A DNA stretch of 39,001 bases, from the NCBI GenBank assembly GCA_037720875.1, contig JBBJNO010000001.1, forward strand, positions 7,912 through 46,912, given 5' to 3'. The position numbers and the translations under genes are program-made. The notes beneath the pieces are model-generated. The model saw nothing but the letters and a program-made list of their open reading frames with translations. It was not told the origin of the DNA and made no database searches. Every line of letters begins with the position of its first letter. Positions within the stretch are counted from its first letter, which is position 1. The stretch comes from Luteimonas sp. (GTDB taxonomy: Bacteria; Pseudomonadota; Gammaproteobacteria; Xanthomonadales; Xanthomonadaceae). Shown piece by piece: positions 1 through 39,001 of this stretch.

Positions 1-2
1 CG

Positions 3-506
3 TTGCGTTTGAAGAAACGGGTGATAGTGGACGTCATCGTGCTGGCCGGCCTGTACACGATCCGCATCATTGCCGGTTCGGTACTGGTGGCGGCCGCGTT
101 CTCGTTCTGGCTGCTGGCGTTTGCGATGTTCCTGTTCCTGAGCCTGGCAATGCTCAAGCGCTATACCGAATTGCTGTCCCTCCTCGACCAGGGCAAGGAC
201 AAGACCAGCGGCCGCGGTTACGACGTCGAGGACCGGCACCTGGTGCAATCGATGGGCACGGCAAGCGGCTACCAGGCGGTGCTGGTGCTGGCCCTGTACA
301 TCAACAGCACGGCCAGCGAACTGCTGTACCGCCGCCCGCAGGTGCTCTGGCTGCTGTGTCCACTGCTGCTGTACTGGATCAGCCGGGTGTGGATGATTGC
401 CCACCGCGGCCTGATGCGGGACGACCCGGTGGTGTTCGCGGTCACCGACCGCGCCAGCCAGGTCATCGTGCTGATCTGCGCACTCGTCGTGGCAGGCGCG
501 ATCTGA
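3..506 (+). CDS. UbiA-superfamily polyprenyl-phosphate phosphoribosyltransferase (Rv3806c-like), 5' end outside the window
   Basis: The frame is open to the window edge. The C-terminal region is hydrophobic and multi-helical (VLAGLYTIRIIAGS, FWLLAFAMFLFLSLAMLKRY, GYQAVLVLALYINS). Its stop overlaps the start of a clear DprE1 homolog by 1 nt (TGATG, 504-508). The family call rests partly on this context. Confidence 0.6.
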   Translation: MRLKKRVIVDVIVLAGLYTIRIIAGSVLVAAAFSFWLLAFAMFLFLSLAMLKRYTELLSLLDQGKDKTSGRGYDVEDRHLVQSMGTASGYQAVLVLALYINSTASELLYRRPQVLWLLCPLLLYWISRVWMIAHRGLMRDDPVVFAVTDRASQVIVLICALVVAGAI

Positions 507-1810
507 TGGCGGCAGGTCAGTCGTGGGGACGTTATCCCCAAGCAGAACAACGGCTGCTCACGCCTGCCCGTGCCGATCAGCCGATCGATGCCGGGGGCGA
601 CCGCTGGCTGCCCTATGGCAACGGACGCAGCTATGGCGACAGCTGCCTCAACGACGGCGGCACGCTGGTGCACACGCGGCGCCTGGATCATTACCTGGCC
701 TTCGATCCGGCCACCGGCCTGCTGCGCTGCGAATCGGGTGTGCAGCTGGCCGACATTCTCGCGCTGGTCGTGCCGCAGGGCTGGTTCCTGCCGGTGTCGC
801 CCGGCACCAAATACGTCACCGTGGGCGGCGCCATCGCCAACGACGTGCATGGCAAGAACCACCACCAGGCCGGTACCTTCGGCGAACACGTGCACTCCTT
901 GGAATTGCTGCGCAGCGATGGCGGACTCGGTTCCTGTAGCCGCCAGCACAATGCGGAACTGTTCACCGCGACCATCGGCGGCCTCGGCCTGACCGGCCTG
1001 ATCACTTCGGCGGAGATCGCACTGCGGCAGATTCCCGGCCCGTGGCTCGCCACCGAGAGTTGCAAGTTCGGCAACCTCGAAGAATTCTTTGCGTTGTCGG
1101 CCCAATCCGACCAGGCCAATGAATACACGGTGGCCTGGATCGATTGCACCGCGCGCGGCGCGGCGCTGGGCCGTGGCCTGTTCGCGCGCGGCAATCACGC
1201 CGCACCAGTAGTGACGCCGCGCGCACCCGCGCGCACCCGACTTGGCATGCCGTTCACGCCGCCGCTGTCCTTGGTCAACTCGTTGAGCCTGCGCGCGTTC
1301 AACACGCTTTACTGGCACCGGCAATGGCGTCAGCGTCGGGCGTCGGTCAGCCACTACGAACCGTTCTTCTATCCACTGGACGCGCTGGCCAACTGGAACC
1401 GCATGTACGGCCCGAAGGGCTTCCTGCAGTACCAATGCGTGGTGCCGCCCATTGGCGCGGCCGAGACGACTGCCGAACTTTTGCGACGCATCCAGGCCAG
1501 TGGCGCGGGGTCGTTCCTGGCCGTGCTCAAGCAGTTTGGCGATCGCCCGCCCGCAGGTCTGCTGTCGTTTCCGCGGGCAGGCACGACGCTGGCGCTGGAT
1601 TTCCCGATCGACCGGGCCGGCAGCGTCTTCAAGCTGCTCGACGGCCTGGACGACGTGGTGGCCGACGCCGGCGGCGCGGTCTACCCGGCCAAGGATGCGC
1701 GCATGTCGGGTCGGCGTTTCCGGCAATATTTCCCGGCCTGGGAGCAATTCCAGGCCTTCATCGACCCGCAGGTCTCGTCGAGTTTCTGGCGACGCGTCAT
1801 GGAATCCTGA
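506..1810 (+). CDS. dprE1: FAD-dependent decaprenylphospho-beta-D-ribofuranose 2'-oxidase homolog (DprE1-like)
   Basis: ORF 356..1810 trimmed to the ATG at residue 51 (506). Motifs GRSYGD, VTVGGAIANDVHGKNHH, GGLGLTG, FYPLDALANWNRMYGPKGFLQYQCVVP, LSFP....LDFP and YPAKDAR are colinear with M. tuberculosis DprE1 (Rv3790) as I recall its sequence. Confidence 0.9.
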   Translation: MAAGQSWGRYPQAEQRLLTPARADQPIDAGGDRWLPYGNGRSYGDSCLNDGGTLVHTRRLDHYLAFDPATGLLRCESGVQLADILALVVPQGWFLPVSPGTKYVTVGGAIANDVHGKNHHQAGTFGEHVHSLELLRSDGGLGSCSRQHNAELFTATIGGLGLTGLITSAEIALRQIPGPWLATESCKFGNLEEFFALSAQSDQANEYTVAWIDCTARGAALGRGLFARGNHAAPVVTPRAPARTRLGMPFTPPLSLVNSLSLRAFNTLYWHRQWRQRRASVSHYEPFFYPLDALANWNRMYGPKGFLQYQCVVPPIGAAETTAELLRRIQASGAGSFLAVLKQFGDRPPAGLLSFPRAGTTLALDFPIDRAGSVFKLLDGLDDVVADAGGAVYPAKDARMSGRRFRQYFPAWEQFQAFIDPQVSSSFWRRVMES

Positions 1811-1814
1811 GCAA

Positions 1815-2552
1815 ATGCAGAACGTGCTGATCATCGGAGCCACCTCGGCCATCGCCGAAGCCTGCGCGCGCAGGTATGCCGCCGCCGGCGCCGCCTTGTA
1901 CCTGACCGGTCGCGACGCCGCCCGGCTGCAGCTCATCGCCGCCGACCTGAGGGTGCGCGGCGCGCGCGCCGTGCATACCGATCTACTCGATGTCGTCGAC
2001 GACGCCCGACAGGAACAGGTAGTCGCAGCGGCCTGGCAGGCGCTCGAACGGGTGGACGTGGTGCTGGTCGCTCACGGCACCCTGCCCGACCAGGCCCGGT
2101 GCGAAACGTCCCCGGAATACGCGGTGGCCGAATTCAACCTCAACGCCACCGCCACCATCGCCCTGCTGACCCGGCTGGCACCGCGCATGGCGGCGCAGCG
2201 GCAGGGCAGCATTGCGGTGATCTCCTCGGTGGCGGGCGATCGCGGGCGCGCCAGCAATTACCTGTACGGCAGCGCCAAGGCCGCGGTCAGCGCGTTCCTG
2301 AGCGGACTGCGACAGCGGCTGTCGCGCGAAGGCGTCAACGTGCTGACCATCAAGCCAGGCTTCGTGGACACGCCGATGACCAGCCAGTTCCAGAAAGGGC
2401 CGCTGTGGGCCAGTCCGGACCAGGTGGCGGCCGGCATCCTGCGCGCCGTGGACAGGCGCCGGAGCGTGGCTTACCTGCCGTGGTTCTGGGCGGGAATCAT
2501 GCTGGTGATCAAGCACATCCCCGAATTCGTGTTCCGCAGGATCAGGCTGTGA
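1815..2552 (+). CDS. dprE2: Short-chain dehydrogenase, decaprenylphospho-2'-keto-ribofuranose reductase homolog (DprE2-like)
   Basis: ORF 1452..2552 trimmed to the ATG at residue 122 (1815), 4 nt after the dprE1 stop. It has an SDR N-terminus (IIGATSAIAEA), a catalytic YGSAK, and the C-terminal tail LPWFWAGIMLVIKHIPEFVFRRI, which matches the Rv3791 tail pattern. Confidence 0.85.
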   Translation: MQNVLIIGATSAIAEACARRYAAAGAALYLTGRDAARLQLIAADLRVRGARAVHTDLLDVVDDARQEQVVAAAWQALERVDVVLVAHGTLPDQARCETSPEYAVAEFNLNATATIALLTRLAPRMAAQRQGSIAVISSVAGDRGRASNYLYGSAKAAVSAFLSGLRQRLSREGVNVLTIKPGFVDTPMTSQFQKGPLWASPDQVAAGILRAVDRRRSVAYLPWFWAGIMLVIKHIPEFVFRRIRL

Positions 2553-3502
2553 GCGAGCCCGAACTGCAGGACGCGAAGGTCGTCCTCACCGGTGCCGCCG
2601 GCCTGGTCGGGCAGAACCTGCTGGTCGAACTTGAGGAGCTGGGTTACAGCCGACTGGTTGCCATCGATAAGCATGCGTACAACCTTGCGATCCTGCGGGA
2701 ACTGCACCCGCAGGTCCAGGTTGTCGAGGCGGATCTTGCCGAGCCAGGCGCCTGGCGGGATGTATTCGCCGGTGCACACATAGTCGTGCAACTGCATGCC
2801 CAGATCACCGGCAAGCACCATGCCCAGTTCGAACGCAACAACCTGGTTGCCACCCGGCATGTCCTGGATGCCTGCCGGCAGCATGGGGTGCCGTATCTGG
2901 TGCACATCAGCTCGTCGGTGGTCAATTCGGTCGCCGATGACAGCTATACGCAGACCAAGAAGTCGCAGGAAGCGCTGGTCATCGCCAGCAGCGTGCGTCA
3001 TTGCGTGCTGCGCCCCACCTTGATGTTCGGCTGGTTCGATCCCAAGCACTTGGGGTGGCTCTCGCGGTTCATGTCCAGGACACCGGTATTTCCCATCCCC
3101 GGCGACGGACGCTACATGCGCCAGCCCCTGTACGAGCGCGATTTCTGCCGTTGCATCGTTTGGTGCCTGCAACACCAGCCCGACGGCGCGGTTTATGACA
3201 TCGTCGGTGACACCCGCATTGACTACATCGACATCATCCGCACCATCAAGCGAGTCAAGAAGTTGCGTACCCTGATCGTCCCGATTCCGGTGCGGATGTT
3301 CGCCTTGCTGCTGCGTACCTATGCCTTGTTCTCGCGCAAACCTCCGTTCACCGCCGACCAGCTCATGGCACTGACGGCGGGCGACGATTTTCGGGGCACC
3401 GACACGGCGGCGTTGTTTGGCGTCAGGCAAACTCCGTTTGAAGAAGCCATCCGCGAGAGCTACTGCGATTCGCGCTACAGCCCCATTGTCCTGAAGCGAT
3501 GA
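2549..3502 (+). CDS. NAD-dependent epimerase/dehydratase (extended SDR)
   Basis: The GTG at 2549 overlaps the dprE2 stop (GTGA). A Rossmann motif VVLTGAAGLVGQNL lies at residues 11-24, and there is a YTQTK (YxxxK) motif. There is no in-frame ATG upstream of the Rossmann motif, so the GTG start is required. Confidence 0.8.
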   Translation: MSEPELQDAKVVLTGAAGLVGQNLLVELEELGYSRLVAIDKHAYNLAILRELHPQVQVVEADLAEPGAWRDVFAGAHIVVQLHAQITGKHHAQFERNNLVATRHVLDACRQHGVPYLVHISSSVVNSVADDSYTQTKKSQEALVIASSVRHCVLRPTLMFGWFDPKHLGWLSRFMSRTPVFPIPGDGRYMRQPLYERDFCRCIVWCLQHQPDGAVYDIVGDTRIDYIDIIRTIKRVKKLRTLIVPIPVRMFALLLRTYALFSRKPPFTADQLMALTAGDDFRGTDTAALFGVRQTPFEEAIRESYCDSRYSPIVLKR

Positions 3503-3506
3503 CCCC

Positions 3507-4814
3507 ATGATCCAAAAGCACTATGCAGTACTGGGCGCTGGCCCCATGGGCTTGATGGCCGCGCTGGAACTGCTACGGAAAGGCCACGTGGTGGACATCT
3601 ACGAGCGCGACGACCGCATCGGCGGCATGTCCGCCAGCTTCAACTTCGACGGACTGGAAATCGAGCGTTACTACCACTTCATCTGCAAGACGGACACGCC
3701 GTTGTTTGGGCTGCTTGACAATATGGGCATAGCCGACAAGCTCAAATGGTCCGACACCAAGATGGGCTATTTCTACAATGGCCATTTGTACAAATGGGGC
3801 TCTCCACTCGCGCTGCTTGCGTTCCCCAAGCTCGGCCTCATCAGCAAACTGCGCTATGCCCTGCACGTGATGGTGGCCAAGAACATCAGCGACTGGTCGC
3901 GGCTGAATCGGGTCAACGCGACCGCGTGGCTGCGCAAGTGGCTGGGCAAGCGCGGTTACGAAGTGCTGTGGCAGCGCACGTTTTACCTGAAGTTTTTTGA
4001 GTACACCGATCACCTGTCAGCCGCGTGGATCGGCACGCGCATTAAGCGTATCGCCCTGTCGCGCAGGAACCTCCTCCAGGAAAGCCTGGGTTACCTCGAG
4101 GGCGGTTCGCAGATACTGCTGGCGCGCATGGAGCAGGCCATCCTCGCACTTGGCGGGCGCATCCACCTGCGCAAGGGCATCGATCGCGTGGTTACCGAAC
4201 ATGGCACGGTCACTGGCATCCTGGTCGCAGGCCAGTTCCATCCCTGCGACGCCGTTGTCTCGACCGCACCCATCCAGTACATCCCGTCGCTCGCGCCGGA
4301 TCTGCCCGCCGACTTCGTCAGGCAAATCGGACGCGTCGAAAACATCCCGGTGGCGTGCGTGATCCTGAAGCTGCGACATTCGGTCAGCGAGAATTTCTGG
4401 ATGAACATCAGCGACCCGGACATGGGCATCCCCGGGATAATCGAATATTCAAACCTCAATCCTGGCACGCGCGAGGGTGAGCACATCGTGTATGCGCCGT
4501 TCTACATGCCCAAGACCCACCCCAAGTGGTCCAACAGCAACGATAAATTGATTTCGGAAGTCATCGGATACCTCGGCCGCATCAATCCAGCCTTTACCGA
4601 GGACTGGGTCATCGCCCGGCACTGCCACCGTTACGAATTCGCGCAAACCATTTGCCCGCCTGGCTTCATGGAAATCCTGCCGTCGATGCGCACGCCCTTG
4701 GCGGGTTTGTTCATGGCGGACACGTCTTACTACTACCCGGAAGACCGCTCGATCTCCGAAAGCATCCAGGCGGCGCGCAGGCTGGTTGATGAAGTGCTCG
4801 CGGAGCCTGCGTGA
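3507..4814 (+). CDS. FAD/NAD(P)-binding oxidoreductase (amine-oxidase / phytoene-desaturase-like fold)
   Basis: It has an N-terminal dinucleotide-binding motif, YAVLGAGPMGLMAALELLRKGHVVDIYERDDRIGG. The 435-aa ORF starts 4 nt after the previous stop. Its substrate is unknown. Confidence 0.8.
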   Translation: MIQKHYAVLGAGPMGLMAALELLRKGHVVDIYERDDRIGGMSASFNFDGLEIERYYHFICKTDTPLFGLLDNMGIADKLKWSDTKMGYFYNGHLYKWGSPLALLAFPKLGLISKLRYALHVMVAKNISDWSRLNRVNATAWLRKWLGKRGYEVLWQRTFYLKFFEYTDHLSAAWIGTRIKRIALSRRNLLQESLGYLEGGSQILLARMEQAILALGGRIHLRKGIDRVVTEHGTVTGILVAGQFHPCDAVVSTAPIQYIPSLAPDLPADFVRQIGRVENIPVACVILKLRHSVSENFWMNISDPDMGIPGIIEYSNLNPGTREGEHIVYAPFYMPKTHPKWSNSNDKLISEVIGYLGRINPAFTEDWVIARHCHRYEFAQTICPPGFMEILPSMRTPLAGLFMADTSYYYPEDRSISESIQAARRLVDEVLAEPA

Positions 4815-5206
4815 AGTCGGAGTTCCTGCGATTCATCGTCGTCGGCGCCATCGCCGCCATTGCCAATATCGGGTCGCGCATTGTCTTCAGTCAATGGATG
4901 GCATTTGTTCCCGCGATGGCAGTGGCCTTCGTGATCGGGCTGACGACCGCGTTCCTGCTCAATCGCAGCTGGGTGTTCATTGGAAGCGGCAAGCGGTGGT
5001 TCCATGAAGCGGCCTGGTTTCTAGGGATCAATCTCCTGGGCTTGGCACAGACATTGGCCATCGCCTGGGTGCTCGCACGACACCTACTACCATCACTTGG
5101 GCAACGTCTGTTGGTGATGGAAACGGCCCACAGCATCGGCGTAATCATTCCGATCCTTACCAGCTACCTCGGCCACAAATACTTCACCTTCAAGAGACGA
5201 CCCTGA
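4811..5206 (+). CDS. gtrA: GtrA-family small membrane protein (putative polyprenyl-phosphate-sugar translocation factor)
   Basis: The GTG start overlaps the previous stop (GTGA), with GGAG 5 nt upstream. It is 131 aa with 4 hydrophobic helices. It has the family pattern FLRFIVVGAIAAIANIGSR...NRSWVF...GHKYFTFK. Confidence 0.8.
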   Translation: MKSEFLRFIVVGAIAAIANIGSRIVFSQWMAFVPAMAVAFVIGLTTAFLLNRSWVFIGSGKRWFHEAAWFLGINLLGLAQTLAIAWVLARHLLPSLGQRLLVMETAHSIGVIIPILTSYLGHKYFTFKRRP

Positions 5207-5871
5207 TGTCCGACGACGATCTTCAGCAGCTGTACCGCCATCGTTTCGCCCAGAGCGAGCTGCCCGCCAAGAACGCAATCTGGGAGGTGCTTTGCAGATT
5301 TTTCTTCCAGCGGTTCGTCGATGCCGAGAACGACACCGTGCTGGACCTGGCGTGCGGCTATGGGGAGTTCATCAACAACATCCGGGCGAAGAAGAAAATC
5401 GCGGTTGACCTCAATCCTGACAGCCCCGCCGCGCTGCGCGATGGCATCGAATTTCATGCCGTGCGCGCCGATGCGCTCGAACCTGTCGCGTCGGGCACGG
5501 TCGACATCGTGTTCACGTCCAACTTCTTCGAGCACCTGCCGGACAAGACGGTGCTTGCCGAAGTGCTGCAGGAAATCAATCGCGTCCTCAGGCCTGGCGG
5601 CACGCTGATCGCCATGGGGCCCAATATCCGATACCTACCCGGCGAATACTGGGATTTCATCGATCACCATTTGCCGCTGTCCGAGCGATCCTTGACGGAG
5701 GCATTGCAGATGAGCGGATTCAGGATGACCCGCGTGGTGGATCGCTTCCTGCCCTACACGACTCAGTCGCGTCTCCCCAAGGCCCCGTTGCTGGTGCGGA
5801 TATATTTGAGTGTCCCGGCCGTATGGCGCTTCTTTGGAAAACAGTTTCTGGTTTTCGCAAGTAAGGCCTAG
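5206..5871 (+). CDS. Class I SAM-dependent methyltransferase
   Basis: It overlaps the gtrA stop by 1 nt (TGATG). Motif I is VLDLACGYGEF, and the post-I and motif II region is VDIVFTSNFFEHL...LRPGGTLI. Confidence 0.85.
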   Translation: MSDDDLQQLYRHRFAQSELPAKNAIWEVLCRFFFQRFVDAENDTVLDLACGYGEFINNIRAKKKIAVDLNPDSPAALRDGIEFHAVRADALEPVASGTVDIVFTSNFFEHLPDKTVLAEVLQEINRVLRPGGTLIAMGPNIRYLPGEYWDFIDHHLPLSERSLTEALQMSGFRMTRVVDRFLPYTTQSRLPKAPLLVRIYLSVPAVWRFFGKQFLVFASKA

Positions 5872-5884
5872 CGCGCCTCACTTG

Positions 5885-8245
5885 TCACGGAACAATGGTC
5901 ACTGGGAACTTGAATTCGGGACACAACTGCAGCTTTCCCGCATTGTTCATTCCCAGACCCAAGGCGTACTTGCCCCCGAATTCCGAGATGTCGCCCAAGG
6001 TGGTGAATCCCGACCCGCTCATCCTTGGGTTCTTGAAATATTTGCCTACGTCCGGACGCATGGCGAGCTGGGTGTTCAGATAATGGTGAACGCCTTTGGC
6101 ATCCGTCAGCACAACATAAACGGCATCCGCGAGCGATCCATTTTCGATCGAGCCGATCAGCCATCCCTCGACCCGGAGGGGGTCTGAAGTTGAAATGCTG
6201 ATCGCAGCGGGAAGCGCGTGGCCCAGCGCATCGATCGCGCCGGTGCATTTTTCCAGAGTCTGCGCATCTTGCGACGACAATGCTGCGTCAAAGTGATGGC
6301 GTTTGTTCAAACCCGGTATCTCAGGCACAGGTATCACCGGAACCTGGCTGAAGGCAAGCGAGTAAGTCCGGTTCCAGTCAAGGCTGTGCTCGGCGGCAGA
6401 AATCGATAGCGACTTGACTCGCTTCCAGTCCCTCAGGGGTTTTTCCGCATATAGCCGTGAAAACTCTTCCGCGTTTTCTATCAAGGGCGATATCACGAAC
6501 CCTGTTCTTGTCATCCCGGAAATGATGCGGTAGCGTCTTTGCTCGCCATTGCTCATCTCAAGACTGATCTGCAGCTGGGTTGGCTTGTACAGAACGCTTG
6601 CCATGAGTCCGGCTACGCTGGGCTTGATATCGATTTGTACGAATATTGGTCCGGTAGATGCGGGCAGCTCCACCTTTTCCCCAAAAGCATGATCCGCGCT
6701 TCCGAGTTTAATGGGCAGCGCTCGCGCACCTTCCTGTTGCCTCTTGCGCAGAACCAGAAATCCATTCTCAATCCGTTTAGGTTCGTACCCTGTGAGCAAC
6801 ATAGGCCAGCTGGCACCGTCATCCATGGATGGAAACCTCCAGTCAATCGGCTGCACCTTGAAGAAAATATTGTCAGGAGCCCGCTCAGACAACAAATGTT
6901 CACTGTTGGCCGTAGCCAGACCGGGTGTATACGCGGCATAACTCTGGAAAGCCGGGCGTGGAGACCAAGTGTTGCCGGAGGCAATGAGGAACGATTGATC
7001 GAACGAGTAGATATCAGAAGTGCCTTGCAAGAGGGACAGTGGCGACTGCGCTCGAAGAGATGCCAGTGAAGCATCGAATCGCCGCTTCAGCAGGGTTTCG
7101 TCCCTATACCGGCTCTTGAAACCATCCCACGCAGCCGCATAGGTGGACACTAGATTCTTGCCGAATCGATCGATGGAAGTCCTGATGAACTGCGCATCGA
7201 TCAGCGCCCACGAAAACACTGCGACGGCAATCGCAGGAAACGTGAAGTTGCTCGTGATCAAGGCAGGCAACAACAACGCTGCGAGAAGGATCGCCGTACC
7301 GGCAGTCACTGCGTGGCCGTCGTGGCGAACGAATCCCGCCTTGAATGAAACAAACAGGAACAGCGAAAAACCCAGTCCGAGAAACAGTCTTGCTGCCACG
7401 CTGCTTCTGGCTTTGCTAAAAAAAATTGCAACCAAGATCAAAACGCAGGCAGCAAGATACGCGATCACTTGGCCGAACATGCCCTCGGTGGCCATCGCCT
7501 CGGTGTAGCCAGCACTGCTCTGCGCCATGCGAATGACGTACTGGGGCAGCAGCGCAAGAGGTTGCCCCGCCAACAACCAGGACAACATCATGGCCGCTAC
7601 AGGAGAGGCCAAGCTGACAAGAGCGAGAGCGCGATGTTTTTTCAGCATCAAAAACAAGAAACACAAGGCAGCTGTTGCCGCGGCCAGGATCAGAGCCGAT
7701 CCTTTTATCAAGGGCAGGAATCCGAGTGGCGCAAAAGCAATGGCCACGTGCAAGGAGGCCCACCGGCTTGGGGCTCGAGATCCCTCTTCGGCGGAAACAA
7801 GATTGAAAATGACGATGTCGGCGAGCACGGCAAACGAAAGCAGCAACGGGTCGCGGAACATCAGCCCCGCATACAGTGCCCACAAGACGAGCATCCACCA
7901 TCGTTTGGCGTTGACCAGTACCAGGGCCAAAATTACAACGTAAGACAGAGCCAGGTAAATGCTGCCCGCCATCATCCGCAAATCCGTGCTCGGGTGATAC
8001 AGCTTCGTGTAGATCGAAGCGTATGGGCCTGAAGTGAAATTGATATCGCTCCCGAACGAGAGGCCTTGCGCGACGGCTTGATTCAGGCCCATCTGCCAGG
8101 ACGGATCTAGATTTCCAGCCGGCATTTCCGGGGTAAACGGCACAAAAATCGCCACGGCCGTAAGCAGCAGCAAGAGCCAGATACCGGCATCGAATATTTT
8201 ACCGAGCCTGTCCAAGCTGGCGCTCTTGTATGGATGTATTTGCAT
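5885..8245 (-). CDS. Large polytopic membrane protein with a C-terminal soluble domain; candidate GT-C-fold glycosyltransferase
   Basis: ORF 5885..8425 trimmed to ATG 8245 (MQIHPYKS...). The first roughly 430 aa contain at least 10 hydrophobic segments, with an acidic first loop (PEMPAGNLDPSWQMG). These are followed by roughly 350 aa of soluble, beta-rich sequence. I cannot name the family from sequence alone. Confidence 0.55.
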   Translation of the reverse strand: MQIHPYKSASLDRLGKIFDAGIWLLLLLTAVAIFVPFTPEMPAGNLDPSWQMGLNQAVAQGLSFGSDINFTSGPYASIYTKLYHPSTDLRMMAGSIYLALSYVVILALVLVNAKRWWMLVLWALYAGLMFRDPLLLSFAVLADIVIFNLVSAEEGSRAPSRWASLHVAIAFAPLGFLPLIKGSALILAAATAALCFLFLMLKKHRALALVSLASPVAAMMLSWLLAGQPLALLPQYVIRMAQSSAGYTEAMATEGMFGQVIAYLAACVLILVAIFFSKARSSVAARLFLGLGFSLFLFVSFKAGFVRHDGHAVTAGTAILLAALLLPALITSNFTFPAIAVAVFSWALIDAQFIRTSIDRFGKNLVSTYAAAWDGFKSRYRDETLLKRRFDASLASLRAQSPLSLLQGTSDIYSFDQSFLIASGNTWSPRPAFQSYAAYTPGLATANSEHLLSERAPDNIFFKVQPIDWRFPSMDDGASWPMLLTGYEPKRIENGFLVLRKRQQEGARALPIKLGSADHAFGEKVELPASTGPIFVQIDIKPSVAGLMASVLYKPTQLQISLEMSNGEQRRYRIISGMTRTGFVISPLIENAEEFSRLYAEKPLRDWKRVKSLSISAAEHSLDWNRTYSLAFSQVPVIPVPEIPGLNKRHHFDAALSSQDAQTLEKCTGAIDALGHALPAAISISTSDPLRVEGWLIGSIENGSLADAVYVVLTDAKGVHHYLNTQLAMRPDVGKYFKNPRMSGSGFTTLGDISEFGGKYALGLGMNNAGKLQLCPEFKFPVTIVP

Positions 8246-8884
8246 GGAGTTCCGTCTTCGCGAATGTTTGCATTGAATTTCAGGCGAGCTCTCGATATTG
8301 TAATCGGCAAGGGGAACCCCTCGGGGCGGATGTTGCTGCGTTGAAGCAGCCTTGCTTGATATTGCAAGGTCGCTACGCCTAGGCAGGAAGATCAATTGAG
8401 TTGCTGATCTCTGTTGGACCAACACGCGGCCGCGCCAGCTGTCTCGATGCGTAGATCACCAAAACGCCCGCGGCAGCAGCATCGCGAGGCCATACCTGTC
8501 CACCGCACTTGCCAGGCCTTGCTTCAAGAGCGCGATCAACCGCGACCGCTTGTGCAGCTCCTGGCCTTGAGCCATGTATTCTAGGGTTGCTGGGACGGCC
8601 CGCCGGATAACTCTCCACGGACACGTATCCGCAATCATATTTTGCATCCCTCCTCCGATACGAAACGTCCAAGCACGCGGTGCACATTTGCCATGGATTC
8701 GCATCCCCACCCTGCACGGGCGCCAAGACCCCGCAGCGCCGATCAACGAGGGCGCTGTCACGATGTCAACGGCGATGCAGATCGGCAACACCCTGTCGTG
8801 TTGTCGCTATCGGCATGTCGGCGAAGGATGCACACGTTCAAACTGATTCCCCAGCCCGTGTTGCGCGGGTTTTAGTCCTGAGCC
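8246..8884. promoter_or_regulatory. 639-bp divergent intergenic region (promoters for the 5885-8245 gene and the gtrA2 gene must lie here)
   Basis: It lies between divergent starts at 8245 (-) and 8885 (+). It contains only short overlapping ORFs with no recognisable domains. I could not map any -35/-10 or ops element with confidence. Confidence 0.4.
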
Positions 8885-9283
8885 ATGCGTACCGTCATCT
8901 TCTATTCGCTGTTTGCCGGCATCGCGATGTTGATCAATCTCGCCACTCAAGCGACCGTGGTGCATTGGTATGCAGGGGCGTACGCCATACCGCTGTCGGT
9001 GCTCGCAGGTACGATTTCCGGTGTTTCTGTCAAATACGTACTGGACAAGAACTACATTTTTCGCAAGTCGTATTCGCGCATTGACCGGCATATCCGCTCC
9101 GCCTCTCTCTACCTGGTTGCCAGCGTGGCCACCACATTGATTTTCTGGGGGGTCGAAGCGGCATTCCATTTTGCCTTCGGGTCCGCGGAGATGCGTTATC
9201 TGGGCGGTGCAATCGGCTTGACCCTGGGTTACATCCTCAAATTCCATCTCGACAAGAAGTTTGCGTTTGGAGGGGATAGCTAG
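8885..9283 (+). CDS. gtrA: GtrA-family small membrane protein (second copy)
   Basis: It is 132 aa with four hydrophobic helices. It carries the family signatures KYVLDKNYIFRK and KFHLDKKFAFG. Confidence 0.8.
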   Translation: MRTVIFYSLFAGIAMLINLATQATVVHWYAGAYAIPLSVLAGTISGVSVKYVLDKNYIFRKSYSRIDRHIRSASLYLVASVATTLIFWGVEAAFHFAFGSAEMRYLGGAIGLTLGYILKFHLDKKFAFGGDS

Positions 9284-9356
9284 AATCGTTGGCCGTGCCG
9301 CTGCGAACCGCCTGACCAACGCGAGCAACGATGGCCACCGCCTCTGGCTTCACCTG

Positions 9357-9388
9357 AAAAGGCCGGCCCTGTGCGCAGGCCCGGTCTT
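9357..9388. terminator. Stem-loop between convergent genes, a likely bidirectional intrinsic terminator
   Basis: AAGGCCGG-C-CCTG-tgcg-CAGG-C-CCGGTCTT spans 9359-9388. It forms 8+4 bp with one G-U pair and one C/C mismatch. On the minus strand it is followed by UUUU (9357-9360). It lies 36 nt past the 9426 stop and 75 nt past the 9283 stop. Confidence 0.45.
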
Positions 9389-9425
9389 AGGGCTTCGAAG
9401 ACCCAGCTCTCCGGCGAGGCCAGTT

Positions 9426-11270
9426 TTATTTTACCGAGACAAGCACCCAGTCCGTATCGGGGTTGCCGTTGTTGTCGATCACGATCGTCAACTTGGCATT
9501 TCCATCCACATCAATCACGGCGGTCTGTGGCGCATTGGTCGTTACCACCGCTGCATGCAGCACAGCATCCCCGGAGATGATCCGGGCACTGACGTTGCCT
9601 GCGCCGCGCCTGATCGCATCCTCGGGAATATTTGGAGCCATGCTGATGGTCACGGCGGCCGTCTCTTGCCCGCTGGCCTTTGCAAATTTGTTCAAGTCGA
9701 ATGCGAAACGGGTGGGTGTGGTCAAGCCCGGATGTACGAACAACGACAAGCCCTGCGCGTGCACTGTGCCGAATTGGTCGCCGGCCTCGATTTCCCCGAC
9801 ATAGCTCATGAGGTCCCTGAGCGGCTCGCTATTCGAAACCCTGTCGAGCACGTCCTCCCTGGCAATCACCAGGAAGGAGTAATCGCCGCCTGCCTTCGCC
9901 GTCTTGTCGAAGACCTTGATGACAACGTAGTCCTTGGCGAATGCAGGGCTCGGCTGTGACGTGCTTTGCATGATGACGATCTCCGGCTCATACCGGGCGA
10001 CCACATCGCCTTCCTCATATTTACGATTGAGGAAGGAGCAGTCGATCACGTGCCGCCGGGAGTAGTAGGCCGGGTTGCCCCAGCAGGTCAGTACCCGGAA
10101 GTCTCTTGGTGTGTTGGCCGCCACCCATCGCCCGGCTTCCGCACGATCGTATTCCTGATGGGCGTTGTAGGTTTTGTACAGTTTGGTCAATGCACGTTCG
10201 CGGGGAATTCCGAAGAAGAAGATCGACAGCAAGACTAGCGCGGGAACGCCGATACTCAAGGCAGGCGCAAACCGGCCGGCTCGCGCGCCAACCAGCCCGG
10301 ACACTGCCTGCATGCCCATGGCTGCAAGCGCGAACAGGGCAAATACTGCTGGCATGGCATACCAGTTGTAGGGCTCGAAGGGATACTTGAGCGTGTAAGC
10401 GAGCACGTGCGCGGCCAGACTTGCGCACAGGAAGATGAGCAGTGGCAGACGCCTGCGACACAACAACAGGCAGGCGGCGACTGCGAGGCCTGCGGACCAG
10501 AGGTGATTCCCCAAAAAGACCGTCTTGCCGAACCACGTCCAGTCAATGACCCGGGGATGGTTTTGCTGATGCAAAATCTTGGTCAAAAATGAGTTGGGGA
10601 CAGGCGCACCGAAATAGACCCATGCAAACCCATACCAGGCCAATGCTATTGCGGCGGCAACGATGACCGCCCTGACCGGGAACCTGCCCTCCCGCAGCCA
10701 ATGCGCCGCAAGCAACAGGCCGCCGACGGGGACAAGATCGAGCTTGTTGACTATCAACAGCCCTGCGACGACACCGACCATCCACGCGCGTGGTGTGCCC
10801 AGCAGTGACCAGACAGCCAGCGCAAGCAATAGAAACGTCAGCGGAGTCTCGAGGCCCGCGCCCACGAAATACATTGTTTCCGTGTCGAAAGCCGACAGCG
10901 CGACAAAGCTCAGTCCGGCCACAAGACCCACCCTGCGCGCCAACACCAATGCCGTCAGCGAAAGAGCGATGGCGCTCATGCCGATCCCGGCACCGACCAG
11001 TGCCGACACTGGCGATACGCCGAACTTCATCACCAGTGCGATGACTAGAGGATGGAGCGGAGCGCTCGCGCCCCACACCGGCGCCTCGCCTGGATTCCAC
11101 ACCCAGAACTCGCCCTGGAGCATGTTTTCCGCATAACGCAGGAAAAAAGCCGCGTCATCCGCGATTTCCATGCCCACCTGCGCGCGCATGGCAAACACGT
11201 AGAGGATGACTGCCAGGATGAAAAAAAACAGCCTGTGCAATGGGCTTTCCATGTTGAAATACTTACTCAT
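9426..11270 (-). CDS. GT-C-fold membrane glycosyltransferase (ArnT/Emb/Aft-like) with a C-terminal beta-sandwich domain
   Basis: ORF trimmed to ATG 11270, with GGAG..GGGG upstream. There are roughly 11 hydrophobic segments. The first-loop motif is EIADDAAFFLRYAENMLQGEFWVWNPGEAPVWGASAPLH, a DD motif typical of GT-C enzymes. A C-terminal stretch of about 200 aa is soluble and ends in KLTIVIDNNGNPDTDWVLVSVK. Confidence 0.7.
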   Translation of the reverse strand: MSKYFNMESPLHRLFFFILAVILYVFAMRAQVGMEIADDAAFFLRYAENMLQGEFWVWNPGEAPVWGASAPLHPLVIALVMKFGVSPVSALVGAGIGMSAIALSLTALVLARRVGLVAGLSFVALSAFDTETMYFVGAGLETPLTFLLLALAVWSLLGTPRAWMVGVVAGLLIVNKLDLVPVGGLLLAAHWLREGRFPVRAVIVAAAIALAWYGFAWVYFGAPVPNSFLTKILHQQNHPRVIDWTWFGKTVFLGNHLWSAGLAVAACLLLCRRRLPLLIFLCASLAAHVLAYTLKYPFEPYNWYAMPAVFALFALAAMGMQAVSGLVGARAGRFAPALSIGVPALVLLSIFFFGIPRERALTKLYKTYNAHQEYDRAEAGRWVAANTPRDFRVLTCWGNPAYYSRRHVIDCSFLNRKYEEGDVVARYEPEIVIMQSTSQPSPAFAKDYVVIKVFDKTAKAGGDYSFLVIAREDVLDRVSNSEPLRDLMSYVGEIEAGDQFGTVHAQGLSLFVHPGLTTPTRFAFDLNKFAKASGQETAAVTISMAPNIPEDAIRRGAGNVSARIISGDAVLHAAVVTTNAPQTAVIDVDGNAKLTIVIDNNGNPDTDWVLVSVK

Positions 11271-11384
11271 CCCCTGCTTCTCCGTTCCAGCGCGCGCAGC
11301 ACATATCGACACTGGCAATCCCGATCTCCGTGACAATCCGGCCGGCGGACCGAGGCCATCCGCAGTGATTGTCTCCTCGATGTT

Positions 11385-13736
11385 TCATCTGGTAATGCCC
11401 CTGACATTTGTCAGAAACGAGCGCAACCCCTGTTGCGCCACCACAAACGGAAGCAATCGTTCCAACGCGTGCAGCATCGAACCATCGTAGGGGAGTGGTT
11501 CGACCGGATAGTCAGCCCAGTCAAGGCTGAGGTCGAACAAGGGTTGGAGCGCTTCGACACGGGCCCAGAACATCGTGCCCACCGGGAATTCGAATTGCTC
11601 CGGCAGATCTTCCGGCAAGTCCAACTTGCGGCATAGCGCTACTGCCGCAGTCCGGTTGCGGCCCCAGTCGAGCAGATTGGGTTCATCGGGAAAAATCATG
11701 CCGATGGAAGGATCCGCCGCCATTCGACCGACGATGATGTCGACCATGCTGGCTTCGCCGCCGAGCAGGTTCTCGAACAGGAATGTTCGCCAGGCCTTGC
11801 TCATGACCACGTCAGCGACATCCGCTGTCTTTTTGGTATGTAGATGCCCGACGATATCGTAATCGCGGGTGAGCCTGGGCCCGAACGCGGTCAGCAACGG
11901 GCCGATGTCGCGTCCGCGGTTGGGCACCACTTCAACAACCGTCCTGCCGCCATACTCATGCAACATGCTGCGTACCCGATCCCCGACCAACCCGGTCGGC
12001 ACGCTGACAAACAGATCCGGCTGCAGCCGATTGCGGCCCAGACGCTCGAGCATCTCAGGCAGCAGTTCGGGGTAATAGACGTGAAGATGCAGCGCAACAC
12101 GTAACCCGGCGGGCAGCGCACCCGGCACCTCCTCCGAGGTGATGACATCGTGTAGCCAGGGCCCGGCTGGGCAACCGGCACGCAGGTAATCGAGCACCGG
12201 ATCGGTACCGGCTCCCTCGGCCCGCAGGGCGTCATAGATGCCCGGATGGAATCCCGGAAACGGCTTGCGGCGATCAAAGCCAGCTGTCCAGGGGCGCACG
12301 TATTTCCACCGAATGAGTTCCACCGGATTCTCATGCGCCTGCGTGGAAGACAGGAAGTCCAGGCGGGAGACCGCCGAACGATGAATGTCTTTGGCAATCT
12401 GCAGCTCTTGATCCGCTTGGGCGCCCGCCGCCAGCGCAAGCACCTCCAGCGATCGGATGTAACGACCCATGTCGAAATAATCGTGGGCAATCGGCTCCAG
12501 ATCGCGCCCCACCTTTTCCCGCAATTCCGCCGAGCGCGCAAATTCGATTACGCGCGCGGCCATCGCGGCGGTATCGAGGTAAGGCACGACGCATTCCCGG
12601 GCCATGCCATGTTCGGCGAGGACATCGGCGATGCCGGTCGTGCGGTCGAAACAGATCACCGGCAAGCGATGCGACATCGCCTCGATGGCCACGCCGGGTA
12701 GCGGGTCCAGACGGGAGGTCAGCAGCAGCATGTCCGACAGGTTGTAGACCTCCTCGACCAGTGGGGTGTTGTCCATGAAATGCACATGGTGTTGCAGGCC
12801 TGCGCGCTGTATCTGGTCGGCGAGGAAAAAGGAGTATTCCCCGCCGTGCCCAGGGTCGCCGATCCACACAAAACGGACGGGAACTTCGGGTGCCGACTGA
12901 ACCACCCTGGTGACGCAATCGATAAAAAGTTCAACGCCTTTGCGGATTTGCACCGCGCCGATACCGATAACGACCAAGGTGTCTTGCGGTAGCGACGGTG
13001 GGCGCAAGACCGCGCGGATTCTGCTCATTTCTGTCGCAAACGTGTCTGCGTCGATCTCATCGACGAGCAATGTGCAGCGTCCCTGAGGCAAGAACTGGCA
13101 GGTCCTGCCCCGCAACTGCGGATATTGCGTCACGACGTCCTGGTAGGTCAGCTGGGTCGAGAACACCACTTCGCTCGCCCAGAAAAACGCGGTCTTGAAA
13201 GCGGACCTGGGACGGGTATAAGACGCAAACTCGTGAATCATCGTCACCGCCGGGATCGATGCGCGGGCCAGGGGCTCGAGTACCAATGCCGATTCGATGC
13301 TGTTGACGATGGCGAACTTGAAGTCGTGCATTTGCACCAGCTGTGCCACGGTCTCGTTGATCAGGCACGCGTTGTGCCTTGGCACGACCGGCCCCACCAC
13401 TTGCACGCAGGCTTCCCGGAACGCCTCGACCAACGGGCCGCCGCCCAAGAGCAAAGACACGACGTTGTATTTTTCCTGCAAACCCCGCACCAGATTCAGG
13501 CTCAAGATCGGCGCGCCGGTCATCGAGGCCTCGTGGCTCACCACCAGGATCGTGTCCCGCGTGCGATCGAACGGCACCTGCCCATTGATCGCGTTGACCG
13601 TCGGCTTGGCACCCAGCCTGCCCTCGTTGCGACCGAACTGGATGAAATGCTCATAGGGGTCCATGCCGGATGGACCGATATCGGGGTAATGTCGGAGGTA
13701 GAACTCCTTGTCGAAATCCGGGGCGCTTTCGCTCAT
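11385..13736 (-). CDS. Bifunctional glycosyltransferase: N-terminal GT4 (GT1-family) plus C-terminal rhamnan-synthesis-protein-F (RgpF) domain; paralog 1
   Basis: The GT4 motif is [27 protein letters not shown]. The RgpF-type motifs are [52 protein letters not shown] and [15 protein letters not shown]. The start overlaps the upstream stop (ATGA at 13733-13736). Confidence 0.85.
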
Positions 13737-15286
13737 TGCGCCGAGTTCCCTCGGTCATCGATTGTCAGCCACCGCAATGGCGCCGACCAGCGCCAGCTTC
13801 GTGATTGCTGCAGCCCCTCAAGCGATTCCGAAAGCGCCTGGCGCTCGTCTTCGCGCAGCTTCACCAATGCTTCCAGTTCCCGCGCCCGCCTCTCAAACAC
13901 CGCAATCTGACCTTTCGCTGCATCCAGTTCGACAGCCATTGCCTTCGCTTGCTGCTTGTGCTCCAACACTCGCTCCTGTTGAAGCGTCAACCCGTGATCG
14001 CTTTCCTGAATCTGTCGGCTCAACTGCTCGGCAGTGGAGGCATGGATCTTTAACTGCGTATTAACTGCTGCCAACTGCGAATTGACCGCCGCAAGCTCAT
14101 CCTGATGGGCTGCCGATTGTTCCTCGGCCCGGGACACATACGCCTTGAACTGGGCATCGATCGACGCCAACTCCTCCTGACTGGCGGCGGATTGCGCCTG
14201 TGCCTCGGTAATGGTTGCCTGCTGCGTCGAGATGTGCCGTTGCAGGTCCTGGATGTCGCGCGCCACAAGTCTTGACTCGGCGACATGGGCGCGGGCGTTC
14301 TGGTCAGCGGCCAGCAACTGCGCCGCAGCCTCTGCAAGATCCGCCTTGCGATCGGCGACTTGTCCATTGAGCAATTTGATCTGCTCTTCGCGGTCGGCGA
14401 TTTCCTGCATCAGGTGCTCAAGGTGTCCGGTCTGGATTTTGGCAAACGCGTCGGCTTTGCCAAGTTGCAGGTTCGCATCGGCAATCTGCGTTTGGGCAGC
14501 ATCAAGCTGCAACTTCAGCTGCCGTTGCAGCGCGCGGTGCGCGACGAGTTCGGCTTCACGGGCTTGCGGCTGGCCGTTGACTACGTCGTCATACGAGAGG
14601 GTCTCGACGCGGGCGGCAGCGCATTCGAACAGCCGCAGCGCCAATGCTTCCTCGTCGGCGTCCATCTGTGACAGGGCGAGCACGCTGTCCGGTAGCACCC
14701 GACCCACCAGCAGGACGCCAAGACCATGCGAATGATGGAATTCGAACGACGGATACCGCTTTGCCATTTCGGACCACAGCTTCCAGACGCCAAACTCCCG
14801 TTCGCGAACCATGGTGTCGTGGAAGAGGACGACGCCGCGCTCCGAAAGCTTGGGCAACCAGGTCTCCAGGTCGTGCCGAACCGCTTCGTAGGTATGCAAT
14901 CCATCGATATGCAGCAAGTCGATGCTGCCGTCGGCGAAGTAAGAGAGTGCGTCGTCGAATGTCATGCGCATGAGCTGTGAGAAGCTCGCGTACAGGTTGT
15001 CATGCGTGGCGCGCAAGGTGTCGTAGATCTCGTCGTCGTAGGCGCCGGCGTGCTCATCGCCTTGCCATGTGTCCACCGCAAAACACTTGCTGGGCAAATC
15101 GTTTTCGCGCACGGCCTGACAAAAAGCCAGGTACGACGTGCCGGTGTGGGTGCCCAGTTCCACCAGCACCATGGGTTTGAGTTCTTCAACGATCCAGCCT
15201 GCAAACGGGATATGCCCGATCCACGCGCTGGGGGGCACATTCAGCGGCTTCATGAACATGCTGGTGTTGAGTTTGAACGCGCTCAT
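13733..15286 (-). CDS. SAM-dependent methyltransferase (Methyltransf_24/CmcI-like) fused to a coiled coil of about 250 aa; WbdD-like O-antigen chain terminator/ruler candidate
   Basis: The N-terminal motifs are [12 protein letters not shown] and [15 protein letters not shown]...VVLFHD. Residues from about 241 to 494 are Q/A/E/L-rich heptad-like sequence with no Pro or Gly clusters. The C-terminal motif is [13 protein letters not shown]. It is ATGA-coupled to wzt upstream and to the GT4+RgpF gene downstream. Confidence 0.8.
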
Positions 15287-16710
15287 GGTGTCCTCGTTGT
15301 GAGACTTGTTTCGGTGTCGTCCGTAGCATTCGAATCATCAACCACGGCCTGCAGGCTGATCGCGCGCATCGAAACGCCGACCAGACCGGTCGACACGCTG
15401 GTCGCATGCGACTCTAGGACGATTGCGTCGTGGATCCATTCGGCCTGTTGGTGCTCCAGCTGCGTACCGTAGGCGATGGAGACGTCGAAGGAATATTGCC
15501 CCTTGGGGAGGATGGGCATCCTGAATTCAAAGCAGGCTTTGAGGCATTGGCCCGCGGCGATCGCGACCGGCGAATCCGCGTAGGCCAGATAGGTGTTGTC
15601 GCCGATCAGATGCTGGCCCAGCCGGTCCTTCAGGAAGAAACCGACGATCGCGCTGTGCAAAACCGAGTTGGTCCTGCCGTTCACTTCCAGCCGGACGATT
15701 TCCCCCCCGACGATCCACGAGATGGGATGCCTCAGGGCATCGGTGAGCCGGGCCGAGGTAACGTGCGCCGAACCATCGCCAAAGCCCGATCGATTCGGAT
15801 CGAAGCGGAATACTTCGATGTCGTTGCGTAGATGCGAGCGCGCAATCAGCGCCGCGCGCGGATCGGTGATGGCATCCTCGTCGGTGGCGTCAGACGCTAC
15901 GGCCGGCTGCATGGGCAGCGAATACGCGGCCGACGCGTGATACGCCTCGGACACATCCTTGGCGGTCCCCTGCATCGCCAAGTTCCCGTGCTCGAGCATG
16001 AGCGCGCTGTCGCACAGGTTTACCACCGCCGCGGCGTCGTGACTCACGAACAGGACGGTGCCTGTCTCCTGGAACTTGCGCAGGAAGCGCATGCATTTCT
16101 GCCCGAAGAACACATCGCCGACCGACAGCGCCTCGTCGATGACGAGGATGTCCGCGTCGGCATGGGCGATCACCGCGAACGCCAGCCGCACGAACATGCC
16201 GCTGGAATAGGTCTTCACCGGCTGGGCGACGAAATCGCCGATGTCGGCAAATGCAACGATGTCGTCATAGCGGGCGTCGATCTGCCGGCGCGTGAGGCCC
16301 AGCACCGCGCCGCTCATGTAGATGTTTTCGCGGCCGGTGAACTCAGGATTGAAGCCGCTGCCCAGTTCCAACAGCGCGGCGACACGGCCGTTGACTTCGA
16401 CGCTGCCCGACGTGGGCGTGAGGGTGCCGCAGATGATCTGCAGCAGCGTCGACTTGCCCGAGCCGTTGCGACCGATCACTCCCAGGGTTTCCCCCTTGCC
16501 GACATCGAATGACACATCGCGCAACGCCCAGAAGTCGCGGTAATAGGCGCCGGCCGGCTTGCCCACCATGCGTTGCATGCGGGGCAGCAGGGCCTGCTTG
16601 AGCCGGTCTTCCGGGCGGGCGTAGACCTGGTAACACTTCGACAGTCCGCGGACGCGGATGGCCGGTGGGGGCCGATGCGGGTCCAGCGTGGTGCCGGCTT
16701 CAGGTGACAT
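15283..16710 (-). CDS. wzt: O-antigen ABC exporter ATP-binding protein Wzt with a C-terminal glycan-binding (Wzt_C-type) domain
   Basis: It has Walker [10 protein letters not shown], signature YSSGM and Walker B ILVIDE. It also carries an extra domain of about 180 aa after the NBD. I chose the start at ATG 16710 (MSPEAG..., AAGG upstream). GTG 16767 is an alternative start. Confidence 0.9.
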
Positions 16711-16821
16711 CGGCAAAGCCTTTGCAAACGGCTGGTGACGCAGCTGGTCCGCACGCCCGCGCTTCACCTGTCACCGCACCGGTCTTCCATATGGAAGGTG
16801 TGCAAGGGACGTCCAAGGGCC

Positions 16822-19188
16822 TCATCGCGTGAGTCCCGTGACATTGGTCAGCACGCATCGACGCCCCTGCTGCTCGGCCACGAAGGGAATCAGCCGCTCC
16901 AGTGCGTGCAGCATCGATCCATCATAGGGAAGCGGCTCGGCCGGATAGTCGGACCAGTCCAGCTCGAGGGCGAACAGGGGCCGCAGCGCTTCGACCCGCG
17001 CCCAGAACATCATTCCGACCGGAAACACGAAGTGTTCCGGGAGATCTTCGGGAAGGCCCAGCCTGGCCGACAGCGTTTCTGCGAATGGCCTGTTGTTGCG
17101 CCAGCCGATGAAATTCGGATCATCGGGGAACACCAGTCCGATGGACGGATCATTGGCCATGCGTCCCACGATGAGGTCGACCATGGCGGACTTGCTGCCC
17201 AGCATGTTTTCCACCAGAAAGGTCCTCCACCGATCGATCATCGCGGTATCGGCGACATCCATCGTCTTCTTGGTATGCACGTGCCCGACGATGTCGTAAT
17301 CGCGGAGCAGTTGCGGGCCGAACGCCGTCAGCAGCGGTCCGATGTCGCGGCCCCGATTGGGCACCACCCTGATCTCGCTCTTGCCGGCATACCCCTGCAA
17401 CAACGCCTGCGCAGTCTCCATGACGCTGGTGGAAGGGACGCTGAGCAGCAGGTCGGGAAGCAGCCGATTCAGGCCCAGGCGTATCAGGATTTCCGGCAGG
17501 AACTCCGGATAGTAGGCATGCACATGCAGTGCGACGCGCGCATTTTCGGGGATGGGAAGGGCGCCATCCTCGGAGGCAATGACCTCGTGGTGCCACGGAC
17601 CGTCGGGGAGGCCGGCGCGCAGGTAATGGGTCATCGGCTCGGGCTGGGTGCCCTGCGGCTGAAGTTCGTCGTAGATCCCGGGATGGAATCCCGGAAACGG
17701 CTTGACATGGTCAAAGCCCGCCGTCCACGGGCGGACATATTTCCAGCGGATGACCTCGACATCGTCGCCGGGGTACTGGGCAGGCGCCAGGAAGTCGCGT
17801 CGGGCCAGGGCAGTGTCGTGGATCTCCGCGGCGATTGCCTGCTCCCGGCGCACGTTCTCCACCGCGCCCAGTGCGAGCGTATCCAGCGCCTGGATATAGC
17901 GCTCCATGTTGAAGTAGTCGTCCGCAATCGCCTTGAGCTCCAGACCGACGCGTTGCCGCAGCGGCGCGGACTGGGCGAACGCCATCACCTGGCGCGCCAT
18001 GGCATGGGTATCGAGATACGGCACGACACATTCCTCGGCCAGGCCGTGTTCCGACAGCACGTCGGCGATTCCCGTCGTCCGGTCGAAACAGACCACGGGC
18101 AATGCATGGGACATCGCCTCGATGGCCACGCCCGGCAATGGATCCAGGCGGGAGGTCAGCAGGAACATGTCCGCCAGCTCGTAGACCTCCTCGATCAAGA
18201 AGGTGTGACTCATGAAGTGCAGGTGGTCCTGCAGGCCCAGGCGCTGCACCTGGTCGGCCAGGTACACCGAGTACCCGAGGTCATATTCCGGGTCGTAACC
18301 GGGGCCCACCCAGACAAAGCGGCAGGGTCTGTCGCCCATGGCTTGCACCACCCTGGCGGCGCAGTCGATAAAAAGTTCAACGCCTTTGCGCATTTGCACG
18401 AAGCCAATGCCAATGATCACCAAGGCATCCTCGGCAAGTCCTGCGGGCCGCAATGCCGCGCGGATCCGGGTGGTTTCCTGTTCCACACTGGCCGCATCGG
18501 CTTGCTCGGCGAGCAAGACGCAGCGTCCCTGCGGAATGAATCTGCACTCCCTCCCGGACAGTTGCGGATATTCGGCCACCACATTGTCATAGGTCAGGCG
18601 GGTGGAAAACACCACTTCGTCGGACCAGAAGAACGCGTTGAGAAAATTCCATCTGGGCCGGGTGTAGGCCGCGAATTCGTGGATCAGCACGACACTGGGG
18701 ATCGAGCGTTTGGCCAGGGTTTCCAGCACCCCCGAGGTTTCGACGCTGTTGGCAATCGCGAATTTGATCTGGTGGCGCTCTGCAATCCCGGCCACCGTGT
18801 ATTGCACCGCATTGATGGCCGGAATCAACTGGACCATGGACACGCAGGCCGCCTGGAAGGCCTCCATCAATGGCCCGCCGCCGAGCAACAGGACCACGAC
18901 GTTGTATCTCTGCTGAAACCCGCGCACGAGGTTGAGACTGAGGATGGGCGCGCCCGACAACGACGCCTCGTGGCTGACGATCAGGATCGTGTCCTTCTGG
19001 CGGTCGAAGGCGATCCCGCCCTTGATGATCTCGAACAACGGGGGGGCTTCCAACGTGGCGCCGGACTGGTTGCCGGGAGCATGTCCGGCTGACAATGATT
19101 CCCCGGGAACGACCGTCGCATCCTCGGGAATCGCATTCTCGCCGCGTAGTGGCATCGTGTCAGGACAAGCAGCGGGGCCTCGCGTCAT
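16822..19188 (-). CDS. Bifunctional GT4 + RgpF-domain glycosyltransferase; paralog 2
   Basis: It is colinear with the 11385..13736 product over about 720 aa, and by eye the majority of positions are identical. It shares the motifs [48 protein letters not shown] and [12 protein letters not shown]. The N-terminal ~60 aa are unrelated. The start is ATG 19188 or TTG 19194. Confidence 0.85.
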   Translation of the reverse strand: MTRGPAACPDTMPLRGENAIPEDATVVPGESLSAGHAPGNQSGATLEAPPLFEIIKGGIAFDRQKDTILIVSHEASLSGAPILSLNLVRGFQQRYNVVVLLLGGGPLMEAFQAACVSMVQLIPAINAVQYTVAGIAERHQIKFAIANSVETSGVLETLAKRSIPSVVLIHEFAAYTRPRWNFLNAFFWSDEVVFSTRLTYDNVVAEYPQLSGRECRFIPQGRCVLLAEQADAASVEQETTRIRAALRPAGLAEDALVIIGIGFVQMRKGVELFIDCAARVVQAMGDRPCRFVWVGPGYDPEYDLGYSVYLADQVQRLGLQDHLHFMSHTFLIEEVYELADMFLLTSRLDPLPGVAIEAMSHALPVVCFDRTTGIADVLSEHGLAEECVVPYLDTHAMARQVMAFAQSAPLRQRVGLELKAIADDYFNMERYIQALDTLALGAVENVRREQAIAAEIHDTALARRDFLAPAQYPGDDVEVIRWKYVRPWTAGFDHVKPFPGFHPGIYDELQPQGTQPEPMTHYLRAGLPDGPWHHEVIASEDGALPIPENARVALHVHAYYPEFLPEILIRLGLNRLLPDLLLSVPSTSVMETAQALLQGYAGKSEIRVVPNRGRDIGPLLTAFGPQLLRDYDIVGHVHTKKTMDVADTAMIDRWRTFLVENMLGSKSAMVDLIVGRMANDPSIGLVFPDDPNFIGWRNNRPFAETLSARLGLPEDLPEHFVFPVGMMFWARVEALRPLFALELDWSDYPAEPLPYDGSMLHALERLIPFVAEQQGRRCVLTNVTGLTR

Positions 19189-19242
19189 CTTCAATCATCT
19201 CGGAAATGTTTGCGGAAAGATTCCGGCCCAGGTCTCTGGGTC

Positions 19243-19270
19243 GGCAATGGCAATGGCAATGGCAATGGCA
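19243..19270. repeat. Hexanucleotide tandem repeat (GGCAAT)x4.7, which reads ATTGCC on the transcribed minus strand
   Basis: Read directly from the sequence: ggcaat ggcaat ggcaat ggcaat ggca. It sits at the centre of the 123-bp wzm-to-glycosyltransferase intergenic region (19195-19317). Confidence 0.95.
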
Positions 19271-19317
19271 GGTCGACAAAGCATGCGCGGCACCTTCACC
19301 GAGCCGGCCGGGATCTC

Positions 19318-20187
19318 TCAAAGCACGTCGGCAAAGCCCCGTCGCGTTCTCTGGAACCACCAGAAGCCGGCCCATGCGGTCAGCAATCCCGCCGCAAGAT
19401 AGATTGCAAAGACACCCCAGTCCGGATTACGTCCCCAGATGACTGCACCACGCGTCTGCTCGATGGCGATCGTAAGCGGATTGACTTGAATCAGGCCCCT
19501 GTATTTCTCCGGCATCGCCGACAGCGGATAGAACACCGGGGACAGGAATAGCAGCGCCGTCGTAAGAATGCCGGTGATCTGTCCAACGTCGCGCAGGAAC
19601 ACGCCGAGCGAGGCCAGGAACCAGGCAATCCCGAGCGCGAAGGCCGCGATGGGCAGGATCAAGACGGGGGCAAGCAGCACGTGCGGGTGCAGCGCGCCAG
19701 TGGTGGCCAGCACCGCGGCCAGCAACACCAGCATGCTGGTGGCGGCGTGGAACAGTGCTGATCCCAGGGCGATGGCAGGCAGTATCTCAAGCGGGAATAC
19801 CACCTTTTTCACGTAATTCACATTGGCAATGATCAGGCCGGGGGCGCGGTTGACGCACTCGGCGAACAGGGAATGGACGATCATCCCCACGAACAGGACG
19901 ACCGCAAAATCGACATTGCTTTCGTTGCCTGCGGTCTCCCATCGCGCCTTGAAGATCACCCGGAACACGAAGGTATAGATCACCAGCATCAGCAGCGGGT
20001 TCAGGAATGACCACGCCAGCCCCATGACCGACCCTTTATAACGCCCCACCACTTCGCGTCGCGTCATCTGGCCGATCAGGTTGCGATGACGCCACAGGCT
20101 GCGCGCCATCTGCAACGCTGAGGCCGGCATCCTGTAAGTCGCGTCATTCAATATGGTCGACCGCGGATCGTTCCTGCCTCCGGCCAT
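19318..20187 (-). CDS. wzm: O-antigen ABC exporter permease (ABC-2 type) Wzm
   Basis: The sequence is RNLIGQMTRREVVGRYKGSVMGLAWSFLNPLLMLVIYTFVF followed by 6 TM segments, which is typical of Wzm/TagG/KpsM permeases. ATG 20187 shares 1 nt with the metB stop. GTG 20190 is an alternative start. Confidence 0.9.
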   Translation of the reverse strand: MAGGRNDPRSTILNDATYRMPASALQMARSLWRHRNLIGQMTRREVVGRYKGSVMGLAWSFLNPLLMLVIYTFVFRVIFKARWETAGNESNVDFAVVLFVGMIVHSLFAECVNRAPGLIIANVNYVKKVVFPLEILPAIALGSALFHAATSMLVLLAAVLATTGALHPHVLLAPVLILPIAAFALGIAWFLASLGVFLRDVGQITGILTTALLFLSPVFYPLSAMPEKYRGLIQVNPLTIAIEQTRGAVIWGRNPDWGVFAIYLAAGLLTAWAGFWWFQRTRRGFADVL

Positions 20188-21380
20188 CACGCACCGGTCG
20201 TCGTGGGTCGGAGCACGTTGTCGAGTTCTGCCCTCAAGTCGTCGTGTGCTTCCACACCCACGCTCAGCCGCACCAGATTGTCATGGATGCCAAGTGCTGA
20301 GCGCCTCTCTGCCGGCACCGACGCATGGGTCATCACCGCAGGATGGTTGACCAGGCTTTCCACGCCGCCGAGGGACTCGGCGAGGGCAAACAGCTCGGTG
20401 CGCTCGCAGAAGCGTTTCGCCGCTTCGAAGCCACCCTTGAGGTAGATCGAAATAATGCCGCCGAAACCGTCCATCTGCCGTTTGGCGAGCTGGTGCTGGC
20501 GATGCGACTGCAGGCCGGGATACACGACGTTCTCAATGGCAGGGTGCGTTTGCAGGAATTCCGCCAGCGCCTGCGCGTTGTCGCAATGCGCGCGCATGCG
20601 CAGGTGCAGCGTTTTCAGCCCGCGCAGCGCCAGGAAACTGTCGAACGGACCCTGCACGGCCCCGATCGAGTTCTGCAGAAAAGCGAGGGTCTCGGCCAGT
20701 TCGGCGTTGTCGCCGACCACGACCATCCCGCCGACCATGTCCGAGTGGCCATTTAAATACTTGGTGGCCGAGTGCACGACGAGGTCGGCGCCGTGTTCCA
20801 GGGGGCGCTGCAGGATCGGCGAGGCGAAGGTGTTGTCGACCACCATCAACAGGCCACGCGCGCGCACGATTGCGGAGATCGCCCGCAGGTCGACGACCTT
20901 CAGCGTGGGGTTGGTGGGGGTCTCGACCCAGACCATCCTGGTGTTGGGCCGGATCGCCGCTTCGAACGCGGCCGGATCGGTCAGGTCGACGAAACTGAAA
21001 TCCAGCCCGGCGCTGCGCCGGCGCACTCGCTCGAACAACCGGTAGCTGCCGCCGTAAAGATCGTCCATGGCGACGATGTGGTCGCCACTGTCGAGCAGTT
21101 CCAGCACCGTTGCGGTCGCCGCCAGGCCCGACGCGAAGGCAAAACCACGACTGCCGCCTTCCAGCGCCGCCACGCAGCGCTCGTAGGCAAACCGGGTCGG
21201 ATTATGGGTGCGGGAGTATTCGAAGCCCTGATGCACACCCGGGCTCGATTGCACGTAGGTTGAGGTCGCATAGATCGGGGTCATGACCGCGCCGGTGCTG
21301 GGGTCGGGCGACTGGCCGCCGTGGATCGCCAGCGTGCCCAGAGCCAATCCTGCCGGGGCGCCTTGCGGATGTTCCGTCAT
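20187..21380 (-). CDS. metB: PLP-dependent transsulfuration enzyme (cystathionine gamma-synthase/gamma-lyase family)
   Basis: Family motifs are present throughout, including the PLP-lysine motif HSATKYLNGHSD, plus VWVETPTNP and AESLGGVESL. Confidence 0.85.
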   Translation of the reverse strand: MTEHPQGAPAGLALGTLAIHGGQSPDPSTGAVMTPIYATSTYVQSSPGVHQGFEYSRTHNPTRFAYERCVAALEGGSRGFAFASGLAATATVLELLDSGDHIVAMDDLYGGSYRLFERVRRRSAGLDFSFVDLTDPAAFEAAIRPNTRMVWVETPTNPTLKVVDLRAISAIVRARGLLMVVDNTFASPILQRPLEHGADLVVHSATKYLNGHSDMVGGMVVVGDNAELAETLAFLQNSIGAVQGPFDSFLALRGLKTLHLRMRAHCDNAQALAEFLQTHPAIENVVYPGLQSHRQHQLAKRQMDGFGGIISIYLKGGFEAAKRFCERTELFALAESLGGVESLVNHPAVMTHASVPAERRSALGIHDNLVRLSVGVEAHDDLRAELDNVLRPTTTGA

Positions 21381-21657
21381 GCTGTGGTCTCTAATGAACT
21401 AGACCGCCAATTTTATCACCGGCCCATGCTGCGGATCGACCACGCCAGGCTGGGGTCACGCAAAATACCGGGCTGTGATGGCTTGACAGCCAGGCCTACG
21501 GGCCCGGAGCGGGACAGAACCGCAGTCGAGTCCAGCAACCGGTGGGGGATCATCACTGCCCACCATTGCCACCAAAGTGCATTTTGCATCCACTGCGCGG
21601 AATCGCGCTCATATGCACGTGCCGGCGTCACCGATTCCGCCACCGGCGCAGGATTCG

Positions 21658-23094
21658 TCAAGCTTCGCAGGAAATGCCGACCTCAATGCGCCCGTAAACG
21701 TCCTCAAGGCGGACGATGTCGTCTTCACCCAAATAGCTACCCGATTGCACCTCGATCAGTTCGACCGGTTCGGTACCGCGGTTGCGCAAGCGGTGCACGC
21801 TCCCCAAGGGAATATAGGTGCTCTCGTTCTCGTGCAGGTCGAACACCCGATCATCGCAAGTGACCTCGGCCACGCCCGACACCACAATCCAGTGCTCGGC
21901 GCGTTGGTGGTGCTTCTGCAGGCTCAGCGCTGCACCGGGCTTGACCACGATGCGCTTGACCTGGAAACGGTCGCCCATGTCGATCGAGTCGTAGTTGCCC
22001 CACGGCCGGTACACCTTGCGGTGGTACAGGTGTTCCTGACGCCCCGCGGCCTTGAGCAGATCGACGATCTGCTTGACGTCCTGCACCCGGTCCTTGCGCG
22101 CGACGAGCGTTGCATCGGGCGTGTCGATGATCACCAGATCCTCCACGCCGATCGTCGCGATCATGCGGCGATCAGACGCCCGCACCAGACTGTTGCGGGT
22201 ATCCACCGACAACACGTCGCCATCGTGGCGGTTACCATCGCCATCCCGTTGGGCCGCCGACCACAGCGAAGACCACGACCCGATGTCGCTCCAGCCGCAC
22301 GCCACCGGCACCACCGCGGCGCGGTCGGTCTTTTCCATCACCGCGTAGTCGATGGAGTCGTCGGGGCAGGCCTCGAACTCAGCCTTGCCGACCCGGATGA
22401 AGTCCAGATCAGACTGGGCCGCCGCAAACGCGGCCCGGGTGGACTGCAGAATGAGGGGTGCATGACGCGCCAGCTCATCCAGGTAACGCTGGGCCTTGAA
22501 CAGGAACATCCCCGAATTCCACGCGTAGGTGCCTGCATCGAGGTACGACTGCGCCGTCGCAAGATCTGGCTTCTCGACGAAACGCGCCACACGGAACCCG
22601 CCATCGCCCAGCGACTCGCCGCGCTCGATGTAGCCGTAGCCGGTCTCGGCGTAATCGGGATCGATGCCGAATGTCACCAGCCAGTCCTGCTCCGCCAGTG
22701 CCATGGCGCGGGCAACCGCCTCCTGGAACGCGGCCTCGTCGTCGATCAAATGATCGGCCGGCAGCACTAGCATGGTCGCCTGGGCATCGGTCTCGACCAG
22801 ATGCAGGGCCGCCAAAGCGATAGCAGGAGCGGTATTGCGCGCCGAGGGCTCGAGCAGGATGGCGCCCTGCGCCAATTCGATCTCGTGCAGTTGCTCGCCA
22901 ACCATGAAGCGGTGCTCTTCGCTACACACCGTCACGGGCGCCTGGGCGCCGGGCAAGCGACTGGTTCGAAGCAAGGTCTCCTGGAACAGGGAACGCTCAC
23001 CGATCAGGGTCAGGAACTGTTTGGGCTGGTTCTGCCGCGAAAGCGGCCACAGCCGGGAACCGCTGCCGCCGCTGAGAATGACCGGGTGAAGCAT
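21658..23094 (-). CDS. manC: Bifunctional mannose-1-phosphate guanylyltransferase / mannose-6-phosphate isomerase (type II PMI-GMP; XanB/WbpW/AlgA family)
   Basis: ORF trimmed to ATG 23094, with GGAG 7 nt upstream. The N-terminus is VILSGGSGSRLWPLSR. The C-terminal cupin is QVKRIVVKPGAALSLQKHHQRAEHWIVVSG. Confidence 0.9.
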   Translation of the reverse strand: MLHPVILSGGSGSRLWPLSRQNQPKQFLTLIGERSLFQETLLRTSRLPGAQAPVTVCSEEHRFMVGEQLHEIELAQGAILLEPSARNTAPAIALAALHLVETDAQATMLVLPADHLIDDEAAFQEAVARAMALAEQDWLVTFGIDPDYAETGYGYIERGESLGDGGFRVARFVEKPDLATAQSYLDAGTYAWNSGMFLFKAQRYLDELARHAPLILQSTRAAFAAAQSDLDFIRVGKAEFEACPDDSIDYAVMEKTDRAAVVPVACGWSDIGSWSSLWSAAQRDGDGNRHDGDVLSVDTRNSLVRASDRRMIATIGVEDLVIIDTPDATLVARKDRVQDVKQIVDLLKAAGRQEHLYHRKVYRPWGNYDSIDMGDRFQVKRIVVKPGAALSLQKHHQRAEHWIVVSGVAEVTCDDRVFDLHENESTYIPLGSVHRLRNRGTEPVELIEVQSGSYLGEDDIVRLEDVYGRIEVGISCEA

Positions 23095-23520
23095 TACAAC
23101 TCCATAGTTCTGCAAGGAAAGCCCGTTATTTTATCCGATGCCATGTCCAAGCGAATGCGCGCCGCTTTGCTCAGCTAGAATAGGCGCCCCAGCCCGCGCC
23201 CTCCTCGATCCTCTCGTGCCTAACGACTTCAAGTCGACTAGACCGGCAAGATCATTGCCCCAGAGCTATACGTTTTTTTGTCATCAGCGGCGCGATCCAC
23301 GGGTATCAAGGATGCCGGCACCATTTTCGCGATAAACAGGGACGGCGCGCCAGTTTTCGAGATCGCACATATCGGGCTGGTGGGAGACCTGTTCATACTA
23401 ACTCCCTCCCTGCAGAAGCGATCCCCTAGACAGCTGGTGTGTTGAGCCAGTTTCTTTTTTCGGTCCACAAACGATCCGCACTATTCATTCGTCAATACAA
23501 CAATTTAGGAGTCTCCCTTC
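23095..23520. promoter_or_regulatory. 426-bp AT-richer divergent intergenic region (promoters for manC and for the plus-strand amino-sugar operon)
   Basis: It lies between divergent starts at 23094 (-) and 23521 (+). I could not assign a confident -35/-10 or ops/JUMPstart motif. Confidence 0.4.
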
Positions 23521-24108
23521 GTGAAAACAACTCAACTGCTTAGCGTCACCATTGCCCTTGCCTTACTCTCCACTGCCGGCTGCAATAAACCGAGCAGCGA
23601 ATTGTCCAGCGAACAGCCCAAAGCCGTCCCTGTTGCAGTTCAGCCTGTCGGAATGGACAAGCCACTCGCAGCAGAAAATATCGACCTTTCCTACAAAATA
23701 CTCACCGGCCCGGCTTATAACTCCGCCACCGATACCGTCACTTATCAGATCGAAACAGTCAACAACGGCAAGGCCACGCTCGTTAGCGCTGGCTCGCTGC
23801 CAGTCCATCTCGGCGTTGTCATCAGGGGGACGGATGGAACGATGAACGCGCCGCCAGCCAATCTGGAGTTCATGCGTATCCCGTTTCCTCAACCGCTGGA
23901 GTCTGGTCAGAGCGTTACACTGCCGGTGGAGTTCAAAGTATCGTCCACGATCGGGGGAACGGTTGTCTTGGACGCAGTTCAGGAACAGGTGGGTTGGTTC
24001 AGCGGCTACAAGAAGCCGGTGCTTACGCTCGGTACGTTCCAGCGATGCAATGCCGCCGAGAACACCCTTTGCCTTGCGGATGGCACAGCAGTTCCGGCAG
24101 TTCAATGA
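23521..24108 (+). CDS. Predicted lipoprotein of unknown function
   Basis: The start is a GTG with AGGAG 9 nt upstream. It has a signal peptide plus lipobox (MKTTQLLSVTIALALLSTAG|C), and the +2 residue is Asn. The mature part is beta-rich. A long antisense ORF (23563..24315) is judged to be a shadow frame. Confidence 0.65.
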   Translation: MKTTQLLSVTIALALLSTAGCNKPSSELSSEQPKAVPVAVQPVGMDKPLAAENIDLSYKILTGPAYNSATDTVTYQIETVNNGKATLVSAGSLPVHLGVVIRGTDGTMNAPPANLEFMRIPFPQPLESGQSVTLPVEFKVSSTIGGTVVLDAVQEQVGWFSGYKKPVLTLGTFQRCNAAENTLCLADGTAVPAVQ

Positions 24109-24272
24109 GTGCTGCGACCAGCGCTTAAACGCAATTTTTTGTGCTTCAAGGGCTTTACGATGGCCGATTGCTATCGGCCTTTTCGGGACGGTCATCTTGC
24201 CAGCTACACCTCCGCCGCGCGTCGATCCATCGCGAGCAATCTCCAACGTCGACCGTGAGCCGGTGCAATCCC

Positions 24273-24971
24273 ATGACCAAACGAATTGCCATCGTCCAAT
24301 CATCCTATCTTCCATGGAAGGGGTTTTTCGATCTGATCCGGTCGGTCGACGAATTCGTGCTGTACGACGACATGCAATTCACCCGCAGAGACTGGCGCAG
24401 CCGCAACCGAATCAAGACCGCTAATGGGTTGCATTGGTTGACCGTGCCCGTAGACGTAAAGGGAAAGTTCGATCAGAAGATCAAGGAGACCCATGTGGCC
24501 AGCAGGGATTGGGCGGCCAGCCATTGGCAAACCCTTCGTCACGCCTACGCCAAGGCGCCATATTTCAGCCAATACCGCCCGGAGGTCGAAGCGGCATTCG
24601 TCGAGCTCGGTGACGAACCAATGCTCAGCAGGATCAATTTCCGCCTGATCACGATGCTGTGCGAGCTCCTTGGAATCTCCACGCCGATCACCTGGTCGAT
24701 GGACTACCCGCAGCAGGAGGGCAAGTCCGAGAGGCTCTTGTCCATATGTCAGGCCGCGGGCGCAAGTCACTACCTGTCTGGGCCCGCCGCGAAGGATTAC
24801 ATGGACGTCGACCTGTTCGAGCGCAACGGCGTGGGTGTCTCGTTCGCGGATTATTCCGGGTACCCCGAGTATCCCCAATCGCATGGGCCATTCGAGCATG
24901 CTGTGAGCGTGCTCGACCTACTTTTTAATACGGGCCCCAATGCTCTGAATTTCATGAAGCAACAACACTAG
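24273..24971 (+). CDS. WbqC-family protein
   Basis: ORF trimmed to ATG 24273. The N-terminal signature IAIVQSSYLPWKGFFDLI...YDDMQFTRRDWRSRNRIKT..G..WLTVPV is characteristic of WbqC-like proteins from O-antigen clusters. Confidence 0.8.
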   Translation: MTKRIAIVQSSYLPWKGFFDLIRSVDEFVLYDDMQFTRRDWRSRNRIKTANGLHWLTVPVDVKGKFDQKIKETHVASRDWAASHWQTLRHAYAKAPYFSQYRPEVEAAFVELGDEPMLSRINFRLITMLCELLGISTPITWSMDYPQQEGKSERLLSICQAAGASHYLSGPAAKDYMDVDLFERNGVGVSFADYSGYPEYPQSHGPFEHAVSVLDLLFNTGPNALNFMKQQH

Positions 24972-24972
24972 T

Positions 24973-25899
24973 ATGCTGTCTATCGTCACTACCCTGTATC
25001 ACTCGGCCGCGTACGTGACCGAATTTATCGCACGCATCGAGCGAACAGCCGAAACTCTGACCACGGATTATGAAATAATTCTGGTAAACGACGGCTCTCC
25101 GGACGATTCAGCCGCGCTCGCGCGACGGCTGGCAGAGAAGAACAGCCACCTCATACTGGTGGACCTATCCCGCAACTTTGGCCATCACAAGGCAATGATG
25201 GCGGGTTTGATGCACGCGCGCGGCAACCGGATTTTCCTAATCGACGTGGATCTGGAAGAGCCGCCCGAGTTGCTGGCCGAGTTCTGGCAGCGCATGAATG
25301 ACAGCCCCGACACGGACGTCGTGTATGGGCAGCTCCGCCAACGCAAAGGCGGATTTTTCGAGCGGGTTTCTGGCGAACTCTACTATTCGGCAATCAACCG
25401 GCTGGGGGGGGTTCATATTCCGCGTAACATCTCGACCGTTCGCCTGATGACAAAGCGGTACGTGCGCAGCCTGCTGGAATATCGCGAGCGCGAGATGTTC
25501 ATGGCGGGCCTGTGGTCGGCTACCGGGTATCGCCAGGAAGCAGTCACAATTACCAAGGCGAACAAGGGTAATAGCACCTATAACTTGGCGCGCAAACTTT
25601 CCCTGCTGACAAATTCCATCGTCGTTTTCAGCAACAAACCGTTGCTCTTCATCTTCCACACGGGCTTGCTGATTTCCCTCTGCAGCGCCACCTATGTCGG
25701 ATACCTTCTCTACAACCACCTGTTCCTGAGTTCGCCGCCCAGCGGCTGGACGTCACTCATGGCATCCATCTGGCTCATTGGTGGCATGATCATCCTGTTT
25801 CTAGGACTGATCGGTATCTATCTCTCAAAGATATTCATCGAAGTGAAACAGAGGCCGTATGTGACGATCCGGGAAGTCGTCGGAGGCAATCAGTCGTGA
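24973..25899 (+). CDS. GT2 polyprenyl-phosphate glycosyltransferase (ArnC/GtrB-like)
   Basis: The motifs are IILVNDGSPDDS, LSRNFGHHKAMMAGL and IDVDLEEPPE, plus two C-terminal TM helices and the terminal IGIYLSKIFIEVKQRPYVTI. This is the typical ArnC/GtrB architecture. Confidence 0.9.
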   Translation: MLSIVTTLYHSAAYVTEFIARIERTAETLTTDYEIILVNDGSPDDSAALARRLAEKNSHLILVDLSRNFGHHKAMMAGLMHARGNRIFLIDVDLEEPPELLAEFWQRMNDSPDTDVVYGQLRQRKGGFFERVSGELYYSAINRLGGVHIPRNISTVRLMTKRYVRSLLEYREREMFMAGLWSATGYRQEAVTITKANKGNSTYNLARKLSLLTNSIVVFSNKPLLFIFHTGLLISLCSATYVGYLLYNHLFLSSPPSGWTSLMASIWLIGGMIILFLGLIGIYLSKIFIEVKQRPYVTIREVVGGNQS

Positions 25900-26531
25900 C
25901 CAACGCTCCTAGCGACAAGTTTGTCAGCACGATCGACGAGTACTATTCCGACAAGATCCGTACCTATGGCGCGACGCCACAGGGAGTTGACTGGAACGGC
26001 GAAGCGAGTCAGAGACTGCGTTACGAGCAGATCGCTCGGGTACTGCCCGCCTCCACCTTCAGTGTCTGCGACCTTGGCTGCGGCTATGGCGCATTTTATG
26101 ACTACCTAGTAGAAGAGCGTGCCGATTTCCGCTATCTGGGCGTGGACGTGTCTGCCGAAATGGTTCGCGAGGCCGAACGCCTCCACCAGAAGGACAATTG
26201 CCGCTTCATCCGTGCGGACCGGCCGGATTCAAATGTCGACTTCGTGGTAGCCAGCGGCATCTTCAATGTCCGCCCGGGCATCAGCGATGCCGAGTGGCGG
26301 CCGTTCGTGTTCGAGGGCATCGATCGCATGAATGCCATGAGCACGCGCGGATTCGCTTTCAATTGCCTGACGTCGCACTCGGATTCTGAGCGGATGCGCG
26401 ACTACCTTTTCTACGCCGACCCGTCCGAGATGCTGGTGCGCTGCCTAGGCCTCAGCCGACGCGTCGCCCTCCTGCACGACTATGGCCTGTACGAGTTCAC
26501 CGTCATCGTGCACAAGGAAACCAAGGTATGA
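25896..26531 (+). CDS. Class I SAM-dependent methyltransferase
   Basis: The GTG start overlaps the GT2 stop (GTGA), with GGAGG 9 nt upstream. Motif I is VCDLGCGYGAF. Confidence 0.8.
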   Translation: MTNAPSDKFVSTIDEYYSDKIRTYGATPQGVDWNGEASQRLRYEQIARVLPASTFSVCDLGCGYGAFYDYLVEERADFRYLGVDVSAEMVREAERLHQKDNCRFIRADRPDSNVDFVVASGIFNVRPGISDAEWRPFVFEGIDRMNAMSTRGFAFNCLTSHSDSERMRDYLFYADPSEMLVRCLGLSRRVALLHDYGLYEFTVIVHKETKV

Positions 26532-27172
26532 CCAAGCCACTGATAATTTTCGGGTCAGGCGACATTGCCCAGCTGGCGCATTTCTACTTCACGCATGACA
26601 GCGATCGCAAAGTGATCGCATTCACGGTCGACGAAGCCTATCGAAACGCGGAGGAGTTCGACGGCTTGCCGCTAGTGGCGTTCGAGGACGTGGAAAGCCG
26701 CTTTCCGTCTGACCAGTTCGACATGTTCGTTGCGCTCAGCTACGCCAAGCGTAATTCGATCCGGGCAGAGAAATGCCTGTCTGCGCAAGGCAAGGGCTAC
26801 AACCTGGCCAGTTATATCAGCTCGCGTGCGACGGTATTCCCCGGAACTCGTTTTGGGGACAACTGTTTTATCCTCGAGGACAACACCATCCAGCCGTTCG
26901 TACAGATCGGCAGCAACGTGACGCTGTGGAGCGGAAACCACATCGGCCACCACAGCATTGTGGACGACAACACGTTCATCACCTCGCACGTCGTGATCTC
27001 CGGCGGCGTCCACGTAGGCAAGAATTGCTTCATCGGGGTCAACACCACTGTGCGGGATCACGTCACCATCGGTGACCGCTGCCTGATCGGTGCGGGCTCG
27101 CTGATCCTGCATTCCACCGAACCGGCCTCGGTCTACGTGGCAGCCGACACCCCTATTTCCGTCAAGCCCTGA
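26528..27172 (+). CDS. Sugar N-/O-acetyltransferase, NeuD/PglD-type (Rossmann-like N-domain plus left-handed beta-helix)
   Basis: It overlaps the upstream gene with ATGA. The N-terminus is LIIFGSGDIAQLA. It has C-terminal hexapeptide repeats (IGSNVTLWSGNHIGHHSIVDDNTFITSHVVISGGVHVGKNCFIGVNTTV). Confidence 0.85.
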   Translation: MTKPLIIFGSGDIAQLAHFYFTHDSDRKVIAFTVDEAYRNAEEFDGLPLVAFEDVESRFPSDQFDMFVALSYAKRNSIRAEKCLSAQGKGYNLASYISSRATVFPGTRFGDNCFILEDNTIQPFVQIGSNVTLWSGNHIGHHSIVDDNTFITSHVVISGGVHVGKNCFIGVNTTVRDHVTIGDRCLIGAGSLILHSTEPASVYVAADTPISVKP

Positions 27173-27181
27173 TCCCACCGC

Positions 27182-28138
27182 ATGGCGCTCATGCACTGGA
27201 AAAAGCTCGGGCACCTGTTCGCTCCAGACGGGAGCATCCATTGGATGCGCACGCATGCCGCGAACCCATTCGGGATCTGGATCGGCCCGGGTTTGCTGAA
27301 GGTCTTTTTCACCTCGCGCGATGAGCATCAGCGCTCGCATATCGCCAGCGTCATCGTGAACGTGGCCAAGGATTTTGAGCTGGGCAAGCCGGACAGCGAG
27401 CCGGTGCTGGCACCGGGACCACCGGGCGCATTCGACGACAGCGGCTGTGCCGTGGGTTGCGTGTTGCCGGTCGGCGACAGCGTGCGCCTTTACTATCTCG
27501 GATGGAATCTCAAGGTCACTGTTCCTTGGCTCAACAGCATCGGCTTGGCGATCCAGGGGATGGGCGGCGGTGCGTTCGAGCGCTATTCTCCGGCCCCGCT
27601 GATGGACCGCAGTCGTGAAGACCCTTTCAGCATTTCCTATCCAAGCGTCCTGCACGAAAATGGTCGATGGCGCATGTGGTATGGCTCCAACCTCCAGTGG
27701 GGTGAGCGAGCGGAGGACATGCAACATGTGATCAAGTACGCAGAGTCGCGGGACGGTCTGGAGTGGTCGCGCAGCGGGACAATTGCGGTGAACTTGGTCC
27801 ACCGGAACGAGTTTGCACTCTCGAAACCGTTCGTCGTCCGCGATTTGGATCGCTACCGCATGTGGTACTCGTATCGTGGTCGCGGCGACATCAGCAGCTA
27901 TCGCATCGGCTATGCGGAATCGATGGACGGCGTGGCGTGGACGCGGATGGACGCGAACGCCGGCATTGACGTCTCGGAGCACGGCTGGGACAGCGAAATG
28001 GTTTGCTACCCGTTTGTGTTCGACCATGCCGGCAGACGCTACATGCTCTACAACGGGAATGGATACGGCAGGACCGGATTCGGGGTCGCCGTGCTCGAGG
28101 AGTCGAACCCAAGCATGACCAACAAAGTGAGAACATAA
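27182..28138 (+). CDS. Five-bladed beta-propeller (GH43/32/68-clan-like) protein of unknown role
   Basis: It has repeated blade-like W/Y-rich segments (RLYYLGWN, GRWRMWYGSN, YRMWYSYRG, RYMLYNGNG) and DG..W motifs (RDGLEWSR, MDGVAWTR). The fold assignment comes from pattern recall and is not verified. Confidence 0.5.
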   Translation: MALMHWKKLGHLFAPDGSIHWMRTHAANPFGIWIGPGLLKVFFTSRDEHQRSHIASVIVNVAKDFELGKPDSEPVLAPGPPGAFDDSGCAVGCVLPVGDSVRLYYLGWNLKVTVPWLNSIGLAIQGMGGGAFERYSPAPLMDRSREDPFSISYPSVLHENGRWRMWYGSNLQWGERAEDMQHVIKYAESRDGLEWSRSGTIAVNLVHRNEFALSKPFVVRDLDRYRMWYSYRGRGDISSYRIGYAESMDGVAWTRMDANAGIDVSEHGWDSEMVCYPFVFDHAGRRYMLYNGNGYGRTGFGVAVLEESNPSMTNKVRT

Positions 28139-28139
28139 G

Positions 28140-28514
28140 ATGCGTAGCTGGGTAGCCTACTGCTTGGTGGCATCGACCGTCCTACTGACGGTAAGCGGCC
28201 AGTTCATCGTGAAATGGCAAGTGCTCCGCGCGGGAAGCGTTCCTACCGGATTGCAGCAGCAATTGAGGTTTATTGTCCAACTCCTTCTAGACCCTTGGGT
28301 GCTGTCCGCGTTCGCCGCCGCCTTCCTGGCGTCCATCACGTGGATGCTTGCCATGACCAAGCTCCAGCTCAGCCATGCCTATCCAATGACTGCGCTGACT
28401 TTCGTTCTGGTCGTACTGGGCAGTGCATTCGTCTTTCACGAGCAGCTCACCCCACTCAAGCTCGTGGGACTTGCCCTTATCGTGGCGGGTATCGTTGTCG
28501 GGAGCCAAGGATGA
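28140..28514 (+). CDS. SMR/EamA-like four-helix membrane protein (ArnE/ArnF-like undecaprenyl-phosphate-aminosugar flippase subunit candidate)
   Basis: It is 124 aa with 4 TM helices. The segment LQLSHAYPMTALTFVLVVLGSAFVFHEQLTPLKLVGLALIVAGIVV matches the ArnE/ArnF pattern. The ATG lies 1 nt after the upstream stop. Confidence 0.7.
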   Translation: MRSWVAYCLVASTVLLTVSGQFIVKWQVLRAGSVPTGLQQQLRFIVQLLLDPWVLSAFAAAFLASITWMLAMTKLQLSHAYPMTALTFVLVVLGSAFVFHEQLTPLKLVGLALIVAGIVVGSQG

Positions 28515-29386
28515 GACTGTGCCTCCAGTGCGCGCAGCCCTATGTCAGCAACGCCCCAACCTGCACTCATTGCAACCATTCCGAGAAGGTGGTTGATGGC
28601 GTACCCCGTTATGCACCTGAGATGGCGCTGAGCGGCGTTGGCTTCCGGCCCGAGTACTTCGATGAGCTCGCTGAGCTCGAGGCCAGGAATTTCTGGTTCC
28701 GCGGCCGCAATAACCTCGTCATCGACACGATCCGCCGGTTCTTTCCGGCGCCGCGCAACTTCCTCGAAGTCGGCTGTGGTACCGGCTTCGTACTATCGGG
28801 TATCGCCCGTGCATTCCCGCGCACGCAGTTGAGCGGAAGTGAGTTGTTTTTGGAAGGCCTGGTGCATGCGGCCCAGCGTCTACCCGAGGCGCACCTGATG
28901 CAGATGGACGCGCGCCGGATTCCCTATACCGCCGAGTTCGACCTGGTTGGCGCATTCGATGTCATCGAGCACATCGAGGACGACGATATCGTGCTGTTGG
29001 CCATCAACGAGGCATTGGTGCCAGGAGGTGGCGTCGTACTCACCGTTCCGCAGCACCCGTGGTTGTGGAGCCATTCGGACGACTATGCGTGCCACGTCCG
29101 CCGATATAGACGCGGCGAGCTCGAGGAAAAGCTGGCGCGCGCCGACTTCAACGTGGTGTACAGCACGTCGTTTGTCACCCTGCTCTTTCCGCTTCTGGCG
29201 CTGTCCCGTCTGTCTTCCCGCCAAGCCGCCGGTCCCAATCACGATCCCAGCGCCGAGCTGAAGCTCGGGAGGATCACCAATGCCATCCTGTACGCGGTAG
29301 TGCAGGTGGAGCGGCAGTTGATTCGGCTTGGAGTCCGTTTCCCGTTCGGCGGTACCCGCCTCGTTTTCGCAGTGAAGAATCCATGA
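28511..29386 (+). CDS. Class I SAM-dependent methyltransferase with an N-terminal Cys4 zinc-ribbon
   Basis: ORF 28214..29386 trimmed to ATG 28511 (ATGA overlap). It has CLQC...CTHC at residues 4-24. Motif I is FLEVGCGTGFV, followed by FDVIEHIEDD. Confidence 0.8.
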   Translation: MRLCLQCAQPYVSNAPTCTHCNHSEKVVDGVPRYAPEMALSGVGFRPEYFDELAELEARNFWFRGRNNLVIDTIRRFFPAPRNFLEVGCGTGFVLSGIARAFPRTQLSGSELFLEGLVHAAQRLPEAHLMQMDARRIPYTAEFDLVGAFDVIEHIEDDDIVLLAINEALVPGGGVVLTVPQHPWLWSHSDDYACHVRRYRRGELEEKLARADFNVVYSTSFVTLLFPLLALSRLSSRQAAGPNHDPSAELKLGRITNAILYAVVQVERQLIRLGVRFPFGGTRLVFAVKNP

Positions 29387-30513
29387 GAATCCCCTTTAAC
29401 AAGCCCTACATGACCGGCCAGGAACTGGCTTATATCGCCCAGGCCCATTCCAACGCACATCTGTCCGGCGACGGCCCCTTCACCAAGGACTGCAATGCCT
29501 GGCTTGAGAACGCCACGGGCTGCCGCAAGGCGCTGCTAACCCACTCGTGCACGGCGGCCCTCGAGATGTCGGCGATACTGCTGGACCTCCAGCCTGGCGA
29601 CGAAGTCATCATGCCTTCGTTTACGTTCGTTTCTACAGCGAACGCCTTCGTTCTGCGCGGCGCGGTTCCAGTCTTTGTCGACATCCGTCCCGACACGCTA
29701 AACATCGATGAGCGACTCATTGAGGCAGCGATCACCTTGCGCACGCGCGCCATCTGCGTCGTTCATTACGCGGGCGTTTCGTGCGAGATGGATGCTATCT
29801 GCGCGATTGCTCGCAAGCACGGCCTTGCCGTCGTCGAGGACGCGGCGCAGGGAATGTTTTCCACTTACACAGGCCGTCCGCTGGGAAGCTTCGGCGAGTT
29901 GGGCGCGCTGAGCTTCCACGAAACCAAGAACGTCATCTCCGGCGAGGGCGGCGCCCTTCTCATTAACCACCCAGGGATGCTCGAGCGTGCCGAGATCATC
30001 CGCGAGAAAGGAACCAACCGCAGCAAGTTTTTGCGTGGTCAGGTCGACAAATACACCTGGGTGGACATCGGTTCGTCGTTTCTGCCCGGCGAAATCATCG
30101 CCGCATTCCTGAAAGCCCAGCTCGAGCAGGCTCAGGTGATCACGGAGCGGCGGATGGCGATCTGGGACCGCTACCACGATTGGGCCAAAGTGCACGAGGA
30201 CGCCGGGCGGGCGCGGCGCCCCATCATTCCCGCACACTGCCAGCACAACGCGCACATGTACTACCTCCTGATGCCGGACCTTGCGGCTCGGACGAGGTTC
30301 ATCAACGCGCTCAAGGTCCGGGGAATCGGGGCGGTGTTCCACTACATCCCCCTGCATAGCGCTCCGGCAGGCCAGCGCTACGGACGCACGTCCGGCCAGC
30401 TCCCGGTCACCGATGCGACAAGCGAACACTTGGTGCGGCTGCCGCTTTGGGCCGGCATGGAGGTCCACCTGGACGAAGTGCTTGAGGCCGCCGACACTGC
30501 GTTGAGTGCCTGA
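29383..30513 (+). CDS. wecE: DegT/DnrJ/EryC1-family PLP aminotransferase, closest to dTDP-4-amino-4,6-dideoxygalactose transaminase (WecE/RffA)
   Basis: It overlaps the upstream gene with ATGA. It has long colinear matches to E. coli WecE as I recall it: IPFNKP, CTAALEMSAILLDLQPGDEVIMPSFTFVSTANAFVLRGAVPVFVDIRPDTLNIDE, VVEDAAQG, SFHETKN, ERAEIIREKGTNRSKFLRGQVDKYTWVDIGSS and VFHYIPLHSAPAG. Confidence 0.85.
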   Translation: MRIPFNKPYMTGQELAYIAQAHSNAHLSGDGPFTKDCNAWLENATGCRKALLTHSCTAALEMSAILLDLQPGDEVIMPSFTFVSTANAFVLRGAVPVFVDIRPDTLNIDERLIEAAITLRTRAICVVHYAGVSCEMDAICAIARKHGLAVVEDAAQGMFSTYTGRPLGSFGELGALSFHETKNVISGEGGALLINHPGMLERAEIIREKGTNRSKFLRGQVDKYTWVDIGSSFLPGEIIAAFLKAQLEQAQVITERRMAIWDRYHDWAKVHEDAGRARRPIIPAHCQHNAHMYYLLMPDLAARTRFINALKVRGIGAVFHYIPLHSAPAGQRYGRTSGQLPVTDATSEHLVRLPLWAGMEVHLDEVLEAADTALSA

Positions 30514-30531
30514 CGGCCCGCGGACGAGTTC

Positions 30532-30906
30532 CAGGTCGGATAACGGTGCAGTGCTGGTCGTTCCGGGCTCGTACCAGCATTCAGATGCCCCGATGACGAA
30601 TACATGCAGGCTTCGGCGATACCGGCCGAGTGCCCGGCAGGTTCACTGGTCGTTTTCGATAGCACACTGTGGCATGCCGCCGGCGCGAACTTTTCTGGAC
30701 TGGGCCGCTACGCGATCAATCTCCAGTTCACCTGCTCTTGGATTAATTAAGCAGCAAATCAACTATATGCGGCAATTGACGCTAGTGCACTAGATTATTC
30801 CCTGAGCGTTCTCGTCAGTTACTTGGCATGCACGCGGCTTGTCACCAGTTTGGATGAGTATTATCGACCGCCGCAGGAAGGACTATACCGCTCTGGCCGA
30901 GGCTAA
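30532..30906 (+). pseudogene. 5'-truncated, frameshifted relic of a phytanoyl-CoA dioxygenase (PhyH) family gene
   Basis: PhyH-like peptides are scattered over different frames. I found [13 protein letters not shown] (frame of ORF 30506), [53 protein letters not shown] then TAA (30748-30750), IKQQINY, SRQLLGM and SLDEYY. The N-terminal half of the protein is absent, because the wecE-like gene ends at 30513. Confidence 0.6.
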
Positions 30907-30951
30907 AGCACTGTAAATGCCGCTACACTCAAAGAATCCAGCACAGCACCT

Positions 30952-33261
30952 TCATCGCCCACGATGATCTTCGGTCCCTTGCCTCAGCGGTAAGGCCGGG
31001 CCACCCTGCGGCCTTGTGCGACGAGTTACGGAAATATCTGAGATTGAGAAGGCCAACATACGCGGATCACCAGTGCCGGGTGAGCATGCTGATTCAGTGG
31101 TGGTAATCGGAAGTGTCGACGTTCCAGACGAAAGGACCGTATCCAACGTCACCGTCGTCGACTGTCCGGCCTGAAGCACGGCATTCTTGCTGGATGTTCC
31201 GGCCCCCACGGTCACGCGCCGCGGACATAACGTCGCCACCTTCATTGAAATGCGGACCGGCGCGGATATTCCGTCCCGGCTGGTCAAGCTGAGTGAGGCG
31301 TTGCCCTTGCTCCAGCTCCATTTGTGTGCTGTATCAGCGCCCTCCCAACCAAAAAACCCCTCACCCAGCTCTATCCCGTATTCACCAAGGCGTGGAATGT
31401 CCGGGTAGTAGCTAAACACCAAGTTGTCCACGTCGATCTTCCAATCGGCCCGTACAGTGACCGATGGAAAATCGTCGTCCTGCTGGCTCATGTCGATCGC
31501 GGCGGCGAAAAAACTGTCGGCAGCATTGGCAATCGGGACGCCCTCCACCAATACATTTGGTTCGATAGACTCGCCGTCGGACAACGTGCCAACCAAATTC
31601 ACCTTGCGGTTTCTTCCGTAGCTATACACCACGACAACATTGCTTCTTACGCCCGAGCCGTTCGAGATGTCCACCTGATCTTTGATGGGCGCGTAGATAA
31701 GGAACTGGTTGTCGGTGTGTGGCTCCTGTAGATACTTCATGTAAACGACGCTTCCAGTCGGTGCCGCGCGAGCTTGAGCGGCGTCGGACGTCACCAATAC
31801 CTTCTTGCCGGATCTTCTACTGAAGTACTCCGACCAATAGGCAGGGTGAATCGCCACTATGCCCCTCGCGCTGAAAAGACTAGGGGCCAGAATCGTCGAA
31901 TTATTGGGAAGCGCTCGGAATTCCTTGGTAAGCAGAAAATTGTCCACTACTTTCCACTTTATGTTGGACAGGCGCTCGTCCTGAGTGACGTAGTAGTTGT
32001 TGAAGTCAGTAACCAAACTGATCGCAGCGGTCAGTGCCGCCACTACAAATATCAGCACCCTCTTGGCCCCTATCCGTGCCTGCAGGTGTCCGAGCAGCCA
32101 AGTAATAAACAGCGCAAGAAAGAAAATAATCGCGATGTACGAGTAGTAGGTGTGGACGAAGGATGTGCTGCCGCCTTCCACCCAGCCGCGGTATTTTTCG
32201 GTGAGCGAAAGCAAGACATTGGGCAGGAATACGCAAACAAGCGAAATTACTAATCCCCATCGCAGGAATGTCGGCCGCGGCCGTAGCGCCAGTTGGCAAA
32301 GGATGAGCCCAACGGCATACGCCGTAATCGCGGATTTGACGATCCACTCCACCCGGAGCTCAGATGCCAAAGTACTTAGGTCATACTGCGAGAGCCCATA
32401 GCTTGTCATCAGGTTCCCATGCTGACGAGCCACCAAGGCCTCGAATCCCGGGAATGCGGACATCGAGTACGTCCAGACAACGTTGATCATTCTGGACAGC
32501 CCGCTCGCACTTGGAATATTCCCTTCGTATTGCGAGGGGAACGCCAGTCGCCAGGCCACATAGAGGAAGAGGTACGCGAACAGCGCCGCGGCAACCGGCA
32601 GGACTTTCTTCGCGGCAGTTGCCAGCCCCCGAAAGCGTCCACCAGCAACGCCATTTCGCGCACGCTCATGGACGGCAGCAATGACGACGAATACGGGGAA
32701 AAACAGAACGAAGTGCTCACCGGATAGGGAGAGGAAATAGAGAGCGGCGGCCAAAAGGCCGTAAAGGCCGCCTTTCTCCAAGTACTTGATGAAACTAGCG
32801 ACCGAACCTAGAAATGCAATCGCGAGCATGTTGATCAATAATGGATACGATGTCAGAGCGTTGTGATTCCAATTATTCTGTACAAACGCCAAAAAGAGGA
32901 CTACTGCCAGCGCCCCCAAGGGCGTTGACCTGTAAATACCACGCAAGAATACAAACACCATCAGCAATAGCAGGGCAGGCCCTGCGAACCTGATGGCGTT
33001 GTAATAAATAGGATTGTCAAACAGATACGGGGCAACCAGCAGTGGCGTACCGAAGAAGAACCCGATTCGTCCTTGCTCTTTCGCATAATGCAGTGGACTG
33101 ATCGTGTGCCAGTCCGACGCGATGGCGAGGTCATCGTTCGTCGTGAAGCCTGTAGACAAAAGCGGAAAATACGTTAACAGGAACATCAGCCCAATCATCA
33201 GCAGGATGATTTTATTTTGTGCGGCGGATTCGTTTTGGATGGGAAGTACTGGTGTTTCCAT
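30952..33261 (-). CDS. GT-C-fold membrane glycosyltransferase (ArnT/PMT-like) with a large C-terminal periplasmic domain
   Basis: ORF trimmed to ATG 33261, with AGGA 8 nt upstream. There are roughly 12 hydrophobic segments. The first-loop motif is STGFTTNDDLAIASDW (a DD motif). A C-terminal stretch of about 330 aa is soluble. The gene has markedly low GC. Confidence 0.7.
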   Translation of the reverse strand: METPVLPIQNESAAQNKIILLMIGLMFLLTYFPLLSTGFTTNDDLAIASDWHTISPLHYAKEQGRIGFFFGTPLLVAPYLFDNPIYYNAIRFAGPALLLLMVFVFLRGIYRSTPLGALAVVLFLAFVQNNWNHNALTSYPLLINMLAIAFLGSVASFIKYLEKGGLYGLLAAALYFLSLSGEHFVLFFPVFVVIAAVHERARNGVAGGRFRGLATAAKKVLPVAAALFAYLFLYVAWRLAFPSQYEGNIPSASGLSRMINVVWTYSMSAFPGFEALVARQHGNLMTSYGLSQYDLSTLASELRVEWIVKSAITAYAVGLILCQLALRPRPTFLRWGLVISLVCVFLPNVLLSLTEKYRGWVEGGSTSFVHTYYSYIAIIFFLALFITWLLGHLQARIGAKRVLIFVVAALTAAISLVTDFNNYYVTQDERLSNIKWKVVDNFLLTKEFRALPNNSTILAPSLFSARGIVAIHPAYWSEYFSRRSGKKVLVTSDAAQARAAPTGSVVYMKYLQEPHTDNQFLIYAPIKDQVDISNGSGVRSNVVVVYSYGRNRKVNLVGTLSDGESIEPNVLVEGVPIANAADSFFAAAIDMSQQDDDFPSVTVRADWKIDVDNLVFSYYPDIPRLGEYGIELGEGFFGWEGADTAHKWSWSKGNASLSLTSRDGISAPVRISMKVATLCPRRVTVGAGTSSKNAVLQAGQSTTVTLDTVLSSGTSTLPITTTESACSPGTGDPRMLAFSISDISVTRRTRPQGGPALPLRQGTEDHRGR

Positions 33262-33399
33262 ATATGTCCTAGATGCGTACAAAGCCGTCAGTTCTCAGGC
33301 ATCGCTGCAGTCGCCTCGAAAGATTACCGAGCTTGGCGGATCTCCCTTTCGAACGACGCTGGGCGAGCTCGCCATGCTGGTTACGTCGTCCACCCGGCG

Positions 33400-34329
33400 T
33401 TACACCAGTTGTTCTGCCGGATAACTCCGATACAGCCAATCCGGACGTTTAGGATGCGGCTCGCGCTCTTTACGCCAACGCGTGAACAAATATTGTCCCA
33501 AGTCATATTCTCGATTCGGTGTGGCCGCAATAATGCTTCGTACAACGTCAGCAGTCATTTTCTCCATTGGCCGATCGGGCCCAACGTTGGCGGTATAGCT
33601 GATCTCGGCGACAAACCCGCAATGATCCATCAACAAGTGAAGTTCGTGACGAGTGTATTCCCGGTTATGGCGTCCGTATGGACCGTATCCAGAGTAAGGA
33701 TCGTAAATGTTGCGACCTTCACAGAAAGCAATCACATTCTCAAGACGAGTTGCATTGGGCGTCGTCAATATAATATGTCCACCCATCTTCGTGACTCTGG
33801 ATAGCTCTTTCAGCGGAGCCAGAGGGTCATTCGTCATGTGTTCAAGTACTTCACAGAACAGGACAAGGTCGAATCTCTCGTCAGCGAAGGGTACGCTATC
33901 GGTTTCCACATTTACGTGCGGAGACTCAAGCACTACGCTCTGACGAACACCATCGAACCCATCGAACTCCACGCGTTGCCTCACCAAATCGCCAAGTCCT
34001 GAACCAAAATAATTAATCATAGACAAAGTGTATTCTGGTCGGAACTGCTTGATCAGCATTGTGGTGAAGTAGGGATTAGAGCCGATCTCGAGCAGTTCAC
34101 CCGCCCCTGCCGGGATAAGATCAAGCGTTCGGATGAACCTCTCGCAGTCAGCATATGCATAGTTGCGCAGCTCGCCAGCCGGGCTATTGTCAATGCTCTG
34201 CGAAACCATCGCCTCACGAATTGCGTAGAGACTGAGATTACCTGGCAGCTCAAGAGGAGGCTGATAGTCGCGCGGATCAACCGCTGGCGAGTCAAGTCTT
34301 TTTTCGAGAGATTCGTGCTCGATCGCCAT
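33400..34329 (-). CDS. Class I SAM-dependent methyltransferase
   Basis: The motifs are ELLEIGSNPYF and FDLVLFCEVLEHMTNDPLAPLKELSRVTKMGGHIILTTPN. I chose ATG 34329 because AGGAG lies 8 nt upstream. Alternative starts are at 34347 and 34356. Confidence 0.8.
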   Translation of the reverse strand: MAIEHESLEKRLDSPAVDPRDYQPPLELPGNLSLYAIREAMVSQSIDNSPAGELRNYAYADCERFIRTLDLIPAGAGELLEIGSNPYFTTMLIKQFRPEYTLSMINYFGSGLGDLVRQRVEFDGFDGVRQSVVLESPHVNVETDSVPFADERFDLVLFCEVLEHMTNDPLAPLKELSRVTKMGGHIILTTPNATRLENVIAFCEGRNIYDPYSGYGPYGRHNREYTRHELHLLMDHCGFVAEISYTANVGPDRPMEKMTADVVRSIIAATPNREYDLGQYLFTRWRKEREPHPKRPDWLYRSYPAEQLV

Positions 34330-34481
34330 TTCATATTCTCCTGACATCACAGCCACTTGTGCAAAGTAAAATTACGGCGTGCGGCCAATTGGTGCACCAA
34401 AAGTTTCGCCAAGGTTGTATTAACTAACCACGCAAGAATCTCTAAATCTTGATTGAGTGCCCTGACACATGGAAAGGGAAG

Positions 34482-36962
34482 CTAGAGCAAAGCCTTGACT
34501 ATGGCTTTCGAGGATTCGCGCCAAGTCATCGTCCTGATGCCGGCCGGACGCAGCCAGTTTCCCCGCGATGTGCCCGCGCGGATATGTTGGGCCAGATCTT
34601 CGGAATCACCGCAGCGAAAATAGACGGCCTCCTCGCCCGCGATTTCGTGGAAGACCGGAATGTCGCTGAGGATCAGCGGCACACCTTGGCTACCGGCTTC
34701 GACGATCGGCAAACCGAAACCCTCGGCAATCGATGCCTGGATCAGCGCGGTGGTGCGCTTGAGCAACTGCTGCAAGTCGCCATCGGAGGCGCTCTCCAAC
34801 CAGAACAAACGCTTGCCCGTTTCCCGGTGTCGACGCAACTTGTCGGCCAGCACGTCCACGTTCCAGCCTACTTTTCCAACGATCACCAGTGCCACGTCAA
34901 TGCCCTCACGCCAGACCTTTTCAAACGCATCGAGGATAGTGGCGTGGTCCTTCCGTGGTTCCACCGTGCCCAGCGCAAGGAGGAAGGGCCTGTCGCCGAT
35001 GGCCTCGATCGCTTCTTGCGTGGCCGCCGTGGTGGGCAATATCCGACCCGACTCCAGATCGCTACCCAAGTGCACGCTTCGGGTCCACGGCCTTCGCGCG
35101 TCGCCTTCTATAACCTCGTCGACAAAGTGTTCCAAATCGACGCGGGTCGCCTCGGAAATGCAAACAAAACCGTCCGTCTTACGTATGGCATGGGTCAACC
35201 AAGCCCTGAACACCGGGGGCATACCCGGGTGGCATGTTTCCGGTTCCCTGATCGGGACGAGGTCGTACACCATCCACACAACTTCGCCGCCAGCGCGCCA
35301 AACCTCTTCCAAGAAGGGATCGAAACGTTCCGGCCATTCCCAAGTCGAGTCGAGCATGAAAACGATGTCGTTCGGCAACGCTTCGATGAGTTCGTCGTCC
35401 CCCGCCAAATCCAGCCCGAGTTCACTGCGGGCAAAATCCCTTGCGCTACGGATGCCGGTCTCCGTCCAGCGGATCGGGACAATGTCGAAATCTCTCCGCT
35501 CTCGCGCCTCAGCAACCATGCCGATGCAGTAGTTGCGCACGACGCGTTGTATGCCCGTGCGCGCCTCGGTGATGACCACGCACGTCATGTCTATCAAGAT
35601 GCGCCGACGGCCGGACTGGGCTATGGCGTTCAAACCGTGGACGACCTGCAGTTCTCCGCTGGAGCCGGCTGCCTGCAGGCCATCAGCCAACACGAGGATG
35701 TCCGCGTCGGAAGGTGTCCACTCCATCTGCCATCGGCGCGTCGCGTTTGCCAATTCCGCCATCGCATCCACCGCAGCCTCCGCGCAACGGCTCCATGTAA
35801 AGGTTGCCGCATGTTCCGCCAACCCTTCGGTCAATTTCGATCTGAAGTGGTCATCGGTCAGAGCCCGATGAAGCAACGAAGCCGCTTCGACGGTATCGCG
35901 CGGATCAAACATCGCGTCGTCCATCGGAACGACTTCCGACAGAGCCCCCAGACGCGAGGACAACGTGGGCGTGCCAAATGCCATCGCTTCCAGTACCGGC
36001 AAGCCAAACCCTTCGTATAGTGAAGGAAAGAAGAAGACGCGGCACGCACGGTAGAGCATGGCCAGCGTCGCATCGCTGACGCGGCCGAGCACCACGACCT
36101 GGTGGGCGATATGACTGAAACGTCCAGCGAGCACCTCGTGGACATCGTCTCCCACCTGAGTCAGGACGAGTTGATGCACGCTCCGAACCGGGTTGGGTAG
36201 TGCTGCAAACGCTTCGATGGCCCCAATATTGTTCTTGCGCCAGTCCGCGTTACCTACCGTGAGCACGAACGGACAGGTAATGCCGTACTTCTCGAGGGAA
36301 CCCGCGTCGCCCGGTGCCGCGCCGAGGGGATGCACAATTTCCGCGTTCAATCCCGCACCGATCACCCGGATACGAGACGCGTCGATGCCAAGTTGACTGA
36401 TCAGATCGTCACGCGTCGATTCGGATATTGCCAAGTACAAGTCGAACGATCTGAAGTCCTCAAGCTTCTTGCGGTACCACGGCGTGAATGTGGAGTCGGT
36501 CGGCAAATACCGCTCCGGAAACAGCAACGGAATGAGGTCGTATGCGATCACGGCGGTTGGAATGCCATCGAGACTGTTCCGATCCAGCGCGGTGATGACG
36601 CCCGCGCCGCCGTCGAAGCCTTCAAAGAAGCTCGTCACCATCAGGGCATCCGCGCCCAAAGACTGTATAAACCGAGACCGCAGCAAGGCCGCCGTACGCG
36701 TGAAACTCACGATGGAATCGGTAACTCCCACTTGGCCGATCGGATAGTGATAGGTCAAGGCCGGTGCCTCGACTCCAGCACTCCGCAAACGTCCGCGGAG
36801 GTCTCGTGTTCTGGTGCGATCACCCGAGTCCATCGTCAGCACGATGTCGGTGCTCTCGTCCTTAATGGCAACCATGGTGCTCGCAAGACTAAACGCGTAG
36901 CGCCCGATGCCTCTATCCCTGGAGTCGGTCTGACACGACTGCAGATCGAGAGCGATCTTCAT
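34482..36962 (-). CDS. Tandem double-GT4 glycosyltransferase (WbdA/WbpX-like polymerising mannosyl/rhamnosyltransferase)
   Basis: It contains two complete GT4 modules, each with the E(G)FGLP..EA motif (SLYEGFGLPVLEAMAFGTP and SIAEGFGLPIVEAGSQGVP). It is 826 aa and lies directly downstream of gmd. Confidence 0.85.
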   Translation of the reverse strand: MKIALDLQSCQTDSRDRGIGRYAFSLASTMVAIKDESTDIVLTMDSGDRTRTRDLRGRLRSAGVEAPALTYHYPIGQVGVTDSIVSFTRTAALLRSRFIQSLGADALMVTSFFEGFDGGAGVITALDRNSLDGIPTAVIAYDLIPLLFPERYLPTDSTFTPWYRKKLEDFRSFDLYLAISESTRDDLISQLGIDASRIRVIGAGLNAEIVHPLGAAPGDAGSLEKYGITCPFVLTVGNADWRKNNIGAIEAFAALPNPVRSVHQLVLTQVGDDVHEVLAGRFSHIAHQVVVLGRVSDATLAMLYRACRVFFFPSLYEGFGLPVLEAMAFGTPTLSSRLGALSEVVPMDDAMFDPRDTVEAASLLHRALTDDHFRSKLTEGLAEHAATFTWSRCAEAAVDAMAELANATRRWQMEWTPSDADILVLADGLQAAGSSGELQVVHGLNAIAQSGRRRILIDMTCVVITEARTGIQRVVRNYCIGMVAEARERRDFDIVPIRWTETGIRSARDFARSELGLDLAGDDELIEALPNDIVFMLDSTWEWPERFDPFLEEVWRAGGEVVWMVYDLVPIREPETCHPGMPPVFRAWLTHAIRKTDGFVCISEATRVDLEHFVDEVIEGDARRPWTRSVHLGSDLESGRILPTTAATQEAIEAIGDRPFLLALGTVEPRKDHATILDAFEKVWREGIDVALVIVGKVGWNVDVLADKLRRHRETGKRLFWLESASDGDLQQLLKRTTALIQASIAEGFGLPIVEAGSQGVPLILSDIPVFHEIAGEEAVYFRCGDSEDLAQHIRAGTSRGNWLRPAGIRTMTWRESSKAIVKALL

Positions 36963-36995
36963 TCTTTAGCCTCTTGTTGTGTTGTTGACCGCTGG

Positions 36996-38877
<1,882 letters not shown>

Positions 38878-38881
<4 letters not shown>

Positions 38882-39001
38882 CGGGCCCTTGCTGCTCGTT
38901 TCTTTGCTGCGGGCCGGCGTTCACGTTTGGCCGGGGCGAGGCGCTTGCGCCCGATCACCGCGTAGTCGGGAGCCTGGCTGAGGAGGGCGCCGAAGGCATT
39001 G
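38878..39001 (-). CDS. 3' end of an unidentified upstream gene (continues beyond the window)
   Basis: The minus-strand frame is open from 39000 down to the TGA at 38880-38878: ...NAFGALLSQAPDYAVIGRKRLAPAKRERRPAAKKRAAARAR*. Its stop overlaps the rmd ATG (ATGA). It is too short for the ORF track and has no recognisable domain. Confidence 0.35.

Follow-up and report, generated by a model that had tools for sequence, protein, structure and literature searches.

Why would a locus that encodes a single export system also encode three large membrane proteins that resemble GT-C glycosyltransferases? We considered this question for a 39-kb window (39,001 nucleotides from Luteimonas sp., which is the whole stretch of DNA that was analysed). 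On our reading, which as a whole we consider fairly likely, the window holds an LPS O-antigen locus of the Lysobacteraceae/Xanthomonadaceae type, with metB as a landmark, and three separate modules that use lipid-linked sugars probably decorate its rhamnose polymer once it has left the cytoplasm. We infer that all three modules modify one and the same polymer; the sugars, acceptors, and branching of donors that we describe below are likewise proposals. The first-pass annotation had suggested multi-branch periplasmic decoration at an ABC-transporter O-antigen locus. That idea is supported by the predicted GT-C folds of two of the membrane proteins (A and C) and by the partner genes of all three, while its account of the donors had to be revised.

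The ABC-dependent rhamnan core is as the first-pass annotation had it, and every gene that it listed is present, as an ORF or an HMM match, at or very near the position it gave. In profile searches, the matches for the ABC core and for the donor genes are strong, so these are not chance features. The core genes are all on the minus strand. They encode the ABC-2 permease Wzm (19318..20190; PF01061), the ATPase Wzt with a C-terminal carbohydrate-binding (Wzt_C) domain (15283..16767; PF00005, PF14524), and two glycosyltransferases that combine GT4 with an RgpF rhamnan-synthesis domain (11385..13736; PF05045, PF00534; and 16822..19194; PF05045, PF13692, PF00534). A Methyltransf_24 protein (13733..15286; PF13578) has a long coiled coil, with SMC-like matches across residues 241-496, and is a candidate chain terminator (WbdD-like logic). 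Next to wzm is the metB-like gene for a cystathionine gamma-lyase/synthase (20187..21380; PF01053, 507 bits), which is a landmark outside the pathway; it shares 77% identity with its counterpart adjoining wzm in L012, the closest genome locus (from a Lysobacteraceae MAG). The remaining core genes encode ManC, the GDP-mannose pyrophosphorylase/isomerase (21658..23115; PF00483, PF01050), a polymerase-like double-GT4 glycosyltransferase with two Glycos_transf_1 stretches (34482..36962), the GDP-mannose 4,6-dehydratase Gmd (36996..37970; PF16363, 419 bits), and an Rmd-like GDP-4-keto-6-deoxymannose reductase (37967..38881; PF16363, PF01370). A SAM methyltransferase (MT4, 33400..34356; Methyltransf_23/11) is encoded on the same strand. 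We did not find rmlA/rmlB, an initiating transferase, or a ligase in the window.

We propose that ManC, Gmd, and Rmd supply GDP-D-rhamnose, and that the two GT4-RgpF enzymes and the double GT4 build the polymer in the cytoplasm on undecaprenyl diphosphate. The chain would probably be capped by the coiled-coil methyltransferase, and the capped polymer would be exported by Wzm/Wzt, with Wzt bearing the carbohydrate-binding domain.

The three membrane proteins, A (5885..8245; 786 amino acids), B (9426..11270; 614 amino acids), and C (30952..33261; 769 amino acids), are also encoded on the minus strand. Each has about 11-13 hydrophobic N-terminal helices followed by a soluble C-terminal part of 230-400 amino acids, and none has a sequence match in Pfam, NCBIfam, or PDB. 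For A and C, we rely on predicted structures (AF2), which are confident for both, and on fold searches (Foldseek). The model of A (pLDDT 85.9) has beta-rich C-terminal domains, and its top membrane-protein matches are AglB, ArnT, Pmt4, and Pmt1/2. Every membrane-protein match with a probability of at least 0.89 is AglB, ArnT, or Pmt, and the top 50 also include unrelated entries of low probability. For C (pLDDT 90.2), the sole membrane-protein match is AftD (probability 1.00), and the two C-terminal beta-sandwich domains match enzymes that bear carbohydrate-binding modules (CBMs). Because the models are multi-domain, both proteins have low TM-scores (0.26-0.30). These predictions indicate that A and C have the GT-C fold and not a ligase or Wzy fold, which were the alternatives to check.

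B is a probable GT-C on the strength of its sequence: Pfam's GT87 matches 4 of its 33 homologues, and some homologues are named GT87 or RgtA-like in their source records. This makes B distantly GT87-like and a candidate arabinofuranosyltransferase. The earlier description of three GT-C-like proteins holds for A and C by predicted structure and, more tentatively, for B by weak sequence links. As had also been noticed, two of the three have a DD motif in the first loop. In B, D38 and D39 (in 'ELADDGAFFLRYAEN', after TM1) are invariant among the 33 homologues. In C, all 48 homologues compared keep D43 (in 'GFTTNDD') and at least 90% keep D44; the homologue search returned 1876 representatives. 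A lacks the motif, and in the same loop D47 of 'LDPSW' is nearly invariant. A has 853 homologues, none of which has a name.

The window begins in a DPA-type donor operon on the plus strand (3-5871), and HMM searches confirmed the components that had been reported for it: the C-terminus of a UbiA protein, DprE1-like and DprE2-like proteins, a GtrA, and a methyltransferase. The first gene (3..506) is cut by the window start and encodes the C-terminal 167 amino acids of a UbiA-family polyprenyl-phosphate phosphoribosyltransferase (PPPRS). This fragment matches positions 315-479 of NF006088 (243 bits) and, more weakly, models for decaprenyl-phosphate phosphoribosyltransferase. It shares 85% identity with the C-terminal end of a 490-amino-acid ORF in L012 that has an N-terminal HAD motif ('DLDGT'), and its homologues bear HAD and UbiA domains in Pfam. 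The gene for the DprE1-like FAD oxidase (506..1810; PF01565) has its ATG at 506, abutting the UbiA stop codon (504-506). It is followed by a DprE2-like SDR reductase (1815..2552; adh_short; NF005489, 337 bits, above the cutoff). Both proteins score below the cutoffs of NCBI's equivalog models (DprE1, NF053785, 360 bits with a cutoff of 500; DprE2, NF053786, 188 bits with a cutoff of 250), and the reaction may not be exactly the mycobacterial one. The operon ends with GtrA1 (4811..5206; PF04138, 71 bits) and a SAM methyltransferase (MT1, 5206..5871; Methyltransf_11/23/25).

The operon also encodes two proteins that the first-pass annotation did not single out. One is an extended SDR, or 'NAD-dependent epimerase' (2549..3502; PF01370), whose start overlaps the dprE2 stop; it has the YxxxK motif (Y136-K140) and is a candidate second epimerase/reductase. 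The other is an amine-oxidase-fold FAD protein of the PRK07233 family (3507..4814; PF01593; NF005560, 515 bits with a cutoff of 252), whose distant matches are HpnE/CrtI-type enzymes.

Across about 125 related loci, A, B, and C each have their own conserved partners, which is how we define the modules. A's partners are HAD-UbiA, the DprE1-like and DprE2-like proteins, the extra SDR, the flavoprotein, and a GtrA1-type protein. We surveyed 83 A-family loci (80 of them from genomes), and most of those outside Legionella have these genes beside A (UbiA in 29, DprE1 in 32, DprE2 in 34, the SDR and the flavoprotein in 38 each, and GtrA1-type in 32). GtrA1 orthologues (39-46% identity) lie in A-type cassettes, and MT1, an optional member, is found in 18 A-type loci. 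None of the surveyed non-Legionella A-family loci contains B, C, or GtrA2. In L012, the order is metB-wzm-wzt-GT4RgpF-A plus the cassette (70-85% identity), with neither B nor C, so the modules are separable. B's partners are UbiA, DprE1, DprE2, and a GtrA2-type protein. Among 18 B-family loci that span 12 kb or more, 12 have DprE1 and DprE2, 10 have UbiA, 7 have a GtrA2-type protein, and none has A or the flavoprotein; the SDR is never a partner either. In the window, GtrA2 (8885..9283, plus strand; NF037976 gtrA_1, 153 bits), the second of two GtrA genes that had been reported, is a candidate flippase for B, and its orthologues (40-50% identity) adjoin UbiA/DprE1/DprE2 in B-type loci.

The window fuses the A and B modules onto a single UbiA-DprE1-DprE2 set, which implies a branched pathway for pentofuranose donors. 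Probably, this trunk feeds B via GtrA2 and, after the SDR and the flavoprotein (and perhaps a methyltransferase) have acted, feeds A via GtrA1. For B, HAD-UbiA would convert PRPP to polyprenyl-P-ribofuranose, the DprE1-like and DprE2-like proteins would epimerise C2 to give polyprenyl-P-D-arabinofuranose, and B would transfer Araf once GtrA2 had flipped it. For A, part of the shared lipid-linked pool would be converted further by the SDR and the FAD protein, which may pair as a second oxidase and reductase in the manner of DprE1/DprE2, with possible methylation by MT1. The product would be flipped by GtrA1 and transferred by A, with its C-terminal binding domains.

C's partners are a GtrB/ArnC-like GT2, an N-acetyltransferase, a small flippase (GtrA or ArnE/F-like), MT3, and a WecE/VioA-type aminotransferase, and C homologues also adjoin multi-GT4 genes (the double GT4 in the window is 73% identical to the neighbour of a C homologue in L089). 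In the window, these partners are in a plus-strand operon that begins with a WbqC-like protein (24141..24971; PF08889, 269 bits). The GT2 (24973..25899; PF00535) has two C-terminal TM helices and is a candidate polyprenyl-phosphate sugar synthase; its best NCBIfam match is PgfS (172 bits, with ArnC at 131 bits, both below cutoff). Next are MT2 (25896..26531; Methyltransf_12/25; conserved in L089), a NeuD/PglB/VioB-family sugar N-acetyltransferase (26528..27172; TIGR03570, 169 bits, above cutoff), and a weakly GH130-like protein (27182..28138; weak matches only; 77% conserved in L089). The candidate flippase is a 4-TM EamA/SMR-type protein (28140..28514; PF00892, above cutoff) with scores of about 43 bits for both ArnE and ArnF (below cutoff); L087 has a GtrA gene in its place. 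The ATG of MT3 (28511..29386; Methyltransf_23; N-terminal Cys4 motif) overlaps the stop of this gene. The last gene encodes a WecE/VioA-type dTDP-4-keto-6-deoxyglucose 4-aminotransferase (29383..30513; TIGR02379, 600 bits, and NF008687, 599 bits, both above curated cutoffs); MT3 and WecE are conserved in L087 and L089.

An Arn-like donor had been proposed for this branch. The ArnC-like and ArnE/F-like proteins are both present, but we rejected an L-Ara4N donor because the aminotransferase is of the WecE/VioA type (200 bits for ArnB, cutoff 631), the acetyltransferase is of the NeuD/PglB/VioB type, and a profile search of the window's proteins found no ArnA, ArnD, or ArnT. Instead, these annotations indicate that the donor is a dTDP-4-amino-4,6-dideoxyhexose derivative. 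We suggest that the WecE/VioA-type enzyme adds the amino group to dTDP-4-keto-6-deoxyglucose and the VioB-type enzyme N-acylates the product, while WbqC and the methyltransferases contribute accessory steps. The GT2 would link the aminosugar to undecaprenyl phosphate, the ArnE/F-like protein would flip it, and C, with its two CBM-like domains, would attach it. Where two donor pathways had been proposed, there are probably three donors, made by two synthases.

Do the modules act on one polymer? B and C might modify the O-antigen, with the A cassette (or the C block past metB) acting elsewhere, on pilin, the core/lipid A, or a second polysaccharide encoded at another site. On a Burkholderia megaplasmid, the cassette is a self-contained 8-gene block with no O-antigen genes close by, and the short Legionella homologues of A lack the cassette, so A's acceptor need not everywhere be O-antigen. 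The P. veronii cassette adjoins integrase and Tn3 genes, and DPA-type donors supply pilin glycosylation in P. aeruginosa (PMC11127046). Also, xanthomonad LPS loci are flanked by metB, and the aminosugar/C/gmd/rmd block lies beyond it, outside the canonical metB-etfA interval, and could serve another glycan. But 7 related genome loci have A no more than 10 kb from wzm and/or wzt, and in L012 A directly follows the GT4-RgpF gene. In the window, B and C are contiguous and co-directional with O-antigen glycosyltransferase genes (B is the final gene of the wzm-wzt-GT operon), there is just one export system, and A and C have CBM-like C-terminal domains, a feature that they share with ORF12 of C. 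youngae, which binds O-antigen. We consider separate acceptors to be doubtful.

It is also unlikely, in our view, that A and B share polyprenyl-P-Araf and differ in the position or the anomeric configuration in which they add it, with the SDR and flavoprotein not acting on the sugar. (The CrtI/HpnE-like flavoprotein could, for example, alter the polyprenyl chain, or the two proteins together could act as a redundant epimerase.) The flavoprotein is distantly related to isoprenoid desaturases, ORF12 is a donor-promiscuous GT-C, and a single DPA donor serves many GT-Cs in mycobacteria (both PMC11127046). Yet the SDR and flavoprotein occur strictly with A-type systems and never in B-type loci, and a distinct GtrA subtype goes with each GT-C family, a pattern that different donors would explain more easily. 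Finally, horizontal transfer has shaped the LPS loci of xanthomonads, which are highly mosaic, GC content within the window ranges between 0.51 and 0.67, and L012 lacks B and C, all of which would fit a recombination mosaic with at least one leftover, non-functional module and fewer than three decorations. This seems very improbable given that reading frames are intact and full-length throughout the window with conserved catalytic motifs, gene starts are tightly coupled and overlap (which suggests translational coupling in operons), and there are no IS elements or tRNA genes in the window. The reading of three donors and one polymer remains the more likely.

The first-pass annotation overstated the novelty of this locus. 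Decoration of ABC-dependent D-Rha/Man O-antigens with pentofuranose by a PPPRS, a flippase, and a GT-C was established in 2024, with Araf made via DprE1/E2, and elaborate systems in Xanthomonas were already flagged there (PMC11127046). A and C resemble ORF12 from that study in their CBM-like C-terminal domains. Similarly, the aminosugar module mirrors wxcK-O of Xanthomonas campestris, an earlier case of D-rhamnan bearing an aminosugar branch. Each kind of module has been described before; what is unusual is to have all three together, with two of them on one donor pathway.

Scans of the long ORFs against Pfam and NCBIfam identify the window as a tightly packed polysaccharide locus, and they bear out the gene inventory of the first-pass annotation. 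The GC content lies between 51 and 67% across the 39 kb, and the window has no tRNA genes and no transposase-like ORFs. At its left end, a translationally coupled series of plus-strand genes (3-5871) encodes the C-terminal part of a UbiA-family protein (3-506; best model NF006088, with weaker matches to decaprenyl-phosphate phosphoribosyltransferase), a DprE1-like FAD oxidase (506-1810), a DprE2-like SDR (1815-2552), an extended SDR "epimerase" with an intact YxxxK motif (2549-3502), an amine-oxidase-fold flavoprotein of the PRK07233 family (3507-4814), a GtrA protein (GtrA1, 4811-5206), and a SAM methyltransferase (5206-5871). The extended SDR and the flavoprotein lie inside what had been called a DPA operon, and had not been singled out. 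The gene for the large membrane protein A (5885-8245, minus strand) converges on this operon and is divergent from a second GtrA gene (GtrA2, 8885-9283, plus strand). The 640-bp non-coding gap between A and GtrA2 (8246-8884), in which the ORFs have no database matches, probably holds the promoters of both genes.

A long minus-strand operon, from 23115 down to 9426, encodes ManC, a MetB-like protein, Wzm, a GT4-RgpF protein, Wzt with a Wzt_C domain, a Methyltransf_24 coiled-coil protein, a second GT4-RgpF protein, and the membrane protein B (9426-11270). The plus-strand operon at 24141-30513 encodes WbqC-like, GT2, methyltransferase, N-acetyltransferase, GH130-like (a weak match), ArnE/F-like, methyltransferase, and WecE/VioA-type proteins. 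(A literature search on the function of WbqC gave nothing useful.) Convergent on it is a minus-strand operon for Rmd, Gmd, a double GT4, a methyltransferase, and the third membrane protein, C (30952-33261). The metB-like gene (20187-21380, minus strand) sits within its operon, and its stop overlaps the start of wzm. Because metB is a landmark that marks the edge of LPS loci in xanthomonads, the block with the aminosugar genes, C, gmd, and rmd lies outside the canonical metB-etfA interval. A gap of about 1 kb separates manC from the WbqC operon, and the GC content there falls to about 0.55. It holds a 195-aa ORF (23521-24108, plus strand) whose product has a signal peptide and a lipobox-like "LSTAGC" and weakly matches DUF11. 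It may be a lipoprotein or mark a module boundary.

The core of the locus is typical of an ABC-transporter-dependent O-antigen. Pfam identifies Wzm (PF01061) and Wzt (PF00005 and PF14524), followed by the Methyltransf_24 coiled-coil protein, and none of the 43 candidate ORFs that we scanned against Pfam matched Wzx or Wzy. So the window has Wzm, a Wzt with a C-terminal carbohydrate-binding module (CBM), and a candidate terminator enzyme. We propose that GDP-D-Rha is made by ManC, Gmd, and Rmd and polymerised by the three multi-domain GT4 enzymes. The coiled-coil methyltransferase would terminate the chain, and Wzt would recognise the cap via its CBM. This is the logic of E. coli O9a and Citrobacter youngae O1 (Table S1 of PMC11127046).

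We then examined the donor genes at the left end. The visible C-terminus of the UbiA protein matches NF006088 with 243 bits over 165 residues; its N-terminus lies beyond the window edge. In an 85%-identical homologue from a Lysobacteraceae MAG (locus L012), and in others, a HAD domain is fused to UbiA, which gives a UbiA-type polyprenyl-phosphate phosphoribosyltransferase (PPPRS) together with a phosphatase. The best NCBIfam match of the DprE1-like protein is DprE1 (360 bits, against a cutoff of 500). The DprE2-like protein matches DprE2 with 188 bits (cutoff 250), and its top match is a generic SDR model, NF005489. The gene order of DprE1 and DprE2 with UbiA is conserved. The two GtrA-family genes, which are predicted to encode the small flippases, each have a conserved partner with GT-C-like architecture.

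As single sequences or as family profiles, A, B, and C had no matches in Pfam, NCBIfam, or the PDB. Homologues of A form at least 853 clusters, all "hypothetical." An AlphaFold2 model of A, built from 36 sequences, has a mean pLDDT of 85.9. In a Foldseek search of the PDB, it matched best to AglB, an archaeal oligosaccharyltransferase (E ~8e-4, probability 0.99), and to ArnT, Pmt4, and Pmt1/2, all of which are GT-C enzymes. A thus fits the GT-C component of a three-component pentofuranose system. For C, a model from 48 sequences (pLDDT 90.2) has a sole membrane-protein fold match, the mycobacterial arabinofuranosyltransferase AftD (probability 1.00), and its two C-terminal beta-sandwich domains match CBM-bearing glycosidases. 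The first-loop D43 of C is invariant, as expected for the GT-C superfamily. We also considered whether A and C might be O-antigen ligases or Wzy proteins, and no such fold is among the best 50 Foldseek matches. The fold search that the first-pass annotation had proposed therefore came out in favor of GT-C for A and C. The TM-scores are low (0.26-0.30), as expected from multi-domain models, and the case for a GT-C fold in these two predicted structures is good but not airtight. As had been noted, two of the three proteins carry a DD motif in the first loop: these are B and C, and the motif is conserved in their homologues. A lacks it and has a conserved Asp in "LDPSW" at this place.

We searched 80 genome loci around A homologues, and three more from a look-up of Pseudomonas veronii, with all of the window's proteins. 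Outside of Legionella, A is typically found in a fixed cassette with HAD-UbiA, DprE1-like and DprE2-like proteins, the extended SDR, the flavoprotein, GtrA, and sometimes the methyltransferase. UbiA was present in 29 loci, DprE1 in 32, DprE2 in 34, the SDR and the flavoprotein in 38 each, a GtrA1-type gene in 32, and the methyltransferase in 18; the SDR and the flavoprotein are always co-inherited with A. None of these loci contained B, C, or a GtrA2-type gene. (The flanks were at most 10 kb and C is 20-25 kb from A and B in the window, which bounds any reading of co-occurrence with C.)

A tblastn search of A against plasmids gave one full-length match. A megaplasmid of Burkholderia stagnalis (L090, NZ_CP156687.1, 11860-21243) carries a complete and isolated cassette (A, methyltransferase, UbiA, DprE1, DprE2, SDR, flavoprotein, and GtrA, all generically annotated in RefSeq). 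It adjoins isonitrile-synthase genes, and no O-antigen genes are nearby. More than 25 loci from the Legionella family (L021, L026, L028, L031-L035, L038-L041, L043, L045, L046, L050, and others) encode a short form of A. Their alignment to the query runs out near residue 635, and they therefore seem to lack the last C-terminal domain; in most of these loci the UbiA/DprE1/DprE2/SDR/flavoprotein cassette is absent within 10 kb. In P. veronii (L001), the last gene of the GT operon, immediately upstream of HAD-UbiA, encodes a 609-aa protein (4344-6173) that has no Pfam match, is outside families A, B, and C, and may be a further GT-C. The P. veronii cassette also adjoins genes for a Tn3 transposase, an integrase, and a ParE/RHH pair (region 15735-21238), an arrangement that points to mobility.

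B consists of about 12 transmembrane segments and, after them, ~235 aa of soluble domain, with an invariant "ADDxAFFLRYAEN" motif directly after the first transmembrane segment. Window B itself has no Pfam match, and 4 of its 33 homologues match Pfam's GT87 (PF09594; best E-value 1.5e-5). Several homologues are named as GT87 or RgtA/B/C/D-like in their source databases. The B family profile had no match in the PDB, and tblastn of B against plasmids found nothing. Profile-profile comparison of the membrane parts of A, B, and C gave no significant homology (probability 9-30%). The sole region common to A and the long members of the B family is a C-terminal "RPDVG..." domain of about 90 aa (residues ~692-782 of A; hhalign probability 94.8%). 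Window B lacks this domain. In A, it weakly matches an N-acetylmuramoyl-L-alanine amidase chain in the PDB (E-value 0.02).

For the context of the B family, we examined three looked-up loci and 37 metagenome loci. B typically ends a wzm-wzt-GT operon near UbiA, DprE1, and DprE2. Of these B loci, 18 span at least 12 kb; DprE1 and DprE2 are both present in 12 of the 18, UbiA in 10, and a GtrA resembling GtrA2 (not GtrA1) in 7. None of the 18 has the flavoprotein or A, and the sole "SDR" matches are noise at 21% identity. Pseudomonas nitroreducens illustrates the set: two GT4-RgpF enzymes, B, HAD-UbiA, DprE1, DprE2, and a GtrA2-type gene. In the B-type locus of Methylomonas (L084/L085), the HAD phosphatase is a separate gene, and an LPG_synthase_TM-family protein lies between UbiA and DprE1 (14873-15827), in the usual place of GtrA. 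It may be a third type of flippase.

The window is thus a hybrid. One UbiA-DprE1-DprE2 trunk would serve both an A-type set (SDR, flavoprotein, GtrA1, methyltransferase, and A) and a B-type set (GtrA2 and B), and a complete C-type module is present besides. The closest genome locus is from the Lysobacteraceae MAG. It has the order metB-wzm-wzt-GT4RgpF-A, with 70-85% identity across the cassette and 77% for MetB, which places the window in the Xanthomonas family. B and C are both absent from this locus, so the modules have been gained and lost independently.

The aminosugar/C block recurs in three other loci (L087-L089). A word-indexed search found just 8 relatives of C, and an exhaustive profile search found 1,876 representatives; a look-up of their clusters gave no informative names. 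C homologues adjoin genes for a GT2, an acetyltransferase, a flippase, the Methyltransf_23 protein (28511-29386, plus strand, in the window), the WecE aminotransferase, and multi-GT4 proteins. In the window, the GT2 (24973-25899) is GtrB/ArnC/PgfS-like with two C-terminal transmembrane helices, the N-acetyltransferase is of the NeuD/PglB/VioB type, and the ArnE/F-like protein has 124 aa and four transmembrane segments. As in Gtr and wxcK-O-type decoration systems, the GT2, small flippase, GT-C, and nucleotide-sugar genes form one block. (RmlA and RmlB, which are needed for the aminosugar precursor, are not in the window; in xanthomonads, rmlA/rmlB are a separate conserved locus.) The flippase of the module is GtrA in L087/L088 (3268-3739) and ArnE/F-like in the window (28140-28514) and in L089 (7893-8267), and the remainder of the module is conserved while the flippase type swaps. 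Evidently the two kinds of small transporter are interchangeable in C-type modules.

The first-pass annotation had described the donor of this branch as Arn-like, and in terms of chemistry this was wrong. Against the WecE/VioA models, the aminotransferase reaches ~600 bits and passes the cutoffs, and against ArnB it reaches 200 bits (cutoff 631). ArnA, ArnD, and ArnT have no match anywhere in the window. This rules out the L-Ara4N pathway. The resemblance to Arn is limited to the GT2 (ArnC) and the four-transmembrane protein (ArnE/F), both below cutoff.

Multi-branch periplasmic decoration, as the first-pass annotation proposed, is still the best reading of the locus, and the branches may all act on one polymer. 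Where it had counted two lipid-linked donor pathways, there are probably three donors, as the A-type and B-type sets would split one trunk. Following the extracytoplasmic scheme of Kelly et al. (2024, PMC11127046), we propose that the PPPRS and the phosphatase make undecaprenyl-P-Ribf, which auxiliary epimerases convert in the cytoplasm; a small transporter would flip the lipid-linked pentose, and a GT-C with a CBM would add it to the exported polymer. By context, we assign undecaprenyl-P-Araf, GtrA2, and B to one putative branch and a further-modified, perhaps O-methylated pentofuranose, GtrA1, and A to another. The C branch would use an N-acyl-4-amino-4,6-dideoxyhexose on undecaprenyl phosphate, flipped by the ArnE/F-like protein.

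What might modify the A-branch pentose? The pairing of an FAD oxidase (the flavoprotein) with an SDR reductase mirrors DprE1/DprE2, and by analogy this suggests that the pair performs a second epimerisation by oxidation and reduction. It would act on polyprenyl-P-Araf after C2 epimerisation by DprE1/E2. A possible product is D-lyxofuranose, by inversion at C3; another possibility is a change at C5/C4. (Inversion at both C2 and C3 would give lyxofuranose, and Lyxf is absent from all solved structures: Kelly et al. 2024, PMC11127046.) Alternatively, the flavoprotein could act on the lipid chain instead of the sugar, and its distant relatives are indeed isoprenoid desaturases. We think it rather unlikely that the full proposal, in which a second oxidase/reductase couple makes an undescribed lipid-linked pentofuranose and two dedicated GtrA/GT-C pairs sort the two related donors, is correct. 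If it is, then A, B, and C would each define a new GT-C family.

The claim that the locus has no described counterpart is weaker than it first appeared, given the 2024 pentofuranose paper (PMC11127046) and the wxc precedent. The pentofuranose part belongs to the kind of system described in that paper, and the aminosugar part parallels wxcK-O of Xanthomonas campestris. Since the general principle is already published, the advance is incremental, not conceptual. In our literature searches, we found no description of an A-type and B-type pentofuranose fusion on one donor trunk, nor of its combination with an aminosugar module, and neither the SDR/flavoprotein pair nor the families of A, B, and C had a functional assignment there. 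Much of the diversity of O-antigens comes from periplasmic decoration, which affects recognition by phages, by the immune system, and (for xanthomonads) by plants. The partner sets could be used to annotate three large families that are mostly hypothetical or unnamed (at least 853 clusters for A and ~1,900 representatives for C): A with UbiA-DprE1-DprE2-SDR-flavoprotein-GtrA1, B with UbiA-DprE1-DprE2-GtrA2, and C with GT2-acetyltransferase-flippase-WecE. The hybrid is also a natural test of whether one pool of lipid-linked pentofuranose can be split into two donors, and it could reveal the role of the widespread SDR/flavoprotein pair and whether GtrA subtypes discriminate between donors.

The closest described systems are the three-component side-chain systems of C. 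youngae O1/O2 (ORF15-ORF14-ORF12, with ORF13; Kelly et al., PNAS 2024, PMC11127046). They share with the window an ABC-transporter-dependent O-antigen with D-Rha, Wzt-C, and a terminator (a candidate in the window); a PPPRS of the UbiA type with a fused HAD phosphatase, to make polyprenyl-P-Ribf from PRPP; a small flippase; and a GT-C transferase with a C-terminal CBM. Auxiliary epimerases diversify the pentose in the published systems (DprE1/E2 to Araf, SDR to Xylf), and the window has candidates for this role. The same paper noted that Xanthomonas has elaborate systems, in which there are several epimerases or several GT-Cs. Unlike C. youngae, the window has two predicted GT-Cs and two predicted flippases on one PPPRS-DprE1-DprE2 set, the flippases for pentofuranose are GtrA-type instead of ArnE/F-like, and the flavoprotein is an obligate member of the cassette. 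ORF12 (CAZy family GT136) has the catalytic residues D31/E34/Y35, H106, and R349/Y350. A, B, and C have no match to EpsG-type or other Pfam models; the loop motifs of A and B differ from D31/E34/Y35. Compared by eye to the published description of ORF12, the first-loop motifs "LDPSW", "ADDxxFFLRY", and "TTNDD" do not have the DxxEY spacing.

The C module is most similar to wxc region 3 (wxcK-wxcO) of X. campestris pv. campestris, a region that accounts for the branch of aminosugar (Fuc3NAc) on the D-rhamnan of this species. That region also has an aminotransferase, an acetyltransferase, a GtrB-like GT2 (WxcL), a GtrA-like protein (WxcN), and a membrane protein of ~750 aa (WxcO, whose parallel to C is by description), beside gmd/rmd, and it too is part of a metB-associated LPS region with wzm/wzt. 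The window differs in that the predicted sugar is a 4-amino, not a 3-amino, 6-deoxyhexose, with no FdtA-type isomerase and a WecE/VioA-type aminotransferase; in its ArnE/F-like flippase; and in its extra WbqC, GH130-like, and methyltransferase genes.

The mycobacterial DPA pathway with its Emb/Aft GT-C arabinofuranosyltransferases and the arabinosylation of pilin by TfpW in P. aeruginosa use the donor chemistry that is predicted for the window (a UbiA PPPRS, a DprE1-type FAD oxidase, and a DprE2-type SDR) and a GtrA/SMR-type flippase. As proposed for the window, several GT-Cs of the mycobacterial pathway share one pool of lipid-linked pentofuranose. There are links at the level of the transferases: C has its fold match in AftD, and B is distantly linked to GT87. 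In the window, however, the host is Gram-negative, the acceptor is probably O-antigen, DprE1/E2 score below the equivalog cutoffs, a fused HAD domain provides the phosphatase, and the process is probably side-chain decoration instead of arabinan polymerisation. The Gtr (GtrA/GtrB/GtrC), Klebsiella gmlABC, and ArnC/E/F/T systems follow the logic predicted for the window, in which a periplasmic GT-C works with a small flippase and a GT2 that synthesises the polyprenyl-P-sugar, whereas the window's predicted donor is not glucose, galactose, or L-Ara4N, and ArnA, ArnB, ArnD, and ArnT are absent or unmatched. Also, the predicted acceptor is the polymer, and not lipid A. Multiple GT-Cs that act on one polymer are familiar from Shigella and Salmonella strains with several gtr operons, and also from mycobacterial arabinan.

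Follow-up and report, generated by a model that had tools for sequence, protein, structure and literature searches.

The window, by which we mean the whole 39,001-nucleotide stretch of DNA analysed here, carries, to judge from its genes, a D-rhamnan O-antigen locus of the Wzm/Wzt type. It comes from an uncultured member of the Lysobacteraceae, and its proteins are ~60-80% identical to those of named genera. The ABC-transporter O-antigen pathway is represented by wzm, wzt, gmd, rmd and manC, and includes the following genes:

15283..20190, minus strand: Wzt with a C-terminal CBM (PF14524 and PF00005), an RgpF/GT4 polymerase-type glycosyltransferase (PF05045 and PF00534) and Wzm (PF01061)
36996..38881, minus strand: Gmd and Rmd, for GDP-D-rhamnose synthesis (PF16363, 418.8 and 222.3 bits)

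At the left end of the window (3-5871) are seven genes on one strand:

3..506, plus strand: HAD-phosphatase/UbiA polyprenyl-phosphate phosphoribosyltransferase (PPPRS-PRP), C-terminal 167 aa, cut by the window start
506..1810, plus strand: DprE1 homologue, FAD-dependent polyprenyl-P-ribose 2'-oxidase type (PF01565)
1815..2552, plus strand: DprE2 homologue, classical SDR 2'-keto reductase type (NF005489)
2549..3502, plus strand: NDUFA9-like extended SDR (PF01370; TGxxGxxG, SSS and YxxxK motifs)
3507..4814, plus strand: FAD oxidoreductase of the NF005560 family with a phytoene-desaturase/protoporphyrinogen-oxidase fold (profile and predicted structure)
4811..5206, plus strand: GtrA-family small membrane protein, putative flippase for lipid-linked pentose (PF04138, 71 bits)
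5206..5871, plus strand: class I SAM methyltransferase, accessory cassette gene (PF08241, PF13489)

The junctions are overlaps of 1-4 nt or gaps of 4 nt. The ATG start codons of genes 2 and 7 (506-508 and 5206-5208) overlap the TGA stop codons of genes 1 and 6 (504-506 and 5204-5206); GTGA overlaps join gene 3 to gene 4 (2549-2552) and gene 5 to gene 6 (4811-4814), with GTG as the start codon of genes 4 and 6; and 4-nt gaps separate the TGA codons of genes 2 and 4 (1808-1810 and 3500-3502) from the ATG codons of genes 3 and 5 (at 1815 and 3507). The stop codon of gene 7 is at 5869-5871. Genes called separately on two Logan contigs of the same samples have identical boundaries, and no promoter- or terminator-like sites above shuffle expectation were found within 3-5871. 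The first-pass annotation of seven coupled same-strand genes inside an ABC-transporter O-antigen locus is borne out for all seven open reading frames and all six junctions, and its family assignments hold in profile searches (the UbiA tail, FAD_binding_4, adh_short, Epimerase, Amino_oxidase/NAD_binding_8, GtrA_DPMS_TM and Methyltransf_11).

The UbiA, DprE1, DprE2 and GtrA proteins are true homologues of the mycobacterial DPA proteins, as had been proposed, with PDB matches to DprE1, DprE2 and DPPRS. The truncated UbiA product aligns with positions 315-479 of 482 of NF006088 (PRK08238; 243.6 bits) and matches only M. tuberculosis DPPRS (8J8J/8J8K) in the PDB. The upstream HAD and UbiA part missing from the window is supplied by a contig from the same sample (L002); its UbiA gene is frameshifted, which counts against the interpretation favoured below, and after correction scores 589.9 bits with NF006088 and ~151 bits with the DPPRS models. 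M. tuberculosis DprE1 is the best PDB match of the DprE1 homologue, aligned over residues 9-421 with E 3e-74; the protein keeps the AKD lysine and the HGKNHH motif and has Ala at the position of the benzothiazinone-target Cys387 of the mycobacterial enzyme. For the DprE2 homologue (NF005489, 339 bits; cutoff 267) the top PDB match is M. tuberculosis DprE2 (E 1.2e-33), followed by the next SDR at 3.5e-17. Both fall short of the NCBIfam equivalog cutoffs, with 360.7 bits for DprE1 (NF053785; curated cutoff 500) and 188 bits for DprE2 (cutoff 250), a further point against the favoured interpretation.

The fourth gene had been called an epimerase/dehydratase, but by the coverage of its PDB matches it is NDUFA9-like and not GalE-like: full-length matches are to the complex-I subunit NDUFA9, and GalE- and RmlB-type structures cover the Rossmann part only. 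Its Ser-Tyr-Lys triad is intact, and it probably works on lipid-linked pentose as an NAD(P)H-dependent keto-reductase or epimerase. With a median identity of 74% over 78 loci it is the most conserved cassette protein (medians for the FAD protein, DprE2 and DprE1 are 67%, 66% and 62%). The flavoprotein matches NF005560 with 515 bits (cutoff 252), and Foldseek searches with its AF2 model (pLDDT 86.5) place rice PDS 5MOG (TM 0.79-0.80), PPOX 2IVD and 3KA7 on top; UDP-galactopyranose mutase is absent from the top 50. The modelled fold is that of monotopic membrane dehydrogenases with lipophilic substrates. Enzymes of the PDS/PPOX/amine-oxidase fold usually oxidise C-C or C-N bonds and not sugar hydroxyls, which speaks against the favoured interpretation. 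Relatives of the flavoprotein are present in 393 species genomes, and distant ones are fused to methyltransferases, a GT2 or a flippase-like TM domain, or adjoin YfhO-type GT-C genes; these fusions and neighbours point to polyprenyl-P-sugar donors as the theme of the family. Some distant relatives have no SDR partner at all, so that the flavoprotein need not be one half of an oxidase/reductase pair; this too counts against the favoured interpretation. The literature assigns no reaction to the SDR, the flavoprotein or the methyltransferase, another point against it. Because the SDR and FAD genes are co-inherited with the DPA-type genes, the earlier proposal that the lipid-linked pentose is converted further is a reasonable one.

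Hydropathy peaks of the GtrA protein fit about four TM segments, and in almost every related locus its gene comes after the FAD gene. The methyltransferase has no characterised close homologue in the PDB. Its homologues occur in 22 of the 67 evaluable loci (33-71% identity, median 53%) at several positions within the cassette, and plasmid homologues with at least 50% identity are found only in records that also bear the cassette; the family travels with the cassette as an optional member.

The order UbiA-DprE1-DprE2-SDR-FAD-GtrA is present at 63 of the 67 evaluable Xanthomonadales loci and on plasmids of Burkholderia, Agrobacterium and Rhodobacteraceae, a recurrence far beyond chance. On these comparisons the cassette is an old and mobile gene unit, a regular part of Xanthomonadales LPS loci and not peculiar to the window. 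The view of the operon as a DPA pathway extended by three extra genes has to be given up, as the six-gene form is the Xanthomonadales norm, found also on alpha- and beta-proteobacterial plasmids, with the methyltransferase as the single variable gene. In four Dokdonella-type loci UbiA, SDR and FAD genes are present and DprE1/E2 are missing, and in S. maltophilia R551-3 DprE1, DprE2 and UbiA occur with no SDR/FAD pair; the two modules can thus be parted and would not have to work in series, which counts against the favoured interpretation. In its favour, the cassette is also borne by X. translucens DSM 18974 (L022), for whose LPS rhamnose and xylose are reported and arabinose is unmentioned (PMC8042644); against it, UDP-xylose could be the source of this xylose.

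Candidates for the transfer step, and a second GtrA, lie elsewhere in the window:

5885..8215, minus strand: GT-C-like membrane glycosyltransferase candidate with a C-terminal beta-sandwich domain (776 aa as called; ORF to 8425)
8885..9283, plus strand: second GtrA-family protein, gtrA_1 (NF037976, 152.8 bits)
9426..11336, minus strand: second GT-C-like candidate, 636 aa (hydropathy: hydrophobic N-terminal 380 aa and soluble C-terminus)
30952..33282, minus strand: third GT-C-like candidate, 776 aa, convergent with the amino-sugar genes

None of the three GT-C-like products has a Pfam match. The first, encoded directly after the operon and convergent with it, has 13 hydropathy peaks (some overlapping) in residues 77-414, a near-invariant Asp37 in the first loop and a soluble C-terminal half. 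The best Foldseek matches of its AF2 model (pLDDT 88.6) are the GT-C enzymes AglB, Pmt4, ArnT, Pmt1/2 and ALG3, all weak (E 2e-3 to 0.2), with lectin-like matches covering the C-terminus; that its predicted GT-C identity is based on weak fold matches tells against the favoured interpretation. A homologue (36%) is the first gene of the same operon in B. stagnalis, and in loci L004 and L005 a homologue comes after GtrA; cassette-associated GT-C genes are highly variable (24-47% identity). The second candidate has weak homologues (26%) inside two other cassettes (L012 and L026) and may use either pentose or an amino sugar as donor, and the third has multiple hydropathy peaks (some overlapping) in its first 430 aa. 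A separate, ArnC-like amino-sugar system of the Gtr type appears to be encoded at 24973-30510 plus 8885-9283; gtrA_1 shows no BLAST similarity to the GtrA of gene 6 and probably serves this separate side-chain system.

The earlier statement that outside actinobacteria the UbiA-DprE1-DprE2 trio is known only from pilin and Nod-factor systems is outdated. Kelly et al. (PNAS 2024; PMC11127046) define a system type consisting of a lipid-pentose synthase, a flippase and a GT-C, prove it by experiment in Citrobacter youngae, where it modifies the O-antigen, report DprE1/E2 homologues in loci of Araf-containing glycans, O-antigen pentofuranose systems among them, and describe the Xanthomonas locus of X. 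citri CFBP 6533 as 'more elaborate', with several epimerases and GT-Cs. The C. youngae O1/O2 parts are ORF15 (PPPRS-PRP), ORF14 (flippase), ORF12 (GT-C/GT136) and ORF13 (epimerase). The window resembles them in its fused phosphatase and UbiA-type phosphoribosyltransferase, its small flippase, a large GT-C-like protein that ends in a beta-sandwich domain, the auxiliary epimerising enzymes predicted to act before export and the Wzm/Wzt D-rhamnose-type O-antigen locus, the comparisons with GT136 and of ORF13 with the SDR being by description. However, its flippase is GtrA-type where ORF14 is assigned as MATE-type, and epimerisation would involve DprE1/E2 and the NDUFA9-like SDR, with a PDS/PPOX-fold flavoprotein and a methyltransferase.

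Patil et al. (2007; PMC2238763) had already listed the whole set, together with the methyltransferase, for X. oryzae pv. oryzae BXO8 (ORF9-17) and X. citri 306 (AAM38431-38438), although they did not recognise the DPA-type pathway. This etfA-side LPS block contains the same families: a prenyltransferase (481 aa), an oxidoreductase (433 aa), a short-chain dehydrogenase (242 aa), a type-11 methyltransferase (223 aa), an NAD-dependent epimerase (312 aa), a 'protoporphyrinogen oxidase/phytoene desaturase' (430 aa), GtrA and large uncharacterised membrane proteins. It adjoins wzm, wzt and metB, and G+C drops across it as in the window. The methyltransferase gene lies between the two SDR genes there but after GtrA in the window, where metB and manC separate the two halves of the LPS region.

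With the mycobacterial DPA pathway (Rv3806c, Rv3807c, DprE1/Rv3790, DprE2/Rv3791, Rv3789 and the Emb/Aft GT-Cs) the cassette shares homologous phosphoribosyl transfer, C2 oxidation/reduction and flipping, and final transfer by a GT-C outside the cytoplasm. It differs in that the phosphatase is a fused HAD domain instead of a PAP2 protein, undecaprenyl-P presumably serves as the carrier, the sugar would be a side chain on a rhamnan instead of an arabinan polymer, and the SDR/FAD/methyltransferase set has no counterpart in the mycobacterial gene cluster. The P. aeruginosa group IV pilin (TfpW) and rhizobial Nod-factor (noeCHOP/noeN) systems likewise use Gram-negative UbiA, DprE1 and DprE2 for a lipid-linked D-Araf donor, but their acceptors are pilin and lipo-chitooligosaccharide, and they lack the SDR/FAD pair and the methyltransferase. 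Gtr-type O-antigen glucosylation (GtrA/GtrB/Gtr*) and CsbB/GtcA/YfhO teichoic-acid systems share a lipid-monophosphate donor, a GtrA-family flippase and a GT-C acting after polymer export, and YfhO genes are among the neighbours of distant flavoprotein relatives; unlike that of the cassette, their donors are GT2-made from nucleotide sugars without remodelling on the lipid.

We think it probable that the operon supplies the donor-making half of a three-component extracytoplasmic system that places a pentose side chain on the Wzm/Wzt-exported D-rhamnan. By homology, the HAD-UbiA fusion would transfer ribose-5-P from PRPP to undecaprenyl phosphate and remove the 5-phosphate, the DprE1 and DprE2 homologues would oxidise and re-reduce C2 to give lipid-linked D-arabinofuranose, GtrA would flip the lipid-linked sugar, and the GT-C-like 5885-8215 protein would move it onto the polymer in the periplasm. 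The SDR and flavoprotein, as a fixed pair, may act on the membrane-bound polyprenyl-P-pentose before flipping, most likely in a second oxidation/reduction inverting another centre, which from D-Araf would yield D-lyxofuranose (C3) or L-xylofuranose (C4); the methyltransferase, where present, would methylate this product in the cytoplasm.

A less likely alternative is that DprE1/E2 and SDR/FAD each use undecaprenyl-P-ribofuranose to make two donors, for example Araf and Xylf, which different or promiscuous GT-Cs place at different positions in a more complex side-chain pattern. The separate occurrence of the modules, the three GT-C-like and two GtrA proteins of the window and the extra Pfam-less membrane genes inserted within many related cassettes agree with such branching, as do the GT-C of Kelly et al. 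that takes both Ribf and Xylf donors and their suggestion that elaborate loci may permit 'more elaborate side-chain additions' (PMC11127046). However, the B. stagnalis operon has all five enzymes with one GtrA and one detected homologue of the 5885-8215 protein (mem846), the ArnC-like amino-sugar system accounts better for at least one of the GtrA proteins and one of the GT-Cs in the window, and the tight translational coupling and fixed order suit one pathway.

It is rather improbable that the pair, and the methyltransferase where present, act on the polyprenyl carrier instead of the sugar, for example by saturating, desaturating, isomerising or methylating one of its isoprene units, and so mark a dedicated lipid pool for periplasmic glycosylation. 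The nearest folds (phytoene desaturase, carotenoid desaturase and PPOX) and the best named NCBIfam neighbours (HpnE and CrtI-type enzymes; HpnA and OleD for the SDR) would fit, and the FAD-methyltransferase fusions resemble the way in which methyltransferase and FAD-reductase are combined in 10-methyl fatty-acid synthesis and sterol C-24 methylation. However, we know of no such modified undecaprenol from proteobacteria, the pair belongs to the pentose cassette, where it sits between DprE2 and GtrA, and is not tied to general carrier-lipid synthesis, the many invariant Arg, Lys and His residues of the flavoprotein family are better suited to an anionic head group than to a hydrocarbon, and the flavoprotein is constant whereas the methyltransferase is optional. 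Least probable is another envelope target (LPS core or lipid A, pilin or another protein, or a periplasmic or capsular glycan), for although the conservation of the donor-synthesis genes far exceeds what is usual for O-antigen backbones, DprE1/E2 systems do act on pilin and Nod factors, and not every plasmid copy adjoins wzm/wzt, the Xanthomonadales cassette sits inside a variable LPS locus beside wzm, wzt and metB, GT-C variability is expected for variable acceptors, and the experimentally solved prototype modifies O-antigen. The side-chain pathway on the D-rhamnan is the favoured reading, in which the window holds a further copy of a conserved cassette, catalogued before in Xanthomonas-type bacteria, that would build a membrane-lipid pentose for extracytoplasmic addition to O-antigen.

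The block at 3–5871 holds seven plus-strand ORFs, which encode in order the tail of a HAD-UbiA fusion (gene 1), homologues of DprE1 (gene 2) and DprE2 (gene 3), an SDR protein (gene 4), an FAD flavoprotein (gene 5), GtrA (gene 6) and a methyltransferase (gene 7). Re-reading of the sequence reproduces exactly the ORFs and all of the junctions described in the first-pass annotation, and the boundaries are identical when genes are called on two short contigs of the same samples.

Gene junctions in the block at 3–5871
504–508, plus strand: genes 1 and 2, TGA (504–506) overlapping ATG (506–508)
1808–1815, plus strand: genes 2 and 3, stop at 1808–1810 and ATG at 1815
2549–2552, plus strand: genes 3 and 4, GTGA
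3500–3507, plus strand: genes 4 and 5, stop at 3500–3502 and ATG at 3507
4811–4814, plus strand: genes 5 and 6, GTGA
5204–5208, plus strand: genes 6 and 7, TGA (5204–5206) overlapping ATG (5206–5208)
5871, plus strand: end of gene 7

A promoter and terminator scan of 3–5871 found no site above shuffle expectation. The G+C content falls along 3–8215 (63.5, 66.4, 69.0, 61.2, 59.3, 56.8 and 58.7% for genes 1–7, and 54.9% for the neighbouring GT-C-like gene), and the same gradient is reported for Xanthomonas oryzae BXO8 (PMC2238763); it suggests a conserved core joined to distal genes that are exchanged more often.

The gene-family assignments made earlier are correct, as judged by profile searches and by PDB matches to Mycobacterium tuberculosis DPPRS, DprE1 and DprE2. 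Gene 1 is the C-terminal 167 aa, or last third, of a protein of the 482-aa NF006088 family (model positions 315–479), which profile searches describe as a HAD phosphatase fused to a UbiA phosphoribosyltransferase; its N-terminal part lies outside the window, and its only PDB relatives are entries for the M. tuberculosis decaprenyl-phosphate phosphoribosyltransferase. A Logan contig from the same sample (L002) supplies the upstream HAD and UbiA fusion, with 589.9 bits on NF006088 (cutoff 351) and ~151 bits on DPPRS models after correction of a 1-nt frameshift. Gene 1 and L002 together thus provide the phosphoribosyltransferase and the associated phosphoribose phosphatase of a three-component system. 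The frameshift (L002 565–575, upstream of window position 1) splits the gene within a conserved DRHHP|RKRRRP motif at a stretch of four C that needs a fifth to be in frame; an assembly error, a pseudogene or a tract prone to slippage may lie behind it, and if true it would switch off the entire pathway in that population.

Gene 2 is a clear DprE1 homologue (E 3e-74 to M. tuberculosis DprE1) that keeps the HGKNHH motif and the AKD lysine, and scores 360.7 bits on the NCBIfam DprE1 equivalog model, below a cutoff of 500 that is tuned to actinobacteria. Gene 3 has M. tuberculosis DprE2 as its best PDB match (1.2e-33), with the next SDR 16 orders of magnitude weaker; it scores 188 bits on the DprE2 equivalog model (cutoff 250, likewise tuned to actinobacteria) and passes NF005489. 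The DprE1 homologue (506–1810) has Ala where the M. tuberculosis enzyme has Cys387, to which benzothiazinones bind covalently, and because of this replacement it would be expected to be insensitive to these compounds.

Gene 4, previously described as an epimerase/dehydratase, does carry extended-SDR motifs (TGxxGxxG, SSS and YxxxK) with the Ser-Tyr-Lys triad, but a GalE-type epimerase is not indicated: matches of the GalE, RmlB and WbmF types span only residues ~10–135, and the full-length PDB likeness is to the complex-I subunit NDUFA9. Gene 5 scores 515 bits on NF005560, above threshold, and its AlphaFold model (pLDDT 86.5) most resembles rice phytoene desaturase (TM 0.8), protoporphyrinogen oxidases and the archaeal protein 3KA7. 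Its top 50 Foldseek matches are phytoene desaturases, protoporphyrinogen oxidases and amine oxidases; UDP-galactopyranose mutases are absent from these and from the PDB sequence hits, and with no GLF Pfam match a UGM-like furanose/pyranose mutase was rejected. Gene 6 (GtrA_DPMS_TM, 71 bits), translationally coupled to gene 5, is a putative flippase of the small (MATE- or SMR/GtrA-type) kind encoded with the synthase. Gene 7 is a small methyltransferase of class I, and the PDB contains no characterised protein that is closely related to it.

A scan with the flavoprotein, taking one genome per species, identified relatives in 393 genomes, and the best 80 of these are all Xanthomonadales, including X. 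translucens DSM 18974, X. albilineans, X. arboricola, X. vasicola, Stenotrophomonas, Lysobacter, Dyella, Rhodanobacter and Dokdonella. All six genes occur in the order UbiA-DprE1-DprE2-SDR-FAD-GtrA in 63 of the 67 evaluable loci, often with membrane genes lacking Pfam domains in the SDR–FAD or the FAD–GtrA interval. Of the 67 loci, 22 carry the methyltransferase, which occupies five different positions. The remaining four loci, three of them from Dokdonella (L042, L057 and L059; the fourth is L078), lack DprE1 and DprE2 and retain UbiA, SDR, FAD, GtrA and in some cases the methyltransferase, which suggests that the SDR/FAD module can start from a ribose donor. L042 and L057 also have a Pfam-less gene of ~1.25 kb (413 aa in L057) between SDR and FAD. 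Median identities between the window proteins and their homologues in the compared Xanthomonadales loci are highest for the SDR and the flavoprotein and lowest for the GT-C-like protein.

Median amino acid identity to homologues in compared Xanthomonadales loci
SDR (gene 4): 74%
FAD flavoprotein (gene 5): 67%
DprE2: 66%
UbiA: 64%
DprE1: 62%
GtrA: 44%
GT-C-like protein (5885–8215): about 30%

The six-gene order is also found on plasmids of Burkholderia stagnalis, Agrobacterium salinitolerans and a Rhodobacteraceae strain. In the B. stagnalis plasmid, homologues of the GT-C-like protein and the methyltransferase precede the six genes on the same strand, and plasmid homologues of the methyltransferase with at least 50% identity occur only on cassette-bearing plasmids. 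No flavoprotein relatives were found in viral contigs, and phage carriage of the elaborated cassette was dismissed on this ground.

The first-pass annotation had presented genes 4, 5 and 7 as three extra tailoring genes extending a mycobacterial-type operon. Synteny in 80 genome loci and four plasmid loci rules out a unique extension, and these genes belong to a block that was already catalogued: for the LPS loci of both X. oryzae BXO8 and X. citri 306, Patil et al. (2007) listed a prenyltransferase, oxidoreductase, SDR, type-11 methyltransferase, NAD epimerase, GtrA and a 'phytoene desaturase/protoporphyrinogen oxidase', and for S. maltophilia R551-3 only the first three (PMC2238763). The BXO8 ORF9-17/XAC block matches the window cassette in gene content and order, and in the families given in Table 1 of that paper. 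The belief that in Gram-negatives the UbiA/DprE1/DprE2 trio is known only from pilin and Nod-factor glycosylation is also outdated, because Kelly et al. (2024) report DprE1/E2 homologues in loci of Araf-containing glycans (PMC11127046). Experiments with Citrobacter youngae in the same study showed post-export attachment of alpha-pentofuranose side chains by a fusion of polyprenyl-P phosphoribosyltransferase and phosphatase working with a flippase and a GT-C, and the single SDR ORF13 was shown to convert a Ribf donor to Xylf (PMC11127046). The operon is another member of a widespread, already catalogued cassette whose system type was defined in 2024.

The GT-C-like protein (5885–8215, minus strand; 776 aa) converges on the operon. 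Its AF2 model is confident and shows a multi-TM N-terminal half followed by a C-terminal half that forms a beta-sandwich. The closest structural matches are without exception GT-C enzymes (AglB, Pmt4, ArnT, Pmt1/2 and ALG3) at weak scores (E 2e-3 to 0.2, TM 0.2–0.4), so that the fold search weakly supports it as a GT-C-like candidate; none of the three large membrane proteins has a Pfam domain, even at E=10. The genes downstream encode a second GtrA, another GT-C-like protein, two RgpF/GT4 paralogues, a coiled-coil methyltransferase, Wzt with a carbohydrate-binding domain, Wzm, MetB and ManC; then an ArnC-like GT2, a WecE-type aminotransferase, a NeuD-type acetyltransferase and WbqC; and then a third GT-C-like protein, GT4 enzymes, Gmd and Rmd. 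From this gene content the surroundings are predicted to be an ABC-transporter D-rhamnan O-antigen locus with periplasmic side-chain machinery, and the earlier placement of the pathway in an O-antigen locus is borne out by wzm, wzt, manC, gmd and rmd within the window. The nearest relatives of the locus proteins are in Lysobacteraceae metagenome bins.

Several other features of this region are of interest. The wzm, wzt and metB genes lie at 15283–21380, and etfA is expected upstream of the window start. In Xanthomonas metB forms one border of the LPS locus; here metB and manC/xanB (20187–23115, minus strand) lie in the middle of the LPS region and divide it into two halves. The two GT4 and RgpF ('rhamnan synthesis F') paralogues (11385–13736 and 16822–19194, minus strand; ~785 aa, 63% identical) lie on either side of the terminator and wzt genes. 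At 13733–16767 (minus strand) a 517-aa Methyltransf_24 protein with a long coiled-coil-like region (an SMC-model match) is encoded beside Wzt with its Wzt_C carbohydrate-binding domain, a pair that is a predicted signature of WbdD-like chain termination by terminal methylation. The plus-strand genes at 24141–30510 encode WbqC, an ArnC/PgfS-like GT2, two methyltransferases, a NeuD/PglB-type acetyltransferase and a WecE-type dTDP-4-amino-4,6-dideoxyhexose transaminase (600 bits). Together with gtrA_1 (8885–9283, plus strand) and the GT-C-like candidate at 9426–11336 or 30952–33282 (minus strand), they seem to form a second, independent periplasmic side-chain system, like the wxcK-O branch system of X. 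campestris. Within this amino-sugar gene group a 318-aa protein (27182–28138, plus strand) has weak likeness to GH130 beta-mannoside phosphorylases (Pfam E 0.009; NCBIfam 2e-8), an uncommon find in an O-antigen locus.

By homology and by the experimental prototype, PRPP and undecaprenyl-P would give lipid-P-ribose-5-P, which would be dephosphorylated and inverted at C2 by the DprE1/E2-type enzymes to lipid-P-D-Araf; the donor would be flipped by GtrA and the sugar moved onto the rhamnan by the GT-C. Because two further conserved redox enzymes sit between DprE2 and GtrA, Araf may be an intermediate and not the end product. The SDR and flavoprotein would act on the lipid-linked sugar before flipping, for several reasons: their place between DprE2 and GtrA is constant across four bacterial lineages, no other cassette proteins are as constrained, the SDR is reductase-like and the flavoprotein folds like monotopic membrane dehydrogenases. 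Evidence from the wider flavoprotein family, taken as 834 cluster representatives at E<=1e-30, points the same way, with fusions to two types of methyltransferase, GT2 or a flippase-like TM domain, and members adjoining YfhO-type GT-C genes or GT2 and an aminotransferase.

Distant members of the family (P0251, P0252, P0282, P0340 and P0352, and loci L088, L089 and L091) have 31–38% identity; the fused domains are class I or FkbM methyltransferases, GT2 or LPG_synthase_TM, and the YfhO-family genes are translationally coupled or adjacent on Acidobacteria-type contigs. An Embleya homologue has GT2 and DegT aminotransferase neighbours, a suggestive setting, but at 30% identity it is too distant for transfer of function.

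The most economical reading would be a second round of oxidation and reduction, with inversion at C3 to yield D-Lyxf or at C4 to yield L-Xylf, and methylation as an option. We tentatively propose, as a reading that may well be wrong, that the SDR and flavoprotein form a second two-enzyme redox epimerase acting on polyprenyl-P pentofuranose, analogous and not homologous to DprE1/DprE2, that converts lipid-linked D-Araf to a never-documented D-lyxofuranose or L-xylofuranose donor, O-methylated where the methyltransferase is present. Kelly et al. (2024) note that no solved glycan contains lyxofuranose (PMC11127046), and within the set of papers searched, literature on Lyxf, L-Xylf, L-xylose or later GT136 work did not go beyond that study. 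In X. translucens DSM 18974 (L022) the cassette lacks the methyltransferase; rhamnose and xylose are reported from the LPS of this strain, and arabinose is not (PMC8042644); no xylose or pentose data for X. citri LPS are given in PMC3391215. The X. translucens xylose fits a second inversion and could equally derive from UDP-xylose.

Two other explanations are possible. The DprE1/E2 and SDR/FAD modules are also found apart (in Dokdonella-type loci and in S. maltophilia R551-3), so that the pathway may branch, the two redox modules giving two donors. The enzymes may also act on the polyprenyl chain. Enzymes of the flavoprotein's fold usually oxidise C-C or C-N bonds, and distant relatives of the flavoprotein work without an SDR partner.

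L-xylose and 3-O-methyl-L-xylose have been reported in Stenotrophomonas and Xanthomonas LPS, and if the product is L-xylose, the cassette would be the missing biosynthetic route to these sugars. For the window alone, the outcome is mostly a correct re-identification of something catalogued, and it adds comparative evidence on the cassette. The SDR and flavoprotein are two of the five cassette enzymes and also the most conserved, and their chemistry would define how pentoses are remodelled on the carrier lipid; solving their reactions could bring to light a donor sugar and a flavoenzyme activity that are both new. Since the carriers include major plant pathogens and Stenotrophomonas, as well as Burkholderia and rhizobial plasmids, the cassette shapes a widely exposed surface antigen, with bearing on recognition by phages and plant immunity and on serotype.

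Follow-up and report, generated by a model that had tools for sequence, protein, structure and literature searches.

A putative GT-C glycosyltransferase gene convergent with gtrA at the end of an O-antigen operon, and its possible lipid-linked pentofuranose donor

The window analysed here is a stretch of 39,001 nucleotides from Luteimonas sp. In it the gene of a 614-aa membrane protein converges with a gtrA gene, between a possible donor operon and an O-antigen operon. The features are listed by window coordinates; parts of the 614-aa protein follow its gene.

3-506, plus strand: 3' end of the gene for a HAD-UbiA polyprenyl-phosphate phosphoribosyltransferase (PPPRS), cut by the window edge
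506-1810, plus strand: DprE1-like FAD oxidase (NF053785, 1.9e-107; PF01565)
1815-2552, plus strand: DprE2-like short-chain reductase (NF053786, 1.6e-55, below the equivalog cutoff; PRK07102, 5e-101)
2549-3502, plus strand: extended SDR (Pfam/NCBIfam matches)
3507-4814, plus strand: CrtI/amine-oxidase-like flavoprotein (Pfam/NCBIfam matches)
4811-5206, plus strand: GtrA1 (Pfam/NCBIfam matches)
5206-5871, plus strand: SAM methyltransferase (Pfam/NCBIfam matches)
5885-8245, minus strand: second GT-C-like membrane protein with a large beta-rich periplasmic part
8885-9283, plus strand: gtrA2, 132 aa, four-helix GtrA-family protein
9359-9388, no strand assigned: GC-rich hairpin in the gap of the convergent pair, which could terminate the minus-strand gene weakly at most
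9426-11270, minus strand: putative GT-C-fold glycosyltransferase of 614 aa, last gene of the minus-strand O-antigen operon
11052-11168, minus strand: first periplasmic loop motif, residues 35-73, with the invariant D38-D39 (nt 11154-11159)
10176-11270, minus strand: membrane domain, residues 1 to ~365, with 11 TM helices (AF2 helices and hydropathy)
9831-10112, minus strand: periplasmic alpha/beta subdomain, residues ~387-480 (AF2 secondary structure and alignment A1)
9429-9812, minus strand: C-terminal beta-sandwich of type A, residues ~487-614, all-beta in the AF2 model
11385-13736, minus strand: GT4+RgpF (Pfam)
13733-15286, minus strand: methyltransferase with a coiled coil (Pfam)
15283-16767, minus strand: Wzt with a C-terminal CBM (Pfam)
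16822-19194, minus strand: GT4+RgpF (Pfam)
19318-20190, minus strand: Wzm (Pfam)
20187-21380, minus strand: metB-like gene (Pfam)
36996-38881: gmd and rmd, GDP-D-rhamnose supply

The gene of the 614-aa protein ends the minus-strand wzm-wzt-RgpF operon, whose upstream genes occupy 11385-21380. Judged by their families, the operon genes together define a predicted ABC-transporter-dependent O-polysaccharide pathway. Elsewhere in the window, a GT2 gene (24973-25899) lies near DegT, WbqC and acetyltransferase genes in an amino-sugar block (24-30 kb), which is adjoined by the gene of a third uncharacterised membrane protein (30952-33282) that could serve this block. The first-pass annotation gave the protein encoded at 9426-11270 a length of 615 aa; the coordinates hold, and the length is 614 aa plus the stop codon. 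The TTG-extended ORF reaches 11336. The ATG at 11270 fits the N-termini seen in the homologues, and a ribosome-binding site (GGAG/AGGGG) goes with it.

The gtrA2 gene was confirmed at 8885-9283, where it had been placed earlier, by matches above the curated cutoffs to gtrA_1 of NCBIfam (NF037976; 4.7e-45, 152.8 bits, cutoff 50) and GtrA_DPMS_TM of Pfam (PF04138; 1.8e-6, 28.6 bits, cutoff 26.1). Its product is only 21% identical to GtrA1. The arrangement of gtrA2 and the membrane protein gene is convergent, as had been reported (plus against minus strand), with a gap of 142 nt. The hairpin described as shared by the two genes is present in this gap (stem of 8 bp + 4 bp, dG −21.4 kcal/mol on the plus strand), but its folding does not stand out from chance: z is −1.7 on the plus strand, where 11 of 200 shuffles fold equally well, and −0.5 on the minus strand, where only UUUU follows. 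It was not called by the terminator scan. The stability is within chance for DNA of the local GC content (57–60%). A shared bidirectional terminator was rejected as unsupported. The Rfam search at the gathering threshold and the repeat search yielded nothing relevant in the region.

According to the AF2 model and the positive-inside loops, the N-terminus of the 614-aa protein is cytoplasmic and the C-terminus periplasmic. Even-numbered loops were assigned to the cytoplasm because all of them carry Arg/Lys clusters (ARR, GTPR, REGR, CRRR, GARAGR). With this topology every invariant polar residue lies on the periplasmic face, invariance being defined over 36 homologues with 36–56% identity (alignment A1). 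The most conserved stretch of the family is EIADDAAFFLRYAENMLQGEFWVWNPGEAPVWGASAPLH (residues 35-73), in which 16 positions are invariant: D38, D39, F42, F43, Y46, A47, N49, G53, W56, N59, P64, W66, G67, S69, A70 and P71. The first-loop motif DD..F.RYA, noticed previously, is present as quoted, with D38 and D39 invariant in the 36 homologues. In the AF2 model this motif follows TM1 by 7 residues and coincides with the beginning of juxtamembrane helix 1 (H38-51). Based on conservation and topology, we infer that D38/D39 may form a catalytic or donor-binding acidic pair. Other conserved residues of the periplasmic face are E141, K176/D178, N226/K231, H288 and E299/Y301.

Neither Pfam and NCBIfam nor the PDB sequences yielded a match to the 614-aa sequence, and the profile of 36 sequences gave nothing usable; PDB sequence matches at E ~1 (Musashi, taurine dioxygenase) are chance. 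The AF2 model (pLDDT 89.7, pTM 0.85), when submitted to Foldseek, matched ALG12 (8e-8), ArnT (1e-7), AftB (1.6e-6), EmbA/B (8e-6) and AftA (1.5e-5), as well as PglB. GT-C enzymes account for every one of the top 20 matches (E up to 2.8e-3). Nineteen have E ≤ 1e-3 (8e-8 to 5e-4, query-normalised TM-scores 0.39–0.51), and the matches include three mycobacterial arabinofuranosyltransferases, namely AftB, EmbA/B and AftA. The number of TM helices is within the 7–13 typical of GT-C enzymes with a periplasmic C-terminal part, and the first extracytoplasmic loop carries acidic residues. The GT-C fold, for which a structure search had been suggested, is borne out by the Foldseek matches and the invariant first-loop DD. 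The label "Emb-like" is loose, since a protein that combines 11 TM helices with a single C-terminal module is nearer to ArnT, AftB and the GT136 enzyme ORF12 than to the 15-TM Emb proteins. For this putative GT-C it is the gene context that supports a polyprenyl-phosphate-linked donor.

The soluble C-terminal part had been estimated at about 200 aa. The soluble region and its C-terminal strands are as quoted, but its size is about 230 aa, and it consists of two pieces, the alpha/beta subdomain and the beta-sandwich. The subdomain is common to all family members, including forms of 480–490 aa. Invariant residues of this part in alignment A1 are E373, D375, R376, G380, W382, R406, D410, L414, N415, P429, Y448, R471 and D473. 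The beta-sandwich ends with AKLTIVIDNNGNPDTDWVLVSVK, and the ending pattern of type A is VDNNG.PDTDW. It is absent from some homologues, and in Burkholderiaceae an unrelated type B module is found instead. The prediction of a CBM/NPCBM-type beta-sandwich is in line with the best fold matches, which are of the CBM51/NPCBM type, but the match is only moderate (CBM51 2vmg, E 3.6e-3, TM-score 0.53). Further Foldseek matches of residues 487-614, to 7t7y, 7js4 and F-type lectins, are weak (E 5e-3 to 5e-2), and a family 8 CBM is also among the matches; no Pfam CBM matched these residues and there is no sequence support. With weak fold matches (E about 1e-3 to 1e-2), we propose the beta-sandwich as a candidate module for binding the acceptor, the O-polysaccharide. 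Binding of a rhamnan by this domain would be a reasonable analogy with ORF12 (PMC11127046).

The operon at 3-5871 is cut by the window edge. The UbiA fragment matched NF006088 (3.5e-72, profile positions 315–479 of 482) and, with 7e-14, models of decaprenyl-phosphate phosphoribosyltransferases. Its stop codon overlaps the ATG of the DprE1-like gene at 506, whose match to NF053785 (decaprenylphosphoryl-beta-D-ribose oxidase) falls below the curated equivalog cutoff. The second GT-C gene, absent from the first-pass annotation, directly abuts this operon. Its product has 786 aa if translation starts at the ATG at 8245, and 776 aa with the called start, the TTG at 8215; it had no match in Pfam or NCBIfam, and its AF2 model (pLDDT 83) matched AglB (6e-5) and ArnT (2e-3) in Foldseek. 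More than 850 homologues were found, and in dozens of other loci they are embedded in operons of the UbiA-DprE1-DprE2-(GT-C)-SDR-flavoprotein-GtrA type. The extended donor genes (2549-5871) travel with this 776-aa family, not with the 614-aa family. Because the second GT-C is the conserved partner of the extended operon, the two transferases probably share one donor pathway. Comparison of the two families by hhalign (alignments A1 and A2) gave a probability of 80%, which is driven by the shared type B C-terminal module, hence homology of the membrane domains is not established.

We found 152 homologues of the 614-aa protein; at E ≤ 1e-30 the family forms about 200 clusters (50% identity), and less stringent cutoffs add thousands. 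The genes of a UbiA-type phosphoribosyltransferase, DprE1 and DprE2 are present within 10 kb in 10 of the 13 other loci with a close homologue. Unbiased clustering of neighbours in 14 loci returned the same genes as the most frequent companions: UbiA (12/14), DprE1 (11/14) and DprE2 (11/14). The loci belong to Gamma-, Beta- and Alphaproteobacteria, Campylobacterota and one cyanobacterium. A stricter set consists of those 10 other loci in which each flank spans 5 kb or more. DprE1 and DprE2 are present in eight of them, RgpF-type genes occur in eight of the 10, and GtrA2 homologues adjoin or lie near 614-family genes in five (7/16 when loci with any flank are counted). The 776-aa GT-C, its SDR and its flavoprotein were found beside the 614-aa family in none of these 10 loci and in none of the eight loci of distant relatives (less than 39% identity, same flanks). 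Around the homologue of P. massiliensis, a distance of 10 kb contains no DPA genes. One B. multivorans locus, where a HAD-UbiA gene was found with no clear GT-C by Pfam, was dropped. A tblastn search with the 614-aa protein against plasmids and phages gave no match; the UbiA fragment had none in phages, nor did the Enterobacterales UbiA/DprE1 DNA in E. coli genomes. The sequence of the locus itself was found only in DNA runs of soil metagenomes.

These data modify the earlier suggestion that the 614-aa enzyme is the best candidate for using the donor made by operon 3-5871. Its family is linked to UbiA, DprE1 and DprE2 in other genomes, but it is not the sole candidate, as 5885-8245 abuts the operon. 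In the window the donor operon is tied, physically and by synteny, to the other GT-C, and access of the 614-aa enzyme to the donor rests on its relatives elsewhere. The enzyme and GtrA2 are best read as a second module tapping the DprE1/DprE2 product, with GtrA2 a proposed flippase or escort of the polyprenyl-phosphate-pentofuranose donor.

On balance we consider it probable that the 614-aa protein is a periplasm-facing GT-C that transfers a pentofuranose, most likely D-arabinofuranose, from polyprenyl phosphate to the O-polysaccharide after its export by Wzm/Wzt. Going by family membership, the HAD-UbiA enzyme would convert PRPP to polyprenyl-P-ribofuranose, and DprE1 with DprE2 would epimerise it at C2 to polyprenyl-P-Araf. 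GtrA2 may then move or present this donor at the periplasmic face. The GT-C would hold the donor in a groove with D38/D39 of the first periplasmic loop, E141, K176/D178, N226/K231, H288 and E299/Y301, while the beta-sandwich, by analogy with ORF12, might hold a rhamnan-type acceptor. The unrelated GT-C at 5885-8245 and GtrA1 could use the same pathway once the SDR and the flavoprotein have processed its product further. In that case two different lipid-donated decorations would be installed by the locus.

The transferred sugar may be a lipid-linked pentofuranose other than Araf (Xylf, Lyxf or a methylated pentose), or the enzyme may be promiscuous, as is ORF12, which accepts both Ribf and Xylf; we regard this as possible but not likely. 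Besides DprE1/E2 the window operon does encode a methyltransferase, a flavoprotein and an extended SDR, and a GalE-like SDR of the ORF13 type stands beside the 614-aa family in 9 of 13 other loci, so that the pentose may not always be Araf. However, the SDR and flavoprotein of the window accompany the family in 0/10 loci elsewhere, whereas the constant companions are DprE1/E2, whose known product is the arabino epimer.

It is distinctly unlikely that the 614-aa GT-C and GtrA2 form a classical Gtr-type module, fed with a polyprenyl-phosphate hexose or amino sugar by a GtrB-like GT2 such as 24973-25899, and that the pentofuranose donor serves the 776-aa GT-C alone. Such a module would fit the conserved partnership of the donor operon with the 776-aa GT-C, the presence of a GT2 and an amino-sugar block with no assigned periplasmic transferase, and the fact that GtrA proteins serve hexose systems too. 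On the other hand, a GtrB-like donor synthase was rejected as a conserved partner after neighbour clustering: the GT2 present in 6 of 14 loci is EpsD-like and absent from the window, and of 45 loci just one has a homologue of the window GT2. Moreover, where no other GT-C candidate was detected, the genes that co-occur most often are UbiA, DprE1 and DprE2, and the amino-sugar block could be served by the 30952-33282 protein instead. A target other than the O-antigen (a protein, as for TfpW and pilin; lipid A or core, as for ArnT; or an arabinan polymerised by the enzyme itself) is highly improbable, since in spite of ArnT being among the best fold matches and TfpW being a Gram-negative, 11-TM, DDX-motif Araf transferase that needs the same donor genes, no pilin genes lie nearby, the C-terminus is a beta-sandwich and not a TPR domain, the gene ends a wzm-wzt-RgpF operon, and its relatives reside in similar O-antigen clusters.

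In a wider reading, the 614-aa protein could found a GT-C family outside Pfam, NCBIfam and PDB, possibly distinct from GT136, whose members would be the O-antigen arabinofuranosyltransferases of many Gram-negatives and would have interchangeable acceptor-binding modules. The lipid-linked pentose pathway would be branched: DprE1/E2 would make polyprenyl-P-Araf for this enzyme, and from some of this product the SDR and CrtI-like flavoprotein would make another donor, for the unrelated 776-aa GT-C. This other donor could be the C3 epimer, lyxofuranose. We find this extended scheme rather unlikely as a whole. According to Kelly et al. 2024 (PMC11127046), lyxofuranose is not known from any solved glycan.

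A probable function is hereby assigned to a family annotated as "hypothetical" in soil, plant-associated and aquatic bacteria; culturable carriers include Pseudomonas nitroreducens, Noviherbaspirillum massiliense, Ancylobacter polymorphus and Methylomonas. One donor pathway probably feeds two GT-C enzymes that are unrelated, and the two families exchange C-terminal modules. In this way O-antigens (serotypes) could plausibly diversify, which would bear on recognition by phages, tailocins and plant immunity.

Among known systems, GT87 (PF09594; PimE-type polyprenyl-P-mannose transferases) is the sole Pfam family with any signal. Weak matches were found in four of the 36 relatives, the best at E 1.5e-5, and one of 10 distant relatives also matched, while the window protein had no match at E ≤ 1; a few relatives are named "glycosyltransferase family 87 protein" by NCBI. 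ArnT (GT83; undecaprenyl-P-L-Ara4N:lipid A transferase) is the second-best fold match (E 1e-7, TM-score 0.51–0.57). It likewise has a periplasmic alpha/beta domain behind its final TM helix, and its donor is a pentose linked to undecaprenyl phosphate, but there is no sequence match, it lacks a terminal beta-sandwich and its acceptor is lipid A. TfpW of P. aeruginosa, another Gram-negative protein, combines 11 TM helices with a DDX motif on the periplasmic side and needs a UbiA/DprE1/DprE2/GtrA-like set, but has a C-terminal TPR domain, adjoins pilA and glycosylates pilin.

As a component of bacterial surface glycans, arabinofuranose is known above all from mycobacteria, in which the pathway serves as a drug target. 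There the polyprenyl-P-Araf donor is made by UbiA (Rv3806c), DprE1 and DprE2, with the GtrA-like partner Rv3789. The mycobacterial AftB (GT89), AftA (GT85) and EmbA/B/C (GT53) have the GT-C fold in common with the 614-aa protein, but no detectable sequence similarity to it (single sequence or profile against PDB), and their acceptors are arabinogalactan and lipoarabinomannan, not O-antigen. Emb proteins have 15 TM helices, two periplasmic domains and C-terminal CBMs. The 614-aa protein falls outside Emb (GT53), with no Pfam or PDB sequence match and a partial fold match to 7bvf (TM-score 0.25 on the target).

Gram-negative transferases for lipid-donated O-antigen pentofuranoses were first defined in 2024, with a single enzyme (PMC11127046). 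The pathway type is thus described, and the 614-aa enzyme belongs to an uncharacterised family. In the experiments of Kelly et al. 2024, alpha-pentofuranose side chains were shown to be attached to ABC-transporter O-antigens by three components, namely a PPPRS, a flippase and a GT-C that has a CBM at its C-terminus. This CBM binds the polymer in its unmodified form, and DprE1/E2 homologues are part of the Araf systems (PMC11127046). The paper already mentions transporters of the SMR/GtrA type, and also Xanthomonas loci that are "more elaborate" in having several epimerases and several GT-Cs. ORF12 of C. youngae O1/O2 is the founding member of CAZy GT136 (PMC11127046). ORF12 reportedly matches the EpsG family in CDD, whereas 0 of 36 members of the 614-aa family match PF14897 at E ≤ 1. 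Its essential residues are D31, E34, Y35, H106, R349 and Y350, in contrast to DDxxFFxRY, E141, K176/D178, H288 and E299 here; by eye, with ORF12 compared by description only, alignment A1 has no DxxEY, no invariant His ~75 residues past the Asp and no RY pair. The flippase is a MATE protein in the ORF12 system and of the GtrA type here. At the same time, both proteins have about 11 TM helices, the GT-C fold, a linker and a C-terminal beta-rich module, and both loci combine an ABC-transporter O-antigen and gmd/rmd with HAD-UbiA, auxiliary epimerases and a small flippase. The window has features of the three-component systems: the HAD-UbiA PPPRS end (3-506), GtrA1/GtrA2, a GT-C in an O-polysaccharide locus, and DprE1/DprE2. 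In this respect the gene pair fits the kind of pentofuranose side-chain system, built of three components, that Kelly et al. 2024 described (PMC11127046).

The window carries an ABC-transporter-dependent O-antigen locus. Its sequence originates from a soil metagenome, and the closest related modules were found in Xanthomonadaceae-like MAGs. The minus-strand genes follow in the order metB-like, wzm, GT4+RgpF, wzt with a C-terminal CBM, a methyltransferase with a coiled coil, GT4+RgpF and, last, the gene of a 614-aa membrane protein, a predicted GT-C. Further along the window lie gmd and rmd (GDP-D-rhamnose) and a double-GT4 protein. The genes of the donor operon are as follows.

3-506, plus strand, HAD-UbiA phosphoribosyltransferase (3' end)
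506-1810, plus strand, DprE1
1815-2552, plus strand, DprE2
2549-3502, plus strand, extended SDR
3507-4814, plus strand, CrtI/amine-oxidase-like flavoprotein
4811-5206, plus strand, GtrA1
5206-5871, plus strand, methyltransferase

The two GT4+RgpF proteins (11385-13736 and 16822-19194, both on the minus strand) are paralogues, 63% identical over 746 aa, and presumably serve as the enzymes polymerising the rhamnan. The methyltransferase with a long coiled coil (13733-15286, minus strand; SMC-like matches over residues 244-496) adjoins Wzt with its C-terminal CBM (PF14524; 15283-16767, minus strand). This is a WbdD/Wzt-type arrangement, which links chain termination to export. The amino-sugar block comprises WbqC (24141-24971), a GT2 protein (24973-25899), two methyltransferases, a hexapeptide acetyltransferase (26528-27172) and DegT (29383-30513). 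A 318-aa ORF inside this block (27182-28138, plus strand) has a weak match to beta-1,2-mannobiose phosphorylase (NF052550, 2.3e-8, far below the cutoff). The block is adjoined by a third large predicted membrane protein of 776 aa (30952-33282, minus strand), which had no Pfam or NCBIfam match and could be a further periplasmic transferase.

The first-pass annotation placed gtrA2 at 8885-9283 and a membrane-protein gene convergent with it at 9426-11270. Both placements were confirmed by the ORFs called and by the sequence itself, gtrA2 being on the plus strand and the other gene on the minus strand, but the membrane protein is 614 aa long rather than 615. Its start codon, ATG at 11270, fits the N-termini of homologues and is preceded by a GGAG/AGGGG ribosome-binding site. 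The first-loop motif quoted in that annotation corresponds to residues 35-73 of the protein, and the quoted C-terminal strands, to its final 23 residues. The hairpin at 9359-9388, described as shared by the two genes, is present (dG about -21 kcal/mol), but it is no better than those of same-composition shuffles (z -1.7 on the plus strand and -0.5 on the minus strand). It received no call in the terminator scan and could serve the minus-strand gene as a weak terminator at best.

The 614-aa protein had no match in Pfam or NCBIfam, and no sequence match among PDB chains, even with a 36-sequence profile. In a set of 5.8 billion proteins we found 152 homologues, nearly all of them named "hypothetical" and a few, GT87 or RgtA-D-like. 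The alignment of 36 homologues (36-56% identity) contains 57 invariant columns, 16 of which fall within the first loop, with the consensus ADDGAFFLRYAENM..GEFWVWN.GE.PVWGASAP. From this alignment AlphaFold2 produced a high-confidence model (pLDDT 89.7, pTM 0.85). When it was compared with PDB by Foldseek, the top matches were exclusively GT-C enzymes: ALG12 (8e-8), ArnT (1e-7), AftB (1.6e-6), EmbA/B (8e-6) and AftA (1.5e-5), as well as ALG9, PglB, AglB and STT3. The GT-C fold that had been proposed is thus supported. The model has 11 transmembrane helices. Since Arg/Lys residues cluster in every even-numbered loop, the N-terminus lies in the cytoplasm. All invariant polar residues (D38, D39, E141, K176, D178, N226, K231, Q235, H288, E299 and Y301) face the periplasm. 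Given the fold matches, the invariance of the loop and the topology, the prediction that this protein is a GT-C with the DD motif in its catalytic loop is well supported. The family profile retrieved 203, 2,618 and 11,072 clusters (50% identity) at E-values of at most 1e-30, 1e-10 and 1e-3, respectively; ten distant members had no Pfam match except for one weak match to GT87.

The C-terminal part consists of two pieces, an alpha/beta subdomain (residues ~387-480) and a terminal beta-sandwich (~487-614). The former is kept in every member of the family, even in the forms of 480-490 aa found in Acidobacteriota and Actinomycetota, and in the structural alignment it takes the place of the ArnT periplasmic domain. 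For the latter, a resemblance to carbohydrate-binding modules had been suggested. Next after the GT-C enzymes, the Foldseek matches were CBMs or lectins, namely CBM51 (2vmg, E 3.6e-3, TM 0.53), a family 8 CBM and F-type lectin domains. At the level of the modelled fold this gives moderate support for a CBM-like sandwich, but Pfam provided no sequence match. Most family members have this module (type A, ending in VDNNG.PDTDW), some have no terminal module, and Burkholderiaceae members bear an unrelated Cys-containing module (type B); one protein contains both. Type B, compared in homologues P0096, P0100, P0102, P0107, P0117, P0118, P0120 and P0090, is homologous to the C-terminal module of the second GT-C family of the window (5885 to about 6290, minus strand; hhalign probability 98.9%, E 1.3e-17). 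Hence, the two GT-C families exchange periplasmic modules. Such swapping between otherwise unrelated transferases is as expected of acceptor-binding domains.

Loci with relatives of the 614-aa protein were taken from species-representative genomes, with the addition of two named homologues, and searched with the proteins of the window. In 10 of 13 distinct loci (homologue of at least 39% identity) UbiA, DprE1 and DprE2 were all found within 10 kb (Methylomonas, P. nitroreducens, P. panipatensis, Pseudomonas sp. JAI111, an Enterobacterales genome, Arenimonas, Ancylobacter, Pseudooceanicola, Aliarcobacter and the cyanobacterium Scytolyngbya); the Noviherbaspirillum locus has UbiA and DprE2. Unbiased all-against-all clustering of neighbour ORFs ranked as the commonest companions UbiA (12/14 loci, the window counted), DprE1 (11/14), DprE2 (11/14) and GT4+RgpF (10/14). 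Among ten well-flanked loci, GtrA2-type genes were present in five and RgpF-type genes, in eight. Distant relatives from Planctomycetota and Chloroflexota, serving as an internal control, showed no linkage to DPA genes. Therefore the family is tied to the DPA-type pathway of lipid-linked pentofuranose synthesis, as had been proposed for the window protein. The SDR, flavoprotein and second GT-C of the window were absent from all ten well-flanked loci. A GalE-like SDR of ~311 aa (TIGR01179, 7e-45, below the cutoff), missing from the window, was observed beside 614-family genes in nine of the 13 other loci (L001 11845-12831, L006 6748-7680, L008 3112-4047 and six more). It may be a pentose epimerase of the ORF13 type, known from Citrobacter youngae, or an ordinary nucleotide-sugar epimerase.

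The ORF at 5885-8245 (minus strand), which abuts the donor operon, was absent from the first-pass interpretation. It encodes a membrane protein of 776-786 aa, which had no Pfam or NCBIfam match and has more than 850 homologues. The best fold matches of its AF2 model (pLDDT 83) are AglB (6e-5) and ArnT (2e-3), which indicates a second GT-C-like enzyme. The P. veronii operon has the order HAD-UbiA, DprE1, DprE2, 776-type GT-C, SDR, flavoprotein, GtrA; this extended operon, of which the GT-C is the conserved partner and which is in some cases followed by the methyltransferase gene, also occurs in B. stagnalis and in metagenome loci by the dozen. One Xanthomonadaceae MAG has exactly the layout of the window minus the 614-aa gene and GtrA2. 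Directly upstream of HAD-UbiA in P. veronii (L046 4344-6173, plus strand) there is a protein of 609 aa that matched neither Pfam nor NCBIfam and showed, by tblastn, no similarity to the 614-aa family. In 25 metagenome or genome loci of the 776-aa family, each flanked by 5 kb or more on either side, DprE1 or DprE2 was present in 13, SDR or flavoprotein in 15, and both kinds in 12; the 614-aa family or GtrA2 occurred in none of the 25. GtrA1 and GtrA2 are 21% identical, and each goes with its own GT-C. Given this separate synteny, the window joins two usually separate modules around one UbiA-DprE1-DprE2 set.

The following scheme may be proposed, in which we infer the donor identity, the acceptor, the linkage stereochemistry and the function of the beta-sandwich. 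HAD-UbiA would make polyprenyl-P-ribofuranose, and inversion of C2 by DprE1 and DprE2 would yield polyprenyl-P-arabinofuranose. GtrA2 would bring the latter to the periplasmic face, where the 614-aa GT-C would move the sugar onto the rhamnan-type O-polysaccharide after its export, while the beta-sandwich would grip the polymer. In a second branch, SDR and the flavoprotein, possibly with the methyltransferase, would turn the lipid-linked sugar or the carrier into a second donor, handled by GtrA1 and used by the 776-aa GT-C. SDR and the flavoprotein might epimerise the sugar a second time or else modify the lipid carrier. The first-pass interpretation was largely right but incomplete, as the window contains two GT-Cs.

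In Citrobacter youngae O1/O2, alpha-Ribf or alpha-Xylf side chains are attached after export by a system that combines a HAD-UbiA synthase with a flippase and a GT-C ending in a CBM (ORF12, the founder of GT136); the isolated ORF12 CBM binds unmodified O-antigen, and the switch from one pentose to the other is made by the SDR ORF13 (Kelly et al. 2024, PMC11127046). The survey in the same study lists DprE1/E2 homologues for Araf-containing systems, transporters of the SMR/GtrA type for some systems, GT-Cs whose annotation is "hypothetical", and "more elaborate" Xanthomonas citri loci with several epimerases and GT-Cs (PMC11127046). The locus in the window is a member of this recently described kind of system and belongs to the more elaborate ones. 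The architecture had been called Emb-like; the 614-aa protein is closer to ArnT, AftB and ORF12, and Emb proteins are of another size and topology. TfpW differs in its TPR C-terminus and pilin context. ORF12 was compared by its published description: it is reported to match EpsG in CDD (PMC11127046), whereas none was found in 36 members of the 614-aa family, and its pattern of essential residues is not recognisable in the family alignment. These indirect signs point to a sequence family different from GT136, and the uncharacterised 614-aa GT-C family may deserve a CAZy family of its own.

Follow-up and report, generated by a model that had tools for sequence, protein, structure and literature searches.

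Eight genes on the plus strand occupy positions 24273-30513 of the analysed window (the whole stretch of 39,001 nucleotides), and both the list of open reading frames and a direct reading of the junctions found them free of internal stops. In order they encode a WbqC-family protein (24273-24971; 232 aa), a GT2 glycosyltransferase (24973-25899; 308 aa), a class I SAM methyltransferase (MT1; 25896-26531; 211 aa), a left-handed beta-helix (LbH) sugar N-acetyltransferase (26528-27172; 214 aa), a cytoplasmic beta-propeller protein (27182-28138; 318 aa), a small membrane protein (28140-28514; 124 aa), a second class I SAM methyltransferase (MT2; 28511-29386; 291 aa) and a WecE-type aminotransferase (29383-30513; 376 aa). 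The genes are separated by single nucleotides at 24971/24973 and 28138/28140 and by nine at 27172/27182, or share a GTGA overlap (25896-25899) or ATGA overlaps (26528-26531, 28511-28514 and 29383-29386). The first-pass annotation had described this arrangement and assigned a domain to each product; the arrangement was confirmed, and all eight assignments stand after Pfam, NCBIfam and PDB profile searches. GC3 lies between 0.70 and 0.79 in every gene, as expected for real genes, and homologues support the chosen starts; MT2 and the 769-aa membrane protein described below have identical lengths in the public gene calls, which were made on an identical contig. All eight genes recur in unchanged order in Cognatiluteimonas profundi, and an Azospirillum brasilense plasmid carries them in a different order, indicating that they form a conserved operon and excluding a chance run of reading frames.

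The surrounding genes encode Wzm, Wzt with a Wzt_C domain, two GT4+RgpF proteins, a double-GT4 WbdA-like protein, ManC, Gmd (36996-37970) and an Rmd-like reductase; the window is an ABC-transporter (Wzm/Wzt) O-antigen locus of the D-rhamnan type from a Xanthomonadales-like bacterium. Neither rmlA nor rmlB was found in the window, as the first-pass annotation had reported for rmlB. In other genomes usually neither gmd nor rmlB lies within 10 kb of the related genes, so local linkage carries little information.

Probable genes for an amino-sugar donor and its delivery

The aminotransferase passes both NCBIfam models for WecE (598.8 bits against a cut-off of 375 for NF008687; 600 against 434.85 for TIGR02379) and stays under the cut-offs of the NCBIfam ArnB, PseC and LegC models. 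Against the PDB it matches Escherichia coli WecE (4piw) at 3.1e-137 and perosamine synthetase at 2e-45, which agrees with its first description as WecE-like, and its Azospirillum orthologue is annotated rffA. Family membership thus suggests a dTDP-4-keto-6-deoxy-D-glucose 4-aminotransferase whose product is most likely the dTDP-4-amino sugar Fuc4N; we infer the galacto rather than the gluco configuration. The acetyltransferase belongs to the NeuD/PglB/VioB family (TIGR03570, 168.9 bits, cut-off 160.8) and has PglD, PerB and VioB as its PDB relatives.

The GT2 protein (Pfam Glycos_transf_2, 2e-25) has a GT-A domain followed by two C-terminal transmembrane helices (residues 216-234 and 262-280). 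It matches Synechocystis GtrB (5ekp) from end to end (1.6e-48; residues 2-302 against 28-329) and ArnC (9hwj) at 5e-32, bearing out its earlier reading as an ArnC-like enzyme of the polyprenyl-phosphate type, and it falls below every NCBIfam equivalog cut-off, including those of PgfS and ArnC. The 124-aa protein, a putative flippase, has four hydrophobic helices and scores 31.1 bits with Pfam EamA (cut-off 28.2), placing it in the DMT/EamA group; its best named matches are ArnE (43.6 bits, cut-off 92) and ArnF (43.5 bits, cut-off 99), both under cut-off.

Convergent to the operon, on the minus strand, lies a gene for a 769-aa polytopic membrane protein (30952-33261) that had been called a GT-C glycosyltransferase. 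No Pfam family and no ArnT/PMT_2 signature was found in it, and profile searches gave no sequence link to a known GT-C family. Within residues 1-430 it has at least nine hydrophobic helices. Its AlphaFold2 model (pLDDT 83.5) nevertheless upholds the call as a putative GT-C-like one: Foldseek matched PglB (5ogl) with an E-value of 1.9e-4, a probability of 1.00 and 562 aligned columns, and EmbA/B (7bvc) at 7.9e-4, with low global TM-scores of 0.24-0.29, and likened the C-terminal beta-sandwich domains to carbohydrate-binding module (CBM) and Cry domains. A motif after the first transmembrane helix, GFTTNDD, contains one nearly invariant aspartate. The neighbourhood points the same way, as homologues in four other contigs always stand beside a GtrB-like GT2, together with GtrA or ArnE/F and multi-domain WbdA-like GT4 polymerases. 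We regard the protein as a putative periplasmic transferase. The window also encodes two other large polytopic membrane proteins that fall in no known family (5885-8425 and 9426-11336), and either could be the actual partner instead.

A cassette shared across phyla

The first-pass annotation had matched the combination of genes to no characterised pathway. Comparison with other genomes showed that the combination is not peculiar to this locus: the genes for WbqC, a methyltransferase, the LbH acetyltransferase, the GH130-like propeller and the WecE-like aminotransferase form a conserved cassette found in at least 80 species from more than 10 phyla. This cross-phylum conservation, which includes WbqC and the propeller, is the new point of the analysis; the overall system is of a known kind. 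Counted over 80 related loci, the acetyltransferase family is present in 74, WbqC in 69, MT1 in 58, MT2 in 36 and the 124-aa family in 19. The usual companion of the cassette is a GtrB-type GT2, inside or beside it in 66 of the 80 loci, and the two C-terminal helices recur in 57 of 69 cassette-associated GT2 proteins from other genomes. In a minimal module (L086), a GT2, an acetyltransferase, GtrA, MT2, an aminotransferase and a membrane protein are directly coupled, and the genes for GtrA and the aminotransferase flank that for MT2. Two loci of the Wzx/Wzy type, L016 (Wzx/GT61/GT4) and L083, carry the five-gene cassette but no GtrB-type GT2; the sugar is therefore also usable by ordinary cytoplasmic glycosyltransferases.

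WbqC, whose gene conservedly comes first in the cassette, covers the whole PF08889 profile (2.5e-80), and its relatives share its length of 232 aa and its starting methionine at about 60% identity across phyla, with a single invariant histidine in the family. Its AlphaFold2 model has a pLDDT of 92.3, and a fold search against the PDB returned nothing better than E = 0.2. The propeller retains 50-60% identity in Bacteroidota, Nitrospinota, Planctomycetota and others, and neither a transmembrane segment nor a signal peptide was found in it. It is a distant GH130 relative: the NCBIfam beta-1,2-mannobiose phosphorylase model matches at 2.3e-8, far under its cut-off, Pfam GH130 gives 15.5 bits (cut-off 26), and a profile search reached the GH130 beta-1,2-oligomannan phosphorylase 9fj8 at 1.5e-9, a likeness that covers only parts of the propeller and attains such E-values only with a profile. 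MT1 (Pfam Methyltransf_12/25/11) resembles generic class I methyltransferases of the PDB across the SAM motif only (best match BamL, 1e-7). MT2 (Pfam Methyltransf_23, 1.3e-15), which accompanies the flippase and the aminotransferase, carries an N-terminal CxxC...CxxC Cys4 ribbon.

A further cassette gene, for a PhyH-type Fe(II)/2-oxoglutarate dioxygenase, is present here only as a remnant. By tblastn, positions 30556-30822 of the plus strand encode a decayed 3' end that is 33-42% identical to residues ~144-250 of this ~270-aa family; the N-terminal half is missing, and a stop interrupts the frame at about 30748. The family occurs in 42 of the 80 related loci, and in the loci L085 and L089 an intact gene follows the aminotransferase gene. 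In L089 a homologue of the 769-aa protein also adjoins the cassette. Other cassette loci have YfhO or PMT_2 GT-C proteins in place of this family, and in the closest named relative a different large membrane protein takes the same convergent position; such swaps are expected if the acceptor-specific component is exchanged.

Proposed pathway and alternative explanations

The full-length GtrB/ArnC type of the GT2, the ArnE/F-like four-helix protein and the model and neighbourhood of the GT-C-like protein lead us to prefer periplasmic glycosylation of the Gtr/Wxc type. We propose, with a probability of about 0.6, that the operon makes and delivers the donor for such a three-component system, which attaches a modified 4-acetamido-4,6-dideoxyhexose to the Wzm/Wzt-exported D-rhamnan-type O-polysaccharide in the periplasm. 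According to this model, dTDP-4-keto-6-deoxy-D-glucose would be supplied by rmlA and rmlB located elsewhere in the genome, aminated by the WecE-type enzyme and N-acetylated by the LbH protein, giving a sugar derived from dTDP-Fuc4NAc. MT1, MT2, WbqC and the propeller would then tailor it in the cytoplasm; our guess is that they methylate it and add a further acyl or glycosyl group. Because the PhyH gene has decayed, the hydroxylation that relatives would carry out is probably lost here. The GT2 would load the sugar onto undecaprenyl phosphate, the 124-aa protein would flip it, and the GT-C-like protein, holding the backbone with its CBM-like C-terminal domain, would transfer it to the Und-PP-linked polysaccharide after export by Wzm/Wzt and before ligation.

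The cassette might instead supply a modified nucleotide sugar that cytoplasmic Leloir glycosyltransferases place into the O-unit, an adaptor or a cap, leaving the GT2, flippase and GT-C to handle a different, ordinary sugar (Glc or GlcNAc, for example). The two loci without a GtrB-type GT2 fit this explanation, as does the fact that sequence gives no donor for GtrB-family enzymes, this one lying under all equivalog cut-offs. However, a 1-nt gap separates the GT2 gene from the preceding WbqC gene and a 4-nt overlap joins it to the MT1 gene, most related loci keep such an enzyme in or beside the cassette, and the minimal module couples it to the same functions; we consider a Leloir route unlikely. 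The nucleotide sugar itself could differ if the aminotransferase used GDP-4-keto-6-deoxy-D-mannose from the Gmd encoded in the window, making N-acetyl-perosamine (Rha4NAc) rather than dTDP-derived Fuc4NAc or Qui4NAc. The presence of gmd and manC in a window that lacks rmlA and rmlB, and of the perosamine N-acetyltransferase PerB in the acetyltransferase family, would suit a GDP-linked substrate, but the scores of ~600 bits on both WecE models, the far stronger match to E. coli WecE, the rffA annotation and the low information in local gmd linkage make it very improbable.

Acylation followed by deacylation is an established logic in the Arn, Francisella GalN and Bordetella GlcN pathways. By this precedent the N-acetyl group could be a transient protecting group that WbqC or the propeller removes on the lipid carrier. 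The ArnE/F-like protein would then flip a free, possibly N-methylated, cationic amino sugar for attachment to lipid A or core, conferring resistance to cationic peptides. ArnE and ArnF are indeed the nearest named relatives of the small protein, WbqC and the propeller are both invariant in the cassette yet free of an assigned step, and the MT1 profile has N-methyltransferases as its top PDB hits, though over the SAM motif only. Against this, Pfam and NCBIfam found no CE4, YdjC or ArnD-type deacylase signature in any protein, WbqC has just one invariant histidine, and the 769-aa protein lacks the ArnT/PMT_2 signature, has homologues that always adjoin O-polysaccharide GT4 polymerases and carries CBM-like domains suited to a polysaccharide acceptor. 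With the module also sitting within an O-antigen locus, a charge modification seems a poor prospect.

Relation to characterised systems

The preferred Gtr/Wxc-type pathway parallels the Arn pathway (ArnBCADTEF), which makes Und-P-L-Ara4N for lipid A, in its sequence of aminotransferase, N-acylation, GT2 loading, small flippase and GT-C transfer, with a GT2 whose homology to ArnC spans the whole protein, and with a small protein resembling ArnE/F. As an analogy of mechanism, the original label of an Arn-like module is apt; as a pathway identity it was rejected, since every Arn equivalog model (ArnB, C, E and F) fails its cut-off, by far, and ArnA, ArnD and ArnT are absent. The substrate would be a dTDP-6-deoxyhexose rather than UDP-Ara4O, and the probable acceptor O-polysaccharide rather than lipid A. 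The lipid-linked aminosugar reading is supported in its domains, its type of GT2 and its GT-C-like partner, and not in its Arn identity.

Closest to the locus are the Gtr-type systems and the wxc region 3 (wxcK-wxcO) of Xanthomonas campestris pv. campestris, a member of the same bacterial order whose locus is of the same kind (wzm/wzt, gmd/rmd and a rhamnan main chain). Wxc proteins make a 3-acetamido sugar with an FdtA/FdtB-type isomerase and a 3-aminotransferase, and use a GtrA-type protein. The operon instead has a WecE-type 4-aminotransferase, no isomerase, and WbqC, the propeller and two methyltransferases as extra components. The shared logic is that an aminotransferase and an acetyltransferase make a dTDP-acetamido-dideoxyhexose and that a small membrane protein is required for branching; in wxcK and wxcN mutants the rhamnan O-antigen lacks only its FucNAc side branches (PMC4878081).

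With the Gtr-type systems (GtrA/GtrB/Gtr* of Shigella and Salmonella, the galactose-adding system of Klebsiella and that of Citrobacter youngae), the operon would share a polyprenyl-phosphate sugar synthase, a small or multi-helix flippase and an acceptor-specific transferase of GT-C fold. These systems modify after polymerisation, also on O-polysaccharides made by ABC transporters (Klebsiella O-antigens), as is proposed here. They differ in using Glc, Gal or a pentofuranose rather than a tailored amino-dideoxyhexose, in a GtrA or MATE rather than an ArnE/F-like flippase, and in having no counterpart of WbqC, the propeller or the two methyltransferases, whereas donor biosynthesis genes here lie in the same operon. 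The C. youngae pentofuranose system combines a GT136 GT-C and CBM, its ORF12 having a C-terminal CBM-like domain (PMC11127046); the 769-aa protein has the same predicted architecture in a GT-C-like family without a Pfam model.

Synthesis of dTDP-Fuc4NAc and dTDP-Qui4NAc is known from enterobacterial common antigen (WecE/WecD) and from Shigella dysenteriae 7 and E. coli O7 (VioA/VioB), as cited in PMC7685785. These systems share with the operon an aminotransferase of the WecE equivalog and an LbH N-acetyltransferase of the VioB family for a dTDP-4-amino-4,6-dideoxyhexose, but their nucleotide sugar is used directly by cytoplasmic glycosyltransferases on Und-PP-linked units, whereas the genes here are coupled to a GtrB-type enzyme and tailoring enzymes. 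For the propeller, whose likeness is partial and misses the Pfam cut-off, the nearest solved relatives (9fj8 and 7fip) belong to GH130/GT108, a fold shown to be able to transfer sugars: GH130 beta-1,2-mannoside phosphorylases that double as glycosyltransferases, and GT108 enzymes, do so in the cytoplasm from sugar-1-phosphates or nucleotide sugars (PMC12814180).

The operon and its sugar enzymes

The eight-gene run on the plus strand (24273-30513) is a real, conserved operon. The ORF list and a direct reading of the junctions agreed with the boundaries drawn by the first-pass annotation: the WbqC gene (24273-24971) is followed after a 1-nt gap (24971/24973) by the GT2 gene (24973-25899), which shares a GTGA overlap (25896-25899) with the first methyltransferase gene (MT1, 25896-26531), and an ATGA overlap (26528-26531) leads into the LbH acetyltransferase gene (AcT, 26528-27172). 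Gaps of 9 nt (27172/27182) and 1 nt (28138/28140) delimit the propeller gene (27182-28138), and ATGA overlaps at 28511-28514 and 29383-29386 connect the genes for a 124-aa ArnE/F-like protein (28140-28514), a second methyltransferase (MT2, 28511-29386) and a WecE-type aminotransferase (AT, 29383-30513). The lengths of homologues and the public gene calls of an identical contig agree with starts at 24273, not at the GTG further upstream (24141), and at 28511, not at 28214. By ORF reading none of the eight genes contains an internal stop and GC3 lies between 0.70 and 0.79 in all of them, and Cognatiluteimonas profundi carries the identical set of eight genes in unchanged order. A promoter and terminator scan of 23000-34500 was uninformative, as sites were fewer or no more numerous than in shuffled sequence. 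Just 5′ of the operon, within the 1.1-kb gap after manC, lies a 195-aa ORF (23521-24108, plus strand) that belongs to no Pfam family and whose signal peptide is of the lipoprotein type, with the lipobox LSTAGC.

Searches against Pfam, NCBIfam and PDB sequences upheld every domain label of the first reading, and the operon structure, the family membership of AT, AcT and GT2 and the conserved neighbourhood are established at the level of sequence. AT has a full-length DegT/PLP fold, lies above the WecE equivalog cut-offs (NF008687, 598.8 bits versus 375; TIGR02379, 600 versus 434.85) and aligns with the E. coli WecE structure (4piw) at 3.1e-137 over residues 3-359; its scores on ArnB, PseC and perosamine synthetases are far lower than on WecE. 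Given this equivalog status its product is likely galacto-configured, although the subfamily model bears the name of the gluco product too. AcT combines an N-terminal Rossmann-like domain with an LbH domain and scores above the cut-off for the NeuD/PglB/VioB family (TIGR03570, 168.9 bits versus 160.8, residues 5-205), with PglD, PerB and VioB as its relatives in the PDB. MT1 (211 aa) and MT2 (291 aa, with a Cys4 ribbon at its N-terminus) are class I SAM methyltransferases that fall in no specific family.

Directly after AT, on the plus strand, lies the 3′ remnant of a gene for a PhyH-type Fe(II)/2OG dioxygenase (30556-30822), which codes for residues ~144-250, has an in-frame stop and has lost its N-terminal half. 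Because this gene is intact at the same position in two close relatives (loci L085 and L089), the version of the pathway in the window has lost one tailoring step.

In the PDB sequence search GT2 (308 aa) aligned over its full length with the Synechocystis polyprenyl-phosphate glucosyltransferase GtrB (5ekp, 1.6e-48) and with ArnC (5e-32). Its IDVDLEEPPE segment aligns with IDADLQDPPE, and it ends in two transmembrane helices (216-234 and 262-280), as in the GtrB/ArnC class; two C-terminal hydrophobic helices were found in 57 of the 69 cassette-associated members of the GT2 family. GT2 thus has the GT-A domain, DXD motif, paired C-terminal helices and GtrB/ArnC/DPMS homology of a polyprenyl-phosphate sugar synthase of a three-component system. 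The 124-aa protein has four transmembrane helices and scores above the Pfam EamA cut-off; its best named NCBIfam matches are ArnE (43.6 bits, cut-off 92) and ArnF (43.5, cut-off 99). As a small multi-TM protein encoded with the synthase, like the GtrA, SMR/DMT or MATE proteins of such systems, it is a candidate flippase.

The term 'Arn-like' had been applied to the operon as a whole. As an analogy it is apt, but the Arn pathway itself was rejected, since every Arn equivalog test failed: AT scored 199.7 against a cut-off of 631 for ArnB (NF008658), and GT2 scored 130.9 against 529 for ArnC (NF007986). In addition, the operon ORFs and the large ORFs of the window hold no domain of ArnA (UDP-GlcA decarboxylase/formyltransferase), ArnD deformylase or ArnT (PMT_2-type GT-C).

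WbqC, the propeller protein and the spread of the cassette

WbqC is a full-length member of its family (PF08889, 2.5e-80, 269.9 bits versus a cut-off of 21.3, profile positions 1-217 of 218), which is called uncharacterised in papers that mention it (PMC5532660, PMC5507510). Sequence and profile searches against PDB chains returned no match, and a fold search of the predicted structure (pLDDT 92.3) against the PDB found nothing better than E=0.2. Among the viral structures of BFVD, five unnamed proteins have the same fold (e.g. A0A6J4EHY4, E 2e-15, TM 0.80), so that phages or giant viruses carry this uncharacterised enzyme too. Matches of the model to HUP-class proteins (cytidylyltransferase, aaRS, ATP-sulfurylase) appeared in both the PDB and the viral libraries; assigning a function from this likeness was rejected, because the matches are too weak. 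A literature search found no functional study of WbqC, PF08889 or GH130 in connection with O-antigen. The Pfam description may connect WbqC with the N-acetylglycyl group on the sugar of E. coli O121/S. dysenteriae 7, which we take as a lead only.

The propeller protein (318 aa) is soluble, and its nearest solved relatives are GH130 beta-1,2-mannoside phosphorylases. Its relation to GH130 is distant: the Pfam score (PF04041) of 15.5 bits stays below the cut-off of 26, and sequence and profile searches against PDB chains gave distant GH130 matches only. The profile match to the beta-1,2-oligomannan phosphorylase 9fj8 (1.5e-9) is a likeness at the profile level only that covers part of the propeller in a shifted blade register, and consequently the conserved catalytic Asp and phosphate-binding residues of GH130 cannot be mapped onto it. 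Recent work showed that this group of phosphorylases can also act as glycosyltransferases (PMC12814180), which makes a cytoplasmic transfer reaction by the propeller plausible and no more.

The cassette (WbqC, MT1, AcT, propeller and AT, often with a GtrB-type GT2 and a PhyH-type dioxygenase) was followed across species, each represented by a single genome, and 148 loci were found. In the best 80 of these 148, genes were counted within -7/+8 kb of the propeller gene; as many contigs are cut, the counts are lower bounds. An LbH acetyltransferase was found in 74 of the 80 loci, a WecE-like aminotransferase in 70, WbqC in 69, GT2 in 66 and MT1 in 58, followed by the PhyH-type dioxygenase (42), MT2 (36) and the ArnE/F-like protein (19). 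The hosts belong to Bacteroidota, Alpha-, Beta- and Gammaproteobacteria, Nitrospinota, Thermodesulfovibrionia, Planctomycetota, Cyanobacteria and their non-photosynthetic relatives, Acidobacteriota, Ignavibacteria, Bdellovibrionota, Chloroflexota and candidate phyla. Plasmids carry the cassette too: in Peteryoungia, and in Azospirillum brasilense, where WbqC, GT2, a methyltransferase, AcT and the propeller have EamA, methyltransferase, rffA and GT4 genes and a 517-aa methyltransferase nearby. A Rhizobium leguminosarum plasmid (NZ_CP030763.1, 624784-630739) has, in this order, genes for AT, WbqC, the propeller, a second propeller-like protein, a GNAT acetyltransferase, a methyltransferase and a glycosyltransferase. 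In this variant the propeller is duplicated and the acetyltransferase family is swapped; a GNAT in place of the LbH enzyme suggests that the pathway requires N-acetylation and that its constant core consists of AT, WbqC and the propeller.

Two loci, a Wzx/GT61/GT4 locus (L016) and L083, hold the cassette without a GtrB-type GT2, and the five soluble enzymes therefore probably work in the cytoplasm on a nucleotide sugar. Linkage of the cassette to rmlA/rmlB or gmd in other genomes is rare, so linkage does not discriminate between donor nucleotides. The cassette, present in more than ten bacterial phyla, may encode a pathway not described before, one that leads to a tailored 4-amino-4,6-dideoxyhexose and includes two enzyme types that would be new to sugar biosynthesis: the WbqC fold, which is without a solved relative and bears a faint HUP/nucleotidyltransferase likeness, and a cytoplasmic GH130-fold transferase acting on a nucleotide- or lipid-linked sugar. 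We put the probability of this reading slightly short of even, at about 0.45.

WbqC and the propeller each have thousands of homologues, which are 50-60% identical between phyla and nearly always share a locus with genes for a sugar 4-aminotransferase and an N-acetyltransferase; for the propeller alone more than 7,500 are detectable, many of them in Bacteroidota at 55-60% identity. With reactions assigned to the pair, many surface-glycan loci would be annotated, and new chemistry of nucleotide sugars could come to light.

The convergent membrane protein

Convergent to the operon, on the minus strand, a gene at 30952-33261 encodes a 769-aa protein whose first ~430 residues include nine or more hydrophobic helices and whose remaining ~330 residues form a soluble part. 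Sequence and profile searches against PDB chains gave no match and no sequence-profile link to any GT-C family, and Pfam scans of 17 and 25 family members returned only the C-terminal DUF7024, in a few of them, leaving the membrane part without a model. Foldseek matched an AlphaFold2 model built with 17 homologues (pLDDT 83.5) to PglB (E 1.9e-4, prob 1.00, 562 columns) and EmbA/B (7.9e-4); global TM-scores are low (0.24-0.29), and the support for a GT-C assignment is thus at the level of the fold only. The C-terminal beta-sandwiches of the model match CBM-bearing proteins. GT-C enzymes have 7-13 TM helices, with the catalytic acid in an extracytoplasmic loop just after TM1, and the 769-aa protein has a nearly invariant Asp in 'GFTTNDD' directly after its TM1. 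A Citrobacter three-component system likewise joins a GT-C domain to a CBM that binds the backbone (PMC11127046), an architecture like that predicted here.

The gene neighbourhood is stronger evidence for the putative role of this protein than the fold match. In locus L086 a homologue follows GT2, a Hexapep acetyltransferase, GtrA, MT2 and a DegT aminotransferase and precedes multi-domain GT4 proteins; another (L087) stands after GtrA and GT2 and before GT4 proteins, and a third (L088) adjoins GtrA, two GT2 genes, a DegT gene and a nucleotidyltransferase gene. In L089 a homologue (66% identical) lies between a double-GT4 gene and the same cassette, convergent as in the window. Elsewhere the large membrane neighbour of the cassette is a YfhO protein, a PMT_2-like protein or a member of a further family, and such variation fits an acceptor-specific, exchangeable third component. 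The family is not rare: an exhaustive HMM search gave 2,709 clusters at 50% identity, the 17 matches of a word-indexed search being a sensitivity artefact, and the 769-aa protein stands for this sizeable GT-C-like family without a Pfam model.

Two further polytopic proteins with no Pfam family, of 846 aa (5885-8425, minus strand) and 636 aa (9426-11336, minus strand), have no fewer than 9-10 hydrophobic helices. When the window's three large membrane proteins were compared in pairs, no relationship emerged, and either of these two could serve the locus as a further GT-C-like modifier or polymerase. Beside them lie a FAD amine-oxidase-like gene (3507-4814) and a methyltransferase gene (5206-5871).

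The O-antigen locus and the proposed side branch

The window is an ABC-transporter-type O-antigen locus, with wzm (19318-20190), a wzt gene with a Wzt_C domain (15283-16767) and a gene for a double-GT4 WbdA-like protein (34482-36962). Two minus-strand genes (11385-13736 and 16822-19194) encode proteins of ~785 aa with one shared architecture, GT4 plus RgpF (rhamnan synthesis), and flank wzt and a gene for a 517-aa Methyltransf_24 protein. On the Azospirillum plasmid a class I methyltransferase gene of the same length lies beside the GT4 genes near the cassette. ManC, Gmd and an Rmd-like reductase together provide a route to GDP-D-rhamnose in the window; rmlB is absent from it, as had been noted, and rmlA was not found there either. 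The locus is of the Xanthomonadales style. The LPS locus of xanthomonads is usually bordered by metB, and in the window a metB-like (cystathionine gamma-synthase/lyase-type) gene lies inside the polysaccharide locus, between wzm and manC (20187-21380, minus strand). Among named relatives a Lysobacteraceae genome ranks best, and etfAB adjoins the cassette in close metagenomic relatives.

From family knowledge, AT would convert dTDP-4-keto-6-deoxyglucose to a dTDP-4-amino-4,6-dideoxyhexose, AcT would N-acetylate it and the GtrB/ArnC-type GT2 would load the sugar onto Und-P; the 4-TM protein would flip the lipid-linked sugar, and the GT-C-like protein would add it to the Und-PP-linked polysaccharide after export by Wzm/Wzt. 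At a guess, MT1 and MT2 may methylate the sugar, and WbqC and the propeller may add or remodel a substituent. A sugar added in the periplasm could not be the chain-end signal that the C-terminal domain of Wzt reads in the cytoplasm, and is more likely a side branch. Side branches of O-antigens determine the serotype, the receptors for phages and tailocins and the chain length.

In its logic the proposed system would resemble both Gtr-type three-component modification and Xanthomonas wxcK-O, mutants of which lose the FucNAc branches of the rhamnan, a loss that lengthens the rhamnan (PMC4878081). New here are the donor sugar, the presence of its pathway in one operon with the delivery genes, the widespread uncharacterised WbqC/propeller pair and the GT-C-like family without a model. 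The module offers a compact, testable case of an aminosugar delivered via a lipid-monophosphate carrier onto an ABC-transporter-made polysaccharide.

Within 33000-34400 GC falls to 0.51, around a gene for a 318-aa methyltransferase (33400-34356, minus strand) that lies between the GT-C-like and double-GT4 genes and is absent from the otherwise syntenic L089. The low GC and this absence suggest that the gene is a recent insertion.
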